Part shown: positions 1 through 61,754 of the stretch, piece by piece | Layout: every line of letters begins with the position of its first letter | Numbering within the stretch: the stretch's first letter is position 1 | From: Nitrospinota bacterium | Lineage (GTDB): Bacteria > Nitrospinota > Nitrospinia > JACRGO01 | Assembly (NCBI GenBank): GCA_016212295.1 | Contig: JACRGO010000042.1 | Location: forward strand, 1 to 61,754 | Reading direction: 5' to 3' | Length of the DNA: 61,754 nucleotides | The notes under the pieces: model-generated | What the model was told of the DNA's origin: nothing | Seen by the model: only the letters and a program-made list of their open reading frames with translations | Database searches by the model: none | Position numbers and translations under genes: made by a program

Positions 1-10
1 GAAGAAAAAA

Positions 11-163
11 CTGAACGTCCAACATCGAACATCGAACGTCCAACATCGAAGTAAGAAAAATTCGTTTTACGTTTTAAATCCTTTCTTCCTTTTTCGACGT
101 TCGACGTTCAATGTTGGATGTTCGATGTTCAATTCTTTAAACTCCGCCCGAAGGGCGTTAATT
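11..163. repeat. word-hairpin element, family B (CGAACAT/CGAACGT/CCAACAT words) with conserved tail
   Basis: Left arm 11-50 (CTGAACGTCCAACATCGAACATCGAACGTCCAACATCGAA) is an imperfect reverse complement of right arm 94-131. It is followed by the tail CTTTAAACTCCGCCCGAAGGGCG (134-157). Bases 75-163 recur at about 90 percent identity at 53731-53820. Confidence 0.85.
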
Positions 164-166
164 TAA

Positions 167-577
167 ATGAAATTCAAAATCGAGGGGACAACCGCTGATA
201 AACGCCTGATCGCCTTTGGAGGCAGCCGCGAGGAGCTCTTCCAAAACGCCGCTATTGGAATGTATTCCGGGATGGTGGACTTAGAGGAAGTCCCGGAGAG
301 CGGGGCCAGGGAAATACAGATAGAAGACGCCGGGGACCTGGAAGGGCTCCTTGTGGGTTGGCTCAACGAGCTTCTCTATCTTTTTGACAGCGAGGGTTTC
401 GTGGGAAAGAGGTTCGACTTGAGGTTTTCGGAGAATGGGCCATTGAAGGTCCGGGCATACGGCGCCGTGGTTTCCCCGGATTTAATCTTCGGAGAAATAA
501 AGGCCGCCACCTACCATGAGATTCAAATAATGGAAAAGGACGGGGCTTTCGAGGCCAGGGTCATTTTGGATGTTTAA
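167..577 (+). CDS. archease family protein
   Basis: 136-aa ORF. The N-terminal GTTADKRLIAFGGSREELFQNAAIGMYS and C-terminal KAATYHEIQI segments match my recollection of the archease family. Confidence 0.75.
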   Translation: MKFKIEGTTADKRLIAFGGSREELFQNAAIGMYSGMVDLEEVPESGAREIQIEDAGDLEGLLVGWLNELLYLFDSEGFVGKRFDLRFSENGPLKVRAYGAVVSPDLIFGEIKAATYHEIQIMEKDGAFEARVILDV

Positions 578-1167
578 TTATAATACCTGGGGGTTTGGAC
601 GGAATGGCCGTGTAGGAGACTCCCCTTCAGCGGGAGGCTGCCCTTCCGGATGGCCTCGTTAAGTTGATCAGGGAAGGCGCGGTCGAAGTCGTTTAAATAT
701 TTCATGACTGAAATGCCCCAATATTTTTCGTCCGGGGATTGAATAATCGTAATATTCTTATTTTCGTAAAATTCCAGGACTTGTTTCACGGCCGCGTCCA
801 GGGCAGGCCCTTCAGTTTGGGACTTTATGGAAAAGGGCCTCACAGGGTCGACTTGCAGGACTTCCATCCCCTTCAGGTCTTCCGGGATCTCGCTGATTAA
901 ATCCTCGATGGGGATGCCAACGCCGCCTTCCCTTCCGAAAGGATTCATCAGTGTTGCAAGGTATAAGGAAGAATTTAAAATTCTGGCATGCTGCGCGTAT
1001 CCTTCCCGGATCACTGAAGCGTTTTTGGACGACGGCCCAACAACCACGAAATCCCAATGCCCATGAATAAGGTCATCCTGGGTCCTTAATATTTTCGTGC
1101 CGTCGATGATCTCCTGGAGCTTTTCAAATGACTTATAGTCCTTTGGCTTCAGGTGGAATCTGGACAT
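574..1167 (-). CDS. hypothetical protein
   Basis: Long ORF on the minus strand. I chose the ATG at 1167 (MSRFHLKPKDY) over the ORF-track start at 1275. No family recognised. Converges on and overlaps the archease stop by 4 nt. Confidence 0.5.
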   Translation of the reverse strand: MSRFHLKPKDYKSFEKLQEIIDGTKILRTQDDLIHGHWDFVVVGPSSKNASVIREGYAQHARILNSSLYLATLMNPFGREGGVGIPIEDLISEIPEDLKGMEVLQVDPVRPFSIKSQTEGPALDAAVKQVLEFYENKNITIIQSPDEKYWGISVMKYLNDFDRAFPDQLNEAIRKGSLPLKGSLLHGHSVQTPRYYN

Positions 1168-1262
1168 ACAACTTTTCCTCTCGAAAAAAAAAACAATATA
1201 TGCTGTTTTTTTAAAGAATAACACGCAAGGCCGGAAATTGTAAAGATTCCTGTAATGAAAAT

Positions 1263-2210
1263 ATGAAATCAACATCTGAAACTATAAAGGAAATAACAAC
1301 AGGGCCGGCGGACGCCGGGCAAAGGATAGACGTCCTGCTTTCCAGATATTTGGACGGTTGGACCCGGTCCCGAGCGGCAAAACTGATAAGCGAAGGGCTG
1401 GTCTTGATGGATGGGAAGACGGCCAGGGCCGGGAACAAGGTCAAGGCCGGTTCCAAGTTGACCGTGCGTATCCCGGAAGCCAAGCCCGCCTCCCTGGAAC
1501 CAGAAGCCATTCCTCTCAGAATCGTGTATGAAGATGACTGCGTTATCGTGGTGGATAAGCCTCCTGGCATGGTGGTCCATCCCTCAGCCGGGCATTCCAC
1601 CGGCACCCTGGTCCACGCCCTTTTGCATCATGGACGGTCGCTTTCCACCACCGGCGGACTGGAAAGGCCGGGGATAGTGCACCGCCTGGACAAGGACACC
1701 TCCGGACTCCTTATCGTGGCGAAGGACGAGCAGAGCCATTTGGCGCTTTGCAGGCAATTGAAAGAAAGGACATTGAAGCGGTCATATTACGCCGTGGTCC
1801 ACGGGACCTTCAAGGAGGACTCCGGGACCATTGAAACCGAAATAGGCAGACACCCCACGGACAGGAAGAAGATGTGGATCAATCCCAAGCGCGGAAGAAT
1901 GGCGGCCACCGGCTTCGAGGTGGTGGAACGGCATCCGGGCTTTACCCTTTGCCGGTTGAGCCTGAAGACCGGGCGGACTCATCAAATTCGTGTGCACATG
2001 GCCTGCAAGGGGCATCCGGTGGTGGGGGACAGCGTCTATGGCGGAAAGAAGAAGGAAAGGCATAAGGGAGTGGACCGGCTGCTGATCGGCCGCCAGGCCC
2101 TCCACGCTTATAAACTCGGCTTCCTCCATCCCAGGGACGGAAGATACCTGGAACTGGAATCCCCTTTGCCGGAGGACATTGTTGCGCTGCTGGAAAAGAT
2201 TCGTAATTAA
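1263..2210 (+). CDS. rluD: RluA/RluD-family 23S rRNA pseudouridine synthase
   Basis: N-terminal S4-like segment plus the catalytic motif HRLDKDTSGLLIVAK and the C-terminal TGRTHQIRVH motif. Confidence 0.85.
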   Translation: MKSTSETIKEITTGPADAGQRIDVLLSRYLDGWTRSRAAKLISEGLVLMDGKTARAGNKVKAGSKLTVRIPEAKPASLEPEAIPLRIVYEDDCVIVVDKPPGMVVHPSAGHSTGTLVHALLHHGRSLSTTGGLERPGIVHRLDKDTSGLLIVAKDEQSHLALCRQLKERTLKRSYYAVVHGTFKEDSGTIETEIGRHPTDRKKMWINPKRGRMAATGFEVVERHPGFTLCRLSLKTGRTHQIRVHMACKGHPVVGDSVYGGKKKERHKGVDRLLIGRQALHAYKLGFLHPRDGRYLELESPLPEDIVALLEKIRN

Positions 2211-2947
2211 TAAAAAACCCTTTCCAGGCAAAGCCCATGCGGAGGGGCGGTCCTGCCGGCTTTTTTTCTGTCCCTGGCCTCAATGATCTCCTTCATCTCC
2301 TCAGGCCTTTTTTTACCGCAGCCAAAATCCACCAGGGTCCCCACCATGATCCTCGCCATGTGCTTCAGAAAACCATTCCCCTCGAAAAACAACAATATAG
2401 TGTCCCCGCTCTTCACTATATCGAGCGAGGTAAGGTCCCGCACAGTACTTTGGGTCTTGCTCTTGGCCGCCTGAAAGGAGGCGAAGTCGTGGGTCCCGGC
2501 CAGATGCCGCGCCGCTTCCCGCATCAGGTCCATATCCAGGTTATTTGGAAATAACCAGGCAAAGGGGCGGAGAAAGGCTGAAGGATATTTCCGGTTCAGG
2601 ATGGTGTAGCGGTAGCGCTTTCCCCTGGAGGAGTGCTGAGCGTGGAATCCCGCCGGCGCCTCCACGGATTCACTGATGACGATATCCTCCGGTAGAAGAT
2701 GGTTAAGCGCCCTTTGAAACAAAGGCGCTTCCAGCGCGGCCTCAGTTTTGAAATGGGCCACCTGTCCCTCTGCATGGACCCCTGAGTCAGTCCTGCCGGA
2801 CCCATATACCGTCACCTTCCGGCCGGTGATCTTTTTCAGGCGGTCTTCCAGGACCTCCTGTATGCTCACTCCGTTGGGCTGGAACTGCCACCCGCAATAA
2901 TTGGTTCCTATATATTCGATGGTTAACTTTATGGTTTTTTGAGGCAT
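2207..2947 (-). CDS. truA: tRNA pseudouridine(38-40) synthase TruA
   Basis: 246 aa. GSGRTDSGVHAEGQVAHF catalytic-Asp motif and YCGWQFQPN N-terminus. Confidence 0.9.
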   Translation of the reverse strand: MPQKTIKLTIEYIGTNYCGWQFQPNGVSIQEVLEDRLKKITGRKVTVYGSGRTDSGVHAEGQVAHFKTEAALEAPLFQRALNHLLPEDIVISESVEAPAGFHAQHSSRGKRYRYTILNRKYPSAFLRPFAWLFPNNLDMDLMREAARHLAGTHDFASFQAAKSKTQSTVRDLTSLDIVKSGDTILLFFEGNGFLKHMARIMVGTLVDFGCGKKRPEEMKEIIEARDRKKAGRTAPPHGLCLERVFY

Positions 2948-3014
2948 GGTTCGAGCGATAGTTTTTCAATGTCCAGCATTGTCCCCTTTCCATATCATTA
3001 TGTATAATTAATCC

Positions 3015-4172
3015 ATGCCTGACAAACCGCCTATAGATATATGGGAAGTTGATAAACTCCTTCAGTTTGACCAGCCCCTTTCAGAGGATGATCCCAAATA
3101 CGTCCATACAGAAGCCGGGCGCGGAGATATCAATTTTGAAAGAATTTATAAAACTCTCTGCGTGGATTCCAAAACATTCACATTCAAGTCCATTCCTGAA
3201 AAGAAGTATATCCTGTTTTGCGGCCACAGGGGATGCGGAACTTGACCCCAATAACCTCCAGTACTCTGATATCATAGGACACGGTGGATTATTTCATCAA
3301 GCATTCCGGGGGATGTCCGAGAGAGCTTTTAAAACTCCTCCGCTATGCCTTCCTGAGAGCGGAAACAGACCAATTTGACAGGACGTCCGCTGAAAAGGCC
3401 GTCCTCGACCTAGCCTCCGATTATAAGAGAATCCTCGATTCCGAGGATTACAAAATCCTCCATGCAATAGACAAATCTCCCTCTTATGATTCTTCAGAAA
3501 AGGTCCGCAGACTCCTTTATAACCTCGCCCTCCTGGAATACAACCATTTGCTGAAAGACCTTGCCAAGGCCAATACTCTTATCCATCTCGTTAACCTGGA
3601 AAACTGGCTTTTCCCGGAAGGCTCAAAGTCCATGGTGGTGGGGTTCAACTACCAGCGGGAGTCCATAGCCAGGGAATGCCCGGCATAAAGACCTTTGCCA
3701 TTGACGCCCCGGACATGTGGGCCTGGCGCTCCGCTGTTCTGGATTTTTCCGTGGAAAAGGCCGGGATAGTCCATGAACCTGCCAGGGAATCCAGCCTGAT
3801 GGAAGGGTTGCCCTTGAAGTCCAGGATAAAACGCATCAACGAGATAAAGGAGTTTCTCGCCAATAAACCGGAAGACCTGCCCGCCTCCCTTTCCTCGTCC
3901 TTGCTTAATGAGCTTGGCCGTCTCTTTAGCAGCATAGGCAAATACGAAGTGGCCCTGAAGCACTTCAAGGAGAGTCTGAAAATCTGGAAAGAAACAGGAA
4001 ACCGCCGGGAGAGGGAGTTTCTCTTTGGAACATGGGCCGAATCTTAATGAACAAGGACAGGAAGTCGGCAATTGCTTACCTGGAAGAGGCATTGAAGATT
4101 GATAAAGAACTCAAAAATCCCGATTACGAAAAAAATAAAAAGCTCTTGGAAGAACTAACCAAAAATATTTGA
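3015..4172 (+). pseudogene. decayed STAND-like P-loop ATPase with C-terminal TPR repeats
   Basis: The reading frame breaks at least three times. Frame 1 ends inside the Walker A motif (FCGHRGCGT-stop at 3243). The sequence continues as DYFIKHSGGCPRELLKLLRYAF (3284 frame), then LNELGRLFSSIGKYEVALKHFKESLKIWKETG (3676 frame). After another shift near 4005 it reads GEGVSLWNMGRILMNKDRKSAIAYLEEALKIDKEL, ending at 4172. Confidence 0.55.
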
Positions 4173-4190
4173 GATTCAAACATTTTATAA

Positions 4191-4222
4191 AAATCTCCGC
4201 GTCTCTGTGTCTCCGCGGTTCA
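4191..4222. repeat. short GC-word repeat (CTCCGCGTCTC...TCTCCGCGG)
   Basis: ATCTCCGCGTCTCTGTGTCTCCGCGGTT. A related GCGTCTCCGCGGTT lies at 8680-8693. Confidence 0.5.
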
Positions 4223-5836
4223 TTTTTTGGATAATTTTTTCTTTGTGATCCTTGTGCCTTTGTGTAGGGAGGACAAAAACCCGCAGTCCATGCATCCCTT
4301 TTCATTAGCGGCGCAAAATTTCTTATACACATGAATAAGGCCCTGCTGCCTCATGGCGCTGTTGGCCGCAGGGGAGCGCCGGGACCGCTCCCCAAGAAGC
4401 CAGGTGTTCATGAAGCCCTGGACGGAATTTTCCGGTAATAGGGGGAAATTAGAATAAATAGCGCCGACCCTGGCCTCCAGGTTCGCGTCTCCGGCCTTTT
4501 GGGAATAAGCCGACAGCGTAGGGAGGATGGCGTTCCACAGGATCACCAAGGCCCTGTCCCGGCCTATCAGCTTTCTGGGTCTGGGTGATTTCCGGCCCGC
4601 CCAAGAATGATGGGAAGACCAAAAATCCGAAGGCTCATCCACCGCCAAGTGAAGGGCGAGTTTTCCAGCGGCCTTTCTGGAACAAACCTCCCTTGCGTCC
4701 ATGCCTGAGATTAAGTACATGAAAAATTTTAAAGGTCCTCCCTCCCTGAACCTCTCAAGAAGATAAGCGGCCCCGGCAAGCCTCACCTGCGGATAGTTGG
4801 CCGGCCTGCACCCGGCGAACAGGAATTTTTCCGGGGCATGGTTGCGGAAAATTTCTTGTCCAATGGTGGCGCTTCTTGTATTCATGGCCATTCGGGCGTA
4901 TTCCTCGGCTTCCCCGGTTCCAACGCCCTTTTCCTCATCCAGTGCAATGGGAAAAAAACCAGCGGCGGAAAGAAAAAGGGACTGCAACTCCATGGCCGCC
5001 TCTTTTTTATTAAGCCCCTCAACCACTGAAATCACGGTTTCGCACGGGACACGCCTTGCCAGTTCCAAAAAAACCGGGCCGTTGTTCTTATATCCCAGGG
5101 CCTCCATCATCCCTTCATAACAAACCTGCTCAAACCCTCCAGGCCCTGAACTTTTCAGGCGGCAGGCCGCCTTCTCCCTCATCCGGTCCTCCCCTGCCGA
5201 GTCCAAAAGGCCGGCGATCACCTCCGGATCAAGTTTTTGCAATGCCGGGCAGCAACGGCCAAGCACACTTTCACTGCGCAGCGGATAGTCGTCAGGGTCC
5301 ATTTCATCCTTCAACTCCGCTATATTTTTTCTGAGGAAGGGGGCGAGTTCAATCTGGAGCGCCTTGGACCGCGTCCGCCCCTTGCCGCCGTCGTTATTGA
5401 AAAAAACATGGAGGGCCAGTGGCTCATAGTTTTTGTCGCCGCCGTGGGAGTGGCGGTCCCAGTCATTTTTATTCACATGGACCTCCACGTTGCCTCTCTG
5501 GACCTTCCCATCGGCGTCCCTGAATACCGCGTTCAGGAAGTCAGGCCCCGCGCCGCGGTTCCACCAGCCGGGGGAAAGGATGGTAACGCTCTTCCCATCC
5601 AGCGTCTTCAAGGGCTGAAAAAATTCCTTGTCGAACCAGATGCATTTTAAAAGTTTTTCGGAGATCCTGTCTGGACCACTGAGATACGGCGCATTTTCTT
5701 CCCTCACTTCACAGGCTGGAGGGGCGCAAAAAGGCACATGCTTAGGGTTTTGCCGCCATGAATGGAGAAAGGAGGGCGCGGCCTCATTGAGGCTGTTTTT
5801 TCGCGGAAATATATGCCTGGACGCGAGAGTGGCCAT
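4220..5836 (-). CDS. DUF2851 family protein
   Basis: 538 aa. GAGPDFLNAVF...GNVEVHVNKNDWDRHSHGGDKNYEPLALHV matches my recollection of the DUF2851 signature. Confidence 0.6.
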   Translation of the reverse strand: MATLASRHIFPRKNSLNEAAPSFLHSWRQNPKHVPFCAPPACEVREENAPYLSGPDRISEKLLKCIWFDKEFFQPLKTLDGKSVTILSPGWWNRGAGPDFLNAVFRDADGKVQRGNVEVHVNKNDWDRHSHGGDKNYEPLALHVFFNNDGGKGRTRSKALQIELAPFLRKNIAELKDEMDPDDYPLRSESVLGRCCPALQKLDPEVIAGLLDSAGEDRMREKAACRLKSSGPGGFEQVCYEGMMEALGYKNNGPVFLELARRVPCETVISVVEGLNKKEAAMELQSLFLSAAGFFPIALDEEKGVGTGEAEEYARMAMNTRSATIGQEIFRNHAPEKFLFAGCRPANYPQVRLAGAAYLLERFREGGPLKFFMYLISGMDAREVCSRKAAGKLALHLAVDEPSDFWSSHHSWAGRKSPRPRKLIGRDRALVILWNAILPTLSAYSQKAGDANLEARVGAIYSNFPLLPENSVQGFMNTWLLGERSRRSPAANSAMRQQGLIHVYKKFCAANEKGCMDCGFLSSLHKGTRITKKKLSKK

Positions 5837-5906
5837 GTCTACTTATACTTCTTGATTAAAAATCTTGAAGGAATCATGAGGCTGAAAATGTTTCTTCTAT
5901 TCTGAA

Positions 5907-6917
5907 TTATTCCAGCATCCTGAAATAAGTTCTCGTTTCCAGCCTTTGCGCTTCGACGCCGCCTCCGTATCTGCTCACGAATTTGACCGTTCCGTCGCAA
6001 ATGAATTTTTCGTGGTATTCATCGAAAATGCACTTCTCGTTAAAATGGCCTGCTCCCAATTTGGCGGACTTGGAATATTTCCTGGTGAAGTTGTAGCCCC
6101 TGGTCCATTCAAACTCTTCTCCTTCTCCGCACCCAAGCAGGCAGTTTATTTTTGGAGAATCATTTTTCAGGGTAACCTCTATTATGCATCCCGCTTCCTG
6201 GCTCTGCCACTTACCTAAGACCAGGGCCGCCAAATCCTTCTTTTCCTCCTTTGCGCCTTTTACGGGTTCATCGGGTCCGCCGGATTTTTCCAGCAGGGCC
6301 TGAATCGCGTACTTCTCCTTGAAATTGGCAATGCAGCGGTCCCGCCTGAAAACATCCTTCTCGTACTTTTCATCGCAAACACTGGACTTTGCGTAAAGGA
6401 ACCCCTTGATATTTTCAGCGTCTGTCTTCCACGCCCTTAAAAAGTCCTCCGCCTCCCTTGGATATTTTTCACGAAAATCATTCCACGAATTTTTTTCAAG
6501 ATAACATAGAGCCCGCTGTTTTCCAGCCGATTCCTCGCAACCTCTGATCAGCGTCCCCTTCCATTCCTCGCATCCCCTGGCTTTTTTGCATTCGTCGACA
6601 GAGGCTTTTATCTTGTTCCTGGCCTTGTCGTGGACCTCCCGGACTTGGGACCGGTCTTTCATGTCGGCGAAATCAAGGCAGTAATTGTAGAGAGAGTCGG
6701 GCTGGGATGCGGTCTTGTCAAGACATTCCAAAAAAAGGACCTGAGGGTCCGTCTCCCTGGAGTCTTGAATCCGCTGGAAACGCTTGTCGGCCTCTTCAAG
6801 GGATTTTTCAAGGAAGGAGCAGTCGCATTCCTTGCCCTCCAAGAGACTAGTCCAAGGGGGTTGGCAGGCCAGGAAGGCCAGAAAAAATAAAAATTTTTTT
6901 ACCCTATGGCCCATCAT
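5907..6917 (-). CDS. secreted or lipoprotein-like Cys-rich hypothetical protein
   Basis: Signal peptide KKFLFFLAFLAC followed by many paired Cys residues. Its start overlaps the stop of the upstream rod-protein gene (ATGA at 6914-6917). Confidence 0.5.
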   Translation of the reverse strand: MMGHRVKKFLFFLAFLACQPPWTSLLEGKECDCSFLEKSLEEADKRFQRIQDSRETDPQVLFLECLDKTASQPDSLYNYCLDFADMKDRSQVREVHDKARNKIKASVDECKKARGCEEWKGTLIRGCEESAGKQRALCYLEKNSWNDFREKYPREAEDFLRAWKTDAENIKGFLYAKSSVCDEKYEKDVFRRDRCIANFKEKYAIQALLEKSGGPDEPVKGAKEEKKDLAALVLGKWQSQEAGCIIEVTLKNDSPKINCLLGCGEGEEFEWTRGYNFTRKYSKSAKLGAGHFNEKCIFDEYHEKFICDGTVKFVSRYGGGVEAQRLETRTYFRMLE

Positions 6918-7627
6918 GCCTTCAGGTCCAAAACCGTGCCTATCATCTGGTCCTTTGTCTTGATCGCCTTGGCTGACGCCTTGAATCCGGCCCCTGCCAC
7001 TATCATATTGACGCTCTCCCTGGCGATGTCAACATTGGACGCCTCAAGAAACCCGCTCAACAATTCCCCCCGGCCGCCGGCGCCCGGGGCGCCTGCCAGG
7101 GGAGATCCAGATGCATCGGTTTGAAGAAAAATATTCCCGCCGGCCGCCGCCAGTCCGTCCGGATTGGGAAATACGGACAAATTGATTCGGCCCAGGGGAA
7201 CGGCGTTACCTCCAACCATCGCTGAAACCACGCCGGACCTGTCAACCGAGACCCCGGTGGCATTGCCGGGAATGGTGATCGGGGGCTGCAGGACATTGCC
7301 GTTGGCGTCGGCCAATTGGCCCTGGGCGTTTGTGGAAAAACTCCCATTCCGGGAAAAACCGGCCTTTCCGCCCGGGACCGCGAGATTAAAGAACCCCTGG
7401 CCCAAGATGCTTATATCCAATGGATCGCCGGTCTGGAGCAGCCCTCCAGCTTCCTTGCTGATAGTGACGGAGGCTATATTCACGCCCCCCTGCGCGAGCG
7501 GCTGCTGGTCCGCGCGGCGGCTTTTATAACCGGAGGTTGATATGTTGGCGAGATTATTAGAGGAGGTCTCTATTTGCCTGGCATAGGCGTCCAGAGCGGA
7601 AGCAGAGGCCCCAAATCCATTAATCAT
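6914..7627 (-). CDS. flagellar basal-body rod protein (FlgF/FlgG family)
   Basis: N-terminal SSNNLANISTSGYK rod/hook motif and C-terminal GFLEASNVDIARESVNMI motif. Confidence 0.8.
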   Translation of the reverse strand: MINGFGASASALDAYARQIETSSNNLANISTSGYKSRRADQQPLAQGGVNIASVTISKEAGGLLQTGDPLDISILGQGFFNLAVPGGKAGFSRNGSFSTNAQGQLADANGNVLQPPITIPGNATGVSVDRSGVVSAMVGGNAVPLGRINLSVFPNPDGLAAAGGNIFLQTDASGSPLAGAPGAGGRGELLSGFLEASNVDIARESVNMIVAGAGFKASAKAIKTKDQMIGTVLDLKA

Positions 7628-7652
7628 TTATTTTCTCCCTTATATACTAACC

Positions 7653-7681
7653 AATATATAACCACTTATTACCCATGTCAA
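7653..7681 (-). promoter_or_regulatory. sigma-70-like promoter candidate for the rod-protein gene
   Basis: On the minus strand: TTGACA (7681-7676), a 17-nt spacer, then TATATT (7658-7653). It lies about 25 nt upstream of the ATG at 7627. Confidence 0.35.
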
Positions 7682-7742
7682 ATACGAAAAATCCAGGCGG
7701 ACAGGTGATTTTCTTTTTTAAGGGATTAGTACCCTGATGACA

Positions 7743-7788
7743 CGGATTAAAGCGGATAAAATTTCAAATCGCAATTGTCAAATAACAA
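7743..7788. repeat. family A half element (mirror of 39620-39677)
   Basis: CGGATTAAAGCGGATAAAATTTCAAATCGCAATTGTCAAATAACAA is the near reverse complement of TTGTTATTTGACAATTGTGATTTGAAATTTTATCCGCGATAATCCG at about 39620-39665. Confidence 0.8.
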
Positions 7789-7841
7789 TGCGCGGCCCTT
7801 CATGAGACAACCAGGCAAGGCTGGCGCGGAAGAGCAAAAAA

Positions 7842-8325
7842 TTGAATGATTTTCTTCTTCTGCCCACCTCTTGCCGCCATTGCGAGGACCCCTCCTGCAT
7901 GTCCAGGTGTCCGACCGGCGCGATCTCCAGGGACTTTTCAGGAGAGATTTACCATAAGGATTTCTGCGCTGGCTGCGGGAATTGCGCGAAGAATTGTCCA
8001 TACGGAAATATCTCGATGGGCACGGTATCGGACAACGGCCAGGAGGAAAAAATTACTTAATAGGCTTTTTCCCTTCTTCAAAAATAGCGAAAAGGCGGGG
8101 GAGGCCGCGCTTCCAACAAAATCCGCGCGGTTTGTGTTTCCCGGAGACAGGGACATGATCTCGGACGCTTCAGCTCAAAGGAAAAGTAAGACACGCAGGA
8201 AGGCCGCGAAATGCGATATGTGCAGGGATTATCCCTTCATGGGCTGCGTTTACAATTGTCCCTCTGACGCCGCCAGGAGGGTGGACCTAACGGAATTCTT
8301 CGCGGATTTGGCGGCTGTTGGTTGA
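7842..8325 (+). pseudogene. 5'-truncated, frameshifted 4Fe-4S dicluster protein remnant
   Basis: Frame 0 encodes CRHCEDPSCMSRCPTGAI...CAGCGNCAKNCPYG, then a stop at 8060. The third cluster, KCDMCRDYPFMGCVYNCPSDAARRV, is in a different frame (to 8325). There is no plausible N-terminus; a repeat half-copy sits directly upstream. Confidence 0.5.
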
Positions 8326-8504
8326 TTAATGAGGATACAGCCAAGGCCGGGGACTTGGCGGACCAGAAGCTGCCGTCCGTCGCGAAATGCCAGGGGTGTC
8401 ATGAAAAGAATTTGATGTATAATGATTGCGGCGCTTGCCATGGATTCCATTTGCGTGAGCGTGGCAAGTCGCACAAGAAAGAATTGATGCATGAAAAGAC
8501 GTAA
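8322..8504 (+). CDS. small ORF with two CXXCH haem-c motifs (possible cytochrome remnant)
   Basis: 60 aa with CQGCH and CGACH. TTG start overlaps the preceding stop. No signal peptide, so it is doubtful as a functional cytochrome. Confidence 0.3.
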   Translation: MINEDTAKAGDLADQKLPSVAKCQGCHEKNLMYNDCGACHGFHLRERGKSHKKELMHEKT

Positions 8505-8548
8505 GAAGCCAGGTTTCAGGGGGCAGGGGGCAGAATATATATAACCCT

Positions 8549-8696
8549 GCATAGCGCGACATGCGCGGTAATGGAATTATTGGGGCATTCGGTAATTGTA
8601 ATTTGTGATTTATTTGTAATTTGTTGTTTGTCATTTGGGATTTGGGATTTGGGATTTGGGATTTTGTTTTCCTTTTGGCTGCGTCTCCGCGGTTAA
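8549..8696. repeat. composite repeat: box variant + family A arm + (TTTGGGA)x4 + GC word
   Basis: GCATAGCGCGACATGCGCGGTAATGG (8549-8574). GCATTCGGTAATTGTAATTTGTGATTTATTTGTAATTTG is the reverse complement of the left arm at 16861-16910. A 7-nt tandem repeat TTTGGGA occurs four times at 8634-8661. Confidence 0.8.
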
Positions 8697-8707
8697 TAAA
8701 AAAAACA

Positions 8708-11632
8708 ATGTCAACCGAAATAAAAAAATTGTGGGTCTCCATGGGACTGCATTTCGCGGCGGTGGCTAGCATCATGCTCTGCAGGACCTATGTTGATTTA
8801 TTGTTTCTGTCCACATACCCGAAGTCCTGGCTCCCTTTTTACTTCATGGGGCAGACCGTCGCGACCCTTGTTCTCACCTACATCATCACCCCGCAAATAT
8901 CAAAGGGATCACGTTTAAGAATCTTTCTGAACCTTGTCATCTGCTCCCTGACCCTTGTCGCCGCCATATTCCTAATGGACCTTGAAATAGACTATTTCCC
9001 CTTTGCCCTTTGCCTGTGGCTGGCCGCGTTTTCGGTCCTACTGGGCGTGATCTCCTGGAATTGCGTCGGGGACGCCTTTGACGCCAGGGCCTTTAAAAGG
9101 ATCATTCTATGGATTAACGTCGCCGGGAGCGTCGGCGGATTGGTGGTGGGCCTGCTCATCCCCTCCATAATTTACTGGTACAGCGCGGACATGCTCTTGT
9201 ATATATTGATCGTGCTGACCCTTGTCCAGGGATGCCTGGTATACATGCTGGAGCCTTTGCCGGCCTCCTCCAGGAAGATGAAGGGCGGGCAATCGCCGAT
9301 GAATTATACCCTGTTCAAGAGCCTGGCCGTGGGCGTGTTTCTGCTTTTTGTAGTTGACACATTCGCCGACTACGCGCTCAAGGCCGAGGTGGGCGCGGCT
9401 TACACCAAGGAAGGTATCGGCAAATTCATGGGGCCGTTTTACGGCCTTTCAAGCGTACTCATCCTGGCTGTCCAGTTTGGCGGGACCAATCATCTTATAA
9501 AATATTTCGGGATCGCGGGGCTTCTGGCGGTTTTGCCCGGGTTCTGTCTTCTCGTTAATCTGGGTATGATAGCGTATCCCGGCCTTTGGGTCGCCGCCGC
9601 CTTCCGCATGGGGGAGATGGTGTTCCGCTACAGCGTGGACAACATAGGCCGCGAGCTTGCCGCCAATCCGTTGCCAAGCCCCATACGAAAGGCCGGAAAG
9701 CTTTTCCTCAAGGGAGTGGTCACGCCCATCGGCTCCGGGGCCGGAGCGGTGGTCCTGTGGCTTCTGGCCGAAACTTTCGGGCTTCGCGGCATAGCCTTCG
9801 CCACGGTGGCGGTTTCAGGGTTCTGGATGCTTGCTAACAGGCAGACCAGGAACGCATATCAGTCCACCCTGGAAGAAACGGTAAAGCAGAAGCGCTTTAT
9901 CGCTGACATGGATGGAGATGATCCGGCTAGCCGGGAGGCGTCAATGGGCGTCGCTTTACAGGCCCTTGGGGAAAAGGACCCGGACTCCATACGCTTCGGG
10001 TTGGCCTTGCTTGAGGACATTAAATTTGACAAAATACCCCAACCGGCCTTGGAGCACCTGAATTCCGAACACCCGGACATAAGGGCCTCGGTGCTGAAAT
10101 TGGCGATGAGGGTACAGGACACTGGCATTGTCCCAAGGCTTGTGAAACAGCTTGAGGCGGAGCGGGAGCCGGAGGTCGTCTGGCGGCTGCTGGACGCCTT
10201 GGCAGCCATTGACCCCGCCTCAGCCTCGCCCTTCGCGGAAAAATTATTGAAAAGCCAGGACGCCGAGATCAGGGCCAGCGCGATCCTGGTCCTGATGCTG
10301 GCCGGGAGCCTTAGCCTGCTGGCGGAAGCCGTCAATTCCTTGAAGGACATGGTTTTCAGCTCTGATCCCTTGATGCGCAAGGGGGCCGCCCGCGCCATGG
10401 GCGCTTTAAAAGGGGGCAAACTCGGACAGGAACTGCGGTTATTGATTCACGACCCTAGCGAGGACGTGTGCATAACCACCATCAGGTCCGCTTCCCAGCG
10501 CCAATCACTGTGCCTGATTGAGGACATAGCCTCCAAATTGGGGCGGGGAAGGACGTCGCACTACGCGAGCCGGGCCCTGGCGGAATTGGGAGTGGCCACG
10601 GTCCCGCACCTTCTGAAGGCAGCGCGCCAGGGAAAGGAAAGGACCATTCGCGCCGCTATAAAGACGATGGCCATGATCCCCGGGGAAGAAGTGGAAGACG
10701 CCCTGGCGGAGGTCGCCTGCTCTGAAATGCCGCTTACCAGGAACATCGTGGCCAAGGAGTCGGCCTTGCGCGCCGGCCGCATGCCGGTTTCCAAGGCGTT
10801 CAGGAAAAAGGCCATTGGCTTCGTGGAAGAAGAGGCCGGCGCGATCAGGATATTGAAATCCGGAAGGACCTTGGATTCACTTTCGGGCTTCGTGAAGTCC
10901 GAGCTGTCGTGCCGCCTGGGACTGGCCCAGACCAGGCTGCTTCATTGGTTCGCGGTCTGCACGCGGCCTGCCGAGGTGATGGGGGTGATGCCCCTGGTCC
11001 TTTCCGGCGAAAGGTCCAAGGACACGGCCGCGCGTCGCGGCGCCGCAATGGAATTGCTTGACACTCTTGCGTCCGACAAGAGGTTGAAGAATTCCATATT
11101 GGAGTTTGAAAAGGAGGCCCGCGCCAATGGGAACGCGGAAAAACTCATGGAGGAACTTAAAAATCTGAATGACCCGTGGCTCAGGAGGGTCCTTTCAGAC
11201 GAATTTCATGAATATAAAGGAGTCCCGATGAATATAGCCCAAAAGGTAATGGCGTTTAAAAAGGTCAAATTATTTGAAAGTCTGCCAGGCGAAATATTAA
11301 TGACCATCGCCGAGGAAAGCGAAACCCGGGAAATGATAAAGGGCGCTAAAATAGTGTCAACCGGCGAGGCCTCTGACGGCCTGTATATAATCGCTTCAGG
11401 GACCGTGCGCATTGAAATAAACGGCCAGCCGGTAAGGACCTTGGGGGAGAGCGATTTTTTCGGCGAGGTTGGGCTTTTGGATGATTCAGCCCGGGCCGCT
11501 GACGCAGTGGCCAACGAGGATGGGCTGCTATTTTTCATAGGAAAGGAAACCTTCGGCGCGATCACGGAAGACCTGCCGGAAGTCATGCGCGCCGTGGTCA
11601 AGACCATCATCGGTTATCTCAAGAAAAAGTAA
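8708..11632 (+). CDS. polytopic transporter-like (TLC/MFS-like) membrane domain - HEAT repeats - cyclic-nucleotide-binding domain protein
   Basis: About 420 aa of TM helices, including an RKAGKLFLKGVVTPIGSGAGA segment. The middle section has HEAT-like repeats (DPDSIRFGLALL, HPDIRASVLKLA, DAEIRASAILVL, DPLMRKGAARAMG). The C-terminal cNMP-binding fold reads FFGEVGLLDDSARAADAVA. I chose the ATG at 8708; the ORF-track start at 8621 lies inside a repeat. Confidence 0.7.
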   Translation: MSTEIKKLWVSMGLHFAAVASIMLCRTYVDLLFLSTYPKSWLPFYFMGQTVATLVLTYIITPQISKGSRLRIFLNLVICSLTLVAAIFLMDLEIDYFPFALCLWLAAFSVLLGVISWNCVGDAFDARAFKRIILWINVAGSVGGLVVGLLIPSIIYWYSADMLLYILIVLTLVQGCLVYMLEPLPASSRKMKGGQSPMNYTLFKSLAVGVFLLFVVDTFADYALKAEVGAAYTKEGIGKFMGPFYGLSSVLILAVQFGGTNHLIKYFGIAGLLAVLPGFCLLVNLGMIAYPGLWVAAAFRMGEMVFRYSVDNIGRELAANPLPSPIRKAGKLFLKGVVTPIGSGAGAVVLWLLAETFGLRGIAFATVAVSGFWMLANRQTRNAYQSTLEETVKQKRFIADMDGDDPASREASMGVALQALGEKDPDSIRFGLALLEDIKFDKIPQPALEHLNSEHPDIRASVLKLAMRVQDTGIVPRLVKQLEAEREPEVVWRLLDALAAIDPASASPFAEKLLKSQDAEIRASAILVLMLAGSLSLLAEAVNSLKDMVFSSDPLMRKGAARAMGALKGGKLGQELRLLIHDPSEDVCITTIRSASQRQSLCLIEDIASKLGRGRTSHYASRALAELGVATVPHLLKAARQGKERTIRAAIKTMAMIPGEEVEDALAEVACSEMPLTRNIVAKESALRAGRMPVSKAFRKKAIGFVEEEAGAIRILKSGRTLDSLSGFVKSELSCRLGLAQTRLLHWFAVCTRPAEVMGVMPLVLSGERSKDTAARRGAAMELLDTLASDKRLKNSILEFEKEARANGNAEKLMEELKNLNDPWLRRVLSDEFHEYKGVPMNIAQKVMAFKKVKLFESLPGEILMTIAEESETREMIKGAKIVSTGEASDGLYIIASGTVRIEINGQPVRTLGESDFFGEVGLLDDSARAADAVANEDGLLFFIGKETFGAITEDLPEVMRAVVKTIIGYLKKK

Positions 11633-11694
11633 TGGAGACAGCCCTCATCAGGGAACAGGATAGCGCATAAAAATTAAGCGGTTTTGGCCTTGGA

Positions 11695-11724
11695 AAAAAT
11701 TCGCGCGCTTGGCCGCGAATTTTT
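11695..11724 (+). terminator. Rho-independent terminator candidate
   Basis: Perfect 11-bp stem AAAAATTCGCG / CGCGAATTTTT with an 8-nt loop and a T-run at the 3' side. It lies about 60 nt after the stop at 11632. Confidence 0.4.
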
Positions 11725-11812
11725 ACAGAGAGAAACATGATTTTATGTATTTTTTGGTTTAAAATATTTTTGGATGTTTTATATTTTGGCCAATATATAA
11801 AAATTTGCGGTT

Positions 11813-12091
11813 ATGAAGTATTTCGACTGGAATGATGAGAAAAATGAAATGCTTAAAAAAACGCGCAATGTATCATTTGAACAGGTTGAATTGGCAATTG
11901 TATCAGGAGACTTGATAGATAGACTAAAGCATCCGAATTCGGCAGAATATCCAAATCAGAAGGTATTTCTGGTGAAGATTGAAGATTATATTTACTCCGT
12001 GCCATTTGTTGAAGATAGCGAAAAAATATTTTTGAAAACAATAATACCGAACAAAAAGGCAACAAAAAAATATCTGGAAGGCAATAAATGA
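11813..12091 (+). CDS. brnT: BrnT-like (DUF497) toxin
   Basis: 92 aa. FDWNDEKNEMLKKTRNVSFEQV N-terminus and IFLKTIIPNKKATKKY C-terminus. 4-nt ATGA overlap with the next gene. Confidence 0.6.
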   Translation: MKYFDWNDEKNEMLKKTRNVSFEQVELAIVSGDLIDRLKHPNSAEYPNQKVFLVKIEDYIYSVPFVEDSEKIFLKTIIPNKKATKKYLEGNK

Positions 12092-12363
12092 AAAAAACAA
12101 CGTTAGACAAAGAAGAAATCGGGCTATCAAAATCACTTGAGAGCGAAGAGTGGGTTTCCGACCTGACGGAAAAAGAGAAAAAGCAATATGAAGAATATGC
12201 TCAATATAGTCTTAATAAACAAAGACGCATTAATATTCAAATAACCGAGCGGGATTTAATGAAAATCAGGGCCAAGGCAATCGAAGAGGGCATCCCGTAC
12301 CAATCACTTATTTCCATGATAATTCATAAATACAATGAAGGGAAAGTATCAATTAACCAGTGA
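12088..12363 (+). CDS. brnA: BrnA-like CopG/RHH antitoxin
   Basis: 91 aa. C-terminal RINIQITERDLMKIRAKAIEEGIPYQSLISMIIHKY resembles a ribbon-helix-helix antitoxin. Translationally coupled to brnT. Confidence 0.6.
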   Translation: MKKTTLDKEEIGLSKSLESEEWVSDLTEKEKKQYEEYAQYSLNKQRRINIQITERDLMKIRAKAIEEGIPYQSLISMIIHKYNEGKVSINQ

Positions 12364-12369
12364 GGTGAT

Positions 12370-13128
12370 ATGAAAAAAATATTGTTCATTATTTTCAGCT
12401 TTGTTCTAATCGGCTCCTCCCATGCGGGCGAGACCTTTAAATGCTCGAAATACGTCCCGGAAAATTTCCGGCTGGAAAAACCGGCAGAGTGTGACGACAC
12501 CGTGGTCTGGCATTATGATCTGCCGCAAACGGCCGATAAAAGCAGCGACAAGTCATTTGAAACCAGGGTGATTGACAATGTCATGGAAACCTCGAACATG
12601 GGGGGCGCGTCATTCACCTTTCCCTCAGGGGTCAAGAAAAACGTTTACCGGTCCTCTTTTCTGACCGGGAAGGAGGCATGCCTGTCAAGCCTTATAAAGG
12701 ACGCCAAGGTCGGCAGCATAATCAATTACTACTATGGCACCCTGAAAAGCGCCGACAACCTCTCGGAGGAAGAACGGAAGATGTTCGCGGACCTTGGGGG
12801 CAAGGTTTATATCCGGCCCTTGAATTACCAGTATAAGTTCAAGAAATTGCCCAAGGAGGAAATTTTCGCGAAGGTCGTGGAAATTATCAATCTGGTTGAG
12901 CACGCCCCCGGCAATGTGATAGTGCACTGTTACGGCGGGATTCACAGGACCGGGGTGTTGTTCGGCGTAATGCAGAAATGCCTGAACAAAGTCCCGGTGG
13001 AGGATGTTTTAAACGAATACAAATGCCACGCCGCATGGGAAAGCGAAAAGCGGCCAGGCGGCGCGGACCCGGATAACGAAACTGTTATCAGGGAATTCCC
13101 ATGCGAAAAAATAAATGACATGAAGTAG
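12370..13128 (+). CDS. secreted Cys-based protein tyrosine/dual-specificity phosphatase-like protein
   Basis: Signal peptide MKKILFIIFSFVLIGSSHA. CX5R active-site loop HCYGGIHRTG. Confidence 0.7.
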   Translation: MKKILFIIFSFVLIGSSHAGETFKCSKYVPENFRLEKPAECDDTVVWHYDLPQTADKSSDKSFETRVIDNVMETSNMGGASFTFPSGVKKNVYRSSFLTGKEACLSSLIKDAKVGSIINYYYGTLKSADNLSEEERKMFADLGGKVYIRPLNYQYKFKKLPKEEIFAKVVEIINLVEHAPGNVIVHCYGGIHRTGVLFGVMQKCLNKVPVEDVLNEYKCHAAWESEKRPGGADPDNETVIREFPCEKINDMK

Positions 13129-13146
13129 GCGCTTATCCGCCTGCTC

Positions 13147-13172
13147 ATAGCGCGGCATGGCCGCAATCAAAA
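13147..13172 (+). repeat. GCGGC-box (REP-like)
   Basis: ATAGCGCGGCATGGCCGCAATCAAAA. Confidence 0.85.
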
Positions 13173-13207
13173 CGTAATATATAAAGCCTTTTCCTGCTAT
13201 TCCTAAA

Positions 13208-14116
13208 ATGAAAAAAGATTTTGACGACGATGACGATTTAGAGGAATTGGATGACGATGGCTTCGATGGAGAGAAGAACGGGTCTGATTCCGAGGATTAT
13301 GATTATGATGACGACCTCGATGACTTAGAGGAGTTGGAGGACGAGGAAGACGTCAAGGCCAATGTGAAAACCGGCGCACCCCCTTTCCCCGCAAAGGAAA
13401 AGGCGGATGATCTGGCGGAAGCGGAAGAGGACGCATGGGAGGAAGAAGAGGTAAGGAAAGCCCCTTCTTCCGCGAAATTGGAAAAGAAGAAAGACGATGA
13501 CGACTCCTCATTTTTCGAGGAAGCGCCGGATGAGGAGGATGATCTTGGCATCACAAAGGGGCCGGCCGCGCATGTGGCGGAGCCAGTAACAGCAGCGTTC
13601 AAGGTCCCCGCTGCTGCCCCTTTCCTCGCCGCTGAAGCCGCCAAACCAGCCGCGAAAGGGGTCCAACCTGTTTTAATCATTCTTCCGGCGATAGCCATTC
13701 TGCTGGGTATCGGGCTCTACTTTTTCAAAGGAGGGAAAAGCGGGGACTTGGCGCCCGGCCAGCCATCGCAACAGGAAAAAACGGTCCCGCCAATCCAGAC
13801 GCCCGCTTTTAAAAAACCCAAAATCGATGATTCCATCCCTGACCATTACGAGGAAATGAAGAGAATTGAGATATCCGACCCTCTTAAAATCGCTTCGCTT
13901 GCCGATCGCGGTTTATTGAAAAAAAACGCCGAGGATTCCAGCCGGGAAGTAGGGAAGTTGACGCTTGTTCTTTATAAAACGGATGTTCGATATGTGGTCT
14001 CCCAGACCTATCATTATGCCGATGGCGGCAAATGGACGGTGGAAACACAGTTTTCCGACCTTGGCGCGGACCCGGAAGAGGTGGCCAAGGCGTTCGACGA
14101 TGTTTACGCGGGTTAA
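13208..14116 (+). CDS. hypothetical single-pass membrane protein with a hyper-acidic N-terminus
   Basis: The first ~110 aa are dominated by D/E runs (DDDDDLEELDDDGFDG, DYDYDDDLDDLEELEDEED). There is one TM helix, VLIILPAIAILLGIGLYFF. Confidence 0.5.
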   Translation: MKKDFDDDDDLEELDDDGFDGEKNGSDSEDYDYDDDLDDLEELEDEEDVKANVKTGAPPFPAKEKADDLAEAEEDAWEEEEVRKAPSSAKLEKKKDDDDSSFFEEAPDEEDDLGITKGPAAHVAEPVTAAFKVPAAAPFLAAEAAKPAAKGVQPVLIILPAIAILLGIGLYFFKGGKSGDLAPGQPSQQEKTVPPIQTPAFKKPKIDDSIPDHYEEMKRIEISDPLKIASLADRGLLKKNAEDSSREVGKLTLVLYKTDVRYVVSQTYHYADGGKWTVETQFSDLGADPEEVAKAFDDVYAG

Positions 14117-14336
14117 AAAAAATCGTAATAGTTCAGCCCTGTCTAATCCAAATGAGCTGTTATGCTGGTTTTTAATAACTCCGCCATTTATGGCGGAGAA
14201 ACGAAAACAACTACCAGGCTTTATCCATGACTTTACTGCCCGCGCATCGTGCGCTGACAGGCGAATACAATCAGGGCTAAAGCCCTAGTTAGTTTGTTCG
14301 CAGGCTCCAGCCTGTATCGTGTATCCTGCGTTTCCT

Positions 14337-15290
14337 TCATCTCATTTTAATAAGGACCTTCAACGCGCCTTTCCTTGAGGCGTGCTCGAACGCCTCAACC
14401 CCTTCCTCCAGGGAAAAGGTCTTTTCTATCAAGGGGCGGACGTCAACGGTTTTCATCCGGAGGGCCCGGATGGCGGGCCCGAACCGCCCGCACCTGGACC
14501 CCAGCAGAGTAATTTCGTTTATCACCAGGAAATTTAAATCCAGGCACTCCCAATGGGCAAGGGTGGTCTTCAGAACGATGGTCCCGCGCGGCTTCACTAT
14601 TTTCACGGCGAGCTTCATTCCCGAAGGCGAGCCTGCGCAGTCCACCACGAAATCAAACTCCCCTTCGGAAAAATTTGGCTCCAGCGCGGTTTTTATCCCC
14701 TTGCCTTTCAACAATTCCAATTTTTTTTCATGCCTCCCAACCACAAAAAGGTCGCAGCCGGTGAGGGAAAGGACCTGCGCCGCCAAAAGGCCCAGCCTGC
14801 CGTCCCCAAGGACGCAAACCCTGTCCCCTGGTTTTATATGGATCTGCTGGAGGATTTCAAAGGCCGCTGCAAGGGGCTCAATGAAGACCGCCTCCTCGTC
14901 TGATACGGAACCGGGTATAAGGTGGAGGTTCCTGGCAGGGAGAGTCAGATAGTCGGCGAAGGCGCCGTCCTTGTTCAGGATGCCCAGCACGGTCCGGTTA
15001 GGGCAATGGTTCCGCATCCTGTTCAGGCAACAGGGGCACACCCCGCAGCCAAGGTTGATCTCACCCGCGACCCTCTTCCCAAGAAGCCGCTCGTCTGCGC
15101 ATTCCTCAACAGTCCCGGCGAACTCATGGCCTGGTATCCCGTTGAAGCCCATGTAGCCACGGACGATTTCCAGGTCCGTGCCGCATATTCCCGCCACTGA
15201 GACCCTGACCAGGGCCTCGTTGTACTTGGGCTTGGGGACCGGGTGGTCCGTCAGGAATTGAAGTTTGTCCTTGAATAGTAAGGCGCGCAT
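14337..15290 (-). CDS. zinc-dependent medium-chain alcohol dehydrogenase family protein
   Basis: GICGTDLEIVRGY, GHEFAGTV, and the structural-Zn Cys cluster CGVCPCCLNRMRNHC. Confidence 0.8.
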   Translation of the reverse strand: MRALLFKDKLQFLTDHPVPKPKYNEALVRVSVAGICGTDLEIVRGYMGFNGIPGHEFAGTVEECADERLLGKRVAGEINLGCGVCPCCLNRMRNHCPNRTVLGILNKDGAFADYLTLPARNLHLIPGSVSDEEAVFIEPLAAAFEILQQIHIKPGDRVCVLGDGRLGLLAAQVLSLTGCDLFVVGRHEKKLELLKGKGIKTALEPNFSEGEFDFVVDCAGSPSGMKLAVKIVKPRGTIVLKTTLAHWECLDLNFLVINEITLLGSRCGRFGPAIRALRMKTVDVRPLIEKTFSLEEGVEAFEHASRKGALKVLIKMR

Positions 15291-16775
15291 TTAATCTCCC
15301 ATCTGTGCCTTTTGCAGTCTCCCGCTAAAATCCACATATATGGTCTTCCACTCCGTGTAGGCGTCGAGGACTGTCGGGCCGCCGTCGCGATAACCGTTCC
15401 CGGTGCCCTTCACGCCCCCGAAGGGCAGGTGGACTTCAGCGCCGATGGTGGGGGAGTTGACGTAGGAGATACCGGTTTCCAAACGCCCGGCAACGGAGAG
15501 GGCCTTGTTGATGTCCTTGGAGTAAATGGAGGCTGAAAGACCATAGTCGCAATCATTGGCTGTCTCCATCGCCTCTTCCAAGCTTCCGGCAATGAGGATG
15601 GATAGGACCGGACCGAAGATCTCTTCCCTCGCGACCCTCATGGACTTGTTCACGCCGGAAAATATGGTCGGCTTGAAAAACCAGCCGTTGGCGCATTCGG
15701 GGCTCATGCATCTCTCTCCGCCCAGCAAAAGGTTGGCGCCTTCCTTTAGACCGATATCCACATAGGCCCGGACTCTATTAAGCTGGGACTCGTTTATCAA
15801 GGGGCCGATCTGGTTTCTTTCATCCAGGCCGTTCCCGCATTTCAGTTTCCAGGCCTTTTCAACAAGCATGTCAGTGAATTTTTCCGCTATATTTTTGTGA
15901 AGTATCAGCCTGCTGGTGGAAGTGCATCTTTGGCCGGTGGTGCCAAAGGCGCCCCATAGGACGCCCTCCAAGGCGAGATCCAGGTCCGCGGCCTCGTCGA
16001 CAATCACCGCGTTCTTCCCTCCCAATTCCAGTGAAAACCGCTTCATGTTTTTTCCGCATGACTCAGAGACCTTTTTGCCGGTTTCATTGGATCCGGTGAA
16101 GGCGACCATGTCAATCCCAGGATGCCGCGCCAGGGACGCGCCCAGCTCCGGGCCGGTCCCGCAGACAAGGTTGAGCGCCCCGGGGGGGAGTCCGGCCTGT
16201 TCCAAAATTTCCACAAGGCGCAAGGCGGAGAGCGGGGCAGCAGGCGCGGGCTTTAAGACAACCGCGTTTCCGGCAAGGAGGGCCGGGAATATTTTCCAGG
16301 AAGGGACCGCCATTGGAAAGTTCCACGGAGTGATTGCCGCCACCACGCCCAGGGGGACCCTCATGGACATGCACCACTTGTCCTTCAGTTCCGAGGGCGT
16401 GGTATGGCCGAGAAATCTCCTTCCCTCCCCTCCTATATAGAAGGCCATGTCAACCGCCTCCCGCACGTCCCCTTCCGCCTCCTTGAGGATTTTCCCCATT
16501 TCGCGGGTGAGCTCCACGGCAAAAGAAGATTTTTTTTTCGACAGCAATTCTCCAGCGCGGAAGAGGACCTCTGCCCTCTTTGGCGCCGGGGTATTCTTCC
16601 AGGACGGAAACGCCTCCCTGGCCGACCTCACGGCTGAGTCTATATCCTCCGGCCCTGAATCCGGAAAAATACCCACGACTTCCCGCCAGTCGGCTGGATT
16701 GCGGTTCTCGTAGGTCTTGCCGGACCTGGACCCGGCCCATTTTCCGCCGATGAAATTTAAAAATACAGAGGACAT
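15291..16775 (-). CDS. NAD(P)-dependent aldehyde dehydrogenase family protein
   Basis: FTGSNETGKKV, LELGGKNAVIV and EEIFGPVLSI motifs. I chose the ATG at 16775 (MSSVFLNFIGGKW); the ORF-track extension to 16931 runs through a repeat. Its stop abuts the ADH start. Confidence 0.85.
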   Translation of the reverse strand: MSSVFLNFIGGKWAGSRSGKTYENRNPADWREVVGIFPDSGPEDIDSAVRSAREAFPSWKNTPAPKRAEVLFRAGELLSKKKSSFAVELTREMGKILKEAEGDVREAVDMAFYIGGEGRRFLGHTTPSELKDKWCMSMRVPLGVVAAITPWNFPMAVPSWKIFPALLAGNAVVLKPAPAAPLSALRLVEILEQAGLPPGALNLVCGTGPELGASLARHPGIDMVAFTGSNETGKKVSESCGKNMKRFSLELGGKNAVIVDEAADLDLALEGVLWGAFGTTGQRCTSTSRLILHKNIAEKFTDMLVEKAWKLKCGNGLDERNQIGPLINESQLNRVRAYVDIGLKEGANLLLGGERCMSPECANGWFFKPTIFSGVNKSMRVAREEIFGPVLSILIAGSLEEAMETANDCDYGLSASIYSKDINKALSVAGRLETGISYVNSPTIGAEVHLPFGGVKGTGNGYRDGGPTVLDAYTEWKTIYVDFSGRLQKAQMGD

Positions 16776-16835
16776 AATGAAATATCCTAACCCGAATAAA
16801 CCGGAAAAGAAAAGGAATGGAACGCGGATGACGCG

Positions 16836-17000
16836 GCGCGGCATGGCCGCAACCAAAATGAAAACAAAATCCCAAATGACAAATAGCAAATAAATTACAA
16901 TTACCGAATGCAAAAAACAATTCCTTTTCATTGTTTTTCCTTGTAATTTTGGTTATTGAGATTTATTTGTTATTTGACAATTGTTATTTGGAGTTTCATA
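16836..17000. repeat. GCGGC-box + family A word-hairpin element (full copy)
   Basis: GCGCGGCATGGCCGCAACCAAAATG, then an AT-rich left arm, the loop CCGAATGCAAAAAACAATTCC, and the right module TTGGTTATTGAGATTTATTTGTTATTTGACAATTGTTATTTGGAGTTTCAT. Confidence 0.9.
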
Positions 17001-17093
17001 AAGAGTTTTCTTGCATTTTCGCTAGATTTGCCCTTAACATTAAAAGATAAAATTTGATATTTCATCGCAAAGCTTTGCGGTTATTAATATTTT

Positions 17094-19130
17094 ATGGCCA
17101 TCAACCACAAAAGATCGCTTCAGGATATCCTGAATTGGGCGGAATCCTTCACAGGCATAGGGATTTGCGTCAAGAACGGTGAAGGCGGCTTGGTCTGCCA
17201 AAGTCCGGGATTTGGACAAAAGGGAGAGATAATTCCCCCGGCGGACCGGACCTTCCGGCCTGACATCGGGAAGGATTCCCCGGAGTGGAAAATTTCCTTT
17301 GATCCGCAACCGGACGGCCCCTTGCCGGACAGAATCCGCGACTTCATCAACGCCTCCTTTTCCCATGTAATTTTTCAGGAGAGGTCCATTGAGTCCTTGA
17401 GCCGGGAAGTAGTGGAGAGCTATGGGGAGATCAATCTCTTTTATAAGCTCAGCGAGACCCTTCTGGATATAACGGATATCCAGAAAATCTGCCGGAACAT
17501 TCTGGACCAGGCCCTGGAGCGTATTCCTTCCCTTAAGGGGTCCATTCTTCTCCTGAAGCCGGAAGACGGACATTTGGATTTGGCAGCGGCCCAGGGCGAT
17601 GGACTGGAGGAAAAAGTAGGGGATGATTTTTTTTGCGCAATAAAAGGCTGCATCCTTGAAACCATATTGGAAACAAAGAAGCCGCTTTTCACTAACAATT
17701 TGGCCGGCCTTTCCATGACCGCCGGACATGAGTGCAGCCAATTGTTGGGCAGCCACTCCGTCCTGGCGGTCCCGCTGCCGATGCCTTCCGAACCGGGCAG
17801 GGACCTGCCTAAAGAGTTTTTAGGGATGATCGTCCTTTCCGACAAGAAAGCGAACGGGCACGGGTTTACGTCCCCCGACCTTAAACTCCTTTTGTCCCTT
17901 GCCTCCCAGGCCGCGCTGTCCATTACCCATTCCAAGACCCTGGCAAAGGTGCAGTCCTCGAAAAAAGCGCTGGAGGAGACTTACAACGAATTGATGCGCA
18001 CTTATGAAAGCCTTCAAAAACACGCGTCCTTGAACGAGCAGATCAACCAAATCAGCAAGCGCATACACGCCACTCAAAATATCCGCTCCATCTTCAGCGC
18101 CCTCGCGGATTACTCCAAGAACCTCCTCAGGGCCGAATTCGGCCTGGCGGTGTACAAGAAGGAGGATGAATCCATCGAATTGCACGCCACCTCTGGATTC
18201 AAGGAACACGGTAAAATAAAGGAGCTTTCAGGAAACCTGAGGCCGGGGCATTTCAGGAACATCCTGGAAACAGGGAAAAGCCTTTCCTTTTGTGAAACCC
18301 TGGACGGGGGCCTCGATTTGGGCCTGGGCCTGGAGGAAACCCCCATAAAGAGCTTTTTGGGTATTCCCATTTTTTACCACGGGGCGCCAAGGGGGATGAT
18401 CGCGGTTTTCAACAACGAAGGGACCGAGGGGTTTTCCGGGGACGATTTGGAACTGCTCAACAGCCTCGCGCTCCAGGCGTCCACGGTTTTGGAAAACGCC
18501 GCGCTCATAAATAAATTAAAGGTGGCCCAGCACACCACCATGATCAAGCTCGCGGAGTTGGCGGAAAAAAGGGACCCCGAGACCGGACTCCATCTGGAAA
18601 GGATGAGGCACTACAGCCGGGCCCTGGCCTTGACGCTTCGGGAAAATCCGAAATACCGGGAGGTCCTCACGGAGGATTTCGTGGAATCCATCTTTCAATC
18701 AAGTCCCTTGCATGACATAGGCAAAGTGGGGATACATGACTCCGTGCTCCTCAAGCCCGGAAAGTTGACCGATGAGGAATTCGAGGTGATGAAGACCCAT
18801 GCCCAGATCGGGGGAGAGATACTGGAAGGCCCTGATTTTTTGAAGATCGGACGCAACTTGGCCCTCTGCCATCATGAAAAATTCGACGGGAGCGGCTATC
18901 CCAAGGGATTAAAAGGAGATGAAATTCCCATCGAGGCCAGGATACTTTCCCTGGCCGATGTGTTTGACGCCCTGACGTCCCGAAGGGTTTATAAGGAACC
19001 ATTCCCATTCGATAAGGCGTATTCCATTATCATGCACGAAAAAGGCCGCGGCTTTGATCCAGACGTGGTGGAGGCATTCAATAACTGTTTGGAAAAATGC
19101 AAGGAAATCCAGGAGAAATATGGAGACTGA
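17094..19130 (+). CDS. GAF-GAF-HD-GYP domain cyclic-di-GMP phosphodiesterase-type protein
   Basis: Two GAF-like segments and a C-terminal HD-GYP domain (HDIGKVG, HHEKFDGSGYPKGL). Confidence 0.85.
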   Translation: MAINHKRSLQDILNWAESFTGIGICVKNGEGGLVCQSPGFGQKGEIIPPADRTFRPDIGKDSPEWKISFDPQPDGPLPDRIRDFINASFSHVIFQERSIESLSREVVESYGEINLFYKLSETLLDITDIQKICRNILDQALERIPSLKGSILLLKPEDGHLDLAAAQGDGLEEKVGDDFFCAIKGCILETILETKKPLFTNNLAGLSMTAGHECSQLLGSHSVLAVPLPMPSEPGRDLPKEFLGMIVLSDKKANGHGFTSPDLKLLLSLASQAALSITHSKTLAKVQSSKKALEETYNELMRTYESLQKHASLNEQINQISKRIHATQNIRSIFSALADYSKNLLRAEFGLAVYKKEDESIELHATSGFKEHGKIKELSGNLRPGHFRNILETGKSLSFCETLDGGLDLGLGLEETPIKSFLGIPIFYHGAPRGMIAVFNNEGTEGFSGDDLELLNSLALQASTVLENAALINKLKVAQHTTMIKLAELAEKRDPETGLHLERMRHYSRALALTLRENPKYREVLTEDFVESIFQSSPLHDIGKVGIHDSVLLKPGKLTDEEFEVMKTHAQIGGEILEGPDFLKIGRNLALCHHEKFDGSGYPKGLKGDEIPIEARILSLADVFDALTSRRVYKEPFPFDKAYSIIMHEKGRGFDPDVVEAFNNCLEKCKEIQEKYGD

Positions 19131-19500
19131 CGACGCCAAGGGCATACTGATAGTAGACGACGAGTTATGCATTGTCCACGCCCTCGCTTTTTTGTTCGAG
19201 GAGGCGGGTTATCGGGTTTTTCGCGCATCGAGCGCCGGTGAGGCCGAGGAAATTCTCGACAGGGAATGTCCCGGGCTGATCTTCCTTGACGTCAATATGC
19301 CTGAAAAGGACGGCTTTGCCCTATGCCGGGATATTCGCCGGAGGCCGGAGCTCAAGGACGTCCACATCATAATGCTTTCCGCCATGGGCCAGGAAATAGA
19401 CACAAAGCGCGGGCTGGAGGCCGGGGCCAATGAGTACATCACCAAGCCCTTTGAGCCTTCCCTGCTTCGCAAGAAAGCCAGGGAAATCCTGGGGTACTGA
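19120..19500 (+). CDS. single-domain response regulator (REC)
   Basis: ILIVDDE...LIFLDVNMPEKDG...ITKPF. I chose the ATG at 19120, which overlaps the HD-GYP stop. Confidence 0.85.
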   Translation: METDDAKGILIVDDELCIVHALAFLFEEAGYRVFRASSAGEAEEILDRECPGLIFLDVNMPEKDGFALCRDIRRRPELKDVHIIMLSAMGQEIDTKRGLEAGANEYITKPFEPSLLRKKAREILGY

Positions 19501-19557
19501 GCCATGCGGCATGGCCTCAACCCTGGTAATCCGGCAGCCTACGCTTTTTTCACTTAG

Positions 19558-19718
19558 AAAATTTTTCCTGCCTTCCTAAGAGAATACTCTAATAAGGAAT
19601 GCAGGAAACCAGGAGCCAGGAGCCAGAATATGCAAAAATTCGTAATTATTCAGGGTCTCATGCGCACTGAATAACTGCAAAAATTTTTCATTTATTCTGG
19701 CTACTGACTCCTGGGTTC
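19558..19718. repeat. word-hairpin element, family D (CCAGGAGCC words)
   Basis: Left arm GGAAACCAGGAGCCAGGAGCCAGAATA (19604-19630) versus right arm TATTCTGGCTACTGACTCCTGGGTTC (19693-19718). The leader AAATTTTTCCTGCCTTCCTAAGAGAA recurs at about 41240. A degenerate GCGGC-box lies at 19501-19526. Confidence 0.8.
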
Positions 19719-20557
19719 TTTTTTGTTCGTTTGAGAAAAATCACTCCAGCGTTGAAGGAGCTTCGGACAAATGGTCCTGAGGCCACGTGGAGAAATCCCA
19801 TCCCCTCTCCTATCTCCCTGTACTCCTCGAATCGTTCCGGGGGGACGTAGGCGGCCACTGGACGTTGTGATTTGCCAGGCTGCAGGTATTGTCCTATGGT
19901 CGCCACATCGCATCCCGCGGCCCTTAGATCTTTCAGCGCTTCAATAACCTCTTCATGGCTTTCCCCCAATCCTAGCATGATTCCGGATTTTGTTATCAGG
20001 GCCGGATTTCTTTCCTTTGCGCGTTTCAGGAGGTCAAGGGACCTATTATAATCAGACGAGGGGCGGACGGCAGGGTAAAGCCTTGGCACGGTCTCTATGT
20101 TGTGGTTGAAGACGTCCGGCCGCAGGCAGGTTTCCGGAAAAAAATCGGGGACCAGTATCTCGATGGTGGCCTGCGTCCTTTGCCGCAGCATTGATATGGT
20201 ATCGGCGTAATGGGAGGCCCCGCCGTCCGGGAGATCGTCCCGCGTGACCGATGTAATGACCACGTGTTTTAGTCGCAATTCCCCGGCCATCCTTGCCACC
20301 CGATGCGGTTCCTCCCTGTCCACCGGAAGGGGCGCGCCTTTATTCACGCCGCAAAAACCGCATGCGCGCGTGCATACGTCGCCAAGGATCATGAAGGTGG
20401 CCGTGGATCTGGAAAAACATTCATGGATATTCGGGCACGACGCCGATTCGCATACGGTGTGGAGCCGGAGCTCACGCAGCCTTTTTTTCAAAGCATGCGA
20501 TTTTCCGGAGGACGGAAAACTTTTTATCAGCCACGAGGGTTTTCTGGGAGAAGACAT
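19688..20557 (-). CDS. lipA: lipoyl synthase
   Basis: CESASCPNIHEC and CTRACGFC cluster motifs. The last ~10 codons (KKNPGVSSQNK) are encoded by the family D repeat arm. Confidence 0.9.
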   Translation of the reverse strand: MSSPRKPSWLIKSFPSSGKSHALKKRLRELRLHTVCESASCPNIHECFSRSTATFMILGDVCTRACGFCGVNKGAPLPVDREEPHRVARMAGELRLKHVVITSVTRDDLPDGGASHYADTISMLRQRTQATIEILVPDFFPETCLRPDVFNHNIETVPRLYPAVRPSSDYNRSLDLLKRAKERNPALITKSGIMLGLGESHEEVIEALKDLRAAGCDVATIGQYLQPGKSQRPVAAYVPPERFEEYREIGEGMGFLHVASGPFVRSSFNAGVIFLKRTKKNPGVSSQNK

Positions 20558-20576
20558 GGGTTGGCGAGCTTTTTTT

Positions 20577-20684
20577 CACCACAAAGACACCAAGCGCGCA
20601 AAGAAAAAATTATAAAAAAGTTTGTGGCCTTGGTGTCTTTGCGGGGAATTCTTGGTTCTCTTGGTTGCGGCCACGTTGCGCTAT
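20577..20684. repeat. family C hairpin (CAAAGAC words) + inverted GCGGC-box
   Basis: CACCACAAAGACACCAAGCGCGCAAAG (20577-20603) versus TTTGTGGCCTTGGTGTCTTTGCGGGG (20621-20646). Followed by TTGGTTGCGGCCACGTTGCGCTAT (20661-20684), the box in reverse orientation. Confidence 0.8.
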
Positions 20685-20927
20685 GGTTTTAAAAAAATCA
20701 TAACGGCGGCAAGCCCGGGAAGTCAAGGAAGGGGACGCGCAAAGACCACAAAATTTTTAAAAAATTTCAAAAATATGAATATTTTACCGATAAGCTGAAT
20801 ACTGGAGTTTTCTTCCCGTCCGCATAGGAAACAATTTCCCCTTTTCCCCTTCTCTTCAATAGTATTTCTTCCCCCTTAATTTGCCTAACTGTTTGTTTTT
20901 TAAGCGTTTTTGGAGTTGCGCCATATT

Positions 20928-20945
20928 TTGGCACGAGAGATGCTT
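20928..20945 (+). promoter_or_regulatory. sigma-54 (-24/-12) promoter candidate for fliK-flgD-flgE
   Basis: TTGGCACGAGAGATGCTT. GG at 20930-20931 and GC at 20942-20943 have the canonical 12-nt register (consensus TGGCAC-N5-TTGC). It lies about 40 nt upstream of the fliK start. Confidence 0.55.
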
Positions 20946-20980
20946 ATAACAGGACAAGTCAAAAACTTTTAGAAAGGCAG

Positions 20981-22831
20981 GTGAGACAGGCTTTGAATAC
21001 CAACTCAATACAACTCGAAAGCGCCGCTAACCTTTTAAATTTTTCCGCTAACTTGAATCAGGTCCAGAACATTGCCGGGGACCAAAAGTTTGATCAGGTG
21101 TTCCGGGAGGTTTCTCAAAAACCGCTGGCTTCTCCTCAAGAGCCCAAAAAGGCCAGTTCCATGGAGAAGGCCGGTTCCGCTCAAGGCCAGGGAAATTCCA
21201 AGGCCGCGGAAACAGAAACCAGCAAACCGGATCAAGCGGTTTCCAGGAAACAGCCTGAAACGGATAATAAAGGTAGCGAGATTGCGGCAGCAGCCGATTC
21301 CGCTGGACCGGAAAAAAAGGATTTGCCGGAAGCGGAATCCGCCAATAACGTGGAAACCAATCCAGCGGACGCGCAGGCGGGCATTTCAAGCGTTGACCAA
21401 GGAATTATCCTGGCGGCTGGAGCCGCTGAGGCCTTGAAAGCCGCCTTGATGCTGCAATCAGACGCAAACGCCGCGAACGGCGTCATGAACGCCAGCGCCG
21501 ATATTAATTCCCTGTTGACGGAACCTGGAAAGGCAATGGCTTCTTTCATTAATAATAATGAGCAATCCGGCAGCGCACAGGGAATAATGCCTCAAGACGT
21601 TTTGCAGAGTCCTTCTCAAACCCAGGAGGCGGCTATTGAATCCGCGAACAACGTGAATCAGCAATTGGCGGAAGTTCTTTCCTCCGCCACGCCGGCCGAG
21701 ACCGCTTCTTCCCTTGAGAAAACCCTTGCTCCAGATTCAACCGGATTGAATGCCATGGGCATTGACAGCCGGACCCGGCAAGCGGATATGGCCGCTTCGT
21801 CCCAGGCGGAAGACGCCATTAATCAAAGCCAGGCGGAAGCGTCAAAGGCCAAGAGTGATGCTGCGCAGGTTGTGGACGCGGCTAACGCCCAGGCCAAGGT
21901 TGATTCAGGGCAGGCTATTAATAACTCTCAAGCGGCTGCCGAGGCCAACAAGGGCCAAGAAGCAGCCCTGCCTGCCGTAGCAGCGCAATCTTCAAGCAAG
22001 GAAATCTTCAAGGTGGATCCTAAAGCGGAGCCTGTGAAGGGTCCCGATCCGCTGAAGCAAAAATCACTGGAACATTTAACAAAGCAGGTCCAACCGGAAT
22101 CCTCATTGCAAAAAAACACGGATGGGGAAAATTCCGGCGGAAATGTTTTTTCCATGAATGCCTTGAAGCGGCCGGAGAAAACGGAAAATTCACTGGACCC
22201 CGGAGCAGGCAAAATTGAGTTTCAGTCCTTTGCGGTTCAGGAAAATGCCGTAAACCAGCCAACAACGGAACCGGCCCCAACCGCCAATACATTGGGGACA
22301 GCCTCCGTAACTGGCGAGATCCGGCGGGGGGACTTTCATGCTTCGCATCTCTCGGAAAAGGCCGCCATGAAGGGCGAAATAAAGCCACAGGAGGTTTTTG
22401 AGAGGTCGGTCCTGGACCAGATAGTTTCCAAGGCGTCCCTTATCAACCGGAACGGACAAAATGAGATGCGGATTCAACTCGATCCGCCCTCCCTGGGAAC
22501 CATAAAGGTCCAGGTTTCCGTTGCCGGTGACAATGTGACCGCGAAGTTAATGACGGACAACTCCATCGCCCGTGATATTCTGGAAAAGAACATCCATCAG
22601 CTCAGGGACAGTTTTTCCGAGCAGGGTTTGAAGGTGCAGCAGATGTCGGTCCATGTTGGAAACGATCCAAGGCAGCAGGCAGCGGACCATTTCCGGCCCT
22701 TTTACATGGAAAAGGGTTTTTCCAGAATGAACTCAGCCGGGGCCGGGGAAGACGAGCAAATGAACCAGCCGGTCCTTTCCAGGAACGGCGCCGGGTATAG
22801 TGATAAAGGCGGCATCAGCGTTTTTGCGTGA
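20981..22831 (+). CDS. fliK: flagellar hook-length control protein FliK
   Basis: Low-complexity Ala/Gln/Ser-rich N-terminal two-thirds. The C-terminal Flg_hook-type domain reads IQLDPPSLGTIKVQVSVAGDNVTAKLMTDNSIARDILEKNIHQLRDSF. GTG start. Confidence 0.75.
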   Translation: MRQALNTNSIQLESAANLLNFSANLNQVQNIAGDQKFDQVFREVSQKPLASPQEPKKASSMEKAGSAQGQGNSKAAETETSKPDQAVSRKQPETDNKGSEIAAAADSAGPEKKDLPEAESANNVETNPADAQAGISSVDQGIILAAGAAEALKAALMLQSDANAANGVMNASADINSLLTEPGKAMASFINNNEQSGSAQGIMPQDVLQSPSQTQEAAIESANNVNQQLAEVLSSATPAETASSLEKTLAPDSTGLNAMGIDSRTRQADMAASSQAEDAINQSQAEASKAKSDAAQVVDAANAQAKVDSGQAINNSQAAAEANKGQEAALPAVAAQSSSKEIFKVDPKAEPVKGPDPLKQKSLEHLTKQVQPESSLQKNTDGENSGGNVFSMNALKRPEKTENSLDPGAGKIEFQSFAVQENAVNQPTTEPAPTANTLGTASVTGEIRRGDFHASHLSEKAAMKGEIKPQEVFERSVLDQIVSKASLINRNGQNEMRIQLDPPSLGTIKVQVSVAGDNVTAKLMTDNSIARDILEKNIHQLRDSFSEQGLKVQQMSVHVGNDPRQQAADHFRPFYMEKGFSRMNSAGAGEDEQMNQPVLSRNGAGYSDKGGISVFA

Positions 22832-22852
22832 TCAAATAAGGAGGTTAAAATA

Positions 22853-23518
22853 ATGATTGTTACGAAAAGCGCCGAGGTCGGCTCGGCGGCTACCACAACG
22901 GCGCAGACCGCCACCGCGAAAAAGTCCATGGGAAAAGATGATTTCATGAAGCTCCTGGTGGCCCAGTTGGAGCACCAAAATCCTCTGGAGCCGATGCAGG
23001 GAACGGAATTCACCGGCCAATTGGCCCAGTTCAGCACGGTGGAACAGATTTTCAAGATGAACGAGACCCTGCAGGGCATTAAGGATTCCAACAGCCAGTT
23101 GAATTCTTCCCTGGCCTTGAACATGATAGGCAAGCAAGTGGAAGCGGATGGAAACCAGGTCAGCCTGGGGAAGGCCGGTTCAAGCGCCCTCACCTTTAAT
23201 TTAGCGGACAAGGCCGCGAACGCGGATATCCTGGTCTACAATTCCGCCGGAGACTTCATAACAAAGATCACCCAGGAAAACCTCTCTGCTGGCAGGCACG
23301 AGGTGGTTTGGAATGGAAAAGACTCCCAGGGCGTCCGCGTAGCCGATGGAAATTACAACTTCCGCGTCACGGCAACTGACGCGGACGGCAAGGACGTGCA
23401 GGCAGCCACGTACACCAGGGGGACCATTGACGGGATCAGTTATGAAGGCAAGCAGGTCTACGCAACCATAGACAACAGGCGAATACCGGTGGAATCCATC
23501 ACCGAAATTAAACAATGA
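22853..23518 (+). CDS. flgD: flagellar hook assembly (capping) protein FlgD
   Basis: DDFMKLLVAQLEHQNPLEPMQGTEFTGQLAQFSTVEQ. AAGGAGG ribosome-binding site upstream. Confidence 0.85.
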   Translation: MIVTKSAEVGSAATTTAQTATAKKSMGKDDFMKLLVAQLEHQNPLEPMQGTEFTGQLAQFSTVEQIFKMNETLQGIKDSNSQLNSSLALNMIGKQVEADGNQVSLGKAGSSALTFNLADKAANADILVYNSAGDFITKITQENLSAGRHEVVWNGKDSQGVRVADGNYNFRVTATDADGKDVQAATYTRGTIDGISYEGKQVYATIDNRRIPVESITEIKQ

Positions 23519-23543
23519 TTTGATTTAAAGGAGGCGCTTTAAA

Positions 23544-24803
23544 ATGGGATTAGTTACTTCAATGTATTCGGGCGTGAGCGGCATCGCCGCCAACTCGCAC
23601 AATCTGGAGGTCATCAGCAACAATATCGCGAACGTGAACACCATAGGTTTTAAATCACAGAAGGCGGTTTTCTCGGATGTTCTGAGCACGGTGCTGCATA
23701 ACGGGTCAACCGCCATGCAGTTCGGACACGGCACCCAGATCAGCGCGATCAACTCCAGCTTCCAGCAAGGGTCCTTTGAAACAACCACTAACGCGACCGA
23801 CCTTGCCATTGACGGAAACGGGTTCTTTGTTGTAAACAACGGGCGGGGAAATGTTTACACGCGGTCCGGACAATTCAGGATCAGCAATCAGGGAAAACTG
23901 GTAAACCCGCAGGGCTACACCCTGCAAGGCTACACCATGAGCAACGGGGTCGCGGGAAACACGGTGGGAGACATTGACCTCACCGGCGTCCAGTCGAAGC
24001 CCCAGGCATCCACTACCTTCACCGCCGGGATCAGCTTGAATGCCGCCGCCACTGCCACGACCACTTTCAACACCCCGGTCACGCTGTATAATTCAGTTGG
24101 GCAACAGGTGATCATGAACATCACATTTACCAAGGTAGCAGGTTCCAACACCTGGACTTTCGCGCCGGCCTCGTCCGTTGGGACCGTGACAGTAGGCGGC
24201 GCGGCGTCAGGGACTGTCTCCTTTGACACCAGCGGGAACCTTGCCACCATTAACGGCGCCACGGTAGGCTCCGGGGCCGCGGAGCCGGTTTTTGCCTTTG
24301 ACTTCAGCACAGCGGACCCGCCAGCGGCCGCTATGTCCGTTACCTGGGACCTGCTTGACACCGCCGGCACAGCCACCAACGGAAAGGTGACAGGTTACTC
24401 AGCGCCTTCGAACAACAGCTCCCTGGTGCAGGATGGTTTTACCACCGGCGTATTGACAGGGCTGTCCGTTGATTCCAGCGGCATAGTCACGGGACTGTTC
24501 GACAACGGGCAAACCGAGCAGCTAAATCAGGTCGTTTTGGCTGATTTCCTTAATCCAGGGGGATTGACAAAACTGGGTATGAACATTTTCTCCGCTTCAG
24601 TGGAGTCAGGGGAAGCGACTCTTGGCACAGCCAGGACCGGCGGTTTTGGCGGTGTGCTTGGCGACACCCTTGAACTCTCCAACGTTGATCTGGCGTCAGA
24701 GTTTGTTAAGATGATCACGACTCAGCAGGCATACCAGGCCGCGGCGAGGACCATAACAACATCGGACGACCTCATGACAGAGGCCATCAATCTGAAACGG
24801 TAA
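23544..24803 (+). CDS. flgE: flagellar hook protein FlgE
   Basis: N-terminal SGVSGIAANSHNLEVISNNIANVNTIGFK and C-terminal LELSNVDLASEFVKMITTQQAYQAAAR. Confidence 0.9.
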   Translation: MGLVTSMYSGVSGIAANSHNLEVISNNIANVNTIGFKSQKAVFSDVLSTVLHNGSTAMQFGHGTQISAINSSFQQGSFETTTNATDLAIDGNGFFVVNNGRGNVYTRSGQFRISNQGKLVNPQGYTLQGYTMSNGVAGNTVGDIDLTGVQSKPQASTTFTAGISLNAAATATTTFNTPVTLYNSVGQQVIMNITFTKVAGSNTWTFAPASSVGTVTVGGAASGTVSFDTSGNLATINGATVGSGAAEPVFAFDFSTADPPAAAMSVTWDLLDTAGTATNGKVTGYSAPSNNSSLVQDGFTTGVLTGLSVDSSGIVTGLFDNGQTEQLNQVVLADFLNPGGLTKLGMNIFSASVESGEATLGTARTGGFGGVLGDTLELSNVDLASEFVKMITTQQAYQAAARTITTSDDLMTEAINLKR

Positions 24804-24861
24804 TAGCTCATGGTAAGCGTTTTTTAACCTGTCTTTTGAGTTTATCATGGTTCAGGCTTAA

Positions 24862-24934
24862 GGACCTGAGGCCAGGCGCGGGGACCGGGAAAATTATTTC
24901 CGGCCCGACATGCCCGGCCTCAGGTCTTTTTTTT
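24862..24934 (+). terminator. Rho-independent terminator after flgE
   Basis: GGACCTGAGGCC...GGCCTCAGGTC long compound stem, followed by T8 (24927-24934). Confidence 0.7.
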
Positions 24935-25039
24935 GTGGCCGCCGCGCAAGTTGCGAACCATGTAATGGAATTTTATAATTATTGAAATGTATATTCCATT
25001 ACGTTCAGAAATTTATTTTGATCGCGTCCGTACCTCGCT

Positions 25040-25504
25040 ATGAATTACCACGGATATACCTTAATAATACACATCGCCTCGGCCTCGGCTTTCGCCATGG
25101 CCATGATCATCATGCAACTGGTTGTGGCGAACGTGATGAAGCGGATTCCGGATAGCCCCGGAAAAAAGGACGCCTCTCTTTTCATACAAAAAAAATGGCA
25201 TCCGGTAGTGGACGGCATAATCATTGCCGTCGGGGCCTCGGCTGCGGTCCTGGCCGCTTCAAGCTGGGGGGTAATACAATCAAGTCCGATCTTGTCAGCC
25301 AAGGCGGCCTTCGGTTCAGCGGCCCTCTGCTCGGCATACGCCAATCATTTCGTGTTCCGGTACTGGAAAAGGGGGCTTAGCGCGTCTGGAAAAAATCCGG
25401 GCCTTCTGAAAAAACTTGGAAAGACCACCGCTGTCCTTGACAAGACGGCCCTAGTCTGCGGAGTTATCACGGTTTGCCTCGGCTGGCATTGGGGGCATGG
25501 TTAG
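25040..25504 (+). CDS. hypothetical 4-TM membrane protein
   Basis: 154 aa, hydrophobic. Its end overlaps the start of the next gene by 8 nt. Confidence 0.45.
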   Translation: MNYHGYTLIIHIASASAFAMAMIIMQLVVANVMKRIPDSPGKKDASLFIQKKWHPVVDGIIIAVGASAAVLAASSWGVIQSSPILSAKAAFGSAALCSAYANHFVFRYWKRGLSASGKNPGLLKKLGKTTAVLDKTALVCGVITVCLGWHWGHG

Positions 25505-27266
25505 AATTTTGAGAGCATCTTCTAAATCCATTTCCTTCCTTACGCTGTTCCTCCTCCCGCTCCTGGCCGTCCTTCTCTATGGCCATACGTTTAAGAGCCC
25601 CTTTCATTTCGACGACAAGGACCTGATAAAAAACAATCCGGCCATTCACGATTTATATGACCCGGAGCGCGCCATGGCCTACAACCGTCCCCGTCCGGCG
25701 TTGATGGTCTCCCTGGCCTTCAGTTACCACTTCAGCGGGACCAATGTCTTCGGCTATCACCTGTTCAATATCCTGCTGCATTGCCTGTCCTCTATTATTA
25801 TTTTTTGTGTCTCTCGTTTACTGCTCCATTCATCTGGAAAAAAAGGGCGGCTCCACGCCGCTTTCCTTGGGGCCTCATCACTTGGGGCCATGTTTTTCCT
25901 GGTCCACCCCATGAACACAGAGGCAGTGACCTATATCAGCGCAAGGTCGGATCTCCTGGCCGCTTTTTTCCTGCTGTTGTCATTTTATTTTTTTTTCAAG
26001 GCGAGAATATGTCCAGGCGCAGCATTAAAGAGCGCCTATATGGTTGCGGCTTTTCTGGCTTATTGCCTTTCCATGGCCTCAAAGGAAATAGGCGTTGTTC
26101 TTCCAATCCTTGTCCTTGGGGCGGATTACTATCTTTTCCGTTCACCTGAAAATGAAAATCACGGGCGGCCCTCTGGATTTATTGAATATTTAAAAATCCG
26201 GGGACCAGCCCTGCTTCCTTTTTTCCTGATGGTCCTTGTCCTCTTCGTCGTCCGCTACCAGTGGGAGGGCTCCTTTCTGGAAAAAAAATCGGCCTTCCTC
26301 TCCATGCACTCCAGGGCCGCTTACGTCCTTACCCAAGTGAACGTCATCCCCTGGTACTACATCAACAGGATGTTTTTTCCAGAAAATCAAAACGTTGATA
26401 TTTATTTTCCCATTTACAAAACTTTTTTCAACCTTTCCACCGCGGCGGGCGCTATATGCCTTTCAGGCATGGTTTTCCTTGCGGTCCGGAGGCGTTTTTC
26501 CAGCGCCCTGCTTTCCTTCGCGGTCTTCTGGTTCGTGGCGTCCCTGTCCCCCACATCAAGCTTCATTCCCATCACGGACGTGGCCGTGGAACGCAGACTG
26601 TATTTGCCTGGGATCGCCATGTCCTTCATGGTTGCCCACATAATGTCCGGGCCGGGCCTTCGGAAATCCATCACGCCCCTGGTGGTATTGCTCCTCTTCT
26701 GTTCCCTTGGCATAAACAGGAATTACGTTTACAGGGATGAATTGTCGCTGTGGACGGACGCGGCAAGTAAAGCCAAGGCAAATGAAAGGGCTCGCAATAA
26801 TCTTGGGGACGTCTATAACGGGTTGGGCCTGTATGAGGAAGCGGCGGCGGAGTTGAGGGAGGCGGTCCGCATTGAGCCGCGTTACGCTGAAGCGCATTAT
26901 AATCTGGGCGTGGTTTATGGCAGGATGGGACGCCGCCAGGAAGCGCTTCGCGAGTTGAGATTGTCCGAAGTCCACCATTACTCGTCCCCTGAGCTTTATT
27001 ATAATCTTGGGGTCCTGTACGAGGAGACGGGCCTGTTGGACAAGGCCGAGGAAAAATATCTCATTGCCGTTAAATTAAATCCCGGGCATTCGCGGGCCTA
27101 CAATAACCTTGGAAACATTCATGCCAGGCAGGGCAGGCTGGAGGAGGCGGCAGCGGAGTGGAAGGCCGTCTTAAGGATCGACCCGGATTTCAATGGCGTC
27201 CGGGAACGCCTGGAAAAGATTTCCATGATAACCGCAAATGACAAAGAACATAGCTTAGCAAACTGA
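25497..27266 (+). CDS. TMTC/PMT-like polytopic membrane protein with C-terminal TPR repeats
   Basis: N-terminal FHFDDKDLIKNNPAIHDL and more than 10 TM helices. The C-terminus carries 4-5 TPR units (AHYNLGVVYGRMGRRQEA, LYYNLGVLYEETGLLDKA, AYNNLGNIHARQGRLEEA). Confidence 0.7.
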   Translation: MVRILRASSKSISFLTLFLLPLLAVLLYGHTFKSPFHFDDKDLIKNNPAIHDLYDPERAMAYNRPRPALMVSLAFSYHFSGTNVFGYHLFNILLHCLSSIIIFCVSRLLLHSSGKKGRLHAAFLGASSLGAMFFLVHPMNTEAVTYISARSDLLAAFFLLLSFYFFFKARICPGAALKSAYMVAAFLAYCLSMASKEIGVVLPILVLGADYYLFRSPENENHGRPSGFIEYLKIRGPALLPFFLMVLVLFVVRYQWEGSFLEKKSAFLSMHSRAAYVLTQVNVIPWYYINRMFFPENQNVDIYFPIYKTFFNLSTAAGAICLSGMVFLAVRRRFSSALLSFAVFWFVASLSPTSSFIPITDVAVERRLYLPGIAMSFMVAHIMSGPGLRKSITPLVVLLLFCSLGINRNYVYRDELSLWTDAASKAKANERARNNLGDVYNGLGLYEEAAAELREAVRIEPRYAEAHYNLGVVYGRMGRRQEALRELRLSEVHHYSSPELYYNLGVLYEETGLLDKAEEKYLIAVKLNPGHSRAYNNLGNIHARQGRLEEAAAEWKAVLRIDPDFNGVRERLEKISMITANDKEHSLAN

Positions 27267-27370
27267 TTAATGAAAAACCTGGAACCACGAATGACCACGA
27301 ATTAAATAGTATAGGAATTTCCATTTTTTCCGCTTATAAATCAAATAGTTGCGTGTTAGCGACATCAGGC

Positions 27371-27466
27371 GATAGTCATTGGTCAATAGTCATTTCTCAT
27401 TGATAAACAGGAAGACACCCTAATGGCCAGTGACCAATGACTCTTTAAAGTCCGCCCGAAGGACGC
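27371..27466. repeat. word-hairpin element, family F (TAGTCATTGGTCA words) with conserved tail
   Basis: GATAGTCATTGGTCAATAGTCATT (27371-27394) versus TAATGGCCAGTGACCAATGACT (27421-27442), then CTTTAAAGTCCGCCCGAAGGACG (27443-27465). Confidence 0.75.
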
Positions 27467-27471
27467 TTTGT

Positions 27472-28596
27472 TCAGCGATTTGGTTTGGTTCCAAATTTTT
27501 TGTCATAAAATCTCCCTATTTCCCTTCCATCAAAATCCACCAGAATACATTCCACGGAAGCTGTTCCTTCCACTATTTTGAGGCAATGCCCAGCGGCCTC
27601 AGCGCACAATTCCCTTGCAAAACGGGGGACCAGGCTGCCCGGCATGATTTCATAAACATGCCTGGCCGTCCGCCCTATTTTAATTTCGTCCATCACTTCC
27701 TTGGCTGCTCCGATTTTTTCCGCCAAGCGGGCCAGGGCGTCCATTTTCAAGGTTGATTTTCTCGCGTGGGTCTGGCGGGCGCCGGACGCGATCTTCGACA
27801 TTTTCCCAATCATGGCCACGACTATTATTCTTTTTATCCCGGCCCTGGAAGCCGACTTCAAGGCGTGTCCCGCGAAATCGCCCATTTGGATGAATGCCTC
27901 TTCCCCAAGATCAATTAATTTCCTGGCGGCCTTCTCAGTCCTGCTCCCGGTTGTCAGCGCAATGGCGTCACAGCCGGAGGCCACGGCCACGGAGATGGCT
28001 TGGGACACGCAGCATTTATAGGCGCTGGTGGAATATGGAATCACGGTCCCGCGCGTTCCAAGTATGGAGATCCCTCCGATGATTCCCAGCCTGGCGTTAA
28101 GGGTCTTCCTGGCGATTTCTTCCCCGCCAGGGACGGAAATAACGGCGTCATAGCCCGCGCCGCTGTTGTCCGCGGAGCGAATGGCCTGCTCTATCATTTT
28201 GCGCGGGACGGGATTTATGGCAGGGTCCCCGATTTTCAGTCCGAGTCCAGGCTTGGTCACCACCCCCACGCCTTCTCCGCCGAGGATTTTGATTTCCGTG
28301 CCGCTGTTCCTCTTGGCCTCTGCGAAGATTTCCGCGCCGTGGGTAACGTCAGGGTCGTCTCCCGCGTCCTTTATGATGGAGCATTTGGCGGAACCGGAGT
28401 TAAAGCTTGTGAAATGGACAGGGAAGGAAACCCTTTCCCCTGTGGGAAGGAGGATGTCTACCGTTTCGGCCTTGGATTGTGACATCAGCGCCAGCACTGC
28501 GGCCTTGGCTGCCGCCGCTGCGCAAGCTCCGGTCGTATAACCGGTCCGAAGGCCCTTTCTGGATTTTATTTTTTCCCGTGAAATATTAAGAGGCAT
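27472..28596 (-). CDS. cbiD: cobalt-precorrin-5B (C1)-methyltransferase CbiD
   Basis: LRTGYTTGACAAAAAKAA N-terminus, typical of CbiD. 374 aa. Confidence 0.9.
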   Translation of the reverse strand: MPLNISREKIKSRKGLRTGYTTGACAAAAAKAAVLALMSQSKAETVDILLPTGERVSFPVHFTSFNSGSAKCSIIKDAGDDPDVTHGAEIFAEAKRNSGTEIKILGGEGVGVVTKPGLGLKIGDPAINPVPRKMIEQAIRSADNSGAGYDAVISVPGGEEIARKTLNARLGIIGGISILGTRGTVIPYSTSAYKCCVSQAISVAVASGCDAIALTTGSRTEKAARKLIDLGEEAFIQMGDFAGHALKSASRAGIKRIIVVAMIGKMSKIASGARQTHARKSTLKMDALARLAEKIGAAKEVMDEIKIGRTARHVYEIMPGSLVPRFARELCAEAAGHCLKIVEGTASVECILVDFDGREIGRFYDKKFGTKPNR

Positions 28597-28604
28597 GTTT
28601 TTTT

Positions 28605-30017
28605 TTACTTCGCCATGATTTTTCTTATGAAAAACAGGGATTTTATGGCGACTCTGGACAGCCCCATCCCCTTGATTATTTTCTTCGCCAGGGAACGGAG
28701 CTTGTATTCCCTGGGAATGATGCCGTGAAGAAATTCATAGTCAACTCCCTTTATCCTGGCTGAGGTGGGAAAGCGCACGCCCAAATTCCTGGTTTCATAA
28801 TCCAGGACAAGCCCGTTTTTCAAACACCAGTCCGCCAGCCAGGAGCCTGGCATGGGGGTAAAAAAGGACACTGATCTGATGTCCGGCTTTATCTCCTTTA
28901 TCGCCCGGACTGACTCAAGGTCGTCCTCCGGATGCCATTTCCCGTCCGAGTACGGCATCCCTAAAATGACATTGGCGTAAATCTGGATGCCTAGTTTCCT
29001 GCATATCTCCACGGCGCGGAAATTCTGCTCCACAGTGCCTCCCTTTTTCATCCATTCCAGCATTCTCCCGGAAAAGGACTCCAGGCCTATGCTCAGCATC
29101 TTGGCCCCGGCGTTCTTCATCATTTCAAACAATTCCTCGTTCTTGCATATAACGTCCGGGCGCGAGGCGGCCCACCAGCGAATCCCCTTTTTCACCAGAC
29201 CGGAATCGTGCATGGCCCGGCAAAACTCTTCCACCCATTTCACGTTGATAACGAACTGGTCATCATGAAACACAATGCTGCGGAATCGATACTTTTCGTA
29301 AAGGCCCAGGAGTTCCCGCATGACATTTTCCACGCTCCGGCTCCTGAAGACAGGCGCCCTCTTGCCGTCCTTTTCAATGGTGAAAAGGTTCTGCTCCCCT
29401 GGTCCGCAGCAGAACCTGCATTTCCATGGACAGCCCCTCTTGGTCAGCGCCTCCACCATTGGCGGCAGAAACGGGTCTCTGCCTGTGACGAAGAGCGGAT
29501 ACTTTATCCTTTCCCTGTAGTCGGGCCATAGCTCCCTGTCCTCGAATGGGACCTTGTCCAGGTCCGGGGTCTCGCCCCAAAAATGAGGACTGAAACTCTC
29601 CGGCCTTTCCACCAGCTTTGGAAAACTCAACTCCCCTTCACCCTTCAGCACGAAATCCACATCTTTATTTTCCAGGCATTCATCAGGAAACATAGTGGGA
29701 TGAATTCCGCCGATTACGGTTTTGATTTGCGGTAGGACCTTCTTGGCCCTTCGCAGGCATTCAAGCGAGGCCTCGAACTCGCAGGTGTGCATGGTGACGC
29801 CCAGGAAATCCGGCCGCTCCCTTCTTACGGCTTCTTCATAGGCGTCCCATCCGCGCATGGAACGGAGGTCCATGAGGCAAACCTGGTGTCCGGCCCCCTT
29901 CAACGCGGCGGAGAGAAAGGCAAGACTGTGGCGGATCAAGGTGTCATCAGGGAAGCCGATGGGAGCGGCAAAGGAACTCGTGACGATCTGAGGGTTTACT
30001 AACGCGACTTTCGGCAT
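28605..30017 (-). CDS. B12-binding-domain radical SAM protein
   Basis: N-terminal B12-binding-like Rossmann segment, and a CX3CX2C motif (CPWKCRFC). I chose the ATG at 30017 (MPKVALVNPQ); the ORF-track GTG at 30047 lies inside a GCGGC-box. Confidence 0.8.
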   Translation of the reverse strand: MPKVALVNPQIVTSSFAAPIGFPDDTLIRHSLAFLSAALKGAGHQVCLMDLRSMRGWDAYEEAVRRERPDFLGVTMHTCEFEASLECLRRAKKVLPQIKTVIGGIHPTMFPDECLENKDVDFVLKGEGELSFPKLVERPESFSPHFWGETPDLDKVPFEDRELWPDYRERIKYPLFVTGRDPFLPPMVEALTKRGCPWKCRFCCGPGEQNLFTIEKDGKRAPVFRSRSVENVMRELLGLYEKYRFRSIVFHDDQFVINVKWVEEFCRAMHDSGLVKKGIRWWAASRPDVICKNEELFEMMKNAGAKMLSIGLESFSGRMLEWMKKGGTVEQNFRAVEICRKLGIQIYANVILGMPYSDGKWHPEDDLESVRAIKEIKPDIRSVSFFTPMPGSWLADWCLKNGLVLDYETRNLGVRFPTSARIKGVDYEFLHGIIPREYKLRSLAKKIIKGMGLSRVAIKSLFFIRKIMAK

Positions 30018-30021
30018 TGGG

Positions 30022-30057
30022 TCGAAATTTATTTTGGGTGCGGCCACGCCGCGCTAT
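30022..30057 (-). repeat. extended GCGGC-box (reverse orientation)
   Basis: TCGAAATTTATTTTGGGTGCGGCCACGCCGCGCTAT is the reverse complement of ATAGCGCGGCGTGGCCGCACCCAAAATAAATTTCGA. It fills the cbiXC-to-rSAM intergenic gap. Confidence 0.85.
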
Positions 30058-31154
30058 AATTTATCGAACAACAACAGCACTGCGTTCATTATGGCCGCGG
30101 CTATGGGACTACCGCCTTTTCTTCCGCGGACCGCCACGCAGGGAATGCCGCTCTGGATAAGGGCGTCCTTGGATTCCTCGGCGTCAACGAATCCCACCGG
30201 CGTGCCGATGACGAACCCGGGCCTGAAGCCTTCCTTCTTATGCAGCCGGACCACCTCCCGCAGGGCCGTGGGGGCGTTCCCGATCAAGACTCCTCCGACG
30301 TTGGGCAGAGAGGCGCCTTTGCGGATGCCTAAGCAGGACCTGGTCAGTCCCGTCCTCTCCGACTCCGCCTTCAAGCCTTCATCGGAGATGAAACAATGCA
30401 AATCCATCCCGTATTTGGCTGTGAGTTTCCTGTTCACCCCTGCCATTACCATATTAACGTCCGTTAAAAGGGCCTTTGAGCCGGATATCGCTTCCTTCGC
30501 GGCCTCAAGGAAACCGGGATGAAAGTAGATCAACTTGGCGAATTCCAGATCGCCGGAGGCATGGACCGCCCTTTGGACAATAGGCAGTTCGTTTGGGCTG
30601 AAATGGTTCTCCCCCATTTCCTCCAGGATTATTCTAAAACTTTCCGCTTCGATTTCATCTGGTCTGAATTTTCCCACAGCGCGCGCAAGGGCCGGCGCGG
30701 CCTTGGCCTCGGCGTCATTTACTATTACGGCCTCCGAGGGGATCTCCGCCTCCCGGATGTCCTTGAAGGACGCGGCCTCAGCCAGGCGTTCGAGAAGTAT
30801 GTCCACCAATAGCGGGTGGAATCCGATGTTCCTGGCATAGGTGATCCGCATGTCCGGATATTTCAGCGCCTCCTGCTTGATTATCTCCGGGAGGTCCCTC
30901 CTCACGTGCATGCCCATGTGAAGAAAATACGGGGCCACGATGATTTGCTCCGCGCCCTTTTCCGCGCATGCCCTTATGCCTTCAGGGATGTCCGGGGGGC
31001 ATAGTTCCAGAAAGGCCGTCCGCACCGTGAGGAAGACGCCCTTTTCCTCCAACGACCTGGCCACCCTGAGCATATTGCCATTGGCTTCCTTCACCCGGCT
31101 CCCGTGTCCGAGAAGAAGGGCCGCTGTTTTTTTTCCCGCGAATTGATTGTCCAT
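30054..31154 (-). CDS. fused CbiX-like cobaltochelatase / CbiC (precorrin-8X methylmutase) protein
   Basis: The N-terminal half has LLLGHGSRVKEAN and APYFLHMGMHV (CbiX-type). The C-terminal half has GNAPTALREVV, VIGTPVGFVDAEESK and RGRKGGSPIAAAIMNA (CbiC/CobH-type). Confidence 0.8.
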   Translation of the reverse strand: MDNQFAGKKTAALLLGHGSRVKEANGNMLRVARSLEEKGVFLTVRTAFLELCPPDIPEGIRACAEKGAEQIIVAPYFLHMGMHVRRDLPEIIKQEALKYPDMRITYARNIGFHPLLVDILLERLAEAASFKDIREAEIPSEAVIVNDAEAKAAPALARAVGKFRPDEIEAESFRIILEEMGENHFSPNELPIVQRAVHASGDLEFAKLIYFHPGFLEAAKEAISGSKALLTDVNMVMAGVNRKLTAKYGMDLHCFISDEGLKAESERTGLTRSCLGIRKGASLPNVGGVLIGNAPTALREVVRLHKKEGFRPGFVIGTPVGFVDAEESKDALIQSGIPCVAVRGRKGGSPIAAAIMNAVLLLFDKL

Positions 31155-31222
31155 TAATCGCCTTTAGTTAATAAGAAAAAATTCAATAGATAAAGAAAAG
31201 TTGATTTTTTTAATAGAACATT

Positions 31223-31263
31223 GCGCGGCTTCGCCGCAACCAAAATAAATTTTCCGTGCATCA
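31223..31263 (+). repeat. extended GCGGC-box variant
   Basis: GCGCGGCTTCGCCGCAACCAAAATAAATTTTCCGTGCATCA. Confidence 0.8.
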
Positions 31264-31329
31264 AGGCATTTGATGATATTATAATACCAGACCAAACGCC
31301 AAGCCAGAACCAACGGGAGAAAATTCCGA

Positions 31330-33870
31330 ATGCCGGAAAAAGAAGCCACGGCCCGTATCAAGATCAACAAACTGCTCGAAGCCGCCGGTTGGCGCTTCTT
31401 CGCTGACGGCAACGCGCCCGCCAACATCCGCCTGGAACCCAGCGTCACCATCAAATCCTCCGATCTCGACACTCTCGGCAATAACTTCGAGAAGACGGCC
31501 AAGGGCTGCATCGACTTCCTGCTCCTCGACGCCAAGGGCTTCCCGCTTATCGTTTTGGAGGCCAAATCAGAGGACAAGAATCCCCTCGCCGGCAAGGAGC
31601 AGGCTCGCAAATACGCCCGCTCCCAGAACTGCCGCTTCATTATCCTGTCCAACGGCAACCTGCACTATTTATGGGACCTGGAACGCGGCAATCCCTGCAT
31701 CATCACCTCCTTTCCCACGCCCGGCTCCGTGGCGGGCTGCCAGAAGGTCACTCCCAACCCCCAACGCCTTATCGAAGAACAGGTGGCCGGCGACTACATC
31801 GTCCTCACCCAGCGTCCGAATTACCAATCCGAGGCCGCATGGCGGAACGAGGCGGAACGTCCCGGCTACATCCGTACCAACAAACTTCGCTTTCTCAGGC
31901 CTTATCAATTGAAGGCCATCCACGACCTGCAACAGGCCGTAAAGGACGGCAAGGACCGCTTCCTGTTCGAGATGGCCACCGGCACGGGGAAGACCCTCAC
32001 CGCCGCCGCCGTGATAAAACTCTTTCTTCGTTCCGGCAATGCCCGGCGCGTCCTCTTCCTGGTGGACCGCCTGGAACTGGAGGATCAGGCGAGGAAAACC
32101 TTCGCCGCCCTGCTCTCCGCCGATTTCAAGACGGTGATTTACAAGGAGAACCGCGACGACTGGCAACGCGCTGAGATCGTGGTCACCACCGTGCAATCTC
32201 TACTATTCAACAACAAATACCAGAGGCTCTTCTCGCCCACGGACTTCGACCTGGTGATCTCGGACGAAGCGCACCGCTCCATCGGCGGCAACGCCCGCGC
32301 CGTCTTCGACTACTTCATCGGCTATAAACTCGGCCTCACCGCCACCCCCCGTGACTATCTGAAACGGTTTAATTCAACCAATCCATCCACCCGAGATCCC
32401 CGCGAGGCGGAGCGGCGGCTCCTCCTGGACACCTACCGCACCTTCGGTTGCGAGAACAGTCTCCCAACCTTCCGCTATTCACTCCTGGATGGGGTGAAGG
32501 AATGTTATCTGATCAATCCCACGGTGGTGGACGCTCGCACTGAAATCACCACGGAACTACTCTCCGAGGAAGGCTTTGTCGTCTCCGTCACCGACGACAC
32601 GGGCGAGGACCAGCAGGAGGCGTTCAAACAGCGCGAGTTCGAGAAACGTTTTTTCGCGGACGCCACAAATCGACTTTTCTGCAAGACCTTTCTCGAAAAT
32701 GCCCTGCGCGATCCCGTGAGCGGCGAGATGGGCAAGTCCGTCATTTTCGCCGTGAGCCAAAGCCATGCCGCCAAGCTGTCGCATATTCTCAATCTGATGG
32801 CGGACCGCATGTTCCCCGGCAAATACCGGTCCGACTTCGCCGTGCAGGTAACCTCACAGGTCCCCGACGCCCAGCAATTCACCATTAACTTCGCCAACAA
32901 CAACCTGCTCGGCTCGGCCAACTTCCTCCCCGCCTACAAGACCAGCAAGGCCCGCGTCTGCGTGACCGTGGGCATGATGACCACCGGCTAAGACTGCACC
33001 GACATCCTCAATCTCGGCCTCTTTCGTCCCATCTTTTCGCCCACCGACTTTATCCAGATCAAGGGACGCGGCACCCGCAATCATGACTTCCGCGACCAGC
33101 TTTTCGACGAGGGCCTGAAAGAGATTGTTCGGGAGCCGAGGAAGACCGCCTTCAAGCTCTTCGACTTCTTCGCCAACTGCGAGTATTTCGAGGAGGAATT
33201 CAACTACGACGAAGTGTTGAAACTGCCCCGACCCAAGGGCAAGGGCGGCGATGGGCCAGGAGGTGACGGACCTGTGATCCTGGACGGCGCCTACGAACAC
33301 CTGGGAGAGGATATCCTCTCCGAAATAAAGGAAGAGACCATCGGACGGGAAGGCATGAAGATCGACCGCATGTTCTTTGAAAAATTCGAGGACACGGTGC
33401 GCGAAGACCCCAACATAGCCCAGGCGGTGGAGGCCGGACACTGGGACCGCGTCATTGATTACGTCAACCGCGAGGTCTTTAATAAACCCGAGGAATATTA
33501 TAATCTGGAGAAACTGCGCCAGGCCGCCGCCGTGGATCGCCGCCTGACTCTTCGCGAAATCCTGGAAAAGATCTTCGGGCTCATCCCGCGCTTTAAATCC
33601 AAAAACGAACTGCTGGAGGAGGAGTTCGCCAAGTTCGTGGCGGACGCCAAGCCGGAGGAGGCCGAGGCCATCCCGGCCATCAAGAATTACTTCAAGGCCT
33701 ACGTCACCAGCGACCAGGTGCGGCACATCATCGAAAGCAAACTCTTCACCGACCTGGCCACCAATCCGGTCTTCTCCTCCCGCGACTTCAAGGCCGTGCC
33801 GCCGAAGTATCACTCCATCATCCCGGATTACGTCAAGGACTATGTGTCCCTGAACCAGTTCGTCCTTTAA
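31330..33870 (+). pseudogene. hsdR: type I restriction enzyme R subunit (HsdR) interrupted by one in-frame TAA
   Basis: N-terminal nuclease-like IDFLLLDAKGFPLIVLEAK. Helicase motifs MATGTGKT, ISDEAHRS and LGLTATP. One frame runs from 31330 to 33870 except for the TAA at 32989-32991, inside ...VGMMTTG-stop-DCTDILNLGLFRPIFSPTDFIQIKGRGTR. I checked 32992-33213 and found no other stop. Confidence 0.8.
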
Positions 33871-33882
33871 ACGGAAAGACCT

Positions 33883-34599
33883 ATGTCCGAGAAAGAGACC
33901 CTCATCCCCAAACACGGCGGCTACCGGAAGCTGAAAAGTTTTCAAATAGCGCAATTGGTTTTTGATATTACCGTGCGCTTCTGCGAACGTTACATAGACA
34001 AGCGCAGCCGGACCACCGACCAGATGGTCCAGGCGGCGCGATCGGGGGTGCAGAACATCGCCGAGGGGAGCCAAGCCTCCGGGACCTCCAAAAAAATGGA
34101 ACTCAAACTCACCAACGTGGCCCGCGCCAGTATCGAGGAACTGCGCCTGGATTACGAGGATTTTCTAAGACAAAGAAACCTCCCCCTCTGGGGCCGCGAA
34201 GACCCCCGAAGACAAGACCTGATAAACAGGAGGTGTTCCACCGCCGATGAAGTGGCCCTCTGGGTAAAGGAAATACACGACCGTGGACGCCATGGACGGA
34301 GTGGACAGGGCAAACTCAAAGATCAGAATCATTCGTCCACAGCGTCCAATAGGTCCACCTCGTCCACTGTTTTTACTTCGTCCACCTATCCCGAAATCAC
34401 GGCGAATGCCGCCCTGACGCTCATTGCCGTGGCGCGCAGCCTCCTTGACCGCCAGCTTGCCGCTCAGGCAAAATCATTTGAAAGAGAAGGCGGCTTCACC
34501 GAGCGCCTCCACCGGGTGCGCTCCCAAAAACGCTCCTCCGCATCCGCCCGGTCCACGAAGTCCATTCCGTCCACCAAGAATAAAGGAACCCCATGTTAG
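33883..34599 (+). CDS. four-helix-bundle protein (TIGR02436-like, with suffix domain)
   Basis: YRKLKSFQIAQLVFDITVRFCERY...QMVQAARSGVQNIAEGS...ARASIEELRLDYEDFL. It carries an in-frame GTCCAC-word hairpin insertion. Confidence 0.7.
   Translation: MSEKETLIPKHGGYRKLKSFQIAQLVFDITVRFCERYIDKRSRTTDQMVQAARSGVQNIAEGSQASGTSKKMELKLTNVARASIEELRLDYEDFLRQRNLPLWGREDPRRQDLINRRCSTADEVALWVKEIHDRGRHGRSGQGKLKDQNHSSTASNRSTSSTVFTSSTYPEITANAALTLIAVARSLLDRQLAAQAKSFEREGGFTERLHRVRSQKRSSASARSTKSIPSTKNKGTPC
34281..34386. repeat. in-CDS word-hairpin (GTCCAC/GTGGAC words)
   Basis: CCGTGGACGCCATGGACGGAGTGGACAG (34281-34308) versus CGTCCACAGCGTCCAATAGGTCCACCTCGTCCAC...TCGTCCACC (34334-34386). Translated in frame as RGRHGRSGQG...SSTASNRSTSSTVFTSST. 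Confidence 0.75.
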
Positions 34600-37163
34600 A
34601 CACCGGCACCAAGCGCCGCATCGACACCGCCCGCGACATCCTGGTGGGGAAGGTCCCCGACCCCAAGTCCCAGGTCGAACAGATCACCATCGCCCTCATC
34701 TATAAGTTCATGGACGACATGGACGCCGAGAGCGAGGAGATGGGCGGCAAGCGCAAATTCTTCGCCAAGGAATTCGCCCGCTACGGCTGGGCCAAGCTCA
34801 TGCGCTCCGGCCTGGGCGGCCATGAAACCCTCAACCTCTACGCCGAGGCCATCGCCCGGATGCCGGAGAACCCCGGCATTCCGCCTCTCTTCCGCGACAT
34901 CTTCAAGAACGCCTATCTCCCTTACCGCGACCCGGAGACCCTGCGCGCCTTCCTTAAGATCATTGACGAGTTTACCTACGACCATAGCGAACGCCTGGGC
35001 GACGCCTTCGAGTATCTGCTCTCCGTCCTTGGCTCCCAGGGCGACGCAGGACAATTCCGCACCCCGCGCCACATCATCGATTTTATCGTGGAGGCCATCG
35101 ACCCGAAAAAGAACGAGTCCGTGCTGGACCCCGCCTGCGGCACCGCAGGGTTCCTGATCTCGGCGTACAAACACATCCTGAAGAACAATTCGGAAGAATT
35201 ACGAATGACAAATGACAAATTACGAATTGAAAACAATGGTTCCCCACCATCCGTAATTCGTAATTCTCAATTCGTAACTAATCTCACGCCCGACGACAAG
35301 GGACGTCTGGCAAAAAACTTCAAGGGTTACGACATCTCTCCCGACATGGTGCGCCTCTCCCTGGTGAACCTGTACCTACACGGCTTTACCGACCCGCACA
35401 TTTACGAATACGACACCCTCACTTCGCAGGAGAAATGGAACGAGTGCGCGGACGTGGTCCTGGCCAACCCGCCCTTTATGTCGCCGAAGGGCGGCATCAA
35501 GCCCCACAATCGTTTTTCCGTGCAGTCGAAGCGGAGCGAGGTCCTCTTCGTGGACTACATGGCCGAGCACCTGACGCCAAAGGGCAGGGCCGGGATCATT
35601 GTCCCGGAGGGGATTATCTTCACGAACCATACCGCCTACAAGCAACTGCGCAAGATGCTAATGGAGAATTCCCTCGTGGCCGTGGTCTCGCTCCCGGCTG
35701 GGGTGTTTAATCCCTATTCTCCAGTAAAGACCTCGATCCTGATTCTGGACAAGGTTCTTGCCAAACGAAGTGACTCCATCGCCTTCTTCAAGGTGGAAAA
35801 CGACGGCTTCGGCCTCGGCGCCCAACGCCGCCCCATCGAGAAGAACGACCTCCCCGCCGCTACCAATTTTCTCAAATCCTGGTTCCAGTCCCTTCGATCC
35901 ACCGCGTCCACTCTGTCCACTTTGTCCATACCCAACGGCCTCATTGTGGAAAAGGCAAAAATAGCGGCGAATGGGGAATATAACCTGAGCGGGGAGAGAT
36001 ATAGGGAGAATGGGGTTCTTGATCATGTCTTTCCACTGGTCAGGATAGGAGATGTATGCACTATCAACCCGCGTAAAAGCCAGTTGACCGATGTGGCGAC
36101 GGATACTCGCATTTCGTTTGTGCCCATGACCGATCTGAACGAACACTGCATGGCATTCAAACCCAGAGAAGAGAAACGACTTTCTGAGGTAGGGGCAAGC
36201 TACACTTACTTTGAGGACAATGATGTTCTTCTCGCTAAGGTGACCCCATGTTTTGAGAACGGAAAAGCTGGCATAGCACGTGGTCTTCTCAACGGAATTG
36301 GATTCGGTTCCAGCGAGTTTTATGTCTTACGGCCGAACGATCTGGTTTTGCCTGAGTGGATCTACTTCTGCGTGATGCACCCATCGTTCAGAGATGCCGC
36401 CGTCGCCCAAATGACCGGCACCGGTGGATTACAACGTGTTCCTAAAAGTTATGTGGAAGGATTTCAAATCCCCCTCCCCCCTCTGGAGGTGCAAAAGGAA
36501 ATCGTTTCAGAGATCGAGGGCTACCAGAAGGTCATCGACGGCGCCCGCGCCGTCCTCGACAACTACCGCCCCCACATCCCCATCCATCTTGAATGGCCGA
36601 TGGTGGAGTTGGGCGAGGTGTGCTTTTTATTTGGCGGTGGAACACCTTCGAAGCAAAGAAAGGAATATTGGAGTGGTGGAAAAATAAAATGGATATCTTC
36701 TAAACACATTAATGAAGAAGGTAAAATTACTGGTTATGAAACAATAACCAAGGAAGCTGTGAATTCTTCTTCTACCAAAGTTATTCCAAAAGGTTCGACA
36801 GTTGCGATTACAAGGGTGTCCGTCGGTAAAATTGCGTTTGCCGATGATGATTATGCAATTAATCAAGACTTAACTGGGCTTACTTCAAAAAACACAGCCC
36901 AATTGAATGAAAGTTTTTTATTTTACTCAACAAGACGATTGGGTGCGGTAATTGACAAAAATGCTCAAGGAATAGGGGTAAGAGGAGTCACAAGAGATTT
37001 TCTTTCCAAATTGAAAATCCCCCTCCCGCCCCTCGCCACGCAGAAAGCCATCGTCGCCGAGATCGAAGCAGAGCAGGCGATAGTTTCGGCCAACCGCGAA
37101 CTCATCTCCCGCTTCGAGAAAAAAATTCAAACCACTCTCGCCAGAGTATGGGAGGAGTCATGA
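34593..37163 (+). CDS. fused type I N6-adenine DNA methyltransferase (HsdM) and specificity subunit (HsdS, two TRDs)
   Basis: Motif I LDPACGTAGFL and motif IV VLANPPFMSPKGG. These are followed by two target-recognition domains separated by HsdS conserved repeats (IPLPPLEVQKEIVSEIEGYQKVID and IPLPPLATQKAIVAEIEAEQAIVS). The ATG overlaps the preceding stop. Confidence 0.85.
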   Translation: MLDTGTKRRIDTARDILVGKVPDPKSQVEQITIALIYKFMDDMDAESEEMGGKRKFFAKEFARYGWAKLMRSGLGGHETLNLYAEAIARMPENPGIPPLFRDIFKNAYLPYRDPETLRAFLKIIDEFTYDHSERLGDAFEYLLSVLGSQGDAGQFRTPRHIIDFIVEAIDPKKNESVLDPACGTAGFLISAYKHILKNNSEELRMTNDKLRIENNGSPPSVIRNSQFVTNLTPDDKGRLAKNFKGYDISPDMVRLSLVNLYLHGFTDPHIYEYDTLTSQEKWNECADVVLANPPFMSPKGGIKPHNRFSVQSKRSEVLFVDYMAEHLTPKGRAGIIVPEGIIFTNHTAYKQLRKMLMENSLVAVVSLPAGVFNPYSPVKTSILILDKVLAKRSDSIAFFKVENDGFGLGAQRRPIEKNDLPAATNFLKSWFQSLRSTASTLSTLSIPNGLIVEKAKIAANGEYNLSGERYRENGVLDHVFPLVRIGDVCTINPRKSQLTDVATDTRISFVPMTDLNEHCMAFKPREEKRLSEVGASYTYFEDNDVLLAKVTPCFENGKAGIARGLLNGIGFGSSEFYVLRPNDLVLPEWIYFCVMHPSFRDAAVAQMTGTGGLQRVPKSYVEGFQIPLPPLEVQKEIVSEIEGYQKVIDGARAVLDNYRPHIPIHLEWPMVELGEVCFLFGGGTPSKQRKEYWSGGKIKWISSKHINEEGKITGYETITKEAVNSSSTKVIPKGSTVAITRVSVGKIAFADDDYAINQDLTGLTSKNTAQLNESFLFYSTRRLGAVIDKNAQGIGVRGVTRDFLSKLKIPLPPLATQKAIVAEIEAEQAIVSANRELISRFEKKIQTTLARVWEES
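35196..35278. repeat. in-CDS word-hairpin (ATTACGAAT/GACAAAT words) inside hsdM
   Basis: GAATTACGAATGACAAATGACAAATTACGAATTG (35196-35229) versus CCGTAATTCGTAATTCTCAATTCGTAAC (35251-35278). Core stem AATTACGAATT / AATTCGTAATT. It encodes ELRMTNDKLRIENNGSPPSVIRNSQFVTN between MTase motifs I and IV. Confidence 0.8.
35896..35929. repeat. in-CDS GTCCAC-word half element
   Basis: GATCCACCGCGTCCACTCTGTCCACTTTGTCCAT encodes STASTLSTLS at the HsdM/HsdS junction. A related half copy lies at 34549-34575. Confidence 0.6.
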
Positions 37164-39457
37164 TTACGAAAATCAAACGACTTAAAAACATTGGAAAATT
37201 TTATGACTTTTCGGCACAGGCAAACGCCCTCGACTGGCATAAGAACACATTTGTTTTAGCCCCTAATGCTTATGGTAAAACAACCCTTGTCAATGTTCTT
37301 CGCTCGCTCTGTGATAATAACCCAAAGTTGATCCGCGCCCGAAAAACCCTGGGCTCAACCACCGAACCTGAAGCGATAATTGTGATTGACAGCGCGAACT
37401 ACGTTTTCAATGGCACAAGATGGGATCAGCCATATCCAGCGATTCAGATTTTCGACGCGCCCTTCATTCACGCCAATATCCTTACGCACGAAATCGGCCA
37501 TGAGCACAAGAAGAACATCCATAAAATCATCATCGGCGCGGAAGGGGTCAAGCTGGCCGATGAGCTTTCAAACCTGAAAGCGAAGGAAAAGGCGAAGAGC
37601 CAGGAAGTTGTAAATCTTGCCAAACAGTTCACTCTGGGAGGGTTCATCACCTTGTCGTTCGATGCATTCCTTGCTCTTCATCCCAACGAGGAAGCAGCCG
37701 TTGGCCCGCGCATTCAACAACTGGAACAAGACATCAAGTTGAAACAATCAGAGGGGGCCGTTCAAGGACTTGACTTCCCTCGTACAATCGAGGCCCCGGC
37801 GTTCGATTCAACCGGCATGAAGGCGACTGTCGCCAAGAAGTTGACCGCCACGCATGAAACCGCTGAAAAGCGTATGCTTGAACATATTGACTGGAACTTC
37901 AAAGACAAGGCTCACGCAAAGCAATTTATCCGCCTAGGCCTTGACCATGCACAGGCGAATTGCCCTTTTTGCGGGCAAGACCTCAAAAACGCTACGGACC
38001 TGTTAAAGGCATACAGGGAATTTTTCGACGATGCATTCCGGACGTACCAGCAAAGTATTGTCCAACAGCTCGCCGCGGTGAGTGGGTGGAATATCGATAA
38101 CGACCTCACTGCCTTGGTTTCAGCGCACAATTTAAACCTTGCTACGTTGAGACAGTGGGAGCCTTACCTCGGCACAATTGCGTTACCGGATGTCGTCACA
38201 GCAGTTGACTCATGCCGATCCAGATTAGTTGAGTTGAAAGGCAAGATTCAATCCGAACTGGAGAAGAAGCAGAAAGACCCCAATACCGACGCAGACCAGT
38301 CGCAATTCGACGCTCTTACCACTGAACTTGCCTGGTTGAAGACTGCTGTCGAGGGGTACAACGCCGCAGTGTCCTCTTTTATCGAGAAAGCCAAACAGTA
38401 CATTGCCAATCTCCCGAAGTCGGACATTACTTCACTCCAAGGTGCATTGGCTAAAGAGAAAGAAATAAAAAAATGGTTTGAGCCCGGATGGAAAAGATTG
38501 GCTACCGATTACCCAGCGACAAAGAAGGAGGCTGATGCTCTCATCAACCAAAAGAATGCGAAACAGAAAGAACTTGAGACATACGGTAAGGCCATTTTCG
38601 ATACTTATCAGAAGCGGATCAATGAATTACTCGTGACATTAGGAACCGACTTTATCATCACAGGTTTGGCCGGGAAGACAGATGCACGGGCAAATGAAAG
38701 TTACACCGATTTCGGTTTCCTCATTCTGAAACAAACAGTTCCGCTGGCAACTCGCCAGGATGATGTGCCTTGTTTCAAAAACACGCTCAGCGAAGGCGAC
38801 AAGAGCACTCTTGCTTTTGCTTTTTTTATCGCAATGCTGGAGAAGACCCCGGAACTTGAAAAACAAATCGTCGTCCTCGATGACCCGCTTTCCAGTCTGG
38901 ATGAAACACAGAGGGAGGCAACCGCCCGATTACTATTGGCCTTATCACCTGCCGTGAAACAGATTACAGTATTCACACATAAACGGGACTTTCTGTATAT
39001 GCTTTGCGATAAGATACCAGAAAACCAAGTCCTACAGATCCGTTCGGACAAAAAAAGCGGTAGCCGATTTGAGTTTTTCAACTTGGAGGAAGAGCGCAAA
39101 AGTGATCATGCCCGTATAATCGAGGATATGGAGCGCTATATTGATGAAGATTTTGGTCCAACTACCGATTCGATGCAAGGCAATATTCGGAAGCTTTTTG
39201 AAGTTGTTCTCAAAACCAAGTACTACAGCACCCTTGCCGTGGACATAAAGGCCAATCGTGGTTTATCATCCCTTTTAACCACTCTTTTCAATGCCGGGCT
39301 TCTGGATACTACCTTGAAACCACGCTTGTTTGACCTGTGTTCAGTGGCAAATGGCCCTCATCACGGTGAAATAGTTGATGCAACTCCAAGGAGGCTCAGC
39401 AGAGATGAACTTATCTCTTTAATACGGGAAGCCCTTGATCTTGTGCAAAAAGTCTAA
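37160..39457 (+). CDS. rloC: RloC-like AAA_13 (PrrC/RloC family) ATPase with coiled-coil zinc hook; candidate anticodon nuclease
   Basis: IKRLKNIGKFY start, Walker A APNAYGKTT, and a long coiled-coil insert containing CPFCGQ (37961-37975). ABC signature LSEGDKSTLAFAF, Walker B IVVLDDPLSSLD, H-loop VFTH. The C-terminal region has RKLFE and GPHHGE. The ATGA start overlaps the hsdMS stop, and a GGAGGAG ribosome-binding site lies upstream. Confidence 0.65.
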   Translation: MITKIKRLKNIGKFYDFSAQANALDWHKNTFVLAPNAYGKTTLVNVLRSLCDNNPKLIRARKTLGSTTEPEAIIVIDSANYVFNGTRWDQPYPAIQIFDAPFIHANILTHEIGHEHKKNIHKIIIGAEGVKLADELSNLKAKEKAKSQEVVNLAKQFTLGGFITLSFDAFLALHPNEEAAVGPRIQQLEQDIKLKQSEGAVQGLDFPRTIEAPAFDSTGMKATVAKKLTATHETAEKRMLEHIDWNFKDKAHAKQFIRLGLDHAQANCPFCGQDLKNATDLLKAYREFFDDAFRTYQQSIVQQLAAVSGWNIDNDLTALVSAHNLNLATLRQWEPYLGTIALPDVVTAVDSCRSRLVELKGKIQSELEKKQKDPNTDADQSQFDALTTELAWLKTAVEGYNAAVSSFIEKAKQYIANLPKSDITSLQGALAKEKEIKKWFEPGWKRLATDYPATKKEADALINQKNAKQKELETYGKAIFDTYQKRINELLVTLGTDFIITGLAGKTDARANESYTDFGFLILKQTVPLATRQDDVPCFKNTLSEGDKSTLAFAFFIAMLEKTPELEKQIVVLDDPLSSLDETQREATARLLLALSPAVKQITVFTHKRDFLYMLCDKIPENQVLQIRSDKKSGSRFEFFNLEEERKSDHARIIEDMERYIDEDFGPTTDSMQGNIRKLFEVVLKTKYYSTLAVDIKANRGLSSLLTTLFNAGLLDTTLKPRLFDLCSVANGPHHGEIVDATPRRLSRDELISLIREALDLVQKV

Positions 39458-39590
39458 GGGTGAATGCTGTATGGAAAAAGCCATAGAACTTGAAAATCAC
39501 GGGAGGCCATGCGGCGGATATAACCAGACTGCTTCAGCGACTCGTGGGAAAAAACGCCTTGACCCAGGAAGGCCAAGGCTAAAATGTTAC

Positions 39591-39677
39591 GATTTTGTAA
39601 TTTTGGTATTGAAATTTATTTGTTATTTGACAATTGTGATTTGAAATTTTATCCGCGATAATCCGCGTTATCCGCGT
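39591..39677. repeat. family A right module + (ATCCGCG) words
   Basis: GATTTTGTAATTTTGGTATTGAAATTTATTTGTTATTTGACAATTGTGATTTGAAATTTTATCCGCGATAATCCGCGTTATCCGCG. Confidence 0.85.
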
Positions 39678-39685
39678 TCTATTTT

Positions 39686-41077
39686 TTATTTTTGGTTCGC
39701 TAAAGGCAATGCGCCCTTGCATGCCCCTACGAAATTTCCCGCCATTCCGGGCTGAGAGCCGAAATGCGCGTGGATATATGACCCCAAGACATTTTTATAC
39801 GAAAACCCTTCCAGCATGTCCCCTTCACCCGCCCTTTTTGTAACGGAATATTTCATATGTACAGGCGCGGGCTCGTTTTCAATTGTGGAGTAATGGAACT
39901 CGTGTCCACGGAAAACCATTCCCTCCTCTCCCAGGATGGAATCTTCCAGAAGTCTGGCTTCCACGTACCCAAGGGCCTTCCTCTTTTCCAGCATTCCGCA
40001 TTGAAAGGGGAAAACGCCGGCCATTGGAAAGCAGTTTCCATCCGTCAATTGGATGGACCGTGACAAATACATAAGGCCCCCGCATTCAGCGTACACTGGT
40101 TTTCCCTCTTCCGCGAATTCCAGCACCGCATTCCGCATGGGCCCGTTGGAGGCGAGCCGGTCCGCGAAGATCTCCGGATATCCGCCGCCAAGATAAATCC
40201 CGCCAAGGTCCTCCGGGAGCTTCTGGTCCCTGATAGGCGAAAAGAAGATTAATTCAGCCCCTGCCTCCTCCAACAGCCGGAAGTTTTCTTCATAATAAAA
40301 GCTGAATGCCTCATCGCGGGCCACTCCGATTCTGCACCGCTTTTTCTTCCTGGAACCAGCCTTGGAATTTAGCTTTTGGACAGGCGGGGCATTGATTTTC
40401 CCGGAAGCATCGAGTATGGCGTCCAGGTCAACATGCTTTTCTATTTGAGACGCCAAGGACTTCAGCGCTCCCTGGTTCAAGGCCCCTTCCGTAGCTGGAT
40501 GCAGGCCCAAATATCTTTCCGGCAGCCGAAGGGATTCGTCCTTGAGAAGTCCGCCGAAAACGGGCAGTCCGATGTTTCCGGCCACCGCCTCCCTCAGCAG
40601 GCCCAAATGCCGCTCGCTTCCTAAGTTGTTAAAAAGAACCCCGGCGAATTTTACTCTTTTATCAAAGGACATGAAGCCTTTCAGCACGGCGCACGCGGAC
40701 CGTCCCATGCCCCTGGCGTTCACCACCAGTATCACCGGGGCGTCCAGCCATTTCGCGATCTGGGCGGAGCTCCCATCCTCGGAATGGGCGCCGAACCCGT
40801 CGTACAGACCCATCACCCCTTCGATGATGGAAATATCCGCGTCCAGTGACGCGTCCAGGAACAGCCGGCGGACATATCTTTTGTCCGTCATCCAGCCGTC
40901 CAGGTTATGCGCCGCCCTTCCGGTGATCTGGCGGTAATAGGTGGGATCAAGAAAATCCGGCCCCACTTTAAATCCCTGGACCCTCATTCCCCTTTTCACC
41001 AGGGCCGCCATGAGGCCGATGGTTCCAGTGGTCTTGCCAGCTCCTGATTGCGCTCCGGCGATTAGAATTTTTTTCAC
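39686..41077 (-). CDS. cbiA: cobyrinate a,c-diamide synthase
   Basis: P-loop GAQSGAGKTTGTIGL and a C-terminal glutamine amidotransferase region with YAECGGLMYL. GTG start. Confidence 0.9.
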   Translation of the reverse strand: MKKILIAGAQSGAGKTTGTIGLMAALVKRGMRVQGFKVGPDFLDPTYYRQITGRAAHNLDGWMTDKRYVRRLFLDASLDADISIIEGVMGLYDGFGAHSEDGSSAQIAKWLDAPVILVVNARGMGRSACAVLKGFMSFDKRVKFAGVLFNNLGSERHLGLLREAVAGNIGLPVFGGLLKDESLRLPERYLGLHPATEGALNQGALKSLASQIEKHVDLDAILDASGKINAPPVQKLNSKAGSRKKKRCRIGVARDEAFSFYYEENFRLLEEAGAELIFFSPIRDQKLPEDLGGIYLGGGYPEIFADRLASNGPMRNAVLEFAEEGKPVYAECGGLMYLSRSIQLTDGNCFPMAGVFPFQCGMLEKRKALGYVEARLLEDSILGEEGMVFRGHEFHYSTIENEPAPVHMKYSVTKRAGEGDMLEGFSYKNVLGSYIHAHFGSQPGMAGNFVGACKGALPLANQK

Positions 41078-41195
41078 GGAAAATGAATACGGCTAAAGGT
41101 TTATAATTGGCATGACAGCCATTATGCTTCAAAGCGCTTTATGGCGGCGCTTTCCAGTCCATATCCACCCACTTAAGAACTTAAAATATAAATAA

Positions 41196-41265
41196 TGAAT
41201 GCGGGAAACCAGGAAAAAACGGAAAGGCATAAAAACCATAAAAATTTTTCTTGCCTTCCTTAGAA
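41196..41265. repeat. family D partial copy
   Basis: AATGAATGCGGGAAACCAGG and AAATTTTTCTTGCCTTCCTTAGAAAA match 19594-19612 and 19558-19583. Confidence 0.65.
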
Positions 41266-41309
41266 AAAAGATTATTGCAAACAAAAATTTTAACTATCCT
41301 TGGCTAGGC

Positions 41310-42218
41310 CTAACTCTTTTTTTTCATCTCAAAAGGAGGGGTGAATACAGGCTCAAGAAATGGAATGTACGGATTTTTTTTTCTACGGCGCCTTTGTTCC
41401 ATGATCATGGGAAGGTCCAGGATGTTTCTCCAATAGGATTTCAACAATGCCACGGCCAACCCTTCCCGGAATGAATTGAAAAAAATCAGCGCAAGCCCAG
41501 GCGCGTACCGGACCAACTGGAACATATTCAAATTAATTAACATGCTGCGCAGCCTGTGAGTATTGGCCAGTAAATATGTTTTTTCTTTTCCAAGGTTGGC
41601 CTTGGAAGTTACGGAATGGTAGTGCGCGATCAGACATCTGGCGGAACGCATTATTTTATACCCCTTGCTCCTCGCCCTGTAGTTCCAGTCCATCTCTTCT
41701 CCGTAAATCGGGGAAAAATGCTCGGCGTCAAGGTAGCCGATTTCCTCAATGGTTTTTTTTCTCAACACCCACGCCACCGGGACGGTCATGACGGTCCTGT
41801 CCCTTCTCCCCTTCAGCTTTCGCAAGGCATGGGGATCATCGAGCTGTTCCTTGTTTATCTCCGTGCAACCCGCAAGGGCTATTTTAGGATCGGATTCAAG
41901 GGTTTTCAGCGCCTCCTCGATCCATCCCTCCGTGACTTCAGTATCGTTATTCAGATGAAAAAGATAATGGCCCCTTCCTTCACGATACCCTTGATTCACC
42001 CCATAGGCGAACCCCTTGTTGAATTCATTTTTAAGAAGATGAATTTGAGGGAATTCCGCCTTTAACCTTTCAGCGCTGCCGTCCGTGGAACCGTTATCTA
42101 TTAAAAGAATTTCATAATTCGGATAAACTGTGTTTTTTTCCACTGACCGCAGGCAGTCCCTAGTTATTTCGTATCCGTTCAAATTCAAGATAATTATGGA
42201 GACTAATTTATTTTCCAT
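41310..42218 (-). CDS. family 2 glycosyltransferase
   Basis: VSIIILNLNGYEITRDCLRSV...ILLIDNGSTDGS and a DXD-like NNDTEV. Confidence 0.8.
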   Translation of the reverse strand: MENKLVSIIILNLNGYEITRDCLRSVEKNTVYPNYEILLIDNGSTDGSAERLKAEFPQIHLLKNEFNKGFAYGVNQGYREGRGHYLFHLNNDTEVTEGWIEEALKTLESDPKIALAGCTEINKEQLDDPHALRKLKGRRDRTVMTVPVAWVLRKKTIEEIGYLDAEHFSPIYGEEMDWNYRARSKGYKIMRSARCLIAHYHSVTSKANLGKEKTYLLANTHRLRSMLINLNMFQLVRYAPGLALIFFNSFREGLAVALLKSYWRNILDLPMIMEQRRRRKKNPYIPFLEPVFTPPFEMKKKS

Positions 42219-42334
42219 AGCGCGCGTGGCCTATTAATTTTTAAAATTAAAATTTTATCACATTTTATTTTATCAATGCCTGTTTTCAGCCTCACCCAGT
42301 CGCAGTATTGCATTTTGGTCAAGATTATGGAAAA

Positions 42335-42949
42335 ATGTATTCCAAAAAATTAACGCGGAGAAAAAAATTGGGAAAAAAGAAAGCTAAAAAAACGGCACGG
42401 AAGGCCGCGAAAGCAGGCAAGGCAAGCAAACCAGCAAAATCACCGAAACCAAAAAAGGTAGAAGGCATCAGCAGGATAGAGCCATCGGACGGAAAAACCA
42501 AGGGGTGGTATGTCCGCGTCTATTACAAAGGAAAGACCTGTTCCAGCAAATTTTTCAGCGATAAAAAATTCGGTGGAAAGAGCAAGGCGTTGGCCGCCTC
42601 AAAGGAATTCCGTGAAAAAGAGATTGAGGCATTGAAGAAAAAACACCCTGATTATGACCAGGCTTGCAGAAGAAGGGTCAAAACCACCCACAGCAACACG
42701 GGAGTCCTGGGGGTTTCCCGTGTGGAATATTATGATAAAAGGCGAAACAAGTATTATGATTGTTTTTCGGTTTCCTGGAGGCCGGAACCCGGCAAGGCCA
42801 AGGTCACTAAATTTTCCGTGAATAAATACGGGGAAAAGCTTGCCTTCAAAAAAGCCTGCGCCCTCAGGAAGTCAAAAGAAGGGGAGATTTACGGCCCTGA
42901 AAAAGCAGGCAGAAAAAAACGGCAGCCGAAGGCCCTGAAAAAAAGATAA
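42335..42949 (+). CDS. Lys-rich protein with two AP2-like DNA-binding repeats
   Basis: GISRIEPSDGKTKGWYVRVYYKGKTCSSKFF...KALAASKEFR and GVLGVSRVEYYDKRRNKYYDCFSVSW...GEKLAFKKACALRK resemble AP2/integrase-type domains. Basic KK-rich N-terminus. I chose the ATG at 42335. Confidence 0.5.
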   Translation: MYSKKLTRRKKLGKKKAKKTARKAAKAGKASKPAKSPKPKKVEGISRIEPSDGKTKGWYVRVYYKGKTCSSKFFSDKKFGGKSKALAASKEFREKEIEALKKKHPDYDQACRRRVKTTHSNTGVLGVSRVEYYDKRRNKYYDCFSVSWRPEPGKAKVTKFSVNKYGEKLAFKKACALRKSKEGEIYGPEKAGRKKRQPKALKKR

Positions 42950-42954
42950 TAATT

Positions 42955-43067
42955 CACCGCAAAGACGCAAAGGCCGCAAAGTTTTAATTTTTTGAAGAAG
43001 AATGCCGCCATCAGGGCTTTTTTATAATTTGCTGATTTTCCTTTGCGTTCTTTGCGTCTTTGCGGTG
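42955..43067. repeat. word-hairpin element, family C (CAAAGACGCAAAG words)
   Basis: CACCGCAAAGACGCAAAGGCCGCAAAG (42955-42981) versus CCTTTGCGTTCTTTGCGTCTTTGCGGTG (43040-43067). Confidence 0.85.
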
Positions 43068-43092
43068 GGGCTGAACTAATACGGAAAAAGTA

Positions 43093-45459
43093 TTAGTTTG
43101 TGCCAAACTTTTTTTGTAGTTGTTTTTCGCATTCCGGCCGCGCCTCCTTGAACCATTCTTCAAGGGATCCGCAACGGGCGGCGAATTCTCTTTTTCCTAT
43201 TGGCCGTCCGTCCGCGAAGCTGTAACCGAAGTCGATTAAGGGAAGAAGCCGCTTCATGAAGGTAAAATGGTAATTCACGGCCTTTGCCGGATGAAAATAT
43301 TCCAAATGGGGCCAATCCAGCCTGTTTACCGGCGTTTGCTCTTTAACTCCAAGAGCTTTCAAGCACCTGGGCTCCAATACGTTGGGGATCAAAGCCCGCT
43401 CCCTCAACCGTTCCCTAAGTCCCTCCCCCATCACCTTTTCATACCCTGCCAATGGCAAATCCCCTTGGTCAAATATTTCCATTTTTGCCTTCAGCGGCCT
43501 GTCGGAACAGGCCAGGACGTAATAAGCGTCGTAGACATAGTTCATCGCGCAAAATGGAAAACTCCTGTTCAAGGTTTTTAATAAAATAGGCACGGCCTGA
43601 GGATGGAGGCGGACGTCGAACCAAAGGCTCAGGATGCCCCCAGGGTTCAAGTGCTCCACGGCCAGCCGGTAGAATTCCTCCGTATACAACTTGCTGGAAG
43701 CGGGAAAGAAGGGCGCGGTCACGGAATTGATTATCATGTCGTATTTCTTCTTGCTATTAATCAAATACTGAAAGCCGTCCCCCTGGAAAATCCGGGTCTT
43801 CGGGAGCCTGTGGACGTTGAAATTGATGTCCGCGAAGCGGTCCTGCAGCCGGATCACCTCCGGATTCAGTTCCACCATATCCACGCGCTCAAAAAAAACC
43901 GCGGCGGCGCCCGCTGACATCCCTGTCCCGAAGCCCAAGACCAGCAGATCCTTTCTTCCATCAGCATACATGGCCGCCACGCTTCCCGCCGTGGCTTCCT
44001 CGGAAGGAAGGTCCAGGCTGACGTACCCGTCCATGAAATATTTTTGCCGCTCCCTGTTTTCCTTCGGGGAGAAATAATGCCTTAAGGCAAAGGTCTGGTC
44101 ATTGGAAGGAAACTCTTCCACGAGGACCGTAAGGCGTTCTTTCTTTTGCAAGACCGAAAAGGACCTGAAGCCATCCAGACTTATAAAATAAAGGGCCTGG
44201 TTCCAGGCAAAAAAACCGCAAAATAAAAAAAGCAGCGTGATGGAGGAATACAATATCTTGAGTTTCACGGGCGTCCCGGGCAGAAAAAGAAATGAAAAAA
44301 CCGCCGCCATGGACCCGACAACAAAGACGATTTTAATCGGCAGATTTGGGTGCAGGACAAGAGTGAAAAGAAGATAACCAAAAACGTTTCCAAGCCCGGA
44401 CACAAACAGAAGCAGACCTGAGTCCCTGCTGACGGCTTCGCTTGATTGCAGGCAAGCAGGGACCGAGGCCCCAAAAAAAAGCAGGGGAAATCCCAGCCAT
44501 AGCGGGGCCAGAAACCAAGCTATCTCAGCAGGAAGGGAAAGCTTTATGGCAATGGAATTCAGGATGGCCACGGAATATAACATCGCGGGTTGGGCCAAGA
44601 ACCAAAAGGCGGTGGAAACAGCCGCCGCGGGAAATACCCGCATGGACAAGGAAGGTTTTTTCTGGACCAGCCAGGTCCCGGCGGATAGGTAAAAAAATAC
44701 CGTGGCCAGGGCGAGCGCGAAATTGGAGTTAAACCTTCCAATGGTGTAATAGACCGTTTTCAAGAAAAATAATTGGAAAATAGCGCTGGAAACGGAAATG
44801 ATGAAAAGCGACAGAAGCAACGTTGGCCGGAATGCCTTTCTCCATTCAACCGCTGCCTCGGAAAAACCGGTTTTCCGTGACAGGATAAACACGGAAAAAC
44901 CGGCAAAAAGGTTCATGGTCCCCATGATATAGGCGGTCCGGCTCACGGGCGTGGCCCTTAATAAAATAAATTCAATGAAAAGCACTCCTCCTATGGCGCC
45001 AAGGTTATAGGCGATATAAATAATCCGGAAAGGGTGTTCCCTGAAATATTCCTTGATATAACGGGCGAACATTGGAACCGACATGCCGACTAGTACCGCC
45101 GGAGCGAAAGTCAGCAAGCTGGCGCCGGCCAGGGCCGAGGAATGGGAAATGGAAAAGAGGTGAAGAAACTTGGCCCCGCCATAACTCCCGGTTGCGGAAA
45201 TAAGCCCGAAAAAGGCCATGGTGTAAAGTCCAAGCCCGGTCTCCACCAGCCACAAATAACGGATGAACTTGTGGGCCAAAAGCCCTCCGAGCGCAATGCC
45301 TGACAGAAAGGAAACCAGAATCGCGGCATTCACGGAAAAGGTATGGCCCAATACGCTGGTCAGCGCGCGGTTGTAAAGGACCTCGTAGCCTGTCCCGCAA
45401 GCCCCGGAAAGGGTGGCAAGCAAGAGGTAAAAAATCCGAATGAAATGAGTGGGATTCAT
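43093..45459 (-). CDS. fused polytopic membrane / spermidine-synthase-like (class I SAM-dependent) protein
   Basis: About 450 aa of TM helices, then LVLGFGTGMSAGAAAVFFERVDMVELNPEVIRL and MIINSVTAPF. I chose the ATG at 45459. Confidence 0.7.
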   Translation of the reverse strand: MNPTHFIRIFYLLLATLSGACGTGYEVLYNRALTSVLGHTFSVNAAILVSFLSGIALGGLLAHKFIRYLWLVETGLGLYTMAFFGLISATGSYGGAKFLHLFSISHSSALAGASLLTFAPAVLVGMSVPMFARYIKEYFREHPFRIIYIAYNLGAIGGVLFIEFILLRATPVSRTAYIMGTMNLFAGFSVFILSRKTGFSEAAVEWRKAFRPTLLLSLFIISVSSAIFQLFFLKTVYYTIGRFNSNFALALATVFFYLSAGTWLVQKKPSLSMRVFPAAAVSTAFWFLAQPAMLYSVAILNSIAIKLSLPAEIAWFLAPLWLGFPLLFFGASVPACLQSSEAVSRDSGLLLFVSGLGNVFGYLLFTLVLHPNLPIKIVFVVGSMAAVFSFLFLPGTPVKLKILYSSITLLFLFCGFFAWNQALYFISLDGFRSFSVLQKKERLTVLVEEFPSNDQTFALRHYFSPKENRERQKYFMDGYVSLDLPSEEATAGSVAAMYADGRKDLLVLGFGTGMSAGAAAVFFERVDMVELNPEVIRLQDRFADINFNVHRLPKTRIFQGDGFQYLINSKKKYDMIINSVTAPFFPASSKLYTEEFYRLAVEHLNPGGILSLWFDVRLHPQAVPILLKTLNRSFPFCAMNYVYDAYYVLACSDRPLKAKMEIFDQGDLPLAGYEKVMGEGLRERLRERALIPNVLEPRCLKALGVKEQTPVNRLDWPHLEYFHPAKAVNYHFTFMKRLLPLIDFGYSFADGRPIGKREFAARCGSLEEWFKEARPECEKQLQKKFGTN

Positions 45460-45637
45460 AACGCGACGCGGCCGCAAGCTTCTGAACGTTATAATTGTAT
45501 TCCGGCAATTGCCGCCTATCATAAGATTCAGGGTGAGCGGAGTCAACAGGCAAATTAAAAAAATTAAAATTTTGCTTCAATAGCGCATGGGGTGAAAAGC
45601 CGTCTTTGATTGTGTTAATATCATTAAATGTTTTAAT

Positions 45638-45676
45638 GCATCGAAAATTTATTTGGTTGCGGCAACGTCGCGCTAT
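45638..45676 (-). repeat. extended GCGGC-box (reverse orientation)
   Basis: GCATCGAAAATTTATTTGGTTGCGGCAACGTCGCGCTAT. The terminal CTAT plus G forms the ATG of the DUF2062 gene. Confidence 0.85.
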
Positions 45677-46127
45677 GTATCGATATTTCAGCAGAATAAA
45701 AGAACACTTCCTGCAGATTCTTATTTTAGATGGTTCACCTCACAAGGCTTCCCTGGCCTTTGCGATTGGGGTGTTCATCGCCTTTGCTCCTCACTTAGGC
45801 CTGCATACGGTCTCGGCCGTTGCCCTTTCCTGGCTTTTAAGGCTGAATCTTCCAATCATGCTGATAGGGGCGTTTTTAAATAATCCCTGGACCATTATTC
45901 CACTGTATGGATTTTGCCTGTGCGTGGGTAACTATATGCTTGGGAATGGATTCATTTGCCTTCCCGCCGGGCTTTCCGGGGACGAGCTGCTTGATTTCCT
46001 GAAAACCACCCCCCTTCCATTCGTGGCCGGGACATTAACGACTGGATCCCTGGCCTCGGTTATGAGCTATTTCATCTCGAAAAGGGTCCTGGCCCTGGTG
46101 CATCCGGCAACAGACAAAAGAACATAG
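45675..46127 (+). CDS. DUF2062 domain membrane protein
   Basis: GSPHKASLAFAIGVFIAFAPHLGLHTVSAVALSWLLRLNLPIMLIGAFLNNPWT. Confidence 0.65.
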   Translation: MYRYFSRIKEHFLQILILDGSPHKASLAFAIGVFIAFAPHLGLHTVSAVALSWLLRLNLPIMLIGAFLNNPWTIIPLYGFCLCVGNYMLGNGFICLPAGLSGDELLDFLKTTPLPFVAGTLTTGSLASVMSYFISKRVLALVHPATDKRT

Positions 46128-46129
46128 CT

Positions 46130-46287
46130 TAGCGCGGCATGGCCGCAACCAAAAACAAGAAATAACCACAAAGGACACAAATTTGAACGCTTTGTGGTAA
46201 AAAATACTCTAGCCAGAATTACAAATGACAAACAAGGAAATGGAATTGTTTTGGGCATCCGGTAATTGTAATTTGTAATTTGAACGC
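46130..46287. repeat. GCGGC-box + small family C-like hairpin + family A hairpin
   Basis: TAGCGCGGCATGGCCGCAACCAAAAAC. ACCACAAAG...CTTTGTGGT (46164-46199). GAATTACAAATGACAAACAAGG versus CCGGTAATTGTAATTTGTAATT. Confidence 0.85.
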
Positions 46288-46322
46288 CGTCTTAATTTTT
46301 TTAGGAGGTTTTTGGTCCCGCT

Positions 46323-47594
46323 TTGGACGAGTCTATAATTATTCGATTAATATTTCTCGGGGCCCTGCTTGCCCTTTCCGCCTTTTTCTCCGGCTGCGAG
46401 GCGGCCTTTTTTTCTCTTAGCAGGCTGAAGGTCGACAACCTTGAATCCCAAAAGGGCCGAAGGGGGAAAATGGTCGCCGCCCTCCTCGCCAACCCCAGGC
46501 TGCTCCTGACCGTTATTTACGCCGGCAATGAGATGGTCAACGTCGCGGCGGCAGCGGTTGTCACCTCTGTTTCCATCCATTTCCTTGGCGACTCCGGCGT
46601 CGGCTTCGCCATAGGCATCGGGACTTTGCTGATCCTGGTCTTTGGGGAAATCACCCCTAAAACGCTTGTATTGAGACACGCCGAGAGCTTCGCCCTGGGC
46701 GCCGCCCCCTTTCTCAATATTTTCTCCCTTCTCATTAAGCCAGTGAACCAATTATTGGCCCGCATCGCCGATCTTTCCGTGCACATCTTTTTACCTATAC
46801 ATAGAAAAAAGGGAGAGCTTACCGAGGGAGAAATCAAAACCATCGTCACGGTCGGGGAAGGGGAAGGGGTCATCGAAGCCGACGAAAAGGACCTTATCCA
46901 CAACATCTTTGAATTTGGAGACACCACCGTCTCGGAAATAATGACCCCGAAGAACGATGTTTTTTCCCTTGACGCCAACACCTCGGTCCCGGATATCATC
47001 TCACGCGCGAAGAAAACCTTTTTCTCCAGAATTCCGGTTTACGAGGACAATAAGGAAAATATCATCGGCGTCCTTTATATGAAGGACATCCTGAGGCTGC
47101 ATATTTCCGGCAAAAAAGATCTGTCTCTTCGCCAGATGCTGCATCCGGCCTTCATCATTCCCGAATCAAAGAAGGTGCGGGACCTGTTGAGGGACTTTAA
47201 AATCAAGAAGGTCCACCTTGCCGTGGTCTACGACGAATACGGCGGCCTGGAGGGAATCGCTACCCTTGAGGACGTCCTTGAGGAAATAGTAGGGGAGATT
47301 GAAGGGGAGCGGCGAAGGGACGATGTGCCTGTCATCAAGATGAATGAGAATGAATATGCCGTCCTTGGCAATGTGCCGATTCAGGACTTCAACGAGGAAT
47401 TCGGCTCTTCCCTGCCGGACGAGGAATACAACAGCATAGGAGGATTTGTTTTCAGCCTGCTTGGAAGGCTCCCCATCAAGGGAGAATCTGTTTCCCATGA
47501 AAACATGCGGTTTATAGTGGACAAGGTGAAGGGACCCAGGATTTTAAGGCTATTGCTGAAGGTGAATATTAAACCGGAAGAAAAGGCAGCATAG
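46323..47594 (+). CDS. CNNM/TlyC-family protein (DUF21-CBS pair-CorC_HlyC)
   Basis: FFSGCEAAFFSLSR and GEITPKT (DUF21), a CBS pair, and the C-terminal GGFVFSLLGRLP (CorC_HlyC). TTG start. Confidence 0.8.
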   Translation: MDESIIIRLIFLGALLALSAFFSGCEAAFFSLSRLKVDNLESQKGRRGKMVAALLANPRLLLTVIYAGNEMVNVAAAAVVTSVSIHFLGDSGVGFAIGIGTLLILVFGEITPKTLVLRHAESFALGAAPFLNIFSLLIKPVNQLLARIADLSVHIFLPIHRKKGELTEGEIKTIVTVGEGEGVIEADEKDLIHNIFEFGDTTVSEIMTPKNDVFSLDANTSVPDIISRAKKTFFSRIPVYEDNKENIIGVLYMKDILRLHISGKKDLSLRQMLHPAFIIPESKKVRDLLRDFKIKKVHLAVVYDEYGGLEGIATLEDVLEEIVGEIEGERRRDDVPVIKMNENEYAVLGNVPIQDFNEEFGSSLPDEEYNSIGGFVFSLLGRLPIKGESVSHENMRFIVDKVKGPRILRLLLKVNIKPEEKAA

Positions 47595-47780
47595 CGCGAC
47601 GCGGCCGCAATCAAAAGGAAATGGGAAACAAAATTACAAATGACAAATATCAAATTACAAATAAATTCCAAATTACAATTACCGAATGTCCAAAACAATT
47701 CCATTTCCTTGTTTGTCATTTGTAAATTTGGTTATTGAGATTTATTTGTGATTTGGCAATTGTGATTTGGATTTTCATAA
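47591..47780. repeat. GCGGC-box + family A word-hairpin element (full copy)
   Basis: ATAGCGCGACGCGGCCGCAATCAAAAGG; the gene's TAG stop at 47592-47594 lies inside the box. Nested inverted words follow: GGAAATGG/CCATTTCC and ACAAATGACAAA/TTTGTCATTTGT. The right module ends in TTTCAT. Confidence 0.9.
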
Positions 47781-47872
47781 CACTTTGCAAAAAAAACAAA
47801 GTGTTATACGTTTGTAGTACAGGAGGAGACTTGAAATTCTTCAGCAATCAATTCAATAAGGGCCTGCATGGT

Positions 47873-49213
47873 ATGTTTTTCCGCGCCCTGCCTGGATGTG
47901 CATTGTTAGTTGTGCTGTTTGGATGCTCCAAACCGCCGGCTGAAAACCTGCTCTTTATTTCCTTTGACACCACGAGGGCGGACCACCTCTCGGCTTACGG
48001 CTATAAAATTAAAACTTCGCCCAATATCGACGCCCTTGCCGCCCAGGGCGTCCTTTTCCAAAGGGCCTTTTCCCATGCGCCTTCCACCCTGCCGTCCCAT
48101 GCTTCCATGTTTACAGGAAAACTACCCCCGGACCACGGCGTTCGCTGCAACGGCAAATTCACGCTGCCGGAAGAACAATTAACGCTTGCGGAAATACTAT
48201 ACGGCAACGGATTTGAAACCGGCGCGGTATTGGGGGCCTTTCCGTTGGACAAGCGTTTCGGACTGGACCAGGGATTCAGTTTTTATGATGATGATTTCAG
48301 ATTGTCACAATTAACTTTAAAACACCAGGCAAGCGAAAGGGTAATGGACAAAGTGGGCTTCTGGCAGGGGCAAACTTATTTGGATTTTGAGCGCAATGCG
48401 TATGAGGTCACAACCCTTGCCACAAAGTGGCTGCAAAAAACAAAGGGAAGGTGGTTCCTTTTCGTTCATTATTTTGATCCACACGAGCCTTATGAACCGC
48501 CCCCGGCTTGGAGGACGCTCTTTGAAAATCAGTATGACGCTGAAATCGCCTTCGCGGACCGCCAGTTAGGGAAGCTCCTGGAGACCGTGAATTCGATGCC
48601 TGGGAAGACGTTAATAGTTTTTACCGCTGACCACGGACAGGGATTGGGAGACCATGGGGAGATAACCCATGATCGCTATCTGTACGACTCCACCCAATGG
48701 ATCCCCCTCGTCTTTTGCATGAAAGATAAGATTAAAGCTGGGAGCAAAATCATAAATCCTGTGAGCCATATAGATGTAATGCCGACCATTCTTGATTTAT
48801 TGGGCGTTCCTTCCACCGAAGGCATTCAAGGAAGGTCATTGGCCAAGGCCATCCTTGCCGGGGAAGACCTGGAAAATAAACCCATTTACATGGAATCCCT
48901 TAGCCATAAACTGGAAAAGCCTGAAGGCATTGACGTCAGGGGCCTGGTGCGGGATAACTGGAAATTCATACTCACCAATGAAGAACATGGGGGTAAAAAG
49001 ACTATAAGGAAAGAGCTTTATGATCTGGACTCCGGGGGGGGGGGGGGGGGGGAGAACGCCGATTTGTCATTAAAGGAAGCGGGCCGCGCCGCTGAGATGG
49101 ATAAAAAATTGTCAGGCTGGGTGGAAAAACTGGAACATGAAGGGGCTAAACCAAACCCCCTTAAAATCAGCGAGGAAACAAGGCAAAAGCTGAAAAGTTT
49201 GGGGTATTTATAA
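47873..49213 (+). CDS. sulfatase-like (alkaline-phosphatase superfamily) lipoprotein
   Basis: Lipobox-like LLVVLFGC. LLFISFDTTRADHLSAYGY metal site. The nucleophile region reads APSTLPSHASMFTG, i.e. T-x-P-S-H rather than C/S-x-P-x-R. I chose the ATG at 47873. Confidence 0.75.
   Translation: MFFRALPGCALLVVLFGCSKPPAENLLFISFDTTRADHLSAYGYKIKTSPNIDALAAQGVLFQRAFSHAPSTLPSHASMFTGKLPPDHGVRCNGKFTLPEEQLTLAEILYGNGFETGAVLGAFPLDKRFGLDQGFSFYDDDFRLSQLTLKHQASERVMDKVGFWQGQTYLDFERNAYEVTTLATKWLQKTKGRWFLFVHYFDPHEPYEPPPAWRTLFENQYDAEIAFADRQLGKLLETVNSMPGKTLIVFTADHGQGLGDHGEITHDRYLYDSTQWIPLVFCMKDKIKAGSKIINPVSHIDVMPTILDLLGVPSTEGIQGRSLAKAILAGEDLENKPIYMESLSHKLEKPEGIDVRGLVRDNWKFILTNEEHGGKKTIRKELYDLDSGGGGGGENADLSLKEAGRAAEMDKKLSGWVEKLEHEGAKPNPLKISEETRQKLKSLGYL
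49034..49052 (+). repeat. G19 homopolymer inside the sulfatase-like CDS
   Basis: I counted 19 consecutive G from 49034 to 49052. They encode Gly6 in the current frame (DLDSGGGGGGENADL). Confidence 0.95.
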
Positions 49214-49286
49214 GAAGATGCTTGCACGGAATATCCGGGAATTCGTCTCTTATCAATTAAAACCAGGAAAAAAATAAAAGATTTTT

Positions 49287-49493
49287 AACCACGAATGGAC
49301 ACTAATGAACACTAATTATTTTTAGTAGTTTTATAAAATTCGTGTTAATTCGTGGTTCAGGTTGCCTTTTTTTCAAACAGCTAAAATGTTACAAAATTTC
49401 AAATATTTTAGGATAGTTCTTAGTGTTTCTTGGCGGCTTTGTGTCTTAGTGGCAAAAAAAATGGTAAACACAAAACCACGAAGAAACACGAAT
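49287..49493. repeat. two word-hairpins, family E (ACCACGAAT / ACACTAAT / GTGTTTCTT words)
   Basis: AACCACGAATGGACACTAATGAACACTAATT (49287-49317) versus AATTCGTGTTAATTCGTGGTT (49337-49357). CTTAGTGTTTCTTGGCGGCTTTGTGTCTTAGTGG (49419-49452) versus AAACACAAAACCACGAAGAAACACGAAT (49467-49493). A related GAACCACGAATGACCACGAATT lies at about 27283-27304. Confidence 0.8.
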
Positions 49494-49550
49494 ATTCTAT
49501 GAAAACACACCTTTTGATCTTTAGAAACAATTAGCGCATAAATTATAAGA

Positions 49551-50810
49551 ATGGACCCGAACATAAGCATCATCATAATAGTCCTCTGCCTGGTTATCGA
49601 GGCGTTTTTTTCCGGCTCGGAAATCGCCTTCATTTCAGCAAACAGATTCAAGCTCAAGCATAAGTCTGAATCCGGCTCCATCGGAGCTAGGCTGGCTGAC
49701 AAACTGTTGGACCGCCCGGAACGGATCTTCGCCACCACTTCGGTGGGGACAAACCTGGCGGTAGTCACCGGCACCGCCCTTTGCACCTCCATGCTGGTTG
49801 GCCCTTATGGCGACAAGGCCGACCTCTATTCCACCCTTATCATGGTCCCCGTCATATTGCTTTTCGGCGAGATCATACCCAAGGCCATATTCCAGGAAGC
49901 GGCGGACGCGCTTTGTCCCAGAATCGCGCGCCCTCTCCAATGGTTTATGTCCATTTTTTATCCAGCGGTCGCGCTCATGTCATGGGTCACTAATACCTTT
50001 CTGAAAAGTATTTCCCAGGACCAGTTGGAGAAGGGACAACTCCTCACGAGAGACGAGCTTCAGCAGTGGCTGCAAATAGGGGGCAAGGAATCCGAACTGG
50101 ACGATGAAGAAAGAAAAATGATCCATAATATCTTCCGCTTCAGCGAGATGTCCGTGGAGAAGTGCATGGTACCCCTGATCCATACCGTGGCGGTGGAAGA
50201 GAACTCCACCGTAAGCCACGCCCTCAAGGTTTTTGAAGAATCGCAAAGCACGTACTCGCGCATGCCTGTATTTCAAAACCGCATATTCAATATCACCGGG
50301 ATTTTGAACACTTTCGATTTCCTCGATTGCACGGAGCCCGATCAAGCCATCAAGCCCTTTCTCCGCCCGGCCTATTTTGTGCCAAGGACCAAGCCCATTG
50401 ACGATCTTCTAAGGGAGCTGCAGAACATGAGGATGCACATGGCCATTGTGGTGGATGAATACGGGGGCGCCATAGGGCTCGTCACCATGGAAGACCTTCT
50501 TGAAGAGATTGTCGGAAAAATCGAGGACGAGTACGACGAGGAAGAAAAGCCTTATGAAAAGATATCGGATTATAGATACGTCATGGACGCCGCCGTGGAA
50601 ATCGACGCCATAAACGATGATCTGTCCCTGGACCTGCCTGTGGGCGACTATGAGACCCTTGGGGGATTTATCCTGGACATAATCAAGCGGATACCGAAAC
50701 AAGGGGAAAAAATAGACTTTGAAAACTTCGCCTTCCGGATCAAGGAAGCGGACCCAAAACGCATACTCTCAGTGGAGGTGTTGATCAAACCGGCGAAAAA
50801 CGCGGAGTGA
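49551..50810 (+). CDS. CNNM/TlyC-family protein (second paralogue)
   Basis: [21 protein letters not shown], a CBS pair, and [12 protein letters not shown]. Confidence 0.8.
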
Positions 50811-50830
50811 AGGGTCTCCACGGATTGCCG

Positions 50831-50959
50831 CAGCGCTGCTTCGACGCAACCAAAATGAGAGCAAAATTTCAAATCCCAAATAGCAAATTACAAATAAGTT
50901 CCAAACTACAATTGCATAGAGCGGCATGGCCGCAACCAAAATAAATTTCGATGCATTCA
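50831..50959. repeat. two GCGGC-boxes flanking a family A arm
   Basis: CAGCGCTGCTTCGACGCAACCAAAATG, then an AT-rich arm, then CATAGAGCGGCATGGCCGCAACCAAAATAAATTTCGATGCATTCA. Confidence 0.85.
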
Positions 50960-50990
50960 GGGCTGGGCCAGCAGGATAGTAAGGGAAGAG

Positions 50991-51860
50991 TTGGAAAAGA
51001 AAGATGCCGCCCCATTCAGACACTGGCGCCTGGCTGCCCAGTCCCTGCTGGATATCCACAAGGACAATAGGGACGCGGATGTGGTGCGTCTTGCAAGGCA
51101 AAGATTACAGTTTATTCTTACAGCGAAAGAAACCCCGAAAATCAAGGCCGAGGCGGGTGAGATTTTGGGGTGGCTGGGTGACCCCAGGGGGGACCTGGAG
51201 GAGCTAGTCAGGATAAAAGGGGGAGAATATGAGTTGGAGGATTTGGGCAAGGCAAATTTAAAACCCTTCGGGATAGGAAAATATCCGGTGGCCAACCAGT
51301 GGTTTGAAAAGTTTATTCAGGCCGGAGGGTATAAAGAAGAAAATTGGGAAAGATACTGGACCCCGGAAGGAAGAAAGTGGATGAAGGAGAATAAGCCCCA
51401 GGCCCCTCTGTATTGGCACGAGCGGCAATGGAATTGCCCCAACGCTCCGGTGGTGGGGGTGAGCTGGTACGAGGCGGACGCCTTTTGCCGTTGGCTCACG
51501 GAAGAAAGGAAGGATGGGTTTGTTTATCCCAGGAGTGGCAGGCTGCGGCAGCCGGAAAGGGTGAAAAGGAAAGAGAATATCCTTGGGGGGAATGTGTGGG
51601 AGTGGACAAGATCGGATTACCACGCGAGGACGGAGCGCGATGATTTTTTGTTTGATGAGGAAATACAAAAACTCTATGATACGGAGAGTAGGGATGAACT
51701 ACGAAAGAAATGGCAAGAGAAAAATCGTCAATTGCCGTCGCTCCGGGGCGGTTCGTGGTACTTCTACCGTTGTTTCGCCGGGTGCGCCTACCGCTACTGG
51801 AACTACCCGTACGTACGGTACTTCGATATCGGGTTTCGTTGCGCCAGGACTTCAAAATAA
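50991..51860 (+). CDS. FGE/SUMF1-domain protein, apparently 5'-truncated and carrying a compensated frameshift
   Basis: The N-terminus has a HEAT-like AEAGEILGWLGDPRG. FGE motifs are VVGVSWYEADAFCRWL, GGNVWEWT and LRGGSWY...GFRCART. The expected motif between them (LSQEWQAAAAGKGEKEREYPWG) is in another frame (51413 ORF). TTG start directly after a repeat. Confidence 0.65.
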   Translation: MEKKDAAPFRHWRLAAQSLLDIHKDNRDADVVRLARQRLQFILTAKETPKIKAEAGEILGWLGDPRGDLEELVRIKGGEYELEDLGKANLKPFGIGKYPVANQWFEKFIQAGGYKEENWERYWTPEGRKWMKENKPQAPLYWHERQWNCPNAPVVGVSWYEADAFCRWLTEERKDGFVYPRSGRLRQPERVKRKENILGGNVWEWTRSDYHARTERDDFLFDEEIQKLYDTESRDELRKKWQEKNRQLPSLRGGSWYFYRCFAGCAYRYWNYPYVRYFDIGFRCARTSK

Positions 51861-51921
51861 TCTTTTCCCTTTTACTCTTTTACCCTTTTGGGTTTTCTGT
51901 TTTTTGTTTTTTTGTTTTTCT

Positions 51922-51950
51922 TTGCCGCCGAAGGCGGCCGGATTTTTTTT
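51922..51950 (+). terminator. terminator candidate
   Basis: GCCGCC-GAA-GGCGGC stem-loop followed by CGGATTTTTTTT. Confidence 0.4.
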
Positions 51951-52054
51951 CTTAAATTCCCCTCTGGAGAGGGGTGGCCGAAGGCCGGGGTGTGTCTTTT
52001 CTCGTTCCCAGGGTTGTCATGAAAAACCGGAGAAAACCTCATTATCTATTTTTT

Positions 52055-52157
52055 ACATCCCCCTTGGTCCCCCATTGCTAAGGGGGAATTAAAACAGGGC
52101 CTATTTTTGGGGTTTTTCCCGTATTCCCCATTAGCAAAGGGGGACCAAGGGGGATGT
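52055..52157. repeat. word-hairpin element, family G (CCCCCTTGGTCCCCC words)
   Basis: ACATCCCCCTTGGTCCCCCATTGCTAAGGGGG (52055-52086) versus TCCCCATTAGCAAAGGGGGACCAAGGGGGATGT (52125-52157). Confidence 0.85.
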
Positions 52158-52297
52158 TGTTTCACCTGCAATTGAGCATGAAGCTGTTTTCCATGATATC
52201 CCGTGAACAGTTACCTTTTATCTTTTCTTCGCGACCTTTGCGGCTTTGCGCGAGAAAAAGAGTTTAACCTACAAGAAACATCAACAAGGAACTTTTA

Positions 52298-53449
52298 TTG
52301 AACAACCTTAAAATCCTCATGGTCGCCGGGGAGGCGTCAGGCGACAGGCATGGCGCGGACCTGATTCAAAATCTTTCCAGGACCTTTCCGGGTCTCAAGG
52401 TGGCCGGGATCGGCGGCGATAGAATGGCGGGACGGGGCGCGGAGATATTTTTTCATATCCGCGACACCGCGGTGGTGGGCCTGGTAGAAATTCTTGGAAG
52501 CGTCGGCTTCTTTTATGGCCTATACAAAAGGATGCTCCGGGAGATTGACGCCGGGGGATACGACGCGGTTGTACTCATCGACTACCCCACGCTCAATCTC
52601 CGCCTCGCGGCCAGGGCTAAAAAACGGGGAGTCCCGGTCTTTTATTACATCTCCCCCCAAGTGTGGGCCTGGCACGGGAGCCGGGTGAAAAAGCTTGCCC
52701 AAACCGTTACCAAAATGCTGGTGATCCTCCCCTTCGAGGAAAAGATTTACAGGGACGCGGGTCTTCCCTGCGCCTTTGTGGGCCATCCCTTCCTGGACAT
52801 AGTGAAGCCGGATGTTTCCAGGGAAAAATTCTGTGAAAAACATGGACTCGATCCCGCTCGGAAAATCGTGGGACTCCTCCCCGGCAGCCGGAATAACGAG
52901 ATCAACTCCCTGCTCTCCGTGATCCTTCAGTCCGCTGTGATAATCAAAAAAGAAATCCCCGGAATTCAATTCGTCCTCCCGCTGGCGCCCACCATCTCAA
53001 GGGACCGCGTGGCCCCTTTCCTGAAATCCGCCCCGGTCCAGGCCGACTTGGTGGAGGGGGAGACCTTTGACGCCATGAACGCCGCCGACGCTCTTATCAT
53101 CGCCTCAGGCTCCGCCACCCTGGAGGCGGGACTCATCGGGACCCCGATGGTAATAGTATACAAGGTGAGCCCGCTCACCTACTTTCTGGGGAAGAGGCTG
53201 GTGAAGGTCCAGTACATAGGACTAGTCAACATAGTGGCCGGGAAGGCGGTTGCGCCTGAACTCATCCAGCACGAGGCGAACCCTGAACGCACCGCGGACC
53301 TGACCCTTGAATACCTGCGGGACGAGGAGAAAAATTTCCGGACCAGGGAGGAGTTGAAGAGGCTCAGGGAATCCCTTGGCGAGAGCGGCGCTTCAAGACG
53401 CGCGGCCGGGGAGATAGCGGAGAGGCTTAAGAAGAGGAAAGGAAATTGA
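52298..53449 (+). CDS. lpxB: lipid-A-disaccharide synthase
   Basis: ILMVAGEASGDRHGADLI N-terminus, YYISPQVWAWHGSR, and ASGSATLEAGLIGTPMVIVYK. Confidence 0.9.
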   Translation: MNNLKILMVAGEASGDRHGADLIQNLSRTFPGLKVAGIGGDRMAGRGAEIFFHIRDTAVVGLVEILGSVGFFYGLYKRMLREIDAGGYDAVVLIDYPTLNLRLAARAKKRGVPVFYYISPQVWAWHGSRVKKLAQTVTKMLVILPFEEKIYRDAGLPCAFVGHPFLDIVKPDVSREKFCEKHGLDPARKIVGLLPGSRNNEINSLLSVILQSAVIIKKEIPGIQFVLPLAPTISRDRVAPFLKSAPVQADLVEGETFDAMNAADALIIASGSATLEAGLIGTPMVIVYKVSPLTYFLGKRLVKVQYIGLVNIVAGKAVAPELIQHEANPERTADLTLEYLRDEEKNFRTREELKRLRESLGESGASRRAAGEIAERLKKRKGN

Positions 53450-53730
53450 AAATTTGAAATTGTAAATTGAGGACCTTGCCGGCTCCATAATCCCGCAAGG
53501 GCGAAAGAGCAATTCCGCCAATTTAAACTGCAAGAGTGATTTTTGCGGTTTTTTCTTTTGTCGTTTTAATGGGATAAAGGTATAATAAGTTTCCTGCCAA
53601 TAAAGAAGAAACAAAATGAAGGCATTGATAGTTGACTTAAAAGACAAAACGAACGACGTGCTTTATAAGAAGCGGCGGGAGAAGGATTTAAAGAACCACC
53701 CTTTTTTCGGAATGTTGGAAGCGGACAAGG

Positions 53731-53820
53731 TAAATCCTTTCTTCCTTTTTCGACGTTCGATGTTCAGCGTTGGATGTTCGATGTTCAATTCTTTAAAGCC
53801 CGCCCGAAGGGCGTTAAATT
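53731..53820. repeat. family B half element with conserved tail
   Basis: TAAATCCTTTCTTCCTTTTTCGACGTTCGATGTTCAGCGTTGGATGTTCGATGTTCAATTCTTTAAAGCCCGCCCGAAGGGCGTTAAATT is about 90 percent identical to 75-163. Confidence 0.9.
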
Positions 53821-53918
53821 CTAATCCAACCTTGGGGCCGCTGACGCCATCATAGCCGCGACCGCGGTTGAGAATGATTTAACCCTTCTGACGTCTTTTC
53901 TCCAGGCCGGAACGCGCC

Positions 53919-56900
53919 ATGTCCGACATACAAAAATACATTTCCTTTCTAAAGGTCCACCCTCCGTTCAACCAGATGCCATACGATCTCGTGGAAAAGG
54001 TGGCCTGGACGCTCCAGGTCCACCACTATGGGGCCGGCCGGACCATCTTCCGCAAAGGTGAGGAGGCCATGATCTTCTACATCATCCACAAGGGGGTCGT
54101 CAGGGAACTGGTCCGTGGAGATGACGGGAAGGAAACGGTTATTTCCCTGCTCAGGAGCGGAGAGTGTTTCGGGGCAATATCCATCCTGACAGGCCAGAGG
54201 CGGAGGCTGGACGCGGTGGTGGAGGAAGACGTGGAGCTGTACGTCATTTATAAGGCCGACCTTGAGCGTCTGTTTTCCGAAAATCCCGGCATGATCATGT
54301 ATTTCAACCGGATACTCACCTTCAAGCTCAACATGTTTTTTGAGTATTTTGACAGGGGAATGATCACCGTGGCAGGTAAGGACAGGTCCACCGAGGAATT
54401 GGCGAGGGAACTTTCCGCCATGGATGAAATCGCCAAAATACTGAGCGCGGAGGGCGATGTTGAGGACTCCTTGCAGCAGGTGGTGGAGATCCTCAGGGAG
54501 TGGACCCGGACGGACGCCTGTTCCATGTTTCTTCTTGATAATATGTCGGACCGCCTGGAACTCAAGGCGTCCTCCGGTTTTGATATCCCGGAGGGCAAGC
54601 CGGTCATCATGAAGGCCAGCGAGGGAATAACCGGGTGGGTAGTGAGGAACTGCGAGCCGGTGAAGCTCGAAAACGCCTCTTCCGATCCGCGGGCCAAGTT
54701 CATCGCCGAAATCCATGAGGAGCGTTTTAAATCGATCCTCTCCGTGCCCCTGGTGGCTGGTGGGGAATCCTTCGGAGCGATCAACTTCCATACAATCCGC
54801 CCCAGGAAATATAAATACGAGGAGGTAAAGGGGGTGGCCATAGCCGGAGGGCACATAGCCCTGGCCCTCTCCAACGCCAAGCTCAAGAAGAGGATAGAGG
54901 TGGACACTGATATCCTGCGGCTTGAAAAGGGGGCGGAGCCTGACGACTTCGTCGGGAGGAGTCCGCTGTCGAAAAAAATAAACGAATTCGTGGACAAGGC
55001 CGCTGGTTCCAGTTCACCGGTCCTTATAGAGGGGGAGGCGGGCACCGGGAAGGAGCTCATCGCGCGGCTTATCCATTCCAGCGGGACCAGAAAGGGCGGC
55101 CCGTTTCTGGAGGCCGACTGCGGCCAATTCGCCGCGGATAGCTGGGGCGCTGAATTATTCGGCATGGAAGGGGAAGAGGCGGGGCCTGCAAGGATACTGA
55201 GGCGGGGTTATGTGGAAATGGCCGAGGGAGGGATTCTCTTTCTAAGGAATATCGAGAAACTGAACGGCGTCTGCCAGATGGCCTTGTTCAACTTCCTGGA
55301 ATCGGGGTTCTTCAATCGGGTGGGGAGCAAGACGCAGATCGGCGGCAATGTAAGGATAATCTGCTCCTCCAAGGCGTCTCTCAAGGAGCTGGCGCACAGT
55401 GGTTCTTTTAATAAAAACGCTTACGAGGCATTGAGCAGGTTCGAGTTCAAGCTGGAGCCTTTGCGGAAGCTGAAGAGATTCGTGCCGGAATTGTGTGATT
55501 ATCTTCTCAAGAGGATCGGCAGGCAGATAGGCAAGGAAGGCATGGCCCTCTCGGCGCCTGCCGTGGAAAAAGTCCTCTCTTACGACTGGCCAGGAAACGT
55601 GGCGGAATTAGAAAACGTCCTGAAAGGCGCCGCGATCCTGACGGAAGGGAAGGTGATAGGCGCCGGGCAGCTCTTCTTCCCGGCCCGGTCCTTAAAGGAC
55701 AAGCCTGTATATGACCTCCTTGCCCATTCGTGGTTGTCGAATTTTCTGCGGGGCAGGTTCTTCCCGGACTATCTGGGGAAGGGGATGTTTTTCATTTTCG
55801 CCGTCCTGCTGGGCTATCTATTAACGCACCCGGATGAAAAATTCTTTACCTCCGGGATTTGGGCTATTGGATGGTTCTCCATCTTTTTAAGCGCCTTTTT
55901 CCTGGGCCGGGTCTTTTGCGCCGTGTGTCCCTTCATGGTGGGCGGCGACCTCCTGCGAAAGGTCAAATCATTCAACCTGAAGTGCCCGCCTTTCATTTCC
56001 AATCATGGCGAGGCCGTTGCCGCTGCCTTGATCTTCGTGGTCCTGTGGATGGAGGGGGCCTTCGGATTCCATTTCACTCCCTTGTACACAGCGGGCTTGC
56101 TGCTATTCATCGCCCTTGGGGCAATGGCGTGTTCCGTTCTCTTTCAGAGGCGGGTGTGGTGCCGCTATCTGTGTCCAATGGGGAGCTTCATAGGGACCTT
56201 TTCCCTGACCTCGTTTTTGTCCGTAAGCGCGGACCGTTACGTATGCACCTACCGCTGCGCCAATCATGAGTGCTATGTGGGCAAGGGGGACTCACCTGGC
56301 TGCCAGTTGTTCTTGCATCCTTACGGTATGGAAAGCCAGGCCCAGTGCGTTTTGTGCATGCAGTGCCTGAAGAATTGTCCCTTGGGCGCGGTGAACCTGA
56401 ATCTCCAATTTCCGGCCACTGGAATCATTGCAATGGTGAAGCCCTTCATGGCCGCGGCTTTGGCGTCCTCCGGACTGCTGGGCGTCATGCCAGTGGAAAC
56501 AAAGGCCATACTTGGCCCAGGATCGTTTTTCTTCGACGATTTTAAGTCCATGGCCGGCATGGGCGCGGCGCCGCTTTACACCGTTATTTTCCTGTGCGCC
56601 GCCGTTCTGCCAGCCTTTCTTTTCTTTTTAGTGGAGAAGGTCCTGGGCGGACACGGCTTCAGGAAATCCATGGCCCGCTTTGCGTGGATAGGGTATTCGG
56701 CGCTCCCCCTTGCCGTATTGGGACACGCGGCCTTTTACTGGAAGAAGGTCGTGATGTGGGTAGAGGACGGGATGCAGGATTATGGAATACTGCCTATTGA
56801 TTTTCTTTCGGCCAACCTGATTTTTTACGCCTTGTATTTCGCGATAATGATTTTAGGGGCGCTGGGTTCCATCCATACCTTTCTAAGGCTAAGCCGCCAT

Positions 56901-56996
56901 GAACCGCGGCTGCTTCAAACCGGCGGGAAGGTCAAGGCCGGTTACCTGGGCATCCTGATGTTTTATATGTTCCTCTACATCCTTTCCGTTGCCTGA
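53919..56996 (+). CDS. cNMP-binding - GAF - degenerate sigma-54-type AAA+ - NapH/NosR-like polytopic 4Fe-4S membrane domain protein
   Basis: cNMP fold (FGAISILTGQRRRLDAV). GAF (ITGWVVRNCEPVKLEN...SILSVPL). AAA+ with Walker A GEAGTGKE, ELFG and WPGNVAELENV, but no GAFTGA loop (MEGEEAGPA instead) and Walker B LFLRNI instead of LFLDEI. There is no C-terminal HTH. Instead there are more than 8 TM helices with CAVCPF, WCRYLCPMG and CVLCMQCLKNCPLGA. Confidence 0.75.
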   Translation: MSDIQKYISFLKVHPPFNQMPYDLVEKVAWTLQVHHYGAGRTIFRKGEEAMIFYIIHKGVVRELVRGDDGKETVISLLRSGECFGAISILTGQRRRLDAVVEEDVELYVIYKADLERLFSENPGMIMYFNRILTFKLNMFFEYFDRGMITVAGKDRSTEELARELSAMDEIAKILSAEGDVEDSLQQVVEILREWTRTDACSMFLLDNMSDRLELKASSGFDIPEGKPVIMKASEGITGWVVRNCEPVKLENASSDPRAKFIAEIHEERFKSILSVPLVAGGESFGAINFHTIRPRKYKYEEVKGVAIAGGHIALALSNAKLKKRIEVDTDILRLEKGAEPDDFVGRSPLSKKINEFVDKAAGSSSPVLIEGEAGTGKELIARLIHSSGTRKGGPFLEADCGQFAADSWGAELFGMEGEEAGPARILRRGYVEMAEGGILFLRNIEKLNGVCQMALFNFLESGFFNRVGSKTQIGGNVRIICSSKASLKELAHSGSFNKNAYEALSRFEFKLEPLRKLKRFVPELCDYLLKRIGRQIGKEGMALSAPAVEKVLSYDWPGNVAELENVLKGAAILTEGKVIGAGQLFFPARSLKDKPVYDLLAHSWLSNFLRGRFFPDYLGKGMFFIFAVLLGYLLTHPDEKFFTSGIWAIGWFSIFLSAFFLGRVFCAVCPFMVGGDLLRKVKSFNLKCPPFISNHGEAVAAALIFVVLWMEGAFGFHFTPLYTAGLLLFIALGAMACSVLFQRRVWCRYLCPMGSFIGTFSLTSFLSVSADRYVCTYRCANHECYVGKGDSPGCQLFLHPYGMESQAQCVLCMQCLKNCPLGAVNLNLQFPATGIIAMVKPFMAAALASSGLLGVMPVETKAILGPGSFFFDDFKSMAGMGAAPLYTVIFLCAAVLPAFLFFLVEKVLGGHGFRKSMARFAWIGYSALPLAVLGHAAFYWKKVVMWVEDGMQDYGILPIDFLSANLIFYALYFAIMILGALGSIHTFLRLSRHEPRLLQTGGKVKAGYLGILMFYMFLYILSVA

Positions 56997-57000
56997 GGGG

Positions 57001-57196
57001 GAAACCAAATTTCAAATGACAAATAACAAATCCCAAATAAATTCCAAATTACAATTGCTGAATGTGCTGAGCAATTCCTTTTCCTTGTTTGTTCTTTGTA
57101 ATTTTGGTTATTGAGATTTATTTGTGATTTGACATTTGTGATTTGGAGTTTCATGGCGCGGCACGGCCGCAACCAAAATAAATTTCGACGTATTCA
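57001..57196. repeat. family A word-hairpin element (full copy) + extended GCGGC-box
   Basis: AT-rich left arm, the loop GCTGAATGTGCTGAGCAATTCC, the right module TTGGTTATTGAGATTTATTTGTGATTTGACATTTGTGATTTGGAGTTTCAT, then GGCGCGGCACGGCCGCAACCAAAATAAATTTCGACGTATTCA. Confidence 0.9.
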
Positions 57197-57310
57197 AACG
57201 CCCATGAAGCGTTGACGATAGTTCCGCGCCCTATCTTCTTTTCATTACTAAATCCCTGGCTCCTGATCCCTGACACCCGTGAACTATTACCGAGAATTTA
57301 ACGGGCGCGG

Positions 57311-57964
57311 TCAAACCTGTTTCAGCCTTTCCAGGTCTTCATCCTTGCCCAATACCACGAGGACGTCGCTGTCCTTTATTATAAAATCAGGGCTTGGAAT
57401 TATATTGAACTTTTCCGGGACAAGCTCCCTTATCGCCACAACCTGCACATTATAATCACTTCTTATTTTCAGGCTCTTGATCGATTTGCCGATAAATGAT
57501 TGGGGAGGGGCTATTTCCATTAAACTGTAGCCGGGCGAGAGCTCGAGTTGATCCAGGACATTCGCGGAGCTCAGGGTGTCGCCCAGCCTTACCGCCATGT
57601 CCCTTTCCGGGAATATTATGCTGGAGGCCCCTATTTTGCTCACTATCTTGGCATGGTCCTCGTTAAGCACCTTGACAATGACTTCCTTTATCCCCAATTC
57701 CTTCAGATACAGGGTGATCAATATGCTGGCGCTCATATCGCTGCCAAGGCTTACTATCACTCCATCGGCCTTTTCCAGGCCGAGGGATTTGAGGGTCTCC
57801 TTATCGCAGCCGTCCGCCACGATGGCCTCGCTGACATAATCCTTTACGTCCTGTATCTTGTCCTTGTCAATATCCAGGACCATCACCTCGCAACCATTGT
57901 TCGCCAATTGCAAGGCAAGGTGGTGGCCGAAACTGCTGAGCCCGATGACAACAAACTGTCTCAT
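57311..57964 (-). CDS. ktrA: TrkA/KtrA-type K+ uptake regulatory protein (RCK N and C domains)
   Basis: VIGLSSFGHHLALQL Rossmann motif. 217 aa. Confidence 0.85.
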   Translation of the reverse strand: MRQFVVIGLSSFGHHLALQLANNGCEVMVLDIDKDKIQDVKDYVSEAIVADGCDKETLKSLGLEKADGVIVSLGSDMSASILITLYLKELGIKEVIVKVLNEDHAKIVSKIGASSIIFPERDMAVRLGDTLSSANVLDQLELSPGYSLMEIAPPQSFIGKSIKSLKIRSDYNVQVVAIRELVPEKFNIIPSPDFIIKDSDVLVVLGKDEDLERLKQV

Positions 57965-58037
57965 TTTTTATCCTCCTGATTACGGTATATAAATTCCTAC
58001 ACTACCATTCCTAAAAGCTTTGTTTTTTTAACAAAGT

Positions 58038-58195
58038 TTCATGAAAATCCAAATAACAATTGTCAAATAACAAATAAATTGCAATAACCAAAATTGCAAA
58101 AAAACAAACAAGGAAATGACATTATTTTGGACATTCGGTAATTGTGATTTGTAATTTATTTGTCATTCGGAATTTGCCATTTGAGATTTTATTTT
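58038..58195. repeat. family A word-hairpin element (full copy, inverted orientation)
   Basis: ATGAAAATCCAAATAACAATTGTCAAATAACAAATAAATTGCAATAACCAA is the reverse complement of the right module of the 47591 and 57001 copies. It occupies the ktrB-ktrA intergenic gap. Confidence 0.9.
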
Positions 58196-58197
58196 CC

Positions 58198-59574
58198 TTA
58201 TCCCGCCATAAGCTCTTCTTCCGGATAACCATATCTTGCAAAATGTTCCTTCTGCCCCATTACCACGGCAACGGAAAGGGGGCCTACTCTCCCTATGAAC
58301 ATCATAAAGGTGATTATCAATTTCCCAAGCGGCGTCAGGCCGGCGGTTATTCCCATGGAAAGCCCGACCGTTCCGAAAGCGGAAATGGTCTCGAATAGTA
58401 TTTCCAGGAAAAACCCCCTGCTTGCCTTATGAGACAACCAACCTGCCTCTGTAATGCAAAGGGCCATTGTGACAAAGACCACGGCCAGACTGGAAACCAC
58501 TATCAATGATACGACCCTTAATACGGTTTGGGAAGATATTGTCCTCTTGAAACACACCGCGACGTCGCTGCCCCTGAATTTTGAAATCACGACCGCGGCC
58601 AGCACCCCCAGGGAGGTGGTCTTTATTCCGCCGCCGGTGGACCCTGGAGAAGCCCCGACAAACATAAGCAGAAGCATTAAAAAAAGAGTGGGATTGGCCA
58701 GCATGCCGATGTCCACCGTATTGAATCCAGCGGTCCTTGGCGTCACCGCCTGAAAATAGGAAATAAGGAGCTTGCTCTTAAGCGGAAGGCCTTGGAGGAC
58801 ATTTTCCTTTTCGAGAATAAAAACAAAAAACGTCCCTCCTAAAATCAGGACCGCCGTGGCCGTCAGGGTAATTTTGGTGTGAAGGGAAATTTTTCTGAAA
58901 TTGGCGTTATTGCCGCGGTTTTTGAAGTAGTCCGCCAATTCCATCAGAACAAAAAATCCCAGCCCCCCCAAAATAATCAGAGAGGTTATCACAAGGTTCA
59001 CGGCCAGGTCATCCTTGAAAGCGCAAAGATTATCCGGGAACAAGGCAAAGCCCGCGTTGCAGAAAGCGGAAACCGAGTGGAACACGGCAAAATATAATGA
59101 TTTTCCAGGTGAATATAAATCCATCCACCTCAACCATAGAATAAACGCCCCGCTCCCCTCTATAACAAAGGTCAAAAAGACCACGCCTCTTAAAAGAGAC
59201 CGGAATTCCTTTTCCGGCGTAGGGGCAAAAGAGCCGGTTACTATTTTTCTGTCCCTGAAGGAAATCTTTTTCCCCATGGACCAGATAAAGAAAGTTGATA
59301 GGGTAATTATTCCCAGTCCTCCGACCTGAATAAGCGCCATTATTATGATCTGTCCGAATTCAGTGAAATAAGTTCCGGTGTCCACCACCGTGAGCCCTGT
59401 CACGCAAACGGCGGAAGCCGAGGTGAAGAGGGCGTCGATAAAGCGCATGGACCCTCCCACAGTCGCCAACGGGAGCATAAGCAAAAAACTCCCGATAAGA
59501 ATGGTGAGGGCGAAGCTTAGGGCAATAACCCTGGCGGGATGAAAAGTTAAAAATGATCTTTTTCTTTTTTTCAT
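58198..59574 (-). CDS. ktrB: TrkH/KtrB-family K+ transporter
   Basis: Polytopic, with repeated selectivity-filter-like segments (CVTGLTVV, QVGGLGI, RTAGFNTV, SPGSTGGGIKT). I chose the ATG at 59574. Confidence 0.85.
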   Translation of the reverse strand: MKKRKRSFLTFHPARVIALSFALTILIGSFLLMLPLATVGGSMRFIDALFTSASAVCVTGLTVVDTGTYFTEFGQIIIMALIQVGGLGIITLSTFFIWSMGKKISFRDRKIVTGSFAPTPEKEFRSLLRGVVFLTFVIEGSGAFILWLRWMDLYSPGKSLYFAVFHSVSAFCNAGFALFPDNLCAFKDDLAVNLVITSLIILGGLGFFVLMELADYFKNRGNNANFRKISLHTKITLTATAVLILGGTFFVFILEKENVLQGLPLKSKLLISYFQAVTPRTAGFNTVDIGMLANPTLFLMLLLMFVGASPGSTGGGIKTTSLGVLAAVVISKFRGSDVAVCFKRTISSQTVLRVVSLIVVSSLAVVFVTMALCITEAGWLSHKASRGFFLEILFETISAFGTVGLSMGITAGLTPLGKLIITFMMFIGRVGPLSVAVVMGQKEHFARYGYPEEELMAG

Positions 59575-59708
59575 TGAAATAATCGCGCCGGACAAGGAGC
59601 AGGGAGATTAAAGGCGCTTCCAATACAATCCCGCTTTTTTTAAAAAAAGAAGCAGAGAGCATTTTACCGCAAGCGACTCAAAATTGCATTTAAATAGTCC
59701 CTGGCCAA

Positions 59709-59736
59709 TTGACATCTTTTATCAAAAGCATATATT
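59709..59736 (+). promoter_or_regulatory. sigma-70-like promoter candidate for the hydrogenase genes
   Basis: TTGACA (59709-59714), a 16-nt spacer, then TATATT (59731-59736). About 100 nt upstream of the ATG at 59840. Confidence 0.35.
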
Positions 59737-59839
59737 ATTACGTGCAGAAATTTACGTTTTTCGCGCAAATTTTTAAGCCGGCCACGTCGCACTATGCTTT
59801 ACATGATGCAAAAACCTATTTTTTGAGGAGCCGCCCGCT

Positions 59840-60748
59840 ATGGCTAAATTCATAGGCAGAAGGGAATTTTTGAAATCCATAGGCGCCACCGTCGCAGGGA
59901 TTTCCTTGACCCAGGTTTATAATCCCCTGGTGGCCAAGGCCTTGGCCGAGGTCGTTCAAACCGCGCCGCCCGTCATCTGGTTCGCCGGGGGGACCTGCGG
60001 GGGATGCTCCATTTCCGCCCTCAACGCCATGGCCCCCCAGATCGACGAAATCCTCCTGAAGATGATCACCCTGCACTACCACATCAATATAAGCGCCTCC
60101 TCCGGGGAAACCCTCATGGAGCATGTCTACAAGGTCATGGAGGAGCACAAGGGAAAATACATTTATATTCAGGAAGGGGTGGTCTCCACCGCGGCGGAGG
60201 GACGCTTTTGCGTGGTGGGAGAGTACAAGGGAAAGAAAATCGCCATGGCCCAGCTTGCGAAGGAATTGGCGCAAAACGCGCAAGCCGTGGTCGCGGTGGG
60301 CAGTTGCTCCGCCTTTGGGGGCATTCCCTCCGCCCCGCCCAATCCAACGGGAGTCAAACCCTTAAGCGAGGTTGTGGACAAACCCGTGATCAATATCCCC
60401 GGCTGCCCGGCCCATCCCGATGACGTCTTCGGCACATTGATTTACTATTTAAAAAACGGATTGCCCGAACTGGATCAGCACAACAGGCCAAAGCTCTTCT
60501 TCGGCGAGGAAATCCACCAGAAGTGTTTCCTCAAGCCCCAATTCGACGCGGAAAACATGGCCGAAAATTTCGGTGAGCAGGGAAAATGTTACGCCCTGCT
60601 GGGGTGCCTGGGGCCGAAAACGCATTGCAACTCCTGGAAGCGCGGGTGGAATAGCAACATCAACTGGTGCGTGAAGAGCGGGTCCCATTGCATCGCCTGC
60701 ACGGAGCCGACCTTCTCGAAAACAAAGGCCGGGATGTACGCGTACTGA
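59840..60748 (+). CDS. [NiFe]-hydrogenase small subunit (Tat signal)
   Basis: Twin-arginine leader GRREFLKSIGATVAGISL. Proximal-cluster motifs GGTCGGCSIS and GSCSAFGGIP...PGCPAHP. Distal-cluster residues HQKC...CLGPKTHC...CIAC. Confidence 0.85.
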   Translation: MAKFIGRREFLKSIGATVAGISLTQVYNPLVAKALAEVVQTAPPVIWFAGGTCGGCSISALNAMAPQIDEILLKMITLHYHINISASSGETLMEHVYKVMEEHKGKYIYIQEGVVSTAAEGRFCVVGEYKGKKIAMAQLAKELAQNAQAVVAVGSCSAFGGIPSAPPNPTGVKPLSEVVDKPVINIPGCPAHPDDVFGTLIYYLKNGLPELDQHNRPKLFFGEEIHQKCFLKPQFDAENMAENFGEQGKCYALLGCLGPKTHCNSWKRGWNSNINWCVKSGSHCIACTEPTFSKTKAGMYAY

Positions 60749-60757
60749 CGAGGCATT

Positions 60758-61066
60758 ATGAAAACGATTGCATTTGACACTCATTTATATATTAAGAAAT
60801 TAAAGGCAGTTGGAGTTCCCGAAGAGCAGGCGGAGGTGCAAGCGGAAACCATTGCCGAATTGCTGGAAGACAATTTGGCCACGAAGCGGGACTTGAAGGA
60901 GCTTGAGCAGGCCACGAAACGGGACTTGAAGGAGCTTGAGCAGGCCACGAAACGGGACTTAAAGGAACTTGAAACAAACCTTATTATGCGGTTGGGGAAG
61001 ATGTTGGCCGTCACGGCAGGCATCATTATCGCCGCGCTTTCGGCGTTGATAAAAATCCTTGTTTAA
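60758..61066 (+). CDS. DUF1640-like coiled-coil, C-terminally membrane-anchored protein
   Basis: MKTIAFDTHLYIKKLKAVGVPEEQAEVQAETIAELL start. Three copies of ATKRDLKELEQ. C-terminal TM helix LAVTAGIIIAALSALIKILV. Confidence 0.7.
   Translation: MKTIAFDTHLYIKKLKAVGVPEEQAEVQAETIAELLEDNLATKRDLKELEQATKRDLKELEQATKRDLKELETNLIMRLGKMLAVTAGIIIAALSALIKILV
60878..60976 (+). repeat. 3 x 33-bp tandem repeat inside the DUF1640 CDS
   Basis: GCCACGAAGCGGGACTTGAAGGAGCTTGAGCAG (60878-60910), with near-identical units at 60911-60943 and 60944-60976. Confidence 0.95.
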
Positions 61067-61082
61067 TAAAAAGGGGGACGCA

Positions 61083-61754
61083 ATGCAAAAGGAAATTTCC
61101 GGCAGAAAAGTCATCACCGTGGACCCGGTGGGCCGCACGGAAGGCCATCTTGGAATCACCCTATCCATAGAAAATAACAAAGTCGCCGAGGCCCACGCCT
61201 TCAGCCCTGTTTACCGGGGCTTTGAAAAAATCATGATCGGGCGGGACCCCCGCGAGGCCCAGGATCTGCCCACCCGGATTTGCGGCGTGTGCCCGATGGT
61301 CCATTCCGTTTGCGGCAGCAAGAACCTGGAAAAACTCTTCGGCGTCCCGTACAACGAAAACGCCCGGCTGATGCGGAACATCGCCCATGCCACCACCATG
61401 GTGGGCGACCATGTCCTGCATTTTTACCACCTGGCCTCCCTTGACTTCGTGAAGGGACCGGACAAGCCCCCCTTCATTCCCAGATATGGAAATGATTTCA
61501 GAATCCCCCAAAAGGAAAATGACGAGATCGTGGGCCATTACATTCAGGCCCTGGAAATCCGGCGGATAGCCGAGGAGGCGGCGGCCCTCTTCGCGGGAAA
61601 GCTCCCGCACGCCATCACCTTTGTCCCCGGCGGGGTGACGGAGACCCCCACCAAGGAAAAGGTTGCGGCCTGGAAGGAACGGTTCGTAAGGCTGCGGTCC
61701 TTTGTGAATGACGTCTGGCTCAAGGACGTGGAGGCAGTTGCGAAATATTATCCC
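61083..61754 (+). CDS. [NiFe]-hydrogenase large subunit (partial; runs off the window end)
   Basis: My own translation from the ATG at 61083: MQKEISGRKVITVDPVGRTEGHLGI...PTRICGVCPMVHS (N-terminal RxCGxCxxxH Ni-binding motif). The frame stays open to 61754. This ORF is not in the ORF track because it has no stop. Confidence 0.9.
   Translation, partial: MQKEISGRKVITVDPVGRTEGHLGITLSIENNKVAEAHAFSPVYRGFEKIMIGRDPREAQDLPTRICGVCPMVHSVCGSKNLEKLFGVPYNENARLMRNIAHATTMVGDHVLHFYHLASLDFVKGPDKPPFIPRYGNDFRIPQKENDEIVGHYIQALEIRRIAEEAAALFAGKLPHAITFVPGGVTETPTKEKVAAWKERFVRLRSFVNDVWLKDVEAVAKYYP

Follow-up and report, generated by a model that had tools for sequence, protein, structure and literature searches.

Helitrons are rolling-circle elements whose end is defined by a fixed terminal tetranucleotide with a short GC hairpin some 10 nt upstream of it, and non-autonomous Helitrons with unrelated interiors have only their ends in common. 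Another architecture is that of the Drosophila Foldback (FB) elements, whose long inverted arms consist of short tandem repeats in variable number and enclose a variable centre. Among bacterial elements, the IS91 family has subterminal palindromes at both ends, GTTC, CTTG or CTCG tetranucleotides and a single-stranded circle intermediate, target duplication being absent (PMC13181058); IS801 has documented mobile miniature derivatives (PMC3189936). Heptamer repeats occur as several unit families per genome, including inverted pairs capable of forming stem-loops; their length varies between close relatives, and their patchy phylogenetic spread suggests horizontal transfer, with no known vehicle (PMC4692102, PMC4679880).

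We analysed a 61,754-nt stretch of DNA from a Nitrospinota bacterium (contig JACRGO010000042.1; hereafter the window), in which a sequence-only reading had described hairpin families with unrelated arms of tandem words, two of them ending in the same tail. These hairpins and the three tail copies are real, at the positions it had reported, and far exceed chance: the tail, CTTTAAANNCCGCCCGAAGGGCG (hereafter T1), has three matches against 0.02 expected, all on the plus strand, with no mismatch at 135-157 and 53791-53813 and one at 27443-27465. The features are listed below; compared loci from other genomes bear L numbers.

1-133, plus strand: family B hairpin, copy 1, of CGAACAT heptamers (period 7), arms 13-55/81-123
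133-164, plus strand: T1 copy 1, putative terIS-type end, TTCTTTAAACTCCGCCCGAAGGGCG + TTAA + TTTA; nhmmer E 2.6e-10
19605-19718, no strand assigned: family D hairpin of CCAGGAG heptamers (period 7) with a nested inner hairpin, arms 19605-19630/19693-19718; z -8.7
20575-20648, no strand assigned: family C hairpin, copy 2, arms 20575-20602/20621-20648; z -4.4
27280-27303, plus strand: half arm of family E words (AACCACGAATGACCACGAAT), adjoining the ori-type end of element F
27306-27348, plus strand: putative oriIS-type end of miniature F, ATA-GTATAGGAATTTCCATTTTT...AAATCAAATAG, preceded by TTAA
27371-27442, plus strand: family F hairpin, internal module of the miniature, words TAGTCAT/TGGTCAA; z -2.9
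27441-27473, plus strand: T1 copy 2, CTCTTTAAAGTCCGCCCGAAGGACG + CTTT + GTTC
42955-43067, no strand assigned: family C hairpin, copy 1 (CAAAGACGCAAAG words), arms 42955-42981/43041-43067, 93% complementary; z -6.1; no T1
49287-49357, no strand assigned: family E hairpin 1 (ACCACGAAT / ACACTAAT words), arms 49287-49306/49338-49357, period about 10; z -4.3
49420-49492, no strand assigned: family E hairpin 2, arms 49420-49444/49468-49492; z -3.4
52055-52157, no strand assigned: family G hairpin (ACATCCCCCTTGGTCCCCC...), arms 52055-52089/52123-52157, 94% complementary; no T1
52229-52253, no strand assigned: half copy of family C words (CTTTGCGGCTTTGCG), conserved in L037 and L039
53731-53788, plus strand: family B copy 2, comprising only the right arm and some of the loop, with no left arm and no ori-type end
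53789-53821, plus strand: T1 copy 3, TTCTTTAAAGCCCGCCCGAAGGGCG + TTAA + ATTC; E 6.4e-12

Folded as single-stranded DNA, the window hairpins reach z scores of -2.9 to -8.7 against dinucleotide shuffles (-40.4 kcal/mol, z -8.5 for G; -25.9 kcal/mol, z -3.6 for B copy 1), and the window holds 77 exact 10-mer inverted-repeat seeds, compared with 17.7 in shuffles (shuffle maximum 31). Of 31 intergenic gaps that measure 55 nt or more, about 17 were read as containing a word hairpin or half arm, and hairpins occur in every gene-context type; a similar reading of the flanks revealed no target duplications around the hairpins. Most arms are 7-nt tandem arrays. The tandem-word design proposed earlier applies to families B, D and F, with a period of 7 or 14, to C (8-9) and to E (10), but not to G, which has no tandem period and is made of nested palindromes. 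Within the window, T1 accompanies only two of at least seven hairpin families, B and F: a profile search of the window found no additional T1, degenerate copies included, beside C, D, E, G or a further family, A, and these five have no ori-type end nearby either, so that IS91 mobilisation cannot account for most hairpins. All three proposed tails are present, but the two B tails are not independent, since 75-164 and 53731-53820 are one 90-nt repeat (93% identical) of which the T1 side is kept. Copy 1 of B is cut on the left by the window start, its far element end lying outside the window, and copy 2 is identical in the near-identical relative L037; both are probably T1-side parts of a second miniature type.

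T1 is the terminal stem-loop at one end of a rolling-circle insertion sequence that belongs to the IS91 family. Full-length copies of about 1.53 kb, found in metagenome contigs, encode a Y2/IS91 transposase and have T1 at their 3' end; they start with GTATAGGAATTTCC, as seen in four of them (L008, L018, L022 and L028), and finish with T1 + NTAA + GTTC. About 17 T1 matches in metagenome contigs lie directly downstream of this transposase or its small ORF, and similarity among T1 contigs ends past GGGCG-NTAA-GTTC, several contigs breaking nearby. The transposase matches Pfam Y2_Tnp (2.4e-31) and the NCBIfam IS91 family transposase (241.8 bits; cut-off 125). Among annotated proteins, its nearest relative is the transposase of a Piscirickettsia plasmid, at 42% identity, with GCC-GAA-GGC+TATT+GTTC located 3' of the gene. 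Both ends of the T1-bearing IS match those of ISSbo1/IS91, the transposase gene being inverted: on the left, TGAAC+CACG+GC stem-loop in ISSbo1/IS91 corresponds to TGAAC+TTAA+CGCCCTTCGGGCG, and on the right, ...AATTTCCTATAC+GT+GAAC corresponds to ...AATTCCTATAC+AAT+CAAG. Based on this resemblance, T1 would be the terIS-type end of an HUH Y2 element, composed of a GC-rich 5-bp stem, a GAA loop, 4 nt and the cleavage tetranucleotide GTTC; T1 is also the end that is always retained, and a one-ended-transposition model would expect that end to be ori. The earlier view of the tail as the constant part of a hairpin-generating design is not supported, the tail being the end of a transposase-bearing element. 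As neither the window nor about 50 kb of sequence from relatives contains an IS91-family transposase gene, the autonomous partner in this lineage is only putative.

The family F element, at about 27306-27473, is a complete non-autonomous miniature of about 168 bp with both ends, enclosing the F hairpin (arms 27374-27394/27422-27442; period 14/7). Its ori-type end is an exact 21-mer match, the motif also opens full-length IS copies and miniatures in other phyla, and its reverse complement, AATTCCTATAC, corresponds to the right end of ISSbo1/IS91. The ori-type end of miniatures is adjoined by TTAA, TTAC or CTAG, not by the canonical CTTG or GTTC. At the other end, the GTTC of T1 copy 2 overlaps the cbiD stop codon (TGAAC, minus strand). 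There the window and the relative L030, whose CbiD proteins are 90% identical, share the unusual junction GCGCTTT/GTTCAGCG and nonetheless differ in arm family, F in the window and G in L030.

The earlier interpretation is supported in part. This difference in arms points to tail and arms being separable modules and agrees with the argument that decay of a single MITE is insufficient, as does a flipped module: window 28-122 matches L029 6103-6250 on the minus strand (88%, E 3e-31) and T1 matches on the plus strand, so that in this relative the hairpin is inverted relative to T1. The tail is found next to no fewer than four unrelated hairpin types, in four phyla or more. Miniatures with unrelated hairpins are found in Thermodesulfobacteriota, Spirochaetota and Ignavibacteriales MAGs, those of Spirochaetota folding no better than shuffles; among hairpins with T1, a G-like one occurs in an Ignavibacteriales MAG and a B-like one in a Thermodesulfobacteriota MAG. 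Between the Ignavibacteriales locus L005 and L030, G arm and T1 are 93% identical, and the T1-bearing hairpin of L005 is 84% identical to the G hairpin of the window, itself kept in L037 and L039 and absent in L036. Other miniatures have no hairpin (L015, L016) or a weak one only (L002, L003, L006), so a T1 element can do without a hairpin; phage-like contigs carry B-type hairpins without T1. Comparison of orthologous loci revealed turnover of hairpin identity at the cbiD site and upstream of lipA, where families differ among relatives, but no clean empty site among the loci compared. At the site orthologous to C copy 2, L033 has an A-type arm instead; family C words also form a hairpin in L029 (2325-2510). 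The arms had been considered freely varying. Judged by sequence comparison, they are instead discrete, horizontally shared families: the same word families, with variant words in the same order (CGAACATCGAACGTCCAACATCGAAG), occur in unrelated genomes of 44-64% GC, and both arm sequence and word-variant order are conserved across phyla and in phage-like contigs.

We favour, with a probability of about 0.62, the overlap at this locus of an IS91-type end, T1, and a separate class of exchangeable word-hairpin modules. T1 miniatures would depend on a transposase acting in trans from a gene elsewhere, and would move as single-stranded DNA with no target duplication. Word hairpins would be a distinct fold-back class, with arms that are mostly 7-nt tandem arrays expanding by slippage, and would take up about half of the lineage's intergenic regions, with or without T1. 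T1 would seem joined to many arm types because miniatures carry one such module between two ends, and the module at a given site could be replaced through recombination between conserved ends, or through re-insertion followed by deletion. The hairpin probably acts in the single-stranded state, for instance by drawing the two ends close to each other or as a subterminal palindrome, but is not strictly required.

An unlikely alternative is that hairpins are born and kept locally, through heptamer slippage, template switching that yields an inverted copy, and selection for an RNA fold serving as RNase III site, transcript stabiliser, terminator or translation control; T1 adjacency would then be incidental, for example if IS91 elements favour landing beside such structures. 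The dominance of period 7 fits slippage, as do the arrays of L029 (330 and 410 nt), the longer being one-sided with a partner of about 45 nt, and other bacteria are known to have heptamer repeats between their genes as well as convergent heptamer pairs (PMC4692102, PMC4679880). The occurrence of hairpins in all gene contexts, and of B words directly upstream of gene starts in phage-like contigs, is also consistent with local birth. Moreover, family A and some B copies have a strand-specific excess of G-T/G-U wobble pairs, a hint that one strand is selected for its folding: one-sided changes in family A kept G-U pairing on one strand eight times against one C-A mismatch, and the stable strand is the sense strand of neighbouring genes in the two co-directional cases. 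B-type hairpins, however, fold better on the strand antisense to flanking genes in orientable cases; identical word families and variant order in unrelated genomes argue against it too, and the 93% identity of G arm and T1 between L005 and L030 is not predicted.

Less probable still, the hairpins may be REPIN- or MITE-like and moved by a Y1 enzyme of RAYT/IS200-IS605 type, with T1 a minor unrelated passenger and the REP role falling to a second unit, T2 (ATAG followed by the GC hairpin GCGGC-NNN-GCCGC). T2 has a REP layout, occurs 11 times or more in the window and frequently neighbours A and C hairpins (at 20661-20685 after C copy 2, for instance), but it lies on either side of hairpins or alone, and was not found in the relatives' loci. 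Lack of target duplications, typical of single-strand transposons, and turnover at orthologous sites would suit such elements; yet the window has no Y1/RAYT gene, the arms lack a conserved tetranucleotide-plus-palindrome unit, and a REPIN consists of two inverted REPs, not 7-mer arrays. That T1 is a host regulatory signal conserved by function, an intrinsic terminator or small structured RNA, is very improbable and largely refuted; T1 forms the end of 1.5-kb transposase-bearing elements, with similarity stopping directly past GTTC. Segment 145-157 does match a simple terminator pattern, and T1 occupies gene boundaries, copy 1 stopping 3 nt upstream of the archease start codon at 167 and copy 2 lying on the cbiD stop; but 27453-27465 fails the pattern, orientation to neighbouring genes is inconsistent, Rfam gives no match, and the sequence is identical across phyla, unlike terminators.

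With the IS91 family (IS91, IS801, IS1294, ISSbo1, ISCR), the T1 elements share a Y2 HUH transposase in full-length relatives, one end with GAAC + 4 nt + GC-rich stem-loop, another with ...TTCCTATAC + 2-3 nt + target tetranucleotide, the lack of inverted terminal repeats and target duplication, and short non-autonomous derivatives, as in the IS801 miniatures of Pseudomonas syringae. They differ by a transposase gene inverted relative to the ends of ISSbo1/IS91, a Cys-rich 80-aa ORF overlapping its 3' end, TTAA-like rather than CTTG/GTTC tetranucleotides beside miniatures, a spread over several non-proteobacterial phyla, and miniatures that are not simply truncated pieces but keep both ends and contain a fold-back module. 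Non-autonomous eukaryotic Helitrons resemble T1 miniatures in their GC-hairpin end and in shared ends around unrelated interiors, but have RepHel instead of a Y2 transposase, a eukaryotic host and no general tandem-word fold-back interior. Foldback elements resemble the word hairpins in their inverted arms of tandem short repeats, by analogy only: they are eukaryotic, much larger and use a different transposition system. REPINs are likewise intergenic, non-autonomous hairpins of about 100-150 nt, with a single-strand fold and no target duplication; their two arms, however, represent the same REP, which bears a conserved GTAG-type motif and has a cognate RAYT gene, whereas here many families have tandem 7-mer arms and no RAYT is seen in the window. 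Finally, heptamer repeats (convergent GGGAATC pairs of Xanthomonas, cyanobacterial STRR, TAACTGA of Beggiatoaceae and cyanobacteria) are also intergenic 7-nt tandem units, but the arrays described here are nearly always configured as hairpins, comprise many word families (including CGAACAT, CAAATGA, CCAGGAG, GCATGAC and CACAGAG) and are in some cases embedded in a transposon-derived element.

A stem-loop tail, here called T1, had been noted at three sites in the window, and a pattern search with CTTTAAANNCCGCCCGAAGGGCG confirmed all of them, against 0.02 matches expected.

Copies of T1 in the window
135-157, + strand: T1
27443-27465, + strand: T1 with one mismatch
53791-53813, + strand: T1

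The hairpins listed along with it (families B to G, which like family A are defined by the words in their arms) were every one recovered by a repeat finder, with arms of 20-44 nt and a complementarity of 73-94%. Folded as single-stranded DNA, the window hairpins have z values of -2.9 to -8.7 against dinucleotide shuffles, and the window holds 77 exact 10-mer inverted seeds against a shuffle mean of 17.7. The description of the arms as tandem words stands for B, D, F and A (period 7), C (period 8-9) and E (period 10) but not for G, which has no tandem words, and the two tails of family B (CGAACAT words) are not separate copies: both lie within one 90-nt repeat, whose copies are 93% identical. 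No T1 or ori-type end lies near families A, C, D, E and G in the window. The surroundings are those of an ordinary chromosome, with flagellar, cobalamin, lipid A, lipoate, restriction-modification and toxin-antitoxin genes, and distant homologues of the window proteins carry Nitrospinota names at about 50% identity; transposase, RAYT and integrase genes are all absent from the window, and a tRNA/tmRNA scan of it found none.

The constant tail, read from the sequence alone as an oddity, has an ordinary explanation as the end of an IS91-family insertion sequence. Scans that demanded the exact stem-loop, with diverged copies and stem covariation outside their reach, located T1 in MAGs labelled Thermodesulfobacteriota, Spirochaetota (three contigs) and Ignavibacteriales, labels open to binning errors, and in 22 metagenome contigs, about 17 of which carry it directly 3' of a gene pair. 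Likeness among copies ends exactly past ...GGGCG-NTAA-GTTC and several contigs break close by, as happens with repeated mobile elements. The large gene beside T1 in four full-length copies (L008, L018, L022 and L028) matches Pfam Y2_Tnp (PF04986; 2.4e-31) and the NCBIfam equivalog 'IS91 family transposase' NF033538 (241.8 bits, cut-off 125); as the window holds no such Y2 HUH transposase, its own T1 copies are non-autonomous. Whole elements in these four contigs measure about 1.53 kb, start with (CTTG/CTCG)-NNN-GTATAGGAATTTCC and finish with T1. At the start, the oriIS-type end, three of the four abut CTTG or CTCG, 3 nt from a GTATAGG motif, and in L007 and L012 the GTTC of a preceding T1 serves as the ori-end tetranucleotide. 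These elements, of the IS91 family, have T1 at one end and the GTATAGG motif at the other.

The reverse complement of T1, TGAAC-TTAA-CGCCC-TTC-GGGCG, sets a cleavage tetranucleotide beside a GC-rich subterminal stem-loop, as in a terIS-type end. For comparison, the ends of ISSbo1/IS91 were placed in a Shigella plasmid at the points where megablast coverage across thousands of plasmids stopped.

Ends of ISSbo1/IS91 and of the T1 family
ISSbo1/IS91, transposase-sense strand: left TGAAC-CACG-[GCAGCC TGGC GGCTGC]; right ...CAATTTCCTATAC-GT-GAAC
T1 family, strand antisense to its own transposase: left TGAAC-TTAA-[CGCCC TTC GGGCG]; right ...GGAAATTCCTATAC-AAT-CAAG

The architectures match end for end, and by this resemblance T1 would be the terIS-type end and GTATAGG, beside the target tetranucleotide, the oriIS-type end; the opposite assignment of T1, as an oriIS end, was dropped on this comparison. 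Relative to the classical IS91 arrangement, the transposase gene of the T1 family is inverted with respect to the ends. Its nearest annotated protein, a Piscirickettsia plasmid transposase (42% identity), has the same layout, with GCC-GAA-GGC+TATT+GTTC 3' of the gene. IS91, IS801 and IS1294 have subterminal palindromes at both ends, use GTTC, CTTG or CTCG tetranucleotides, make no target duplication and pass through a single-stranded circular intermediate (PMC13181058), and a conserved GC-rich left-end stem-loop has been described, as have mobile miniature derivatives of IS801 (PMC3189936). A nucleotide search of the full-length element against plasmids gave no match, and a scan of IMG/VR viral contigs for T1 gave zero. 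All four full-length copies also contain a conserved 80-aa Cys-rich ORF (about 1304-1545 of each element; ...YRCRDCGREAEVEDIVVDSFP...HRMPELQCFCGGDLCYVEDL), which overlaps the 3' end of the transposase gene, terminates within T1 and has no Pfam or NCBIfam match.

A 21-mer found at the start of full-length copies, AGTATAGGAATTTCCATTTTT, recurs at 27308-27328, about 60 nt left of the F hairpin, so that family F is a complete miniature of about 168 bp, roughly 27306-27473, with an ori-type end, a hairpin and T1. Its flanks (left ...CACGAATTAA, right AGCGATTTGG) show no direct repeat, and its ends are unlike each other. Miniatures, element F included, abut TTAA, TTAC or CTAG at the ori-type end, not GTTC or CTTG (CTCG). 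The far end of B copy 1 lies beyond the window, where an exact search with the archease of the window gave no record reaching upstream of position 1, and B copy 2 has no ori-type end; an origin of the latter by one-ended transposition, with GGACAAG preceding it, was rejected, the tetranucleotide being on the wrong strand relative to full-length copies. Miniatures with the same two ends occur in other phyla around unrelated interiors.

Interiors of two-ended miniatures outside the window
L001 and L024: B-like hairpin (CGAATAT words)
L005: G-like hairpin
Spirochaetota MAG: weak GATAAGG stem
L015 and L016: none at all

These interiors show the tail joined to several unrelated arm types. A profile search of the window revealed no further T1 beside its other families. 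Several T1 matches come within about 100 nt of the end of their contig, and flanks vary from copy to copy. At the cbiD stop codon, one relative of the window organism (L029) has an independent insertion 13 nt away and another (L031) has none. About 50 kb of the relatives' sequence was compared, on contigs that often terminate inside repeats; within it, neither a precise empty site nor a transposase gene of the window lineage turned up. Two side observations concern element ends. A small antitoxin-like ORF at 53616-53855 (MKALIVDLKDKTNDVLYKKRREKDLKNHPFFGMLEADK...) reads directly into B copy 2 and T1, as it does in L037, and the element may have replaced its original C-terminus. In L036 (52-71), a relative with 86% identity, the AGGAA ribosome-binding site at the lpxB start is provided by an ori-end-like motif, CTATAGGAATTCCCATTG, which may be an element-end remnant or a chance match.

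The hairpin modules are separable from these ends, exchangeable, and common to several phyla. One such locus is cbiD: in the window, its stop codon shares bases with the GTTC of T1. A relative with a 90% identical CbiD and the same gene order (L030) has the same T1 with the odd spacer GCGCTTT/GTTCAGCG, where other copies have NTAA; the arm beside it is G-type in L030 and F-type in the window, and the L030 G arm with T1 is 93% identical over 55 nt to an element of the Ignavibacteriales MAG. The shared odd junction argues for a single ancestral insertion whose interior was replaced later, perhaps by recombination via the conserved ends, or else by deletion after a tandem insertion beside the terminal GTTC, an arrangement that L007 and L012 show. 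Modules can also be flipped relative to T1: window 28-122, in B copy 1, matches the minus strand of L029 6103-6250 (88% over 95 nt, E 3e-31), while the T1 part matches the plus strand. L029, a 13.6-kb contig with a 75% identical CbiD, has a word hairpin or array in most intergenic regions, built from the C and B words of the window and from new sets such as GCATGAC and CACAGAG; two of its heptamer arrays, at 3644-3920 (TTGAACATCGAAGAT...) and 10463-10880 (CGAACAT/TGAACAT), have grown to about 330 and 410 nt, the second with a partner arm of only about 45 nt. Upstream of lipA, the window has a C hairpin and T2 (a REP-like unit treated below), a 94% identical relative (L033) an A-type arm, and L034 and L035 a different family again. 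Upstream of lpxB, the G hairpin is retained in relatives at about 100% and 93% identity and missing at 86%, where a new AGTGACG hairpin sits on the lpxB stop codon.

The family upstream of lipA in L034 and L035 has arms GTAACTACTCAGGTGTTTAGGCTGAAGGCTGAAG (L034 3560-3810, L035 9860-9995, also L033 1525-1550 and L029 at about 11270). Its loop holds the decayed remains (MRDHTKLRAFEL and FPKDEMYGLTSQMRRSAVSVPS) of a PF05635 gene, which codes for a four-helix-bundle/23S rRNA intervening-sequence protein. A gene can therefore lie between fold-back arms; the PF05635 gene of the window (33883-34599) is not flanked in this way.

The arms had been described as freely varying, which does not hold. The B module recurs elsewhere, its variant words again ordered TGAACAT CGAACAT CGAACGT CCAACAT CGAA, in IMG/VR contigs of 44-64% GC, as a full hairpin in five of them (L150, L156, L171, L174 and L192) and more commonly as a lone array just 5' of a gene start, never with T1; its neighbours are C-type, G-like, GGCTGAA and CACAGAG words known from the window or its relatives. 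The window G hairpin is 84% identical to that of L005. Conserved word order and recurrence across genomes indicate discrete, conserved families that are shared horizontally, which counts against fresh generation of each hairpin. Words of family G have 106 matches in viral contigs, none with an inverted partner, which is consistent with chance or coding occurrence. Period 7 is common to A, B, D (CCAGGAG words), F and arrays in L029 and L036; with lengths of 27 nt to 410 nt, intergenic position and several unit types, these tandem 7-nt arrays are STRR-like. Intergenic heptamer repeats are known in Xanthomonas as convergent pairs able to form stem-loops, and TAACTGA has a puzzling cross-phylum range (PMC4692102, PMC4679880).

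Further word arrays were seen in other settings. In nine phage-like IMG/VR contigs (L147, L150, L152, L160, L168, L170, L175, L176 and L189), a purine-rich stretch and an ATG, GGGATGAACATCGAACATCGAACGTCCAACATCGAAT..., lead into the B-word array, which as an ORF would encode MNIEHRTSNIE...; this could be a leader peptide, a translational signal or a coincidence. Such phage-like B arrays are often directly followed by C-like, G-like, GGCTGAA, CACAGAG, ACTAATA or AACGAGC arrays. Within the window, lone runs of tandem words with no obvious inverted partner occur at 8513-8536, 39650-39680, 4193-4219 and 57262-57285 (CAGGGGG x2, ATCCGCG x3, TCTCCGCG-type words and the reverse of D words), possibly decayed half hairpins. 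A word hairpin at 35195-35277 (TTACGAATGACAAATGACAAATTACGAAT...) lies in frame within the type I methylase gene hsdM (34593-37163) and encodes ELRMTNDKLRIENNGSPPSVIRNSQFVT directly past the AdoMet-binding motif, recalling the in-frame palindromic elements of Rickettsia. Three tandem 33-nt repeats at 60877-60975 (97% and 82% identical to the first), inside the ORF 60758-61066, are coding and unrelated to the hairpins.

Selection on the hairpin shape, also proposed from the sequence alone, meets evidence on both sides. Family A (CAAATGA-type words) is a true dispersed repeat with a conserved centre of about 60 nt, present in both orientations.

Copies of family A in the window
16867-16989: full copy
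47631-47775: full copy
57007-57151: full copy
58041-58192: full copy
7759-7799: half
8580-8643: half
39586-39649: half
46216-46313: half
50864-50904: half

In the four full copies the CAAAT strand folds 7-10 kcal/mol better, and in their alignment eight one-sided changes preserve a G-U pair on the same strand and one gives a C-A break. A simple sign test puts this at roughly p = 0.02; since the copies are related, the result is only suggestive. For the B-type hairpins and the one T1 variant (GGACG), pairing is better on the complement of the strand first described. In the cases that could be oriented, this complement is the antisense strand of the flanking genes, which suits folding of single-stranded DNA better than folding of mRNA. 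There is thus some evidence for one-strand folding. Against an obligatory role of the fold stand the hairpin-less miniatures of L015 and L016, the Spirochaetota interiors, which fold no better than shuffles, and the strongly lopsided arrays of L029.

Other element classes were also compared. The hairpins do not qualify as classical MITEs: none of B, C, D, E, F and G is flanked by a duplication, the tandem words of their arms are internal and do not correspond to the ends of a known IS, and the window lacks a transposase. GTTAAGT-like strings after some T1 copies resemble part of an integron attC site, but there is no matching RYYYAAC partner opposite, and the genes between hairpins belong to ordinary housekeeping operons. 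REP or REPIN sequences mobilised by RAYT proteins do not fit arms made of tandem 7-mers, no Y1_Tnp/RAYT ORF occurs in the window, and a REP-like layout is found in T2 alone. Word hairpins as arms of PF05635 elements hold for the one family of L034 and L035; no window hairpin loop contains a remnant. The reading of T1 as a terminator was rejected: one copy was flagged and another was not. Rfam 15 at gathering score gave no match in the window, and a search of the T1 loci by E-value gave only a chance miRNA match.

T2 is a second 'tail' of about 45 nt, TGAATRCRTCGAAATTTATTTTGGTTGCGGCCATGCCGCGCTATG, in which likeness stops sharply past CTATG.

Copies of T2 in the window
Reverse complement on + strand: 13146-13170
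Reverse complement on + strand: 16832-16856
Reverse complement on + strand: 31219-31243
Reverse complement on + strand: 46128-46152
Reverse complement on + strand: 47590-47614
Reverse complement on + strand: 50829-50861
Reverse complement on + strand: 50915-50939
Reverse complement on + strand: 57152-57176
+ strand: 20661-20685
+ strand: 30034-30058
+ strand: 45653-45677
Degenerate copy: 25008-25047
Degenerate copy: 59772-59796

Some copies stand alone; others adjoin, on one side or the other, family A hairpins or the C hairpin at 20575. Where the genes around it are co-directional, T2 almost always has the same orientation, and its stem variants GTCGC and GTTGC keep G-T pairing solely on the strand antisense to those genes. 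A sigma-54 promoter was considered: the GG-N10-GC spacing suits some copies and fails others, and the variation fits a small hairpin. T2 was not found in the relatives' loci.

In the most likely mechanism, a Y2 transposase acting in trans would move the miniatures as single-stranded DNA, and T1 would signal termination and cleavage. The fold-back inside would help by juxtaposing the two ends or by acting as a subterminal palindrome, or might merely be a passenger, and heptamer arrays would lengthen and shorten by slippage. A more speculative reading, to which we give a probability of roughly 0.2, is that the hairpins form a fold-back 'vocabulary' common to several phyla, its modules being exchangeable cargo that miniature IS91-family elements carry between their two ends. 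In a bolder version, arrays of GAAC-containing heptamers (CGAACAT) would arise and change size as the transposase makes staggered cuts in them and rejoins the strands, and the module at a fixed site would be swapped via the conserved ends. The vocabulary itself, unlike the tail, remains unexplained. If the cargo reading is true, rolling-circle HUH transposases would be the carriers behind the hitherto unexplained horizontal spread of intergenic heptamer repeats.

The elements have practical consequences. T1 and hairpin elements break short-read assemblies, with relatives' contigs ending within them, and they sit on start and stop codons of housekeeping genes and once in frame inside hsdM, so they may affect gene expression and annotation in a poorly sampled Nitrospinota-like lineage.

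Two poorly understood things are linked here: patchy heptamer repeats, whose mechanism of spread is not known, and HUH single-strand transposons, which need hairpins in single-stranded DNA. IS91-family elements, miniature IS801 fragments and intergenic heptamer repeats are already known; a literature search that included the actual sequences found no description of an IS91 subgroup with an inverted transposase gene, of two-ended IS91 miniatures in several phyla, or of fold-back modules between element ends and module replacement at a fixed site. What looked like a mystery, a single tail beside many unrelated hairpins, becomes a testable structure, a previously undescribed IS91-family subgroup whose transposase gene is inverted relative to its ends and whose non-autonomous miniatures of about 70-200 bp occur in several phyla, some of them with a fold-back module.

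Follow-up and report, generated by a model that had tools for sequence, protein, structure and literature searches.

We found that the Family A repeats form a real dispersed repeat family in the window (the whole 61,754-nt stretch of DNA analyzed here, from an uncultured Nitrospinota bacterium), which confirms the earlier observation. Each unit, about 155 nt long, is on balance probably a non-autonomous foldback repeat of the REPIN/BIME, ERIC, Correia/MITE, or pneumococcal BOX kind, and the best reading is that the family spreads and decays quickly. Small non-coding repeats have long been known in bacteria; this one is a new form of them, distinguished by arms in which degenerate heptanucleotide words are arrayed in inverted orientation. 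Four full copies (141–160 nt; 79–90% alike by pairwise blastn/repeat identity) and four or five truncated ones were counted in the window, all of them intergenic. A profile search with nhmmer recovered the predicted coordinates to within a few bases; the model was made from the four full copies, so their own E-values of 1e-38 to 1e-49 are circular by construction. The copies are:

16858-17000, plus strand: full copy c16, 126.9 bits (nhmmer), two heptamers (14 nt) missing from the left arm
47621-47779, plus strand: full copy c47, 159.5 bits (nhmmer)
56998-57155, plus strand: full copy c57, 162.2 bits (nhmmer)
58040-58199, minus strand: full copy c58, inverted, 149.6 bits (nhmmer)
8542-8696 (profile match 8542-8644), minus strand: truncated copy with left arm and center, without right arm; model positions 11-115, E 6e-15
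46207-46282, minus strand: truncated copy reduced to the center and inner arms, in the spacer between DUF2062 and CNNM1; model positions 43-118, E 1e-17
50856-50916, plus strand: left arm only; model positions 4-64, E 3e-9
39594-39649, plus strand: right arm only; model positions 100-156, E 5e-8
7727-7788 (profile match 7757-7788), minus strand: weak fragment, outer end of the right arm plus ATCCGCG-type words; E 0.005

The full copies share one layout, in which an A-rich left arm of ACAAATn words, a center of roughly 40 nt that is not palindromic, and a T-rich right arm of nATTTGn words form an imperfect foldback with arms of 55–60 nt each. Because the non-palindromic center is common to all of them, the full copies derive from one another and do not have independent origins; their alignment has a mean column identity of 86%. 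The original prediction of a multi-copy, non-coding, non-autonomous family distinct from chance AT-rich DNA is borne out by this identity and by the right module, which had been described as nearly identical in four copies and does occur four times with at most two mismatches over 51 nt (0 expected from 100 shuffles). Family A is not confined to the window, as it was also found in the relatives L110 and L118. No match to Family A was found in Rfam.

The arms had been described as degenerate words of 5–8 nt. They are indeed made of degenerate words, but the size is a 7-nt period: scoring self-identity of at least 70% in 35-nt windows over the whole window gave 64 windows at lag 7, 23 at lag 14, and 0–2 at every other lag. 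Aligned copies differ by indels of 14 nt and 7 nt, and the length of Family A changes in 7-nt steps, by heptamer slippage. In the same alignment the T/G-rich right arm is nearly invariant and of constant length, while the left arm drifts and varies in length. This far better conservation of the right arm hints at a sequence-specific function, which would not be expected if the repeats were purely selfish. The strict period was one of three things overlooked in the first reading of the window, together with the other word-hairpin families there and the occurrence of the same arm grammar in many phyla.

All four full copies matched their own reverse complements (E 1e-11 to 8e-10), as expected from the claim that the halves are imperfect reverse complements. 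In the arm pair given as an example, TTTGTCATTTGT was found exactly at 47712-47723 and ACAAATGACAAA at 47636-47647, one base away from its reported position. The native duplex of left and right arms has an energy of -34 to -39 kcal/mol, compared with -20 to -26 kcal/mol when the 7-mers of the right arm were block-shuffled (z -2.9 to -4.2; native value reached in 0–1 of 200 shuffles) and -14 to -17 kcal/mol when it was mononucleotide-shuffled (z about -6). Since the native arms outperform block-shuffled ones, their pairing exceeds what word composition gives, although the words by themselves account for about 60% of it. Whole elements fold at -37 to -42 kcal/mol (c57, -42.2, z -3.4; c58, -38.1, z -3.2), with modest z-scores of -2.4 to -3.4 against dinucleotide shuffles.

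The surroundings of the copies are varied. Copy c16 lies in a divergent spacer between an aldehyde dehydrogenase gene (minus strand) and a GAF/HD-GYP gene (plus strand), and its left end adjoins a GC-hairpin box (16832-16857), a second repeat that is found at four of the six Family A left ends. Copy c47 lies between CNNM1 (plus strand, stop at 47594) and a sulfatase gene (plus strand), with a GC box overlapping the CNNM1 stop codon on its left and a small CTTTG/CAAAG hairpin (47780-47812) on its right. Copy c57 is in a convergent spacer behind a sigma-54 activator gene (plus strand) and adjoins an extended GC box (57152-57199) at its right end. Copy c58, inside the trkH-trkA pair and co-oriented with both genes, is followed by another small CTTTG/CAAAG hairpin (57995-58039). 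Among the truncated copies, 8542-8696 has GC hairpins at either end, a (CCCAAAT)x4 tandem expansion, and the top lag-7 score of the window (0.89), and 46207-46282 is 92% complementary to 47663-47734. The arm at 50856-50916 is flanked by two GC boxes (50829-50855 and 50915-50960) and looks as though it derives from a composite like c57 through internal deletion. The arm at 39594-39649 runs into ATCCGCG-type words (39650-39681), and 7727-7788 mirrors 39620-39681 (62 nt, 87% complementary). The idea that modules occur in different orders was thus overstated, as the variants are truncations or internal deletions, heptamer slippage or indels, and junctions with the separate GC-hairpin box. Short-read assemblies are broken at Family A copies, as is expected for a multi-copy repeat; one Logan contig, 100% identical to the window, ends within c57 at 57042.

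A Pfam search of about 50 ORFs found no transposase, integrase, or RAYT gene in these 62 kb of genome, in keeping with the first impression. The suggestion of active mobilization fared less well: no target-site duplication was visible at the copies, none of the polymorphic sites was a clean empty site preserving both junctions, and no cognate enzyme was found in the 62 kb. Apart from the palindromy itself, the copies have no sharply defined terminal inverted repeat. New copies would arise through a trans-acting enzyme encoded elsewhere, or when intergenic repeats recombine or undergo gene conversion with each other, and would land at gene ends and in operon spacers. The copies decay by internal deletion and by junction with the GC-hairpin box. 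Word-hairpin families, of which Family A is one, number at least three or four in the window, and the coexistence of several families of one design is more easily explained by a generating process that is independent of sequence than by a dedicated transposase for each.

Comparison with relatives whose flanking proteins are 92–96% identical showed the copy to be absent at three of four orthologous sites. The trkH-trkA spacer of L124 (TrkA 96% identical) has no Family A copy and measures 111 nt, versus 233 nt in the window, with flanks conserved on both sides. The c16 site upstream of the HD-GYP gene lacks a copy in L128 (92% amino acid identity) and L129 (58%), and in this comparison the right junction is clean, beside a conserved TTTTCTTGCATTT motif. 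In L125 (95%), the site of the 46207-46282 copy upstream of CNNM1 is instead occupied by an element of CACGAAT/CACTAAT words adjoining the conserved junction TTAATTTTTTTAGGAGG; the c47 orthologue is present in the same relative but shorter by 14 nt, exactly two heptamers. Because the relatives carry other filler and not clean empty sites, gain and loss are both compatible with these data, and replacement by recombination is equally possible. Family A copies are gained, lost, or replaced between relatives with 92–96% identical proteins, a quick turnover. Further away, L110 has a copy 79–84% identical in DNA beside a protein only 54% identical, L118 (TrkA 83%) carries one at a different locus, and the center motif CAATTACCGAATG is found in both, at other loci, which suggests that Family A is older or more mobile than its sites.

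Hairpins with the Family A arm grammar were found in MAGs of more than 10 phyla, a likeness partly forced by the search pattern. The same caveat applies to the nnATTTG period, which runs for at least eight units in hairpins of many phyla. In Bacteroidota MAGs, a same-grammar hairpin lies inside a MITE of about 230 nt with its own terminal inverted repeats, TAATTAGTGTCTGTCCATAAA, a precedent for such a hairpin being carried by a mobile element.

Since both strands read A-rich arm, center, and U-rich arm, a transcript over any copy is predicted to form a long hairpin of A:U and G:U pairs whose 3' arm is U-rich. Such a hairpin could make transcription pause or stop, or could shield mRNA ends or direct their processing, and the host may tolerate or exploit it. 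An RNA role as terminator, stabilizer, or processing site is plausible, because a co-oriented gene precedes three of the four full copies (two of them begin 0–2 nt past its stop codon, c58 at that of trkH and c57 2 nt beyond that of the sigma-54 activator gene; the third begins 27 nt past, behind the GC box) and one of the copies lies inside the trkH-trkA operon. It is a further step, and one we consider rather unlikely, to regard the copies as host-selected RNA elements (bidirectional terminators or attenuators, 3'-end stabilizers, or RNase III/E processing sites between cistrons) whose spread is secondary. This reading gains from the forward strand folding 6–10 kcal/mol better than its complement, owing to G:U pairs (c16, -41.2 versus -34.9 kcal/mol; c47, -37.5, z -2.4, versus -28.4, z -0.4), although across phyla the better-folding strand is unrelated to the direction of flanking genes. 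Similarly, about 22 of the 28 scorable cross-phylum cases begin with the A-rich arm, an orientation that puts the U-rich arm 3' on both strands, but the T-rich arm comes first in the Planctomycetota examples. Terminator-like GC-rich hairpins are often found between arms of this kind in other phyla (L040, L027, and L004), yet the Family A copies themselves were not flagged by a consensus terminator scan. The trkH-trkA spacer holds repeat or hairpin filler in all four relatives, a word hairpin or word array in three of them, with unrelated sequences. Set against this are the absence of the copy at three sites in close relatives and the compact DUF2062-CNNM1-CNNM2 operon of L127 (74%), whose spacers of 51 and 20 nt hold no Family A match. 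Moreover, two of nine copies sit between divergent genes in promoter spacers that require no 3' end, and truncated copies lack one arm. No covariation signal emerged either, with 1–4 compensatory pairs among 5–8 sequences and a predicted register that shifts from one alignment to another.

Growth in place appears improbable. On this view heptamer slippage would enlarge the A- and T-rich sequences flanking small hairpins already in place, and template switching within a strand would keep the arms complementary; similar copies would come from convergence and gene conversion, without transposition. The strict 7-nt period and 7-nt-step indels, the recurrence of the architecture in several word families, and the combination of a length-variable left arm with a constant right arm would all suit it. 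Heptanucleotides are, in the account of Mrazek 2007 given in PMC4679880, the most abundant long simple-repeat class in most prokaryotic genomes examined and are attributed to polymerase slippage. However, at unlinked loci the four full copies have in common an asymmetric center (about 40 nt) and a right arm that differs by no more than two mismatches over 51 nt, and CAATTACCGAATG recurs at other loci in L110 and L118, so copying between loci is required.

Slightly less probable still is that each arm serves as a series of binding sites for a protein reading about 7 nt per unit, the hairpin being a switch that it opens or closes. Candidate readers would be single-strand binders of the cold-shock-domain or S1 type, acting on the U/G-rich arm, or else a nucleoid protein or DNA-binding regulator. 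Cold-shock proteins have affinity for T-rich heptanucleotides and can serve as antiterminators. A nearly invariant T/G-rich right arm beside a drifting left one, and the long nnATTTG runs in many phyla, would be consistent with such a reader, but the cross-phylum similarity is partly imposed by the search pattern, the window has no associated gene, and the coexisting word families would need several readers. Putative heptamer-binding factors have been proposed for the TAACTGA repeats of Beggiatoaceae (PMC4679880) and for Nostoc heptamers (bioRxiv 10.1101/2022.06.06.494920). Finally, chance resemblance of low-complexity AT-rich intergenic DNA is refuted, for although words alone give about 60% of the arm pairing energy and whole-element fold z-scores reach only -2.4 to -3.4, the 51-nt module occurs four times versus none in 100 shuffles, profile E-values are 1e-15 to 1e-49, and a non-repetitive center is common to copies of a family recovered in other organisms.

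Among known systems, cyanobacterial STRR and the Beggiatoaceae and Nostoc heptamers are likewise intergenic arrays of degenerate 7-nt words whose copy number shifts in 7-nt steps, with even the same words (TTTGTCA/ACAAATG) and speculation about regulatory binders. STRR1 has the consensus CCCCAAT, which the CCCAAAT of Family A resembles. Family A is like STRR heptamers arranged as a hairpin. Unlike those arrays, it is a discrete unit with two inverted arrays, a conserved unique center, and fixed ends at many loci, whereas the Nostoc matches are one-way plain tandem arrays beside start codons and not foldbacks. The RAYT-mobilized REP/BIME and REPIN elements are also intergenic, non-coding, hairpin-forming units of about 100–160 nt, often just past stop codons and within operons, strain-variable, without target duplication, and in mosaics with other motifs, as Family A is with the GC box. 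Their arms, however, are short, GC-rich, and palindromic and carry a GTAG or CGTC tag, unlike the AT-rich, 7-nt periodic arms of Family A, for which no RAYT gene was seen in the 62 kb examined. ERIC/IRU, Neisseria Correia, and other bacterial MITEs resemble it as imperfect palindromes of about 100–160 nt with truncated forms and variable presence between relatives, and we also count as likenesses their dozens of dispersed copies, their co-transcription with genes, and the Bacteroidota MITE. Family A differs in its arms of tandem sub-repeats, in having no distinct terminal inverted repeat or related IS, and in lacking a target duplication such as the TA of Correia. Bidirectional intrinsic terminators share an A-rich tract, hairpin, and U-rich tract readable on both strands, and several cross-phylum relatives have a GC-rich central stem. 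In Family A the center is AT-rich, the U-rich tract is within the stem and not trailing, the consensus scan is silent, and two copies lie in divergent spacers. Pneumococcal BOX elements are modular, with boxA, boxB in variable number, and boxC (units of 45–59 nt); a variable number of an internal unit would be the common feature, but the Family A unit is 7 nt and there is no sequence relationship. Eukaryotic Foldback transposons, which are kilobase-scale and in some cases encode proteins, have a unique center between long inverted arms composed of tandem repeats that are short and degenerate. Family A, bacterial, about 155 nt long, and unrelated in sequence, may be compared with them in arm and center plan.

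The repeated word-hairpin family put forward in the original prediction is real: its 51-nt right module occurs four times in the window at two or fewer mismatches and in none of 100 shuffles, and mean column identity is 86% in an alignment of the four full copies with L110, a metagenomic locus. Every copy of this family (Family A) in the window is intergenic. The copies, numbered by their approximate position in kb, are as follows.

Family A copies in the window (coordinates, strand, description)
16858-17000, + strand: c16, full copy
47621-47779, + strand: c47, full copy
56998-57155, + strand: c57, full copy
58040-58199, - strand: c58, full copy
8542-8644, with the array running on to 8696, - strand: c8, left arm and centre
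46207-46282, - strand: c46, centre
50856-50916, + strand: c50, left arm
39594-39649, + strand: c39, right arm
7757-7788, - strand: weak right-arm fragment

Described along the family's forward strand, a full copy opens with the end GGRAAAC and an A-rich left arm of ACAAATn-type words containing the conserved ACAAATAAAT. The inner motif CAATTACCGAATG follows, then a non-palindromic centre of about 40 nt that holds a small AT-rich hairpin, then TTTTGGTTATTG and the T-rich right arm ATTTATTTGTKATTTGACAATTGTKATTTGGAKTTTCAT. Arrays of words had been proposed with a word size of 5-8 nt; the arrays stand, but the words follow a strict 7-nt period. Of the 35-nt windows tested, 64 reached a self-identity of at least 70% at lag 7 and 23 did so at lag 14, against 0-2 at every other lag. 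In the alignment the right arm is almost invariant, and the left arm carries substitutions as well as indels of 7 and 14 nt.

Compared with its own reverse complement, each full copy gives a match at E 1e-11 to 8e-10, and predicted RNA folds of the full copies reach -37 to -42 kcal/mol (z -2.4 to -3.4). The duplex between native left and right arms has an energy of -34 to -39 kcal/mol, compared with -20 to -26 kcal/mol when the 7-mers of the right arm are permuted (z -2.9 to -4.2) and -14 to -17 kcal/mol when that arm is mononucleotide-shuffled. The arm pairing is therefore real, and the low-complexity chance pairing that the original prediction had set against its own claim was not borne out, with word composition alone supplying much of the pairing. 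Compensatory double changes were found in one of 45 pairs (five sequences) and four of 31 pairs (eight sequences), the sequences being few and too similar; because periodic arms still pair after a one-word slide, predicted registers differ between alignments and covariation is uninformative. Thanks to G:U pairs, folding of the forward strand is 6-10 kcal/mol more favorable than that of its complement, and since the copies are homologous this advantage counts as a single observation.

A coding function for the element was rejected: a reverse-strand frame, ATGAAACTCC..., has about 57 open codons in c57, yet only 20 precede a stop in c47 and nine in c16. The candidate outward or internal sigma-70 promoters, TTGACA-17-CATAAA at the right end of c16 and ATGACA-16-TAAATT in the left arms, are weak matches to the consensus and are unconserved between copies. 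Two other modules adjoin Family A. Words of ATCCGCG type (ATCCGCGATAATCCGCGTTATCCGCG) are joined to the outer end of the right arm at 39650-39681 and 7727-7756 as mirror images. A small AT-rich hairpin, CACTTTG-A-rich loop-CAAAGTG, lies immediately after the right ends of c47 (47780-47812) and c58 (57995-58039), whose likeness continues through it, and once more upstream of c46 (46168-46200).

Two full copies start 0-2 nt past the stop codon of a co-oriented gene: c57 behind a sigma-54 activator gene, and c58 behind trkH and within the trkH-trkA pair. Copy c47 lies downstream of CNNM1, preceded by a GC-hairpin box overlapping the CNNM1 stop codon, and c16 is in a divergent spacer. Overall, the nine pieces occupy five co-directional, two convergent, and two divergent spacers, about what random intergenic placement would give. 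The GC box, CATAGCGCGGCATGGCCGCAACCAAAAT, is a second repeat that adjoins four of six Family A left ends, and truncated Family A copies end at GC boxes; c50 looks like a composite of the c57 type that lacks the centre and right arm. The box family, CATAGCGCGGCATGGCCGCAACCAAAAT(AAATTTCGAYG), is REP-like and consists of a 5-6 bp GC hairpin with an A-rich tail. It has at least 12 copies in the window, often at or overlapping stop codons, and its tail CCAAAATAAATTTC resembles the Family A core ACAAATAAATTCC.

GC boxes in the window (coordinates, strand, description)
13146-13178, + strand: GC box
16832-16864, + strand: GC box
31219-31251, + strand: GC box
46128-46160, + strand: GC box
47590-47622, + strand: GC box
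50829-50861, + strand: GC box
50915-50960, + strand: GC box
57152-57199, + strand: GC box
20661-20685, - strand: GC box
25008-25047, - strand: GC box
30024-30063, - strand: GC box
45630-45682, - strand: GC box
59772-59796, - strand: GC box

Orthologous loci were reached through homologues of three flanking proteins, whose amino acid identity is given for each comparison.

Orthologous sites in relatives (site, locus and identity, content)
trkH-trkA, L124 (96%): spacer of 111 nt (window, 233 nt) without a Family A copy
trkH-trkA, same spot, L118 (83%): unrelated hairpin of GTTTCAA/TTGAAAC words
trkH-trkA, same spot, L119/L120 (82%): one-way GTTATAR word array around GC hairpins
Upstream of HD-GYP, L128 (92%) and L129 (58%): no copy
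Upstream of CNNM1, L125 (95%): element of CACGAAT/CACTAAT words in the place of c46, adjoining the conserved TTAATTTTTTTAGGAGG
Downstream of CNNM1, L125 (95%): c47 common to both, with exactly two heptamers fewer in L125
DUF2062-CNNM1-CNNM2, L127 (74%): compact operon with 51- and 20-nt spacers
DUF2062-CNNM1-CNNM2, L126 (72%): hairpin of CGATGTT words enclosing a GC-rich stem, located between the CNNM genes

Both flanks of the L124 trkH-trkA spacer are conserved (GGGTAAGGA... and ...GTGTARGAAT..TATACCGTAATCWGGAGGA), and at the HD-GYP site of L128 and L129 the right junction is clean against a conserved TTTTCTTGCATTT motif. Family A thus shows insertion polymorphism, being absent at three of the four orthologous sites in relatives with 92-96% amino acid identity and present elsewhere in L110 and L118. 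The L110 copy is 79-84% identical in DNA and stands at a non-orthologous site beside a protein that is 54% identical; the L118 copy (20072-20216) is likewise at a non-orthologous site. On the time scale over which species diverge, copies are gained, lost, or replaced, and heptamer slippage acts on resident copies. As none of the orthologous sites compared offered a clean empty/filled pair with both junctions, the direction and mechanism of each change lie beyond these comparisons. A 100% identical Logan contig ends inside c57, and the CNNM1 contig of the 95% relative ends inside its orthologous c47 copy, which is the behavior expected of a multi-copy repeat. These repeats account for the ending of this organism's short-read contigs at gene boundaries.

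Within its DUF2062-CNNM1-CNNM2 stretch, the window has repeats and a sulfatase gene separating the CNNM genes, an arrangement that suggests gene insertion may have accompanied repeat expansion at this locus. The sulfatase gene (47830-49213) is itself flanked by repeats and separates paralogues that adjoin each other in L126 and L127; an FGE-sulfatase gene comes after CNNM2. The contigs L118, L119, and L124, whose TrkA is 82-96% identical, have a G+C content of 36-44% against 51% in the window, a difference that is either local or due to strong divergence in composition inside the lineage.

We compared Family A with known repeat and RNA classes. With respect to MITEs, it shares insertion polymorphism between related genomes; its ends are alike (GGRAAAC... 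/ ...GGAKTTTCAT) and mutually complementary, but amount to no more than the palindrome's outermost stretch. Direct repeats of 2-10 nt that would mark a target-site duplication are not consistently present beside c16, c47, c57, c58, or L110, and no cognate IS or transposase with the same ends appeared among about 50 ORFs of the window or the 87 foreign loci described below, in which no ORF is flanked by arms. The original prediction had seen no transposase, RAYT (REP-associated transposase), or integrase gene, and this held for the roughly 50 ORFs tested across the 62-kb window, which encode no transposase, integrase, HUH, or RAYT domain. REP and REPIN elements are GC-rich palindromes of 20-40 nt with a GTAG or CGTC tag, arranged as inverted doublets, whereas the arms of Family A are 55-60 nt, AT-rich, and heptamer-periodic and lack such a tag; the RAYT gene, usually repeat-flanked in its genome, is absent from the 62-kb window. 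The short tandemly repeated repetitive heptamers (STRRs) of cyanobacteria are intergenic tandem 7-nt arrays, a feature that Family A shares, with enrichment at lags 7 and 14 only, indels of 7 and 14 nt, and a (CCCAAAT)x4 run in one truncated copy. An STRR is, however, a simple one-directional array without a unique core, and Family A consists of a pair of inverted arrays with fixed ends and a conserved centre of about 40 nt. Its arms are therefore STRR-like, yet the element is not a simple tandem repeat. In function and evolution it behaves like REPIN/BIME, ERIC, or Correia-type elements, but differs from them in that no GTAG-tagged REP, target-site duplication, or cognate enzyme was seen.

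Rfam 15 gave no match at the gathering score across the window, and in E-value mode the 46100-47900 segment gave only chance-level matches to plant miRNA precursors (16-20 bits against gathering scores of 69-120). In an intrinsic terminator, a U-run comes directly after a GC-rich stem at the 3' end of a gene; the stem of Family A is AT-rich, two of the nine copies are in divergent spacers, and a terminator scan did not flag the family. It may still have a weaker terminator activity of an atypical kind. Viral contigs, phage records, and plasmids held no meaningful match and hence no sign of a phage or plasmid vector. Our literature search found no description of Family A or of heptamer-word foldbacks as a class.

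The reading that accords best with the evidence is a foldback repeat, non-autonomous and copied between intergenic sites, that evolves by heptamer slippage and deletion and builds mosaics with the REP-like GC box. The main alternative, which is compatible with a repeat, is that the copies could act in transcripts as bidirectional terminators or attenuators, mRNA stabilizers, or processing sites. Placement at stop codons and inside trkH-trkA, where four of four relatives carry repeat or hairpin filler of some kind, speaks for such a role, as does the A-first bias of the arms. Against it stand copies in divergent spacers, one-armed remnants, relatives without the copy, the lack of covariation among the five and eight similar sequences with their sliding arms, and the lack of any correlation of strand and gene direction across phyla. 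A protein reading 7-nt units on the arms, as proposed for other heptamer repeats (PMC4679880; bioRxiv 10.1101/2022.06.06.494920), is an idea we keep open given the unusually conserved T/G-rich arm. Growth of hairpins in place, by itself, cannot explain the unique centre that the copies share.

Further word hairpins of the same design occur in the window.

Other word-hairpin families (coordinates, words)
1-164 and 53731-53820 (also L126, 6128-6440): GAACATC/GATGTTC words
27269-27305, 49273-49360, and 49460-49496 (also L125, 1-100): CACGAAT/CACTAAT words (AACCACGAAT / CACTAAT)
39650 and 7727: ATCCGCG words

Bases 1-140, made of GAACATC/GATGTTC words, fold to -55.5 kcal/mol (z -5.9) and are followed by the GC hairpin CCGCCCGAAGGGCG; the same words flank the long GC-rich stem between the two CNNM genes of L126, the 72% identical relative. 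The CACGAAT/CACTAAT words form a hairpin at 49273-49360. Segments with a lag of 7 are also present in the relatives' sequences, any other lag accounting for one or two at most.

A scan of 185,579 species genomes with the right-arm consensus from the original prediction returned 87 loci, none of them from the source species and the best scoring 69 bits. Matches in Nostoc are ordinary one-way (TTTGTCA)n STRR arrays beside start codons; being plain, one-directional arrays unlike Family A, they were not counted as members. Most of the other matches are hairpins in intergenic DNA, 130-180 nt long, whose heptamer arms, A-rich on one side and T-rich on the other, enclose a variable centre; in some the centre is GC-rich and resembles a terminator. 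The MAGs that carry them are labeled Bacteroidota, Desulfobacterota, Nitrospirota, Omnitrophota, Planctomycetota, Ignavibacteriota, Calditrichia, Margulisbacteria, CPR, Betaproteobacteria, and others; the likeness is partly forced by the search pattern, and binning can attach wrong labels to contigs. The nnATTTG period runs at least three words past the search pattern, and the inner motif GGTCATTG/CAATGACC recurs. Of the 28 cases that could be scored, about 22 begin with the A-rich arm; in the Planctomycetota examples the T-rich arm leads, and the STRR1-like word TTGGGGA occurs there as well. No consistent relation was found across phyla between the better-folding strand and the direction of the flanking gene. 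Two Bacteroidota MAGs carry the hairpin as the inner part of a MITE of about 230 nt, which has its own terminal repeats and is found at many contig ends. A metagenome scan with the centre motif gave 29 loci, among which L110 is the one true member; the more distant L091 and L093 also matched, and the rest are chance 18-mers. The chromosome of the cultured planctomycete Planctomicrobium sp. SH661, which could serve as a tractable model organism, carries at 320-560 of its locus (L024) the series (TTTGTCA)x7, (TTGGGGA)x12, a centre, and inverted AATGACA/CCCCAAT words. TTTGTCA and TTGGGGA are the cyanobacterial STRR2 and STRR1 words, here as a T-first foldback.

Convergence of slippage-prone words is a possible source of this cross-phylum grammar. 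We regard it as rather unlikely that Family A is one local lineage of a pan-bacterial class of heptamer-word foldbacks whose grammar is kept by a conserved trans-acting partner reading 7 nt per unit. Under that reading the grammar would comprise (nnATTTG)n, ATTTATTTG punctuation, the GGTCATTG inner motif, and a free centre within 130-180 nt. Candidates for the partner are an undescribed mobilizing enzyme and a protein that binds single-stranded nucleic acid, for example one with a cold-shock domain that acts on a terminator/antiterminator switch; if common to these elements, the partner would also explain cyanobacterial STRRs and Beggiatoaceae heptamers. A shared reader or mobilizer would raise interest above the family itself and give a handle on the decades-old question of what STRR-type heptamers are for.

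Intergenic repeats such as REP, ERIC, Correia, and BOX shape operon expression and genome plasticity and break assemblies, and the well-studied small ones come almost all from cultured Proteobacteria and Firmicutes. Family A is well delimited and comes from an uncultured lineage, with MAGs of Nitrospinota or Schekmanbacteria type as the nearest named homologues; it unites heptanucleotide tandem repeats with foldback or MITE-like elements, usually treated apart, and its turnover is directly visible among relatives whose proteins are 92-96% identical. TrkA and CNNM have their closest named homologues in Nitrospinota, Schekmanbacteria, and 'Deltaproteobacteria' MAGs, with identities of only 45-58%, so the host belongs to a poorly sampled uncultured lineage.

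The window (61.7 kb, about 51% G+C) is ordinary chromosomal DNA. Its genes include those for flagellar hook and rod, cobalamin synthesis, lipoyl synthase, aldehyde dehydrogenase, a GAF/HD-GYP protein, a HEAT/cNMP protein, a type I restriction-modification cluster with an AAA_13 ATPase, two CNNM/CorC transporters, a sulfatase, an FGE-sulfatase, LpxB, the sigma-54 activator, trkH-trkA, and the small subunit of a NiFe hydrogenase; a scan for tRNA and tmRNA found none. The defense-type cluster (31330-39457) comprises the type I system (HsdR and an M/S fusion), a 23S-IVP-like protein, and the AAA_13 ATPase, and G+C climbs to 56-58% across 30-36 kb. A weak, sub-threshold BrnT/CopG-like toxin-antitoxin pair lies at 11813-12363. 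Three tandem 33-nt repeats (60877-60975, 82-100% identical) inside a small coiled-coil ORF (60758-61066) are an in-frame 11-residue protein repeat that is not related to Family A. Within the M/S fusion gene (34593-37163), a heptamer-periodic stretch, ACGAATGACAAATGACAAATTACGAAT, runs in frame through the N6-methylase domain region at 35186-35237 and may be a 21-nt word insertion tolerated in coding sequence.

Follow-up and report, generated by a model that had tools for sequence, protein, structure and literature searches.

The repeat that marks many gene boundaries in the 61,754-nt stretch of DNA analysed here (the window), termed GC-box in the following, is probably the end of a mobile element, and the copies in the window are probably derivatives of that element family. 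Across phyla, the box travels with an open reading frame (ORF) for a protein of ~515 aa and marks the tip of a mobile unit. The family is very widespread and has apparently not been annotated so far.

Eleven copies of the GC-box in the window

The initial annotation had listed about a dozen clear copies of a hairpin-forming box. We searched the window with the pattern GCGGCNNNGCCGCAACCAAAA, allowing up to three mismatches, and estimated the chance level from shuffles. Eleven clear copies were found, compared to 0.11 expected. The pattern matches are at 13152, 16838, 31225, 46134, 47596, 50835, 50921, and 57158 on the plus strand and at 20659, 30032, and 45651 on the minus strand, i.e. at the coordinates given earlier. 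A covariance model, built partly from the same 11 copies and run with filters off, retrieved the identical set with scores of 33.6–43.6 bits, and the next best match had at most 12.1 bits. The copies, and the units to which they belong, are as follows:

13145..13175, plus strand: GC-box copy 1, CATAGC-GCGGC-ATG-GCCGC-AATCAAAA, one mismatch, 41.0 bits
16831..16861, plus strand: GC-box copy 2, 42.9 bits (alignment)
16832-17092, plus strand: non-autonomous element of ~262 bp with copy 2 as its left end, reaching the ATG of a GAF-HD gene
20656..20686, minus strand: GC-box copy 3, 33.6 bits, upstream of a lipoyl-synthase-like rSAM gene
30029..30059, minus strand: GC-box copy 4, 38.9 bits, in the cbiXC-to-rSAM spacer
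31218-31248, plus strand: GC-box copy 5, 41.6 bits, within a minimal 72-nt element (31219..31290)
45648-45678, minus strand: GC-box copy 6, 38.0 bits, within a minimal 74-nt element (45604..45677)
46127-46157, plus strand: GC-box copy 7, 43.6 bits, within an 85-nt element (46128..46212)
47589-47619, plus strand: GC-box copy 8, 37.0 bits, within a 233-bp element (47590..47822)
50828..50858, plus strand: GC-box copy 9, GCTGC-TTC-GACGC, more diverged than any other clear copy, 34.4 bits
50914-50944, plus strand: GC-box copy 10, 42.3 bits, unit 50915..50979 with the tail TAAATTTCGATGCATT
57151-57181, plus strand: GC-box copy 11, 42.3 bits, unit 57152..57221 with a hairpin and the tip ...GACGATAG
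25013..25043, minus strand: decayed copy, CATAGCGAGGTACGGACGCGATCAAAATAAATTTC, 11.2 bits, in repeat family D11, with the AAAATAAATTTC tail still present
45456..45480, plus strand: decayed copy, CATAACGCGACGCGGCCGCAAGC, 11.6 bits, in repeat family D7

The degenerate copies of the initial annotation are weak. One of them is the decayed copy at 45456-45480, and those at 8549, 19501, and 59775 are plausible by eye and have no score.

A conserved block with a hairpin is common to many phyla

What is conserved is a sharply delimited block of 27 nt, C-N-Y-A-G-C-GCGGC-NNA-GCCGC-AACCAAAA, with unrelated flanks; the window copies read CATAG 5′ of the stem. Matches to an exact 21-mer were obtained at no fewer than 119 loci, which belong to over ten phyla, among them Acidobacteriota, Verrucomicrobiota, Planctomycetota, Hydrogenedentota, Thermodesulfobacteriota, and Armatimonadota. 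The box always stands at the 5′ end of repeats that are themselves lineage-specific: within one genome, the similarity begins at the box and extends in the 3′ direction only.

Compensated stem changes had been proposed for the window copies. The variants turned out to be mismatches, i.e. one A.C mismatch in GCGAC/GCCGC and two mismatches in GCTGC/GACGC. It is other loci that support the hairpin. There, the base of the stem is kept while the apex varies from a 5-bp stem with a triloop and a 6-bp stem to internal-loop stems and a perfect 21-bp stem (L132), showing that the hairpin form is conserved. The outer pair is changed from G-C to C-G in a Paraburkholderia copy and in locus L063. Beyond pairing alone, the stem sequence is also conserved. 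Some genomes contain inverted doublets, 74 nt apart in L070 and as box-AAAA-inverted box in JACPPM01.

The hairpin is not followed by a T-run on either strand; AACCAAAA follows on one strand and GCTRNG on the other, which rules out an intrinsic terminator. Several further candidates were rejected. Copies occur singly or at irregular spacing, and the hairpin with its 8-nt tail has only a formal resemblance to a CRISPR repeat. From reading the sequence, spacing and key bases do not fit a sigma-54 or sigma-70 promoter. An integron attC site would require R″/R′ cores and a cassette array, both of which are absent, and a tRNA-like minihelix ending with CCA does not agree with the AATCA of two window copies.

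The initial annotation did not recognise the sequence. Over the entire window, no Rfam match reached the gathering score, and a permissive search of 45400-51100 gave no match with E ≤ 10 that overlapped a box. A full-text literature search with the box in either orientation, or with typical flanking arrays, yielded unrelated primer matches only, a keyword search of the literature found no described IS family of such kind, and the box motif is absent from a survey of GTAG/CGTC REPs (PMC3733652).

The box precedes a ~515-aa ORF in full-length elements

For 9 of the 119 loci selected by the box, a ~515-aa ORF is present 60–100 nt downstream in sense orientation. The proteins of these nine loci share just 29–58% identity. 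Conversely, in a metagenome sample selected by the protein, 56 of 70 non-redundant loci contain C[CG]GCAACCAA, i.e. the box, upstream of the ORF. Over both sets of loci, the distance from box to ORF is generally 70–200 nt. Both ends could be recognised in 31 complete elements, which are 1694–1812 bp long and have differing flanks. The right end consists of a short hairpin and ...GGTTAGTAGTACAG, contains GTAG, and terminates with TACAG, TATAG, or CACAG in 38 of 43 cases. The left and right ends differ in sequence; neither clear terminal inverted repeats nor target-site duplications were seen in the complete elements. A weak inverted repeat (TAGCCGCAACCA and TAACCTCAAACA, 9/12) is equidistant from both tips, and thus double-strand cut-and-paste transposition might also apply. 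The start codon of the ORF is covered by a leader stem, ATGGCGTTCC...GGAACGCCATG.

Most family members are on contigs of 1.7–2.9 kb and often stand alone, as is typical of multicopy sequences. Identical 2-kb copies with different flanks were found in two loci (L015 and L100). The elements often adjoin other boxes or lie in phase inside CACAGAGNN arrays, showing a strong site preference. Such a preference, as well as the finding that more than 90% of the boxes have no adjacent ORF, would also be expected if the box were a pre-existing host site to which the 515-aa element homes, comparable to IS1397 or IS110 at REPs. We regard this explanation as very unlikely. Copies of one element have identical loops and CNYAG motifs; among the solo boxes of one genome, both vary. 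This argues that the box belongs to the element and is not its target. In addition, gene-less derivatives hold the box and the family right end together, the window units of 72–85 nt have a box at one side only, with the repeat starting at the box, and boxes appear to be absent from the orthologous sites in a related species (see below for L212).

At 50% identity, the protein family falls into 11,422 clusters, and current pipelines annotate its members as “hypothetical” or “ArsR family regulator”. The ~515-aa and 512-aa proteins had no Pfam or NCBIfam match at E < 0.01 and matched nothing in the PDB by sequence or fold, and the ~515-aa protein had no PADLOC match. Its predicted structural model is confident, but no PDB chain was found at E < 1e-3 and the best TM-score was about 0.2; Foldseek reported only weak TBP-like and ACT-like similarities at this level. 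With PHROGs, a C-terminal winged helix alone was detected. Predicted features of the protein are domains with TBP-like beta-sheets and, at the C-terminus, a winged helix. Invariant polar residues, which are candidates for a catalytic role, include D20, E112, Y141-H142-Y143, E246, D250, K309-H310, and E330. As no catalytic domain is recognisable, the protein could be a DNA-binding accessory factor rather than a transposase. Distant homologues on plasmids of Mycobacterium, Caballeronia, and Rhodococcus are not associated with a canonical box. Neither a full-length element nor a homologue of the 515-aa protein is present within the window.

The window copies as probable short derivatives

The units in the window are 65–262 bp long and have no coding capacity. 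The 233-bp element at 47590..47822 (plus strand) is non-autonomous and has both family ends and an internal CAAAT inverted array. Its right end consists of the hairpin ACACTTTG-A8-CAAAGTGT and the tip CGTTTGTAGTACAG (GTAGTACAG). The right-end consensus, with up to two mismatches, has a single match in the window (0.28 expected), which is in this element, 193 nt downstream of the box and on the same strand.

The right ends of most of the short copies were assigned by weak similarity and are putative. The element at 16832-17092 has a hairpin and tip resembling the right end, CGCAAAG-C-TTTGCG-GTTATTAATATTT, at 17066-17092. The 72-nt element contains an internal hairpin, CATCAA..TTGATG, and a tip ATTATAATACCAG that is similar to the right end of the IS, ATTAGTAATACAG. 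The corresponding features are CATTAAA..TTTAATG and a tip ending with ...CAAAG in the 74-nt element, and CCACAAAG..CTTTGTGG (fold) and the tip AATACTCTAG in the 85-nt element, the first base of which directly follows the DUF2062 stop codon. Copy 3 is followed by an inverted CGCAAAG/CACCAAG array and copy 9 by half a CAAAT array, and copy 11 adjoins the right end of a CAAAT-array repeat.

Two comparisons bear on the origin of the CNYAG motif. Firstly, copy 10 (50914) interrupts a CAAAT-array repeat, with the junction ACAATTGCATAG/AGCGGC as opposed to ACAATTACCGAATG in intact copies, indicating that CATAG arrived with the element. Secondly, in a relative with a cbiXC gene that is 87% identical (L212), 12.3 kb that include both sides of cbiXC are free of boxes, with the reservation that the gene order also differs there and an unambiguous empty site was not recovered. 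The C-terminus of CbiXC is DKL* in the window, where the box provides the stop, and DKSK* in the box-less relative; the insertion thus appears to be recent and element-borne. A relative's contig located through LpxB (L211) is not syntenic with the window. Taken together, the two comparisons suggest that CNYAG belongs to the element and is not a target.

Position and orientation relative to neighbouring genes

To quantify the location of the copies, we compared them with the longest possible ORFs, which make up 88% of the window. Eight of the 11 box cores are outside even these ORFs, and the remaining three overlap 5′ extensions only, upstream of the start of the Pfam domain. As far as can be judged, all 11 copies are intergenic. 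Copy 1, for example, has a phosphatase-like gene on one side and the next plus-strand gene on the other. The box also supplies stop codons. That of the CNNM gene (47592-47594) is the TAG within the CATAG of the box, as proposed, and that of cbiXC (30056-30054) is the TAG of the TATAG of copy 4, which indeed fills the spacer between cbiXC and the rSAM gene. The proposed origin of the DUF2062 start codon from a reverse copy (CTATG, ATG at 45675) is plausible, with the Pfam domain beginning at residue 30 of a longer ORF that starts with TTG. In other phyla, the TAG of the box ends a long ORF in 3 of 28 TAG-bearing copies, a mild excess.

Ten of the 11 window copies, four of them in divergent gaps, are in sense orientation relative to the gene downstream; copy 11 is the only one in a convergent gap. 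This is not predicted by a purely selfish element. The bias is weak, with just six tandem-gene cases and a two-sided p of about 0.03. Across phyla, no orientation preference relative to the flanking ORFs was found (>M> 17, <M< 18, <M> 17, >M< 13, based on crude ORF calls).

The orientation in the window, the donated stop codons and the probable start codon, and the conservation of the stem sequence besides its pairing are compatible with a box that mainly has a function for the host, i.e. as an RNA hairpin in 5′-leaders or between cistrons that is involved in transcript stability or processing, or as an operator, its mobile origin being incidental. We consider this unlikely. The balanced orientations across phyla argue against a general role at the transcript level, and the missing T-run argues against termination; transcript stabilisation and termination had been among the functions suggested initially. 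Moreover, the genes next to the window copies are functionally unrelated, no Rfam family matches the box, the relative L212 has no copies at the same genes, and the bias in the window is weak.

REP sequences and RAYT proteins

The initial annotation had likened the box to REP/BIME-type elements. The comparison holds insofar as the box is a dispersed, hairpin-bearing intergenic repeat of the mobile-element type. It does not hold for a genome-specific REP, since the 27-nt block is present in more than ten phyla, and no RAYT gene is found in the window. If the boxes were classical REP/REPIN sequences, they would be the substrates of a RAYT encoded elsewhere in the genome, and the 515-aa element would merely carry or adjoin such a REP. 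Several observations fit this explanation: the boxes are short intergenic palindromes and form the inverted doublets described above, GTAG is contained in the family right end, and RAYT genes (NF047646, 103.9 bits) occur in two box-holding Terriglobia loci; in Terriglobia, the box is preceded by GGTAGCGCAG, the head of that RAYT's own REP. However, the palindrome that flanks the two RAYT genes (L111 and L070) is GGTAGCGCAGAG...CTCTGCGCTACC and not the box, and the RAYT cassette of L111 is inserted inside the gene for the 512-aa protein. A RAYT is nearby in just 2 of the 119 loci. REPs are lineage-specific, whereas the block of the box is identical across phyla. The general consensus contains neither a GTAG nor a CGTC tag, with the Terriglobia variant alone reading GGTAGCGCAGC, and the large majority of the protein-selected loci have the box linked with the 515-aa ORF. 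We regard the classical REP/REPIN explanation as very unlikely, and the box as the end of the 515-aa element family remains the preferred one.

Comparison with known mobile elements

The GC-box elements share several features with IS200/IS605 elements: asymmetric ends without clear terminal inverted repeats, no visible target duplication, a hairpin near the tip at both ends, a short conserved YAG motif that both tips carry on the same strand, and many short derivatives reduced to the ends (palindrome-associated transposable elements). The anatomy thus fits, with the reservation that CNYAG seems to belong to the element, as described above, and not to be a fixed target motif. As in IS200, the leader structure hides the ribosome-binding site. 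In contrast, the ~515-aa protein has no Y1/HUH (PF01797) or TnpB signal, its predicted fold matches no solved transposase, and the left hairpin is 1 nt from CNYAG, while in IS200/IS605 the distance to the cleavage site is about 20 nt.

With IS110/IS1111, the family has in common asymmetric ends with little or no inverted repeat, a strong target preference that includes other repeats, and a structured non-coding left end upstream of a single ORF. Unlike in these elements, no DEDD or Transposase_20 domains were detected in the ~515-aa protein. The likeness to REP/REPIN sequences consists of short GC-rich intergenic palindromes in high copy number, often at gene ends and sometimes as inverted doublets, with a conserved 5′ tag beside the hairpin; the differences are a sequence common to many phyla, the lack of a general GTAG or CGTC tag, and the partner, which is the 515-aa ORF and not a RAYT.

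Like MITEs of the Correia, RUP, or ERIC type, the window copies are non-coding units that have their ends in common with an autonomous element, lie dispersed between genes, and are able to donate stop or start codons. In the broad sense they are MITEs, being small and non-coding and having the ends of a protein-coding element. A strict-sense MITE was rejected, because the two ends are different sequences with a 9/12 internal similarity only, and neither an inverted terminal repeat nor a target-site duplication is evident, the latter in any of the 31 complete elements.

A model for the GC-box family

The GC-box is probably the left-terminal recognition module of an IS-like family and consists of C-N-Y-A-G-C, the GCGGC/GCCGC hairpin, and AACCAAAA. 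The autonomous element of ~1.7 kb comprises the box, a leader stem hiding the ribosome-binding site and the start codon, a single ~515-aa ORF, and a right end with a hairpin and ...GGTTAGTAGTACAG. The 11 window copies are probably non-autonomous derivatives, in which the box is joined to a right-end-like tip with little or no interior. They have probably been inserted between genes and at times into last codons, so that the YAG of the element became a new stop. The box may act in its folded form, as a hairpin of single-stranded or extruded DNA, to which the element's own protein would bind; alternatively, an enzyme supplied in trans may act at the folded box. Movement would resemble that of elements with asymmetric ends (IS200/IS605), unlike classical inverted-repeat cut-and-paste transposition. 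We propose this hairpin-and-protein mechanism tentatively.

Going further, the GC-box might define a very large unannotated class of hairpin-ended mobile elements in many phyla. The ~515-aa protein would then be a new transposase or recombinase, without a DDE, HUH, serine or tyrosine recombinase signature, that recognises a DNA hairpin and inserts next to YAG, often in phase within CACAGAGNN arrays. We consider this proposal less likely than not.

Implications

The GC-box element accounts for a prominent repeat that influences how genes end in this genome, where it provides stop codons and probably one start codon and occupies operon spacers. By means of the 27-nt block, the element can easily be recognised in many uncultured phyla. 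In metagenome assemblies, the elements are probably behind many contig breaks. The partner protein represents a very large family hidden under present annotation labels. If it is the mobilising enzyme, it would be a new protein class among the known transposition chemistries, and it would be a hairpin-specific DNA-recognition module that might serve as a tool. Distant homologues are present in cultured hosts, e.g. Paraburkholderia phytofirmans OLGA172 with plasmid pOLGA1, making the family open to experiment.

Copies of the GC-box in the window

A search with GCGGCNNNGCCGCAACCAAAA, allowing up to three mismatches, returned 11 matches in the window, compared with 0.11 expected. A covariance model of the 31-nt unit, built partly from the window copies themselves and run without filters, recovered the same 11 copies with 33.6-43.6 bits, and all other window matches had 12.1 bits or less. 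The 11 matches coincide with the clear copies of the initial annotation, and its placement of the box at gene boundaries was confirmed: of the box cores, eight fall entirely outside the longest possible ORFs (which make up 88% of the window), and the remaining three overlap only 5′ extensions of ORFs, upstream of the Pfam domains. As had been proposed, the CNNM gene has the TAG of a box as its stop codon (47592-47594), and cbiXC does too (30056-30054); this TAG lies within CATAG or TATAG. Claimed compensatory changes in the stem were not borne out in the window, i.e. GCGAC/GCCGC contains an A.C mismatch and GCTGC/GACGC two mismatches. Two CNNM/CorC paralogues are located at 46323-47594 and 49551-50810; a GC-box copy comes directly after each of them, and genes for a sulfatase and a sulfatase maturase lie downstream. 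Another two copies can be recognised in decayed form:

45456-45480, decayed box copy
25013-25043, decayed box copy

Distribution across phyla

An exact-pattern scan of one genome per species yielded at least 119 loci, in Acidobacteriota, Verrucomicrobiota, Planctomycetota, Hydrogenedentota, Kiritimatiellia, Lentisphaeria, Binatia, Thermodesulfobacteriota, Ignavibacteriota, Armatimonadota, Poribacteria, and others; the cultured Chthoniobacter flavus is among those listed. Judged by these matches, the box is not a genome-specific repeat. None of the 119 listed loci is a close relative of the window. The window represents a poorly sampled lineage: for its LpxB, the nearest named proteins (Nitrospinota) reach no more than 50-54% identity, and exact matches to window proteins were absent from public contigs. 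Alignment of the 119 listed copies gave the sharp-edged consensus C-N-Y-A-G-C-GCGGC-N-N-A-GCCGC-AACCAAAA, with an information content of about zero on either side of the 27-nt block. When multiple copies from one genome were aligned, the upstream flanks differed right to the box, the similarity extended 70 to more than 400 nt downstream, and in two phyla this downstream part was a gene. The box forms the tip of longer repeats that are specific to a lineage.

A general role at the transcript level (the initial annotation mentioned stabilisation and termination for REP/BIME-type elements) is unlikely, because across phyla the copies are oriented at random to the ORFs on either side (classes of 17, 18, 17, and 13 loci, based on crude ORF calls) and no T-run follows the box hairpin. 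Within the window, 10 of the 11 copies do point toward the downstream gene, but these are few cases.

A probable autonomous element with a ~515-aa ORF

In nine of the 119 listed loci, an ORF of ~515 aa starts 60-100 nt downstream of the box on the same strand:

Hydrogenedentota: L015, L100
Terriglobia: L001, L085, L111
Planctomycetia: L119, L062, L066
Armatimonadota: L071

The box is unchanged although the nine proteins share only 29-58% identity. L015 and L100 contain identical 2-kb copies within different flanks. For reverse sampling, metagenome contigs were picked by the protein, giving 70 loci (non-redundant, 150 nt or more of upstream sequence). C[CG]GCAACCAA precedes the start in 56 of these, mostly at a distance of 70-130 nt, which rises to ~190 nt when an additional long hairpin is present. 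The elements with both ends (n=31) are 1694-1812 bp long and have unrelated flanks. Their right end is strongly conserved and comprises a short hairpin 3′ of the stop codon, followed by ...GGTTAGTAGTACAG. In 38 of 43 elements, the terminal pentamer is TACAG, TATAG, or CACAG, and AG represents the next two bases beyond the end in 28 of 43. A leader stem (ATGGCGTTCC ... GGAACGCCATG) covers the start codon as well as the ribosome-binding site; with such stems, insertion sequences commonly prevent their expression from transcripts that start outside. For most of the protein family, contigs of 1.7-2.9 kb are the only known source, the appearance expected of multicopy elements in short-read assemblies. 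A marine copy of the 516-aa element (contigs L120-L129) carries an IS1595-family element within its leader, accompanied by an 8-bp duplication (TTCGACAA), and several contigs join the nested element to unrelated upstream DNA.

Among the protein-selected loci, GCGGC/GCCGC is constant as the stem base, while the apex is variable:

5-bp stem with a triloop
6-bp stem, GCGGCC-TTC-GGCCGC
perfect 21-bp stem (L132)
longer stems with internal loops (L147, L180)

The half-sites are up to 32 bp further apart in the linear duplex and adjacent when folded, suggesting that the hairpin form matters. The outer stem pair is swapped to C-G in two cases, and most other stem variants are single mismatches in decayed copies.

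The ~515-aa protein

Searches of Pfam, NCBIfam, PADLOC, and PDB sequences gave no match to the protein, and PHROGs detected only a winged-helix segment (residues 454-496). The AlphaFold model, based on 41 homologues, is confident (mean pLDDT 86.5, pTM 0.80). A PDB fold search with this model found no chain at E < 1e-3, with top TM-scores of ~0.2; the weak matches were to TBP-like and ACT-like beta-sheet domains and to a MarR-type winged helix. At 50% identity, the family comprises 11,422 clusters (E <= 1e-3) or 6,079 (E <= 1e-10), and some of the weakest matches may match the winged helix only.

Distant homologues (23-29% identical), annotated as “ArsR family transcriptional regulator” or “hypothetical protein”, are encoded on plasmids of Paraburkholderia, Burkholderia, Caballeronia, Rhodococcus, and Mycobacterium. 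The Paraburkholderia copy has CTAAG-CCGGA-CGA-GCCGG-AACCAAAC ~45 nt upstream of its start, a sequence in which the outer stem pair is C-G instead of G-C. On a Mycobacterium riyadhense plasmid (L213), CCTAG-CGACC-AAG-GGTCG and then GGTAG-CGACC-AAG-GGTCG-CTAC are present ~85-125 nt upstream of the start of the homologue. The layout is that of the box (YAG motif, 5-bp stem, triloop), whereas the stem differs and AACCAAAA is absent; this may be a diverged left end.

Gene-less derivatives in the window

The window contains no homologue of the ~515-aa protein. It contains a second repeat family of ~156 nt, in which CAAAT-type heptamers form a long imperfect inverted repeat:

16844-16999, full copy
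47623-47778, full copy
56999-57154, full copy
8580-8660, partial copy
39586-39649, partial copy
46216-46313, partial copy
50864-50904, partial copy
58044-58189, partial copy

The CAAAT array is found inside two box-bearing units and adjoins a third, and a box or decayed box is located beside 7 of ~10 arrays. In the copy at 47590-47822, the box is joined by an inverted CAAAT array in the interior as well as by the hairpin ACACTTTG-A8-CAAAGTGT and the tip CGTTTGTAGTACAG. The tip is the sole window match to the right-end consensus with at most two mismatches (0.28 expected anywhere), and it follows the box by 193 nt, on the correct strand. The copy at 16832-17092 has the same build with a more decayed tip. 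Five window copies have the tail TAAATTTCGATGCAT after the box in common, and several units of 65-85 nt have one internal hairpin and a YAG-ending tip, e.g.:

31219-31290, short box unit, ends ATTATAATACCAG

For most short units the right-end assignments are tentative. That the window copies are gene-less derivatives of the element is the best-supported reading.

Two comparisons bear on the origin of the CNYAG motif. A contig of a related species (L212), located via cbiXC (87% identical), lacks the box throughout 12.3 kb, and cbiXC there terminates in DKSK*, compared with DKL* in the window, where the stop lies within the TATAG of the box. The box at 50914 interrupts a CAAAT-array repeat (ACAATTGCATAG joined to AGCGGC, versus intact ACAATTACCGAATG). 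Both comparisons indicate that CNYAG comes in with the element, not from the target, and show how the insertion of a copy can alter the final codons of a gene. The alternative that the box is a pre-existing insertion target is unlikely, because copies of one element have an identical loop and CNYAG motif, and the gene-less derivatives carry both element ends.

Target preference and neighbouring repeats

Many elements sit in phase inside arrays of CACAGAGNN units: the array reaches the CACAG of the element and restarts with AG-NN-CACAGAG beyond the right end (L182, L183, L200, L195). This explains the frequent array flanks of boxes in other phyla. The arrays may be preferred targets, or else footprints or by-products of element activity. 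In-phase arrays were also seen at L156, L162, L169, and many of the box-selected loci L001-L119, and other lineages have CACGAAG, CACGGAT, or CGCAGAG.

Further repeats were observed in the window. A 90-nt repeat (75-164 and 53731-53820, 93% identical; partial copy at 27442-27465) carries CGACGTT/CGATGTT heptamers as well as a GCCCGAAGGGC hairpin and has no relation to the GC-box. Heptamers of the CGCAAAG/CACCAAG type form inverted arrays that can fold as long hairpins; such arrays follow genes at 20560-20650 and at 2330-2500 of L212. The L212 array separates cbiXC from cbiD, a position occupied in the window by a box and an additional rSAM gene. Three tandem 33-nt repeats (60877-60975, 82-97% identical to the reference copy) are probably within a coding region. 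A defence-type island at 31330-39457, with a GC content of 0.55-0.57, above the rest of the window, encodes type I restriction helicase-like, 23S-rRNA-IVP-like, and fused methylase-specificity genes and an AAA_13 ATPase.

Nature of the element

The initial annotation regarded the box as a REP-like RAYT substrate. A RAYT/REP system is unlikely, because the two RAYTs seen in related loci carry another palindrome instead of the box. Each of these genes (NF047646; L111, reverse strand 6496-7109, and L070, 1951-2650) lies between inverted REPs of its own, GGTAGCGCAGAG...CTCTGCGCTACC. The L111 cassette is inserted within the 512-aa gene, and in Terriglobia the 10 nt 5′ of the box are identical to the REP head GGTAGCGCAG.

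The closest anatomy is that of IS200/IS605-type elements and their gene-less derivatives: the left and right ends are unlike, each end has a hairpin nearby, YAG is present at both tips on the same strand, and no target duplication was seen. In contrast to that family, the ~515-aa protein shows no HUH or TnpB signal. Given a weak internal inverted repeat (9/12), movement may also be by double-strand cut-and-paste, and the protein may be either the catalyst or a DNA-binding partner of a host enzyme.

Insertion sequence ends with miniature derivatives are well known as a kind of thing. The element family, the 27-nt signature, which the initial annotation also did not recognise, and the protein appear to be undescribed in Rfam, Pfam, NCBIfam, PADLOC, PDB, and the full-text literature; outside this scope, as in ISfinder, the family may already have been described under an IS name. 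Taken together, the data best support a mobile element for which the box serves as left-end recognition module and from which the window copies derive as non-autonomous units.
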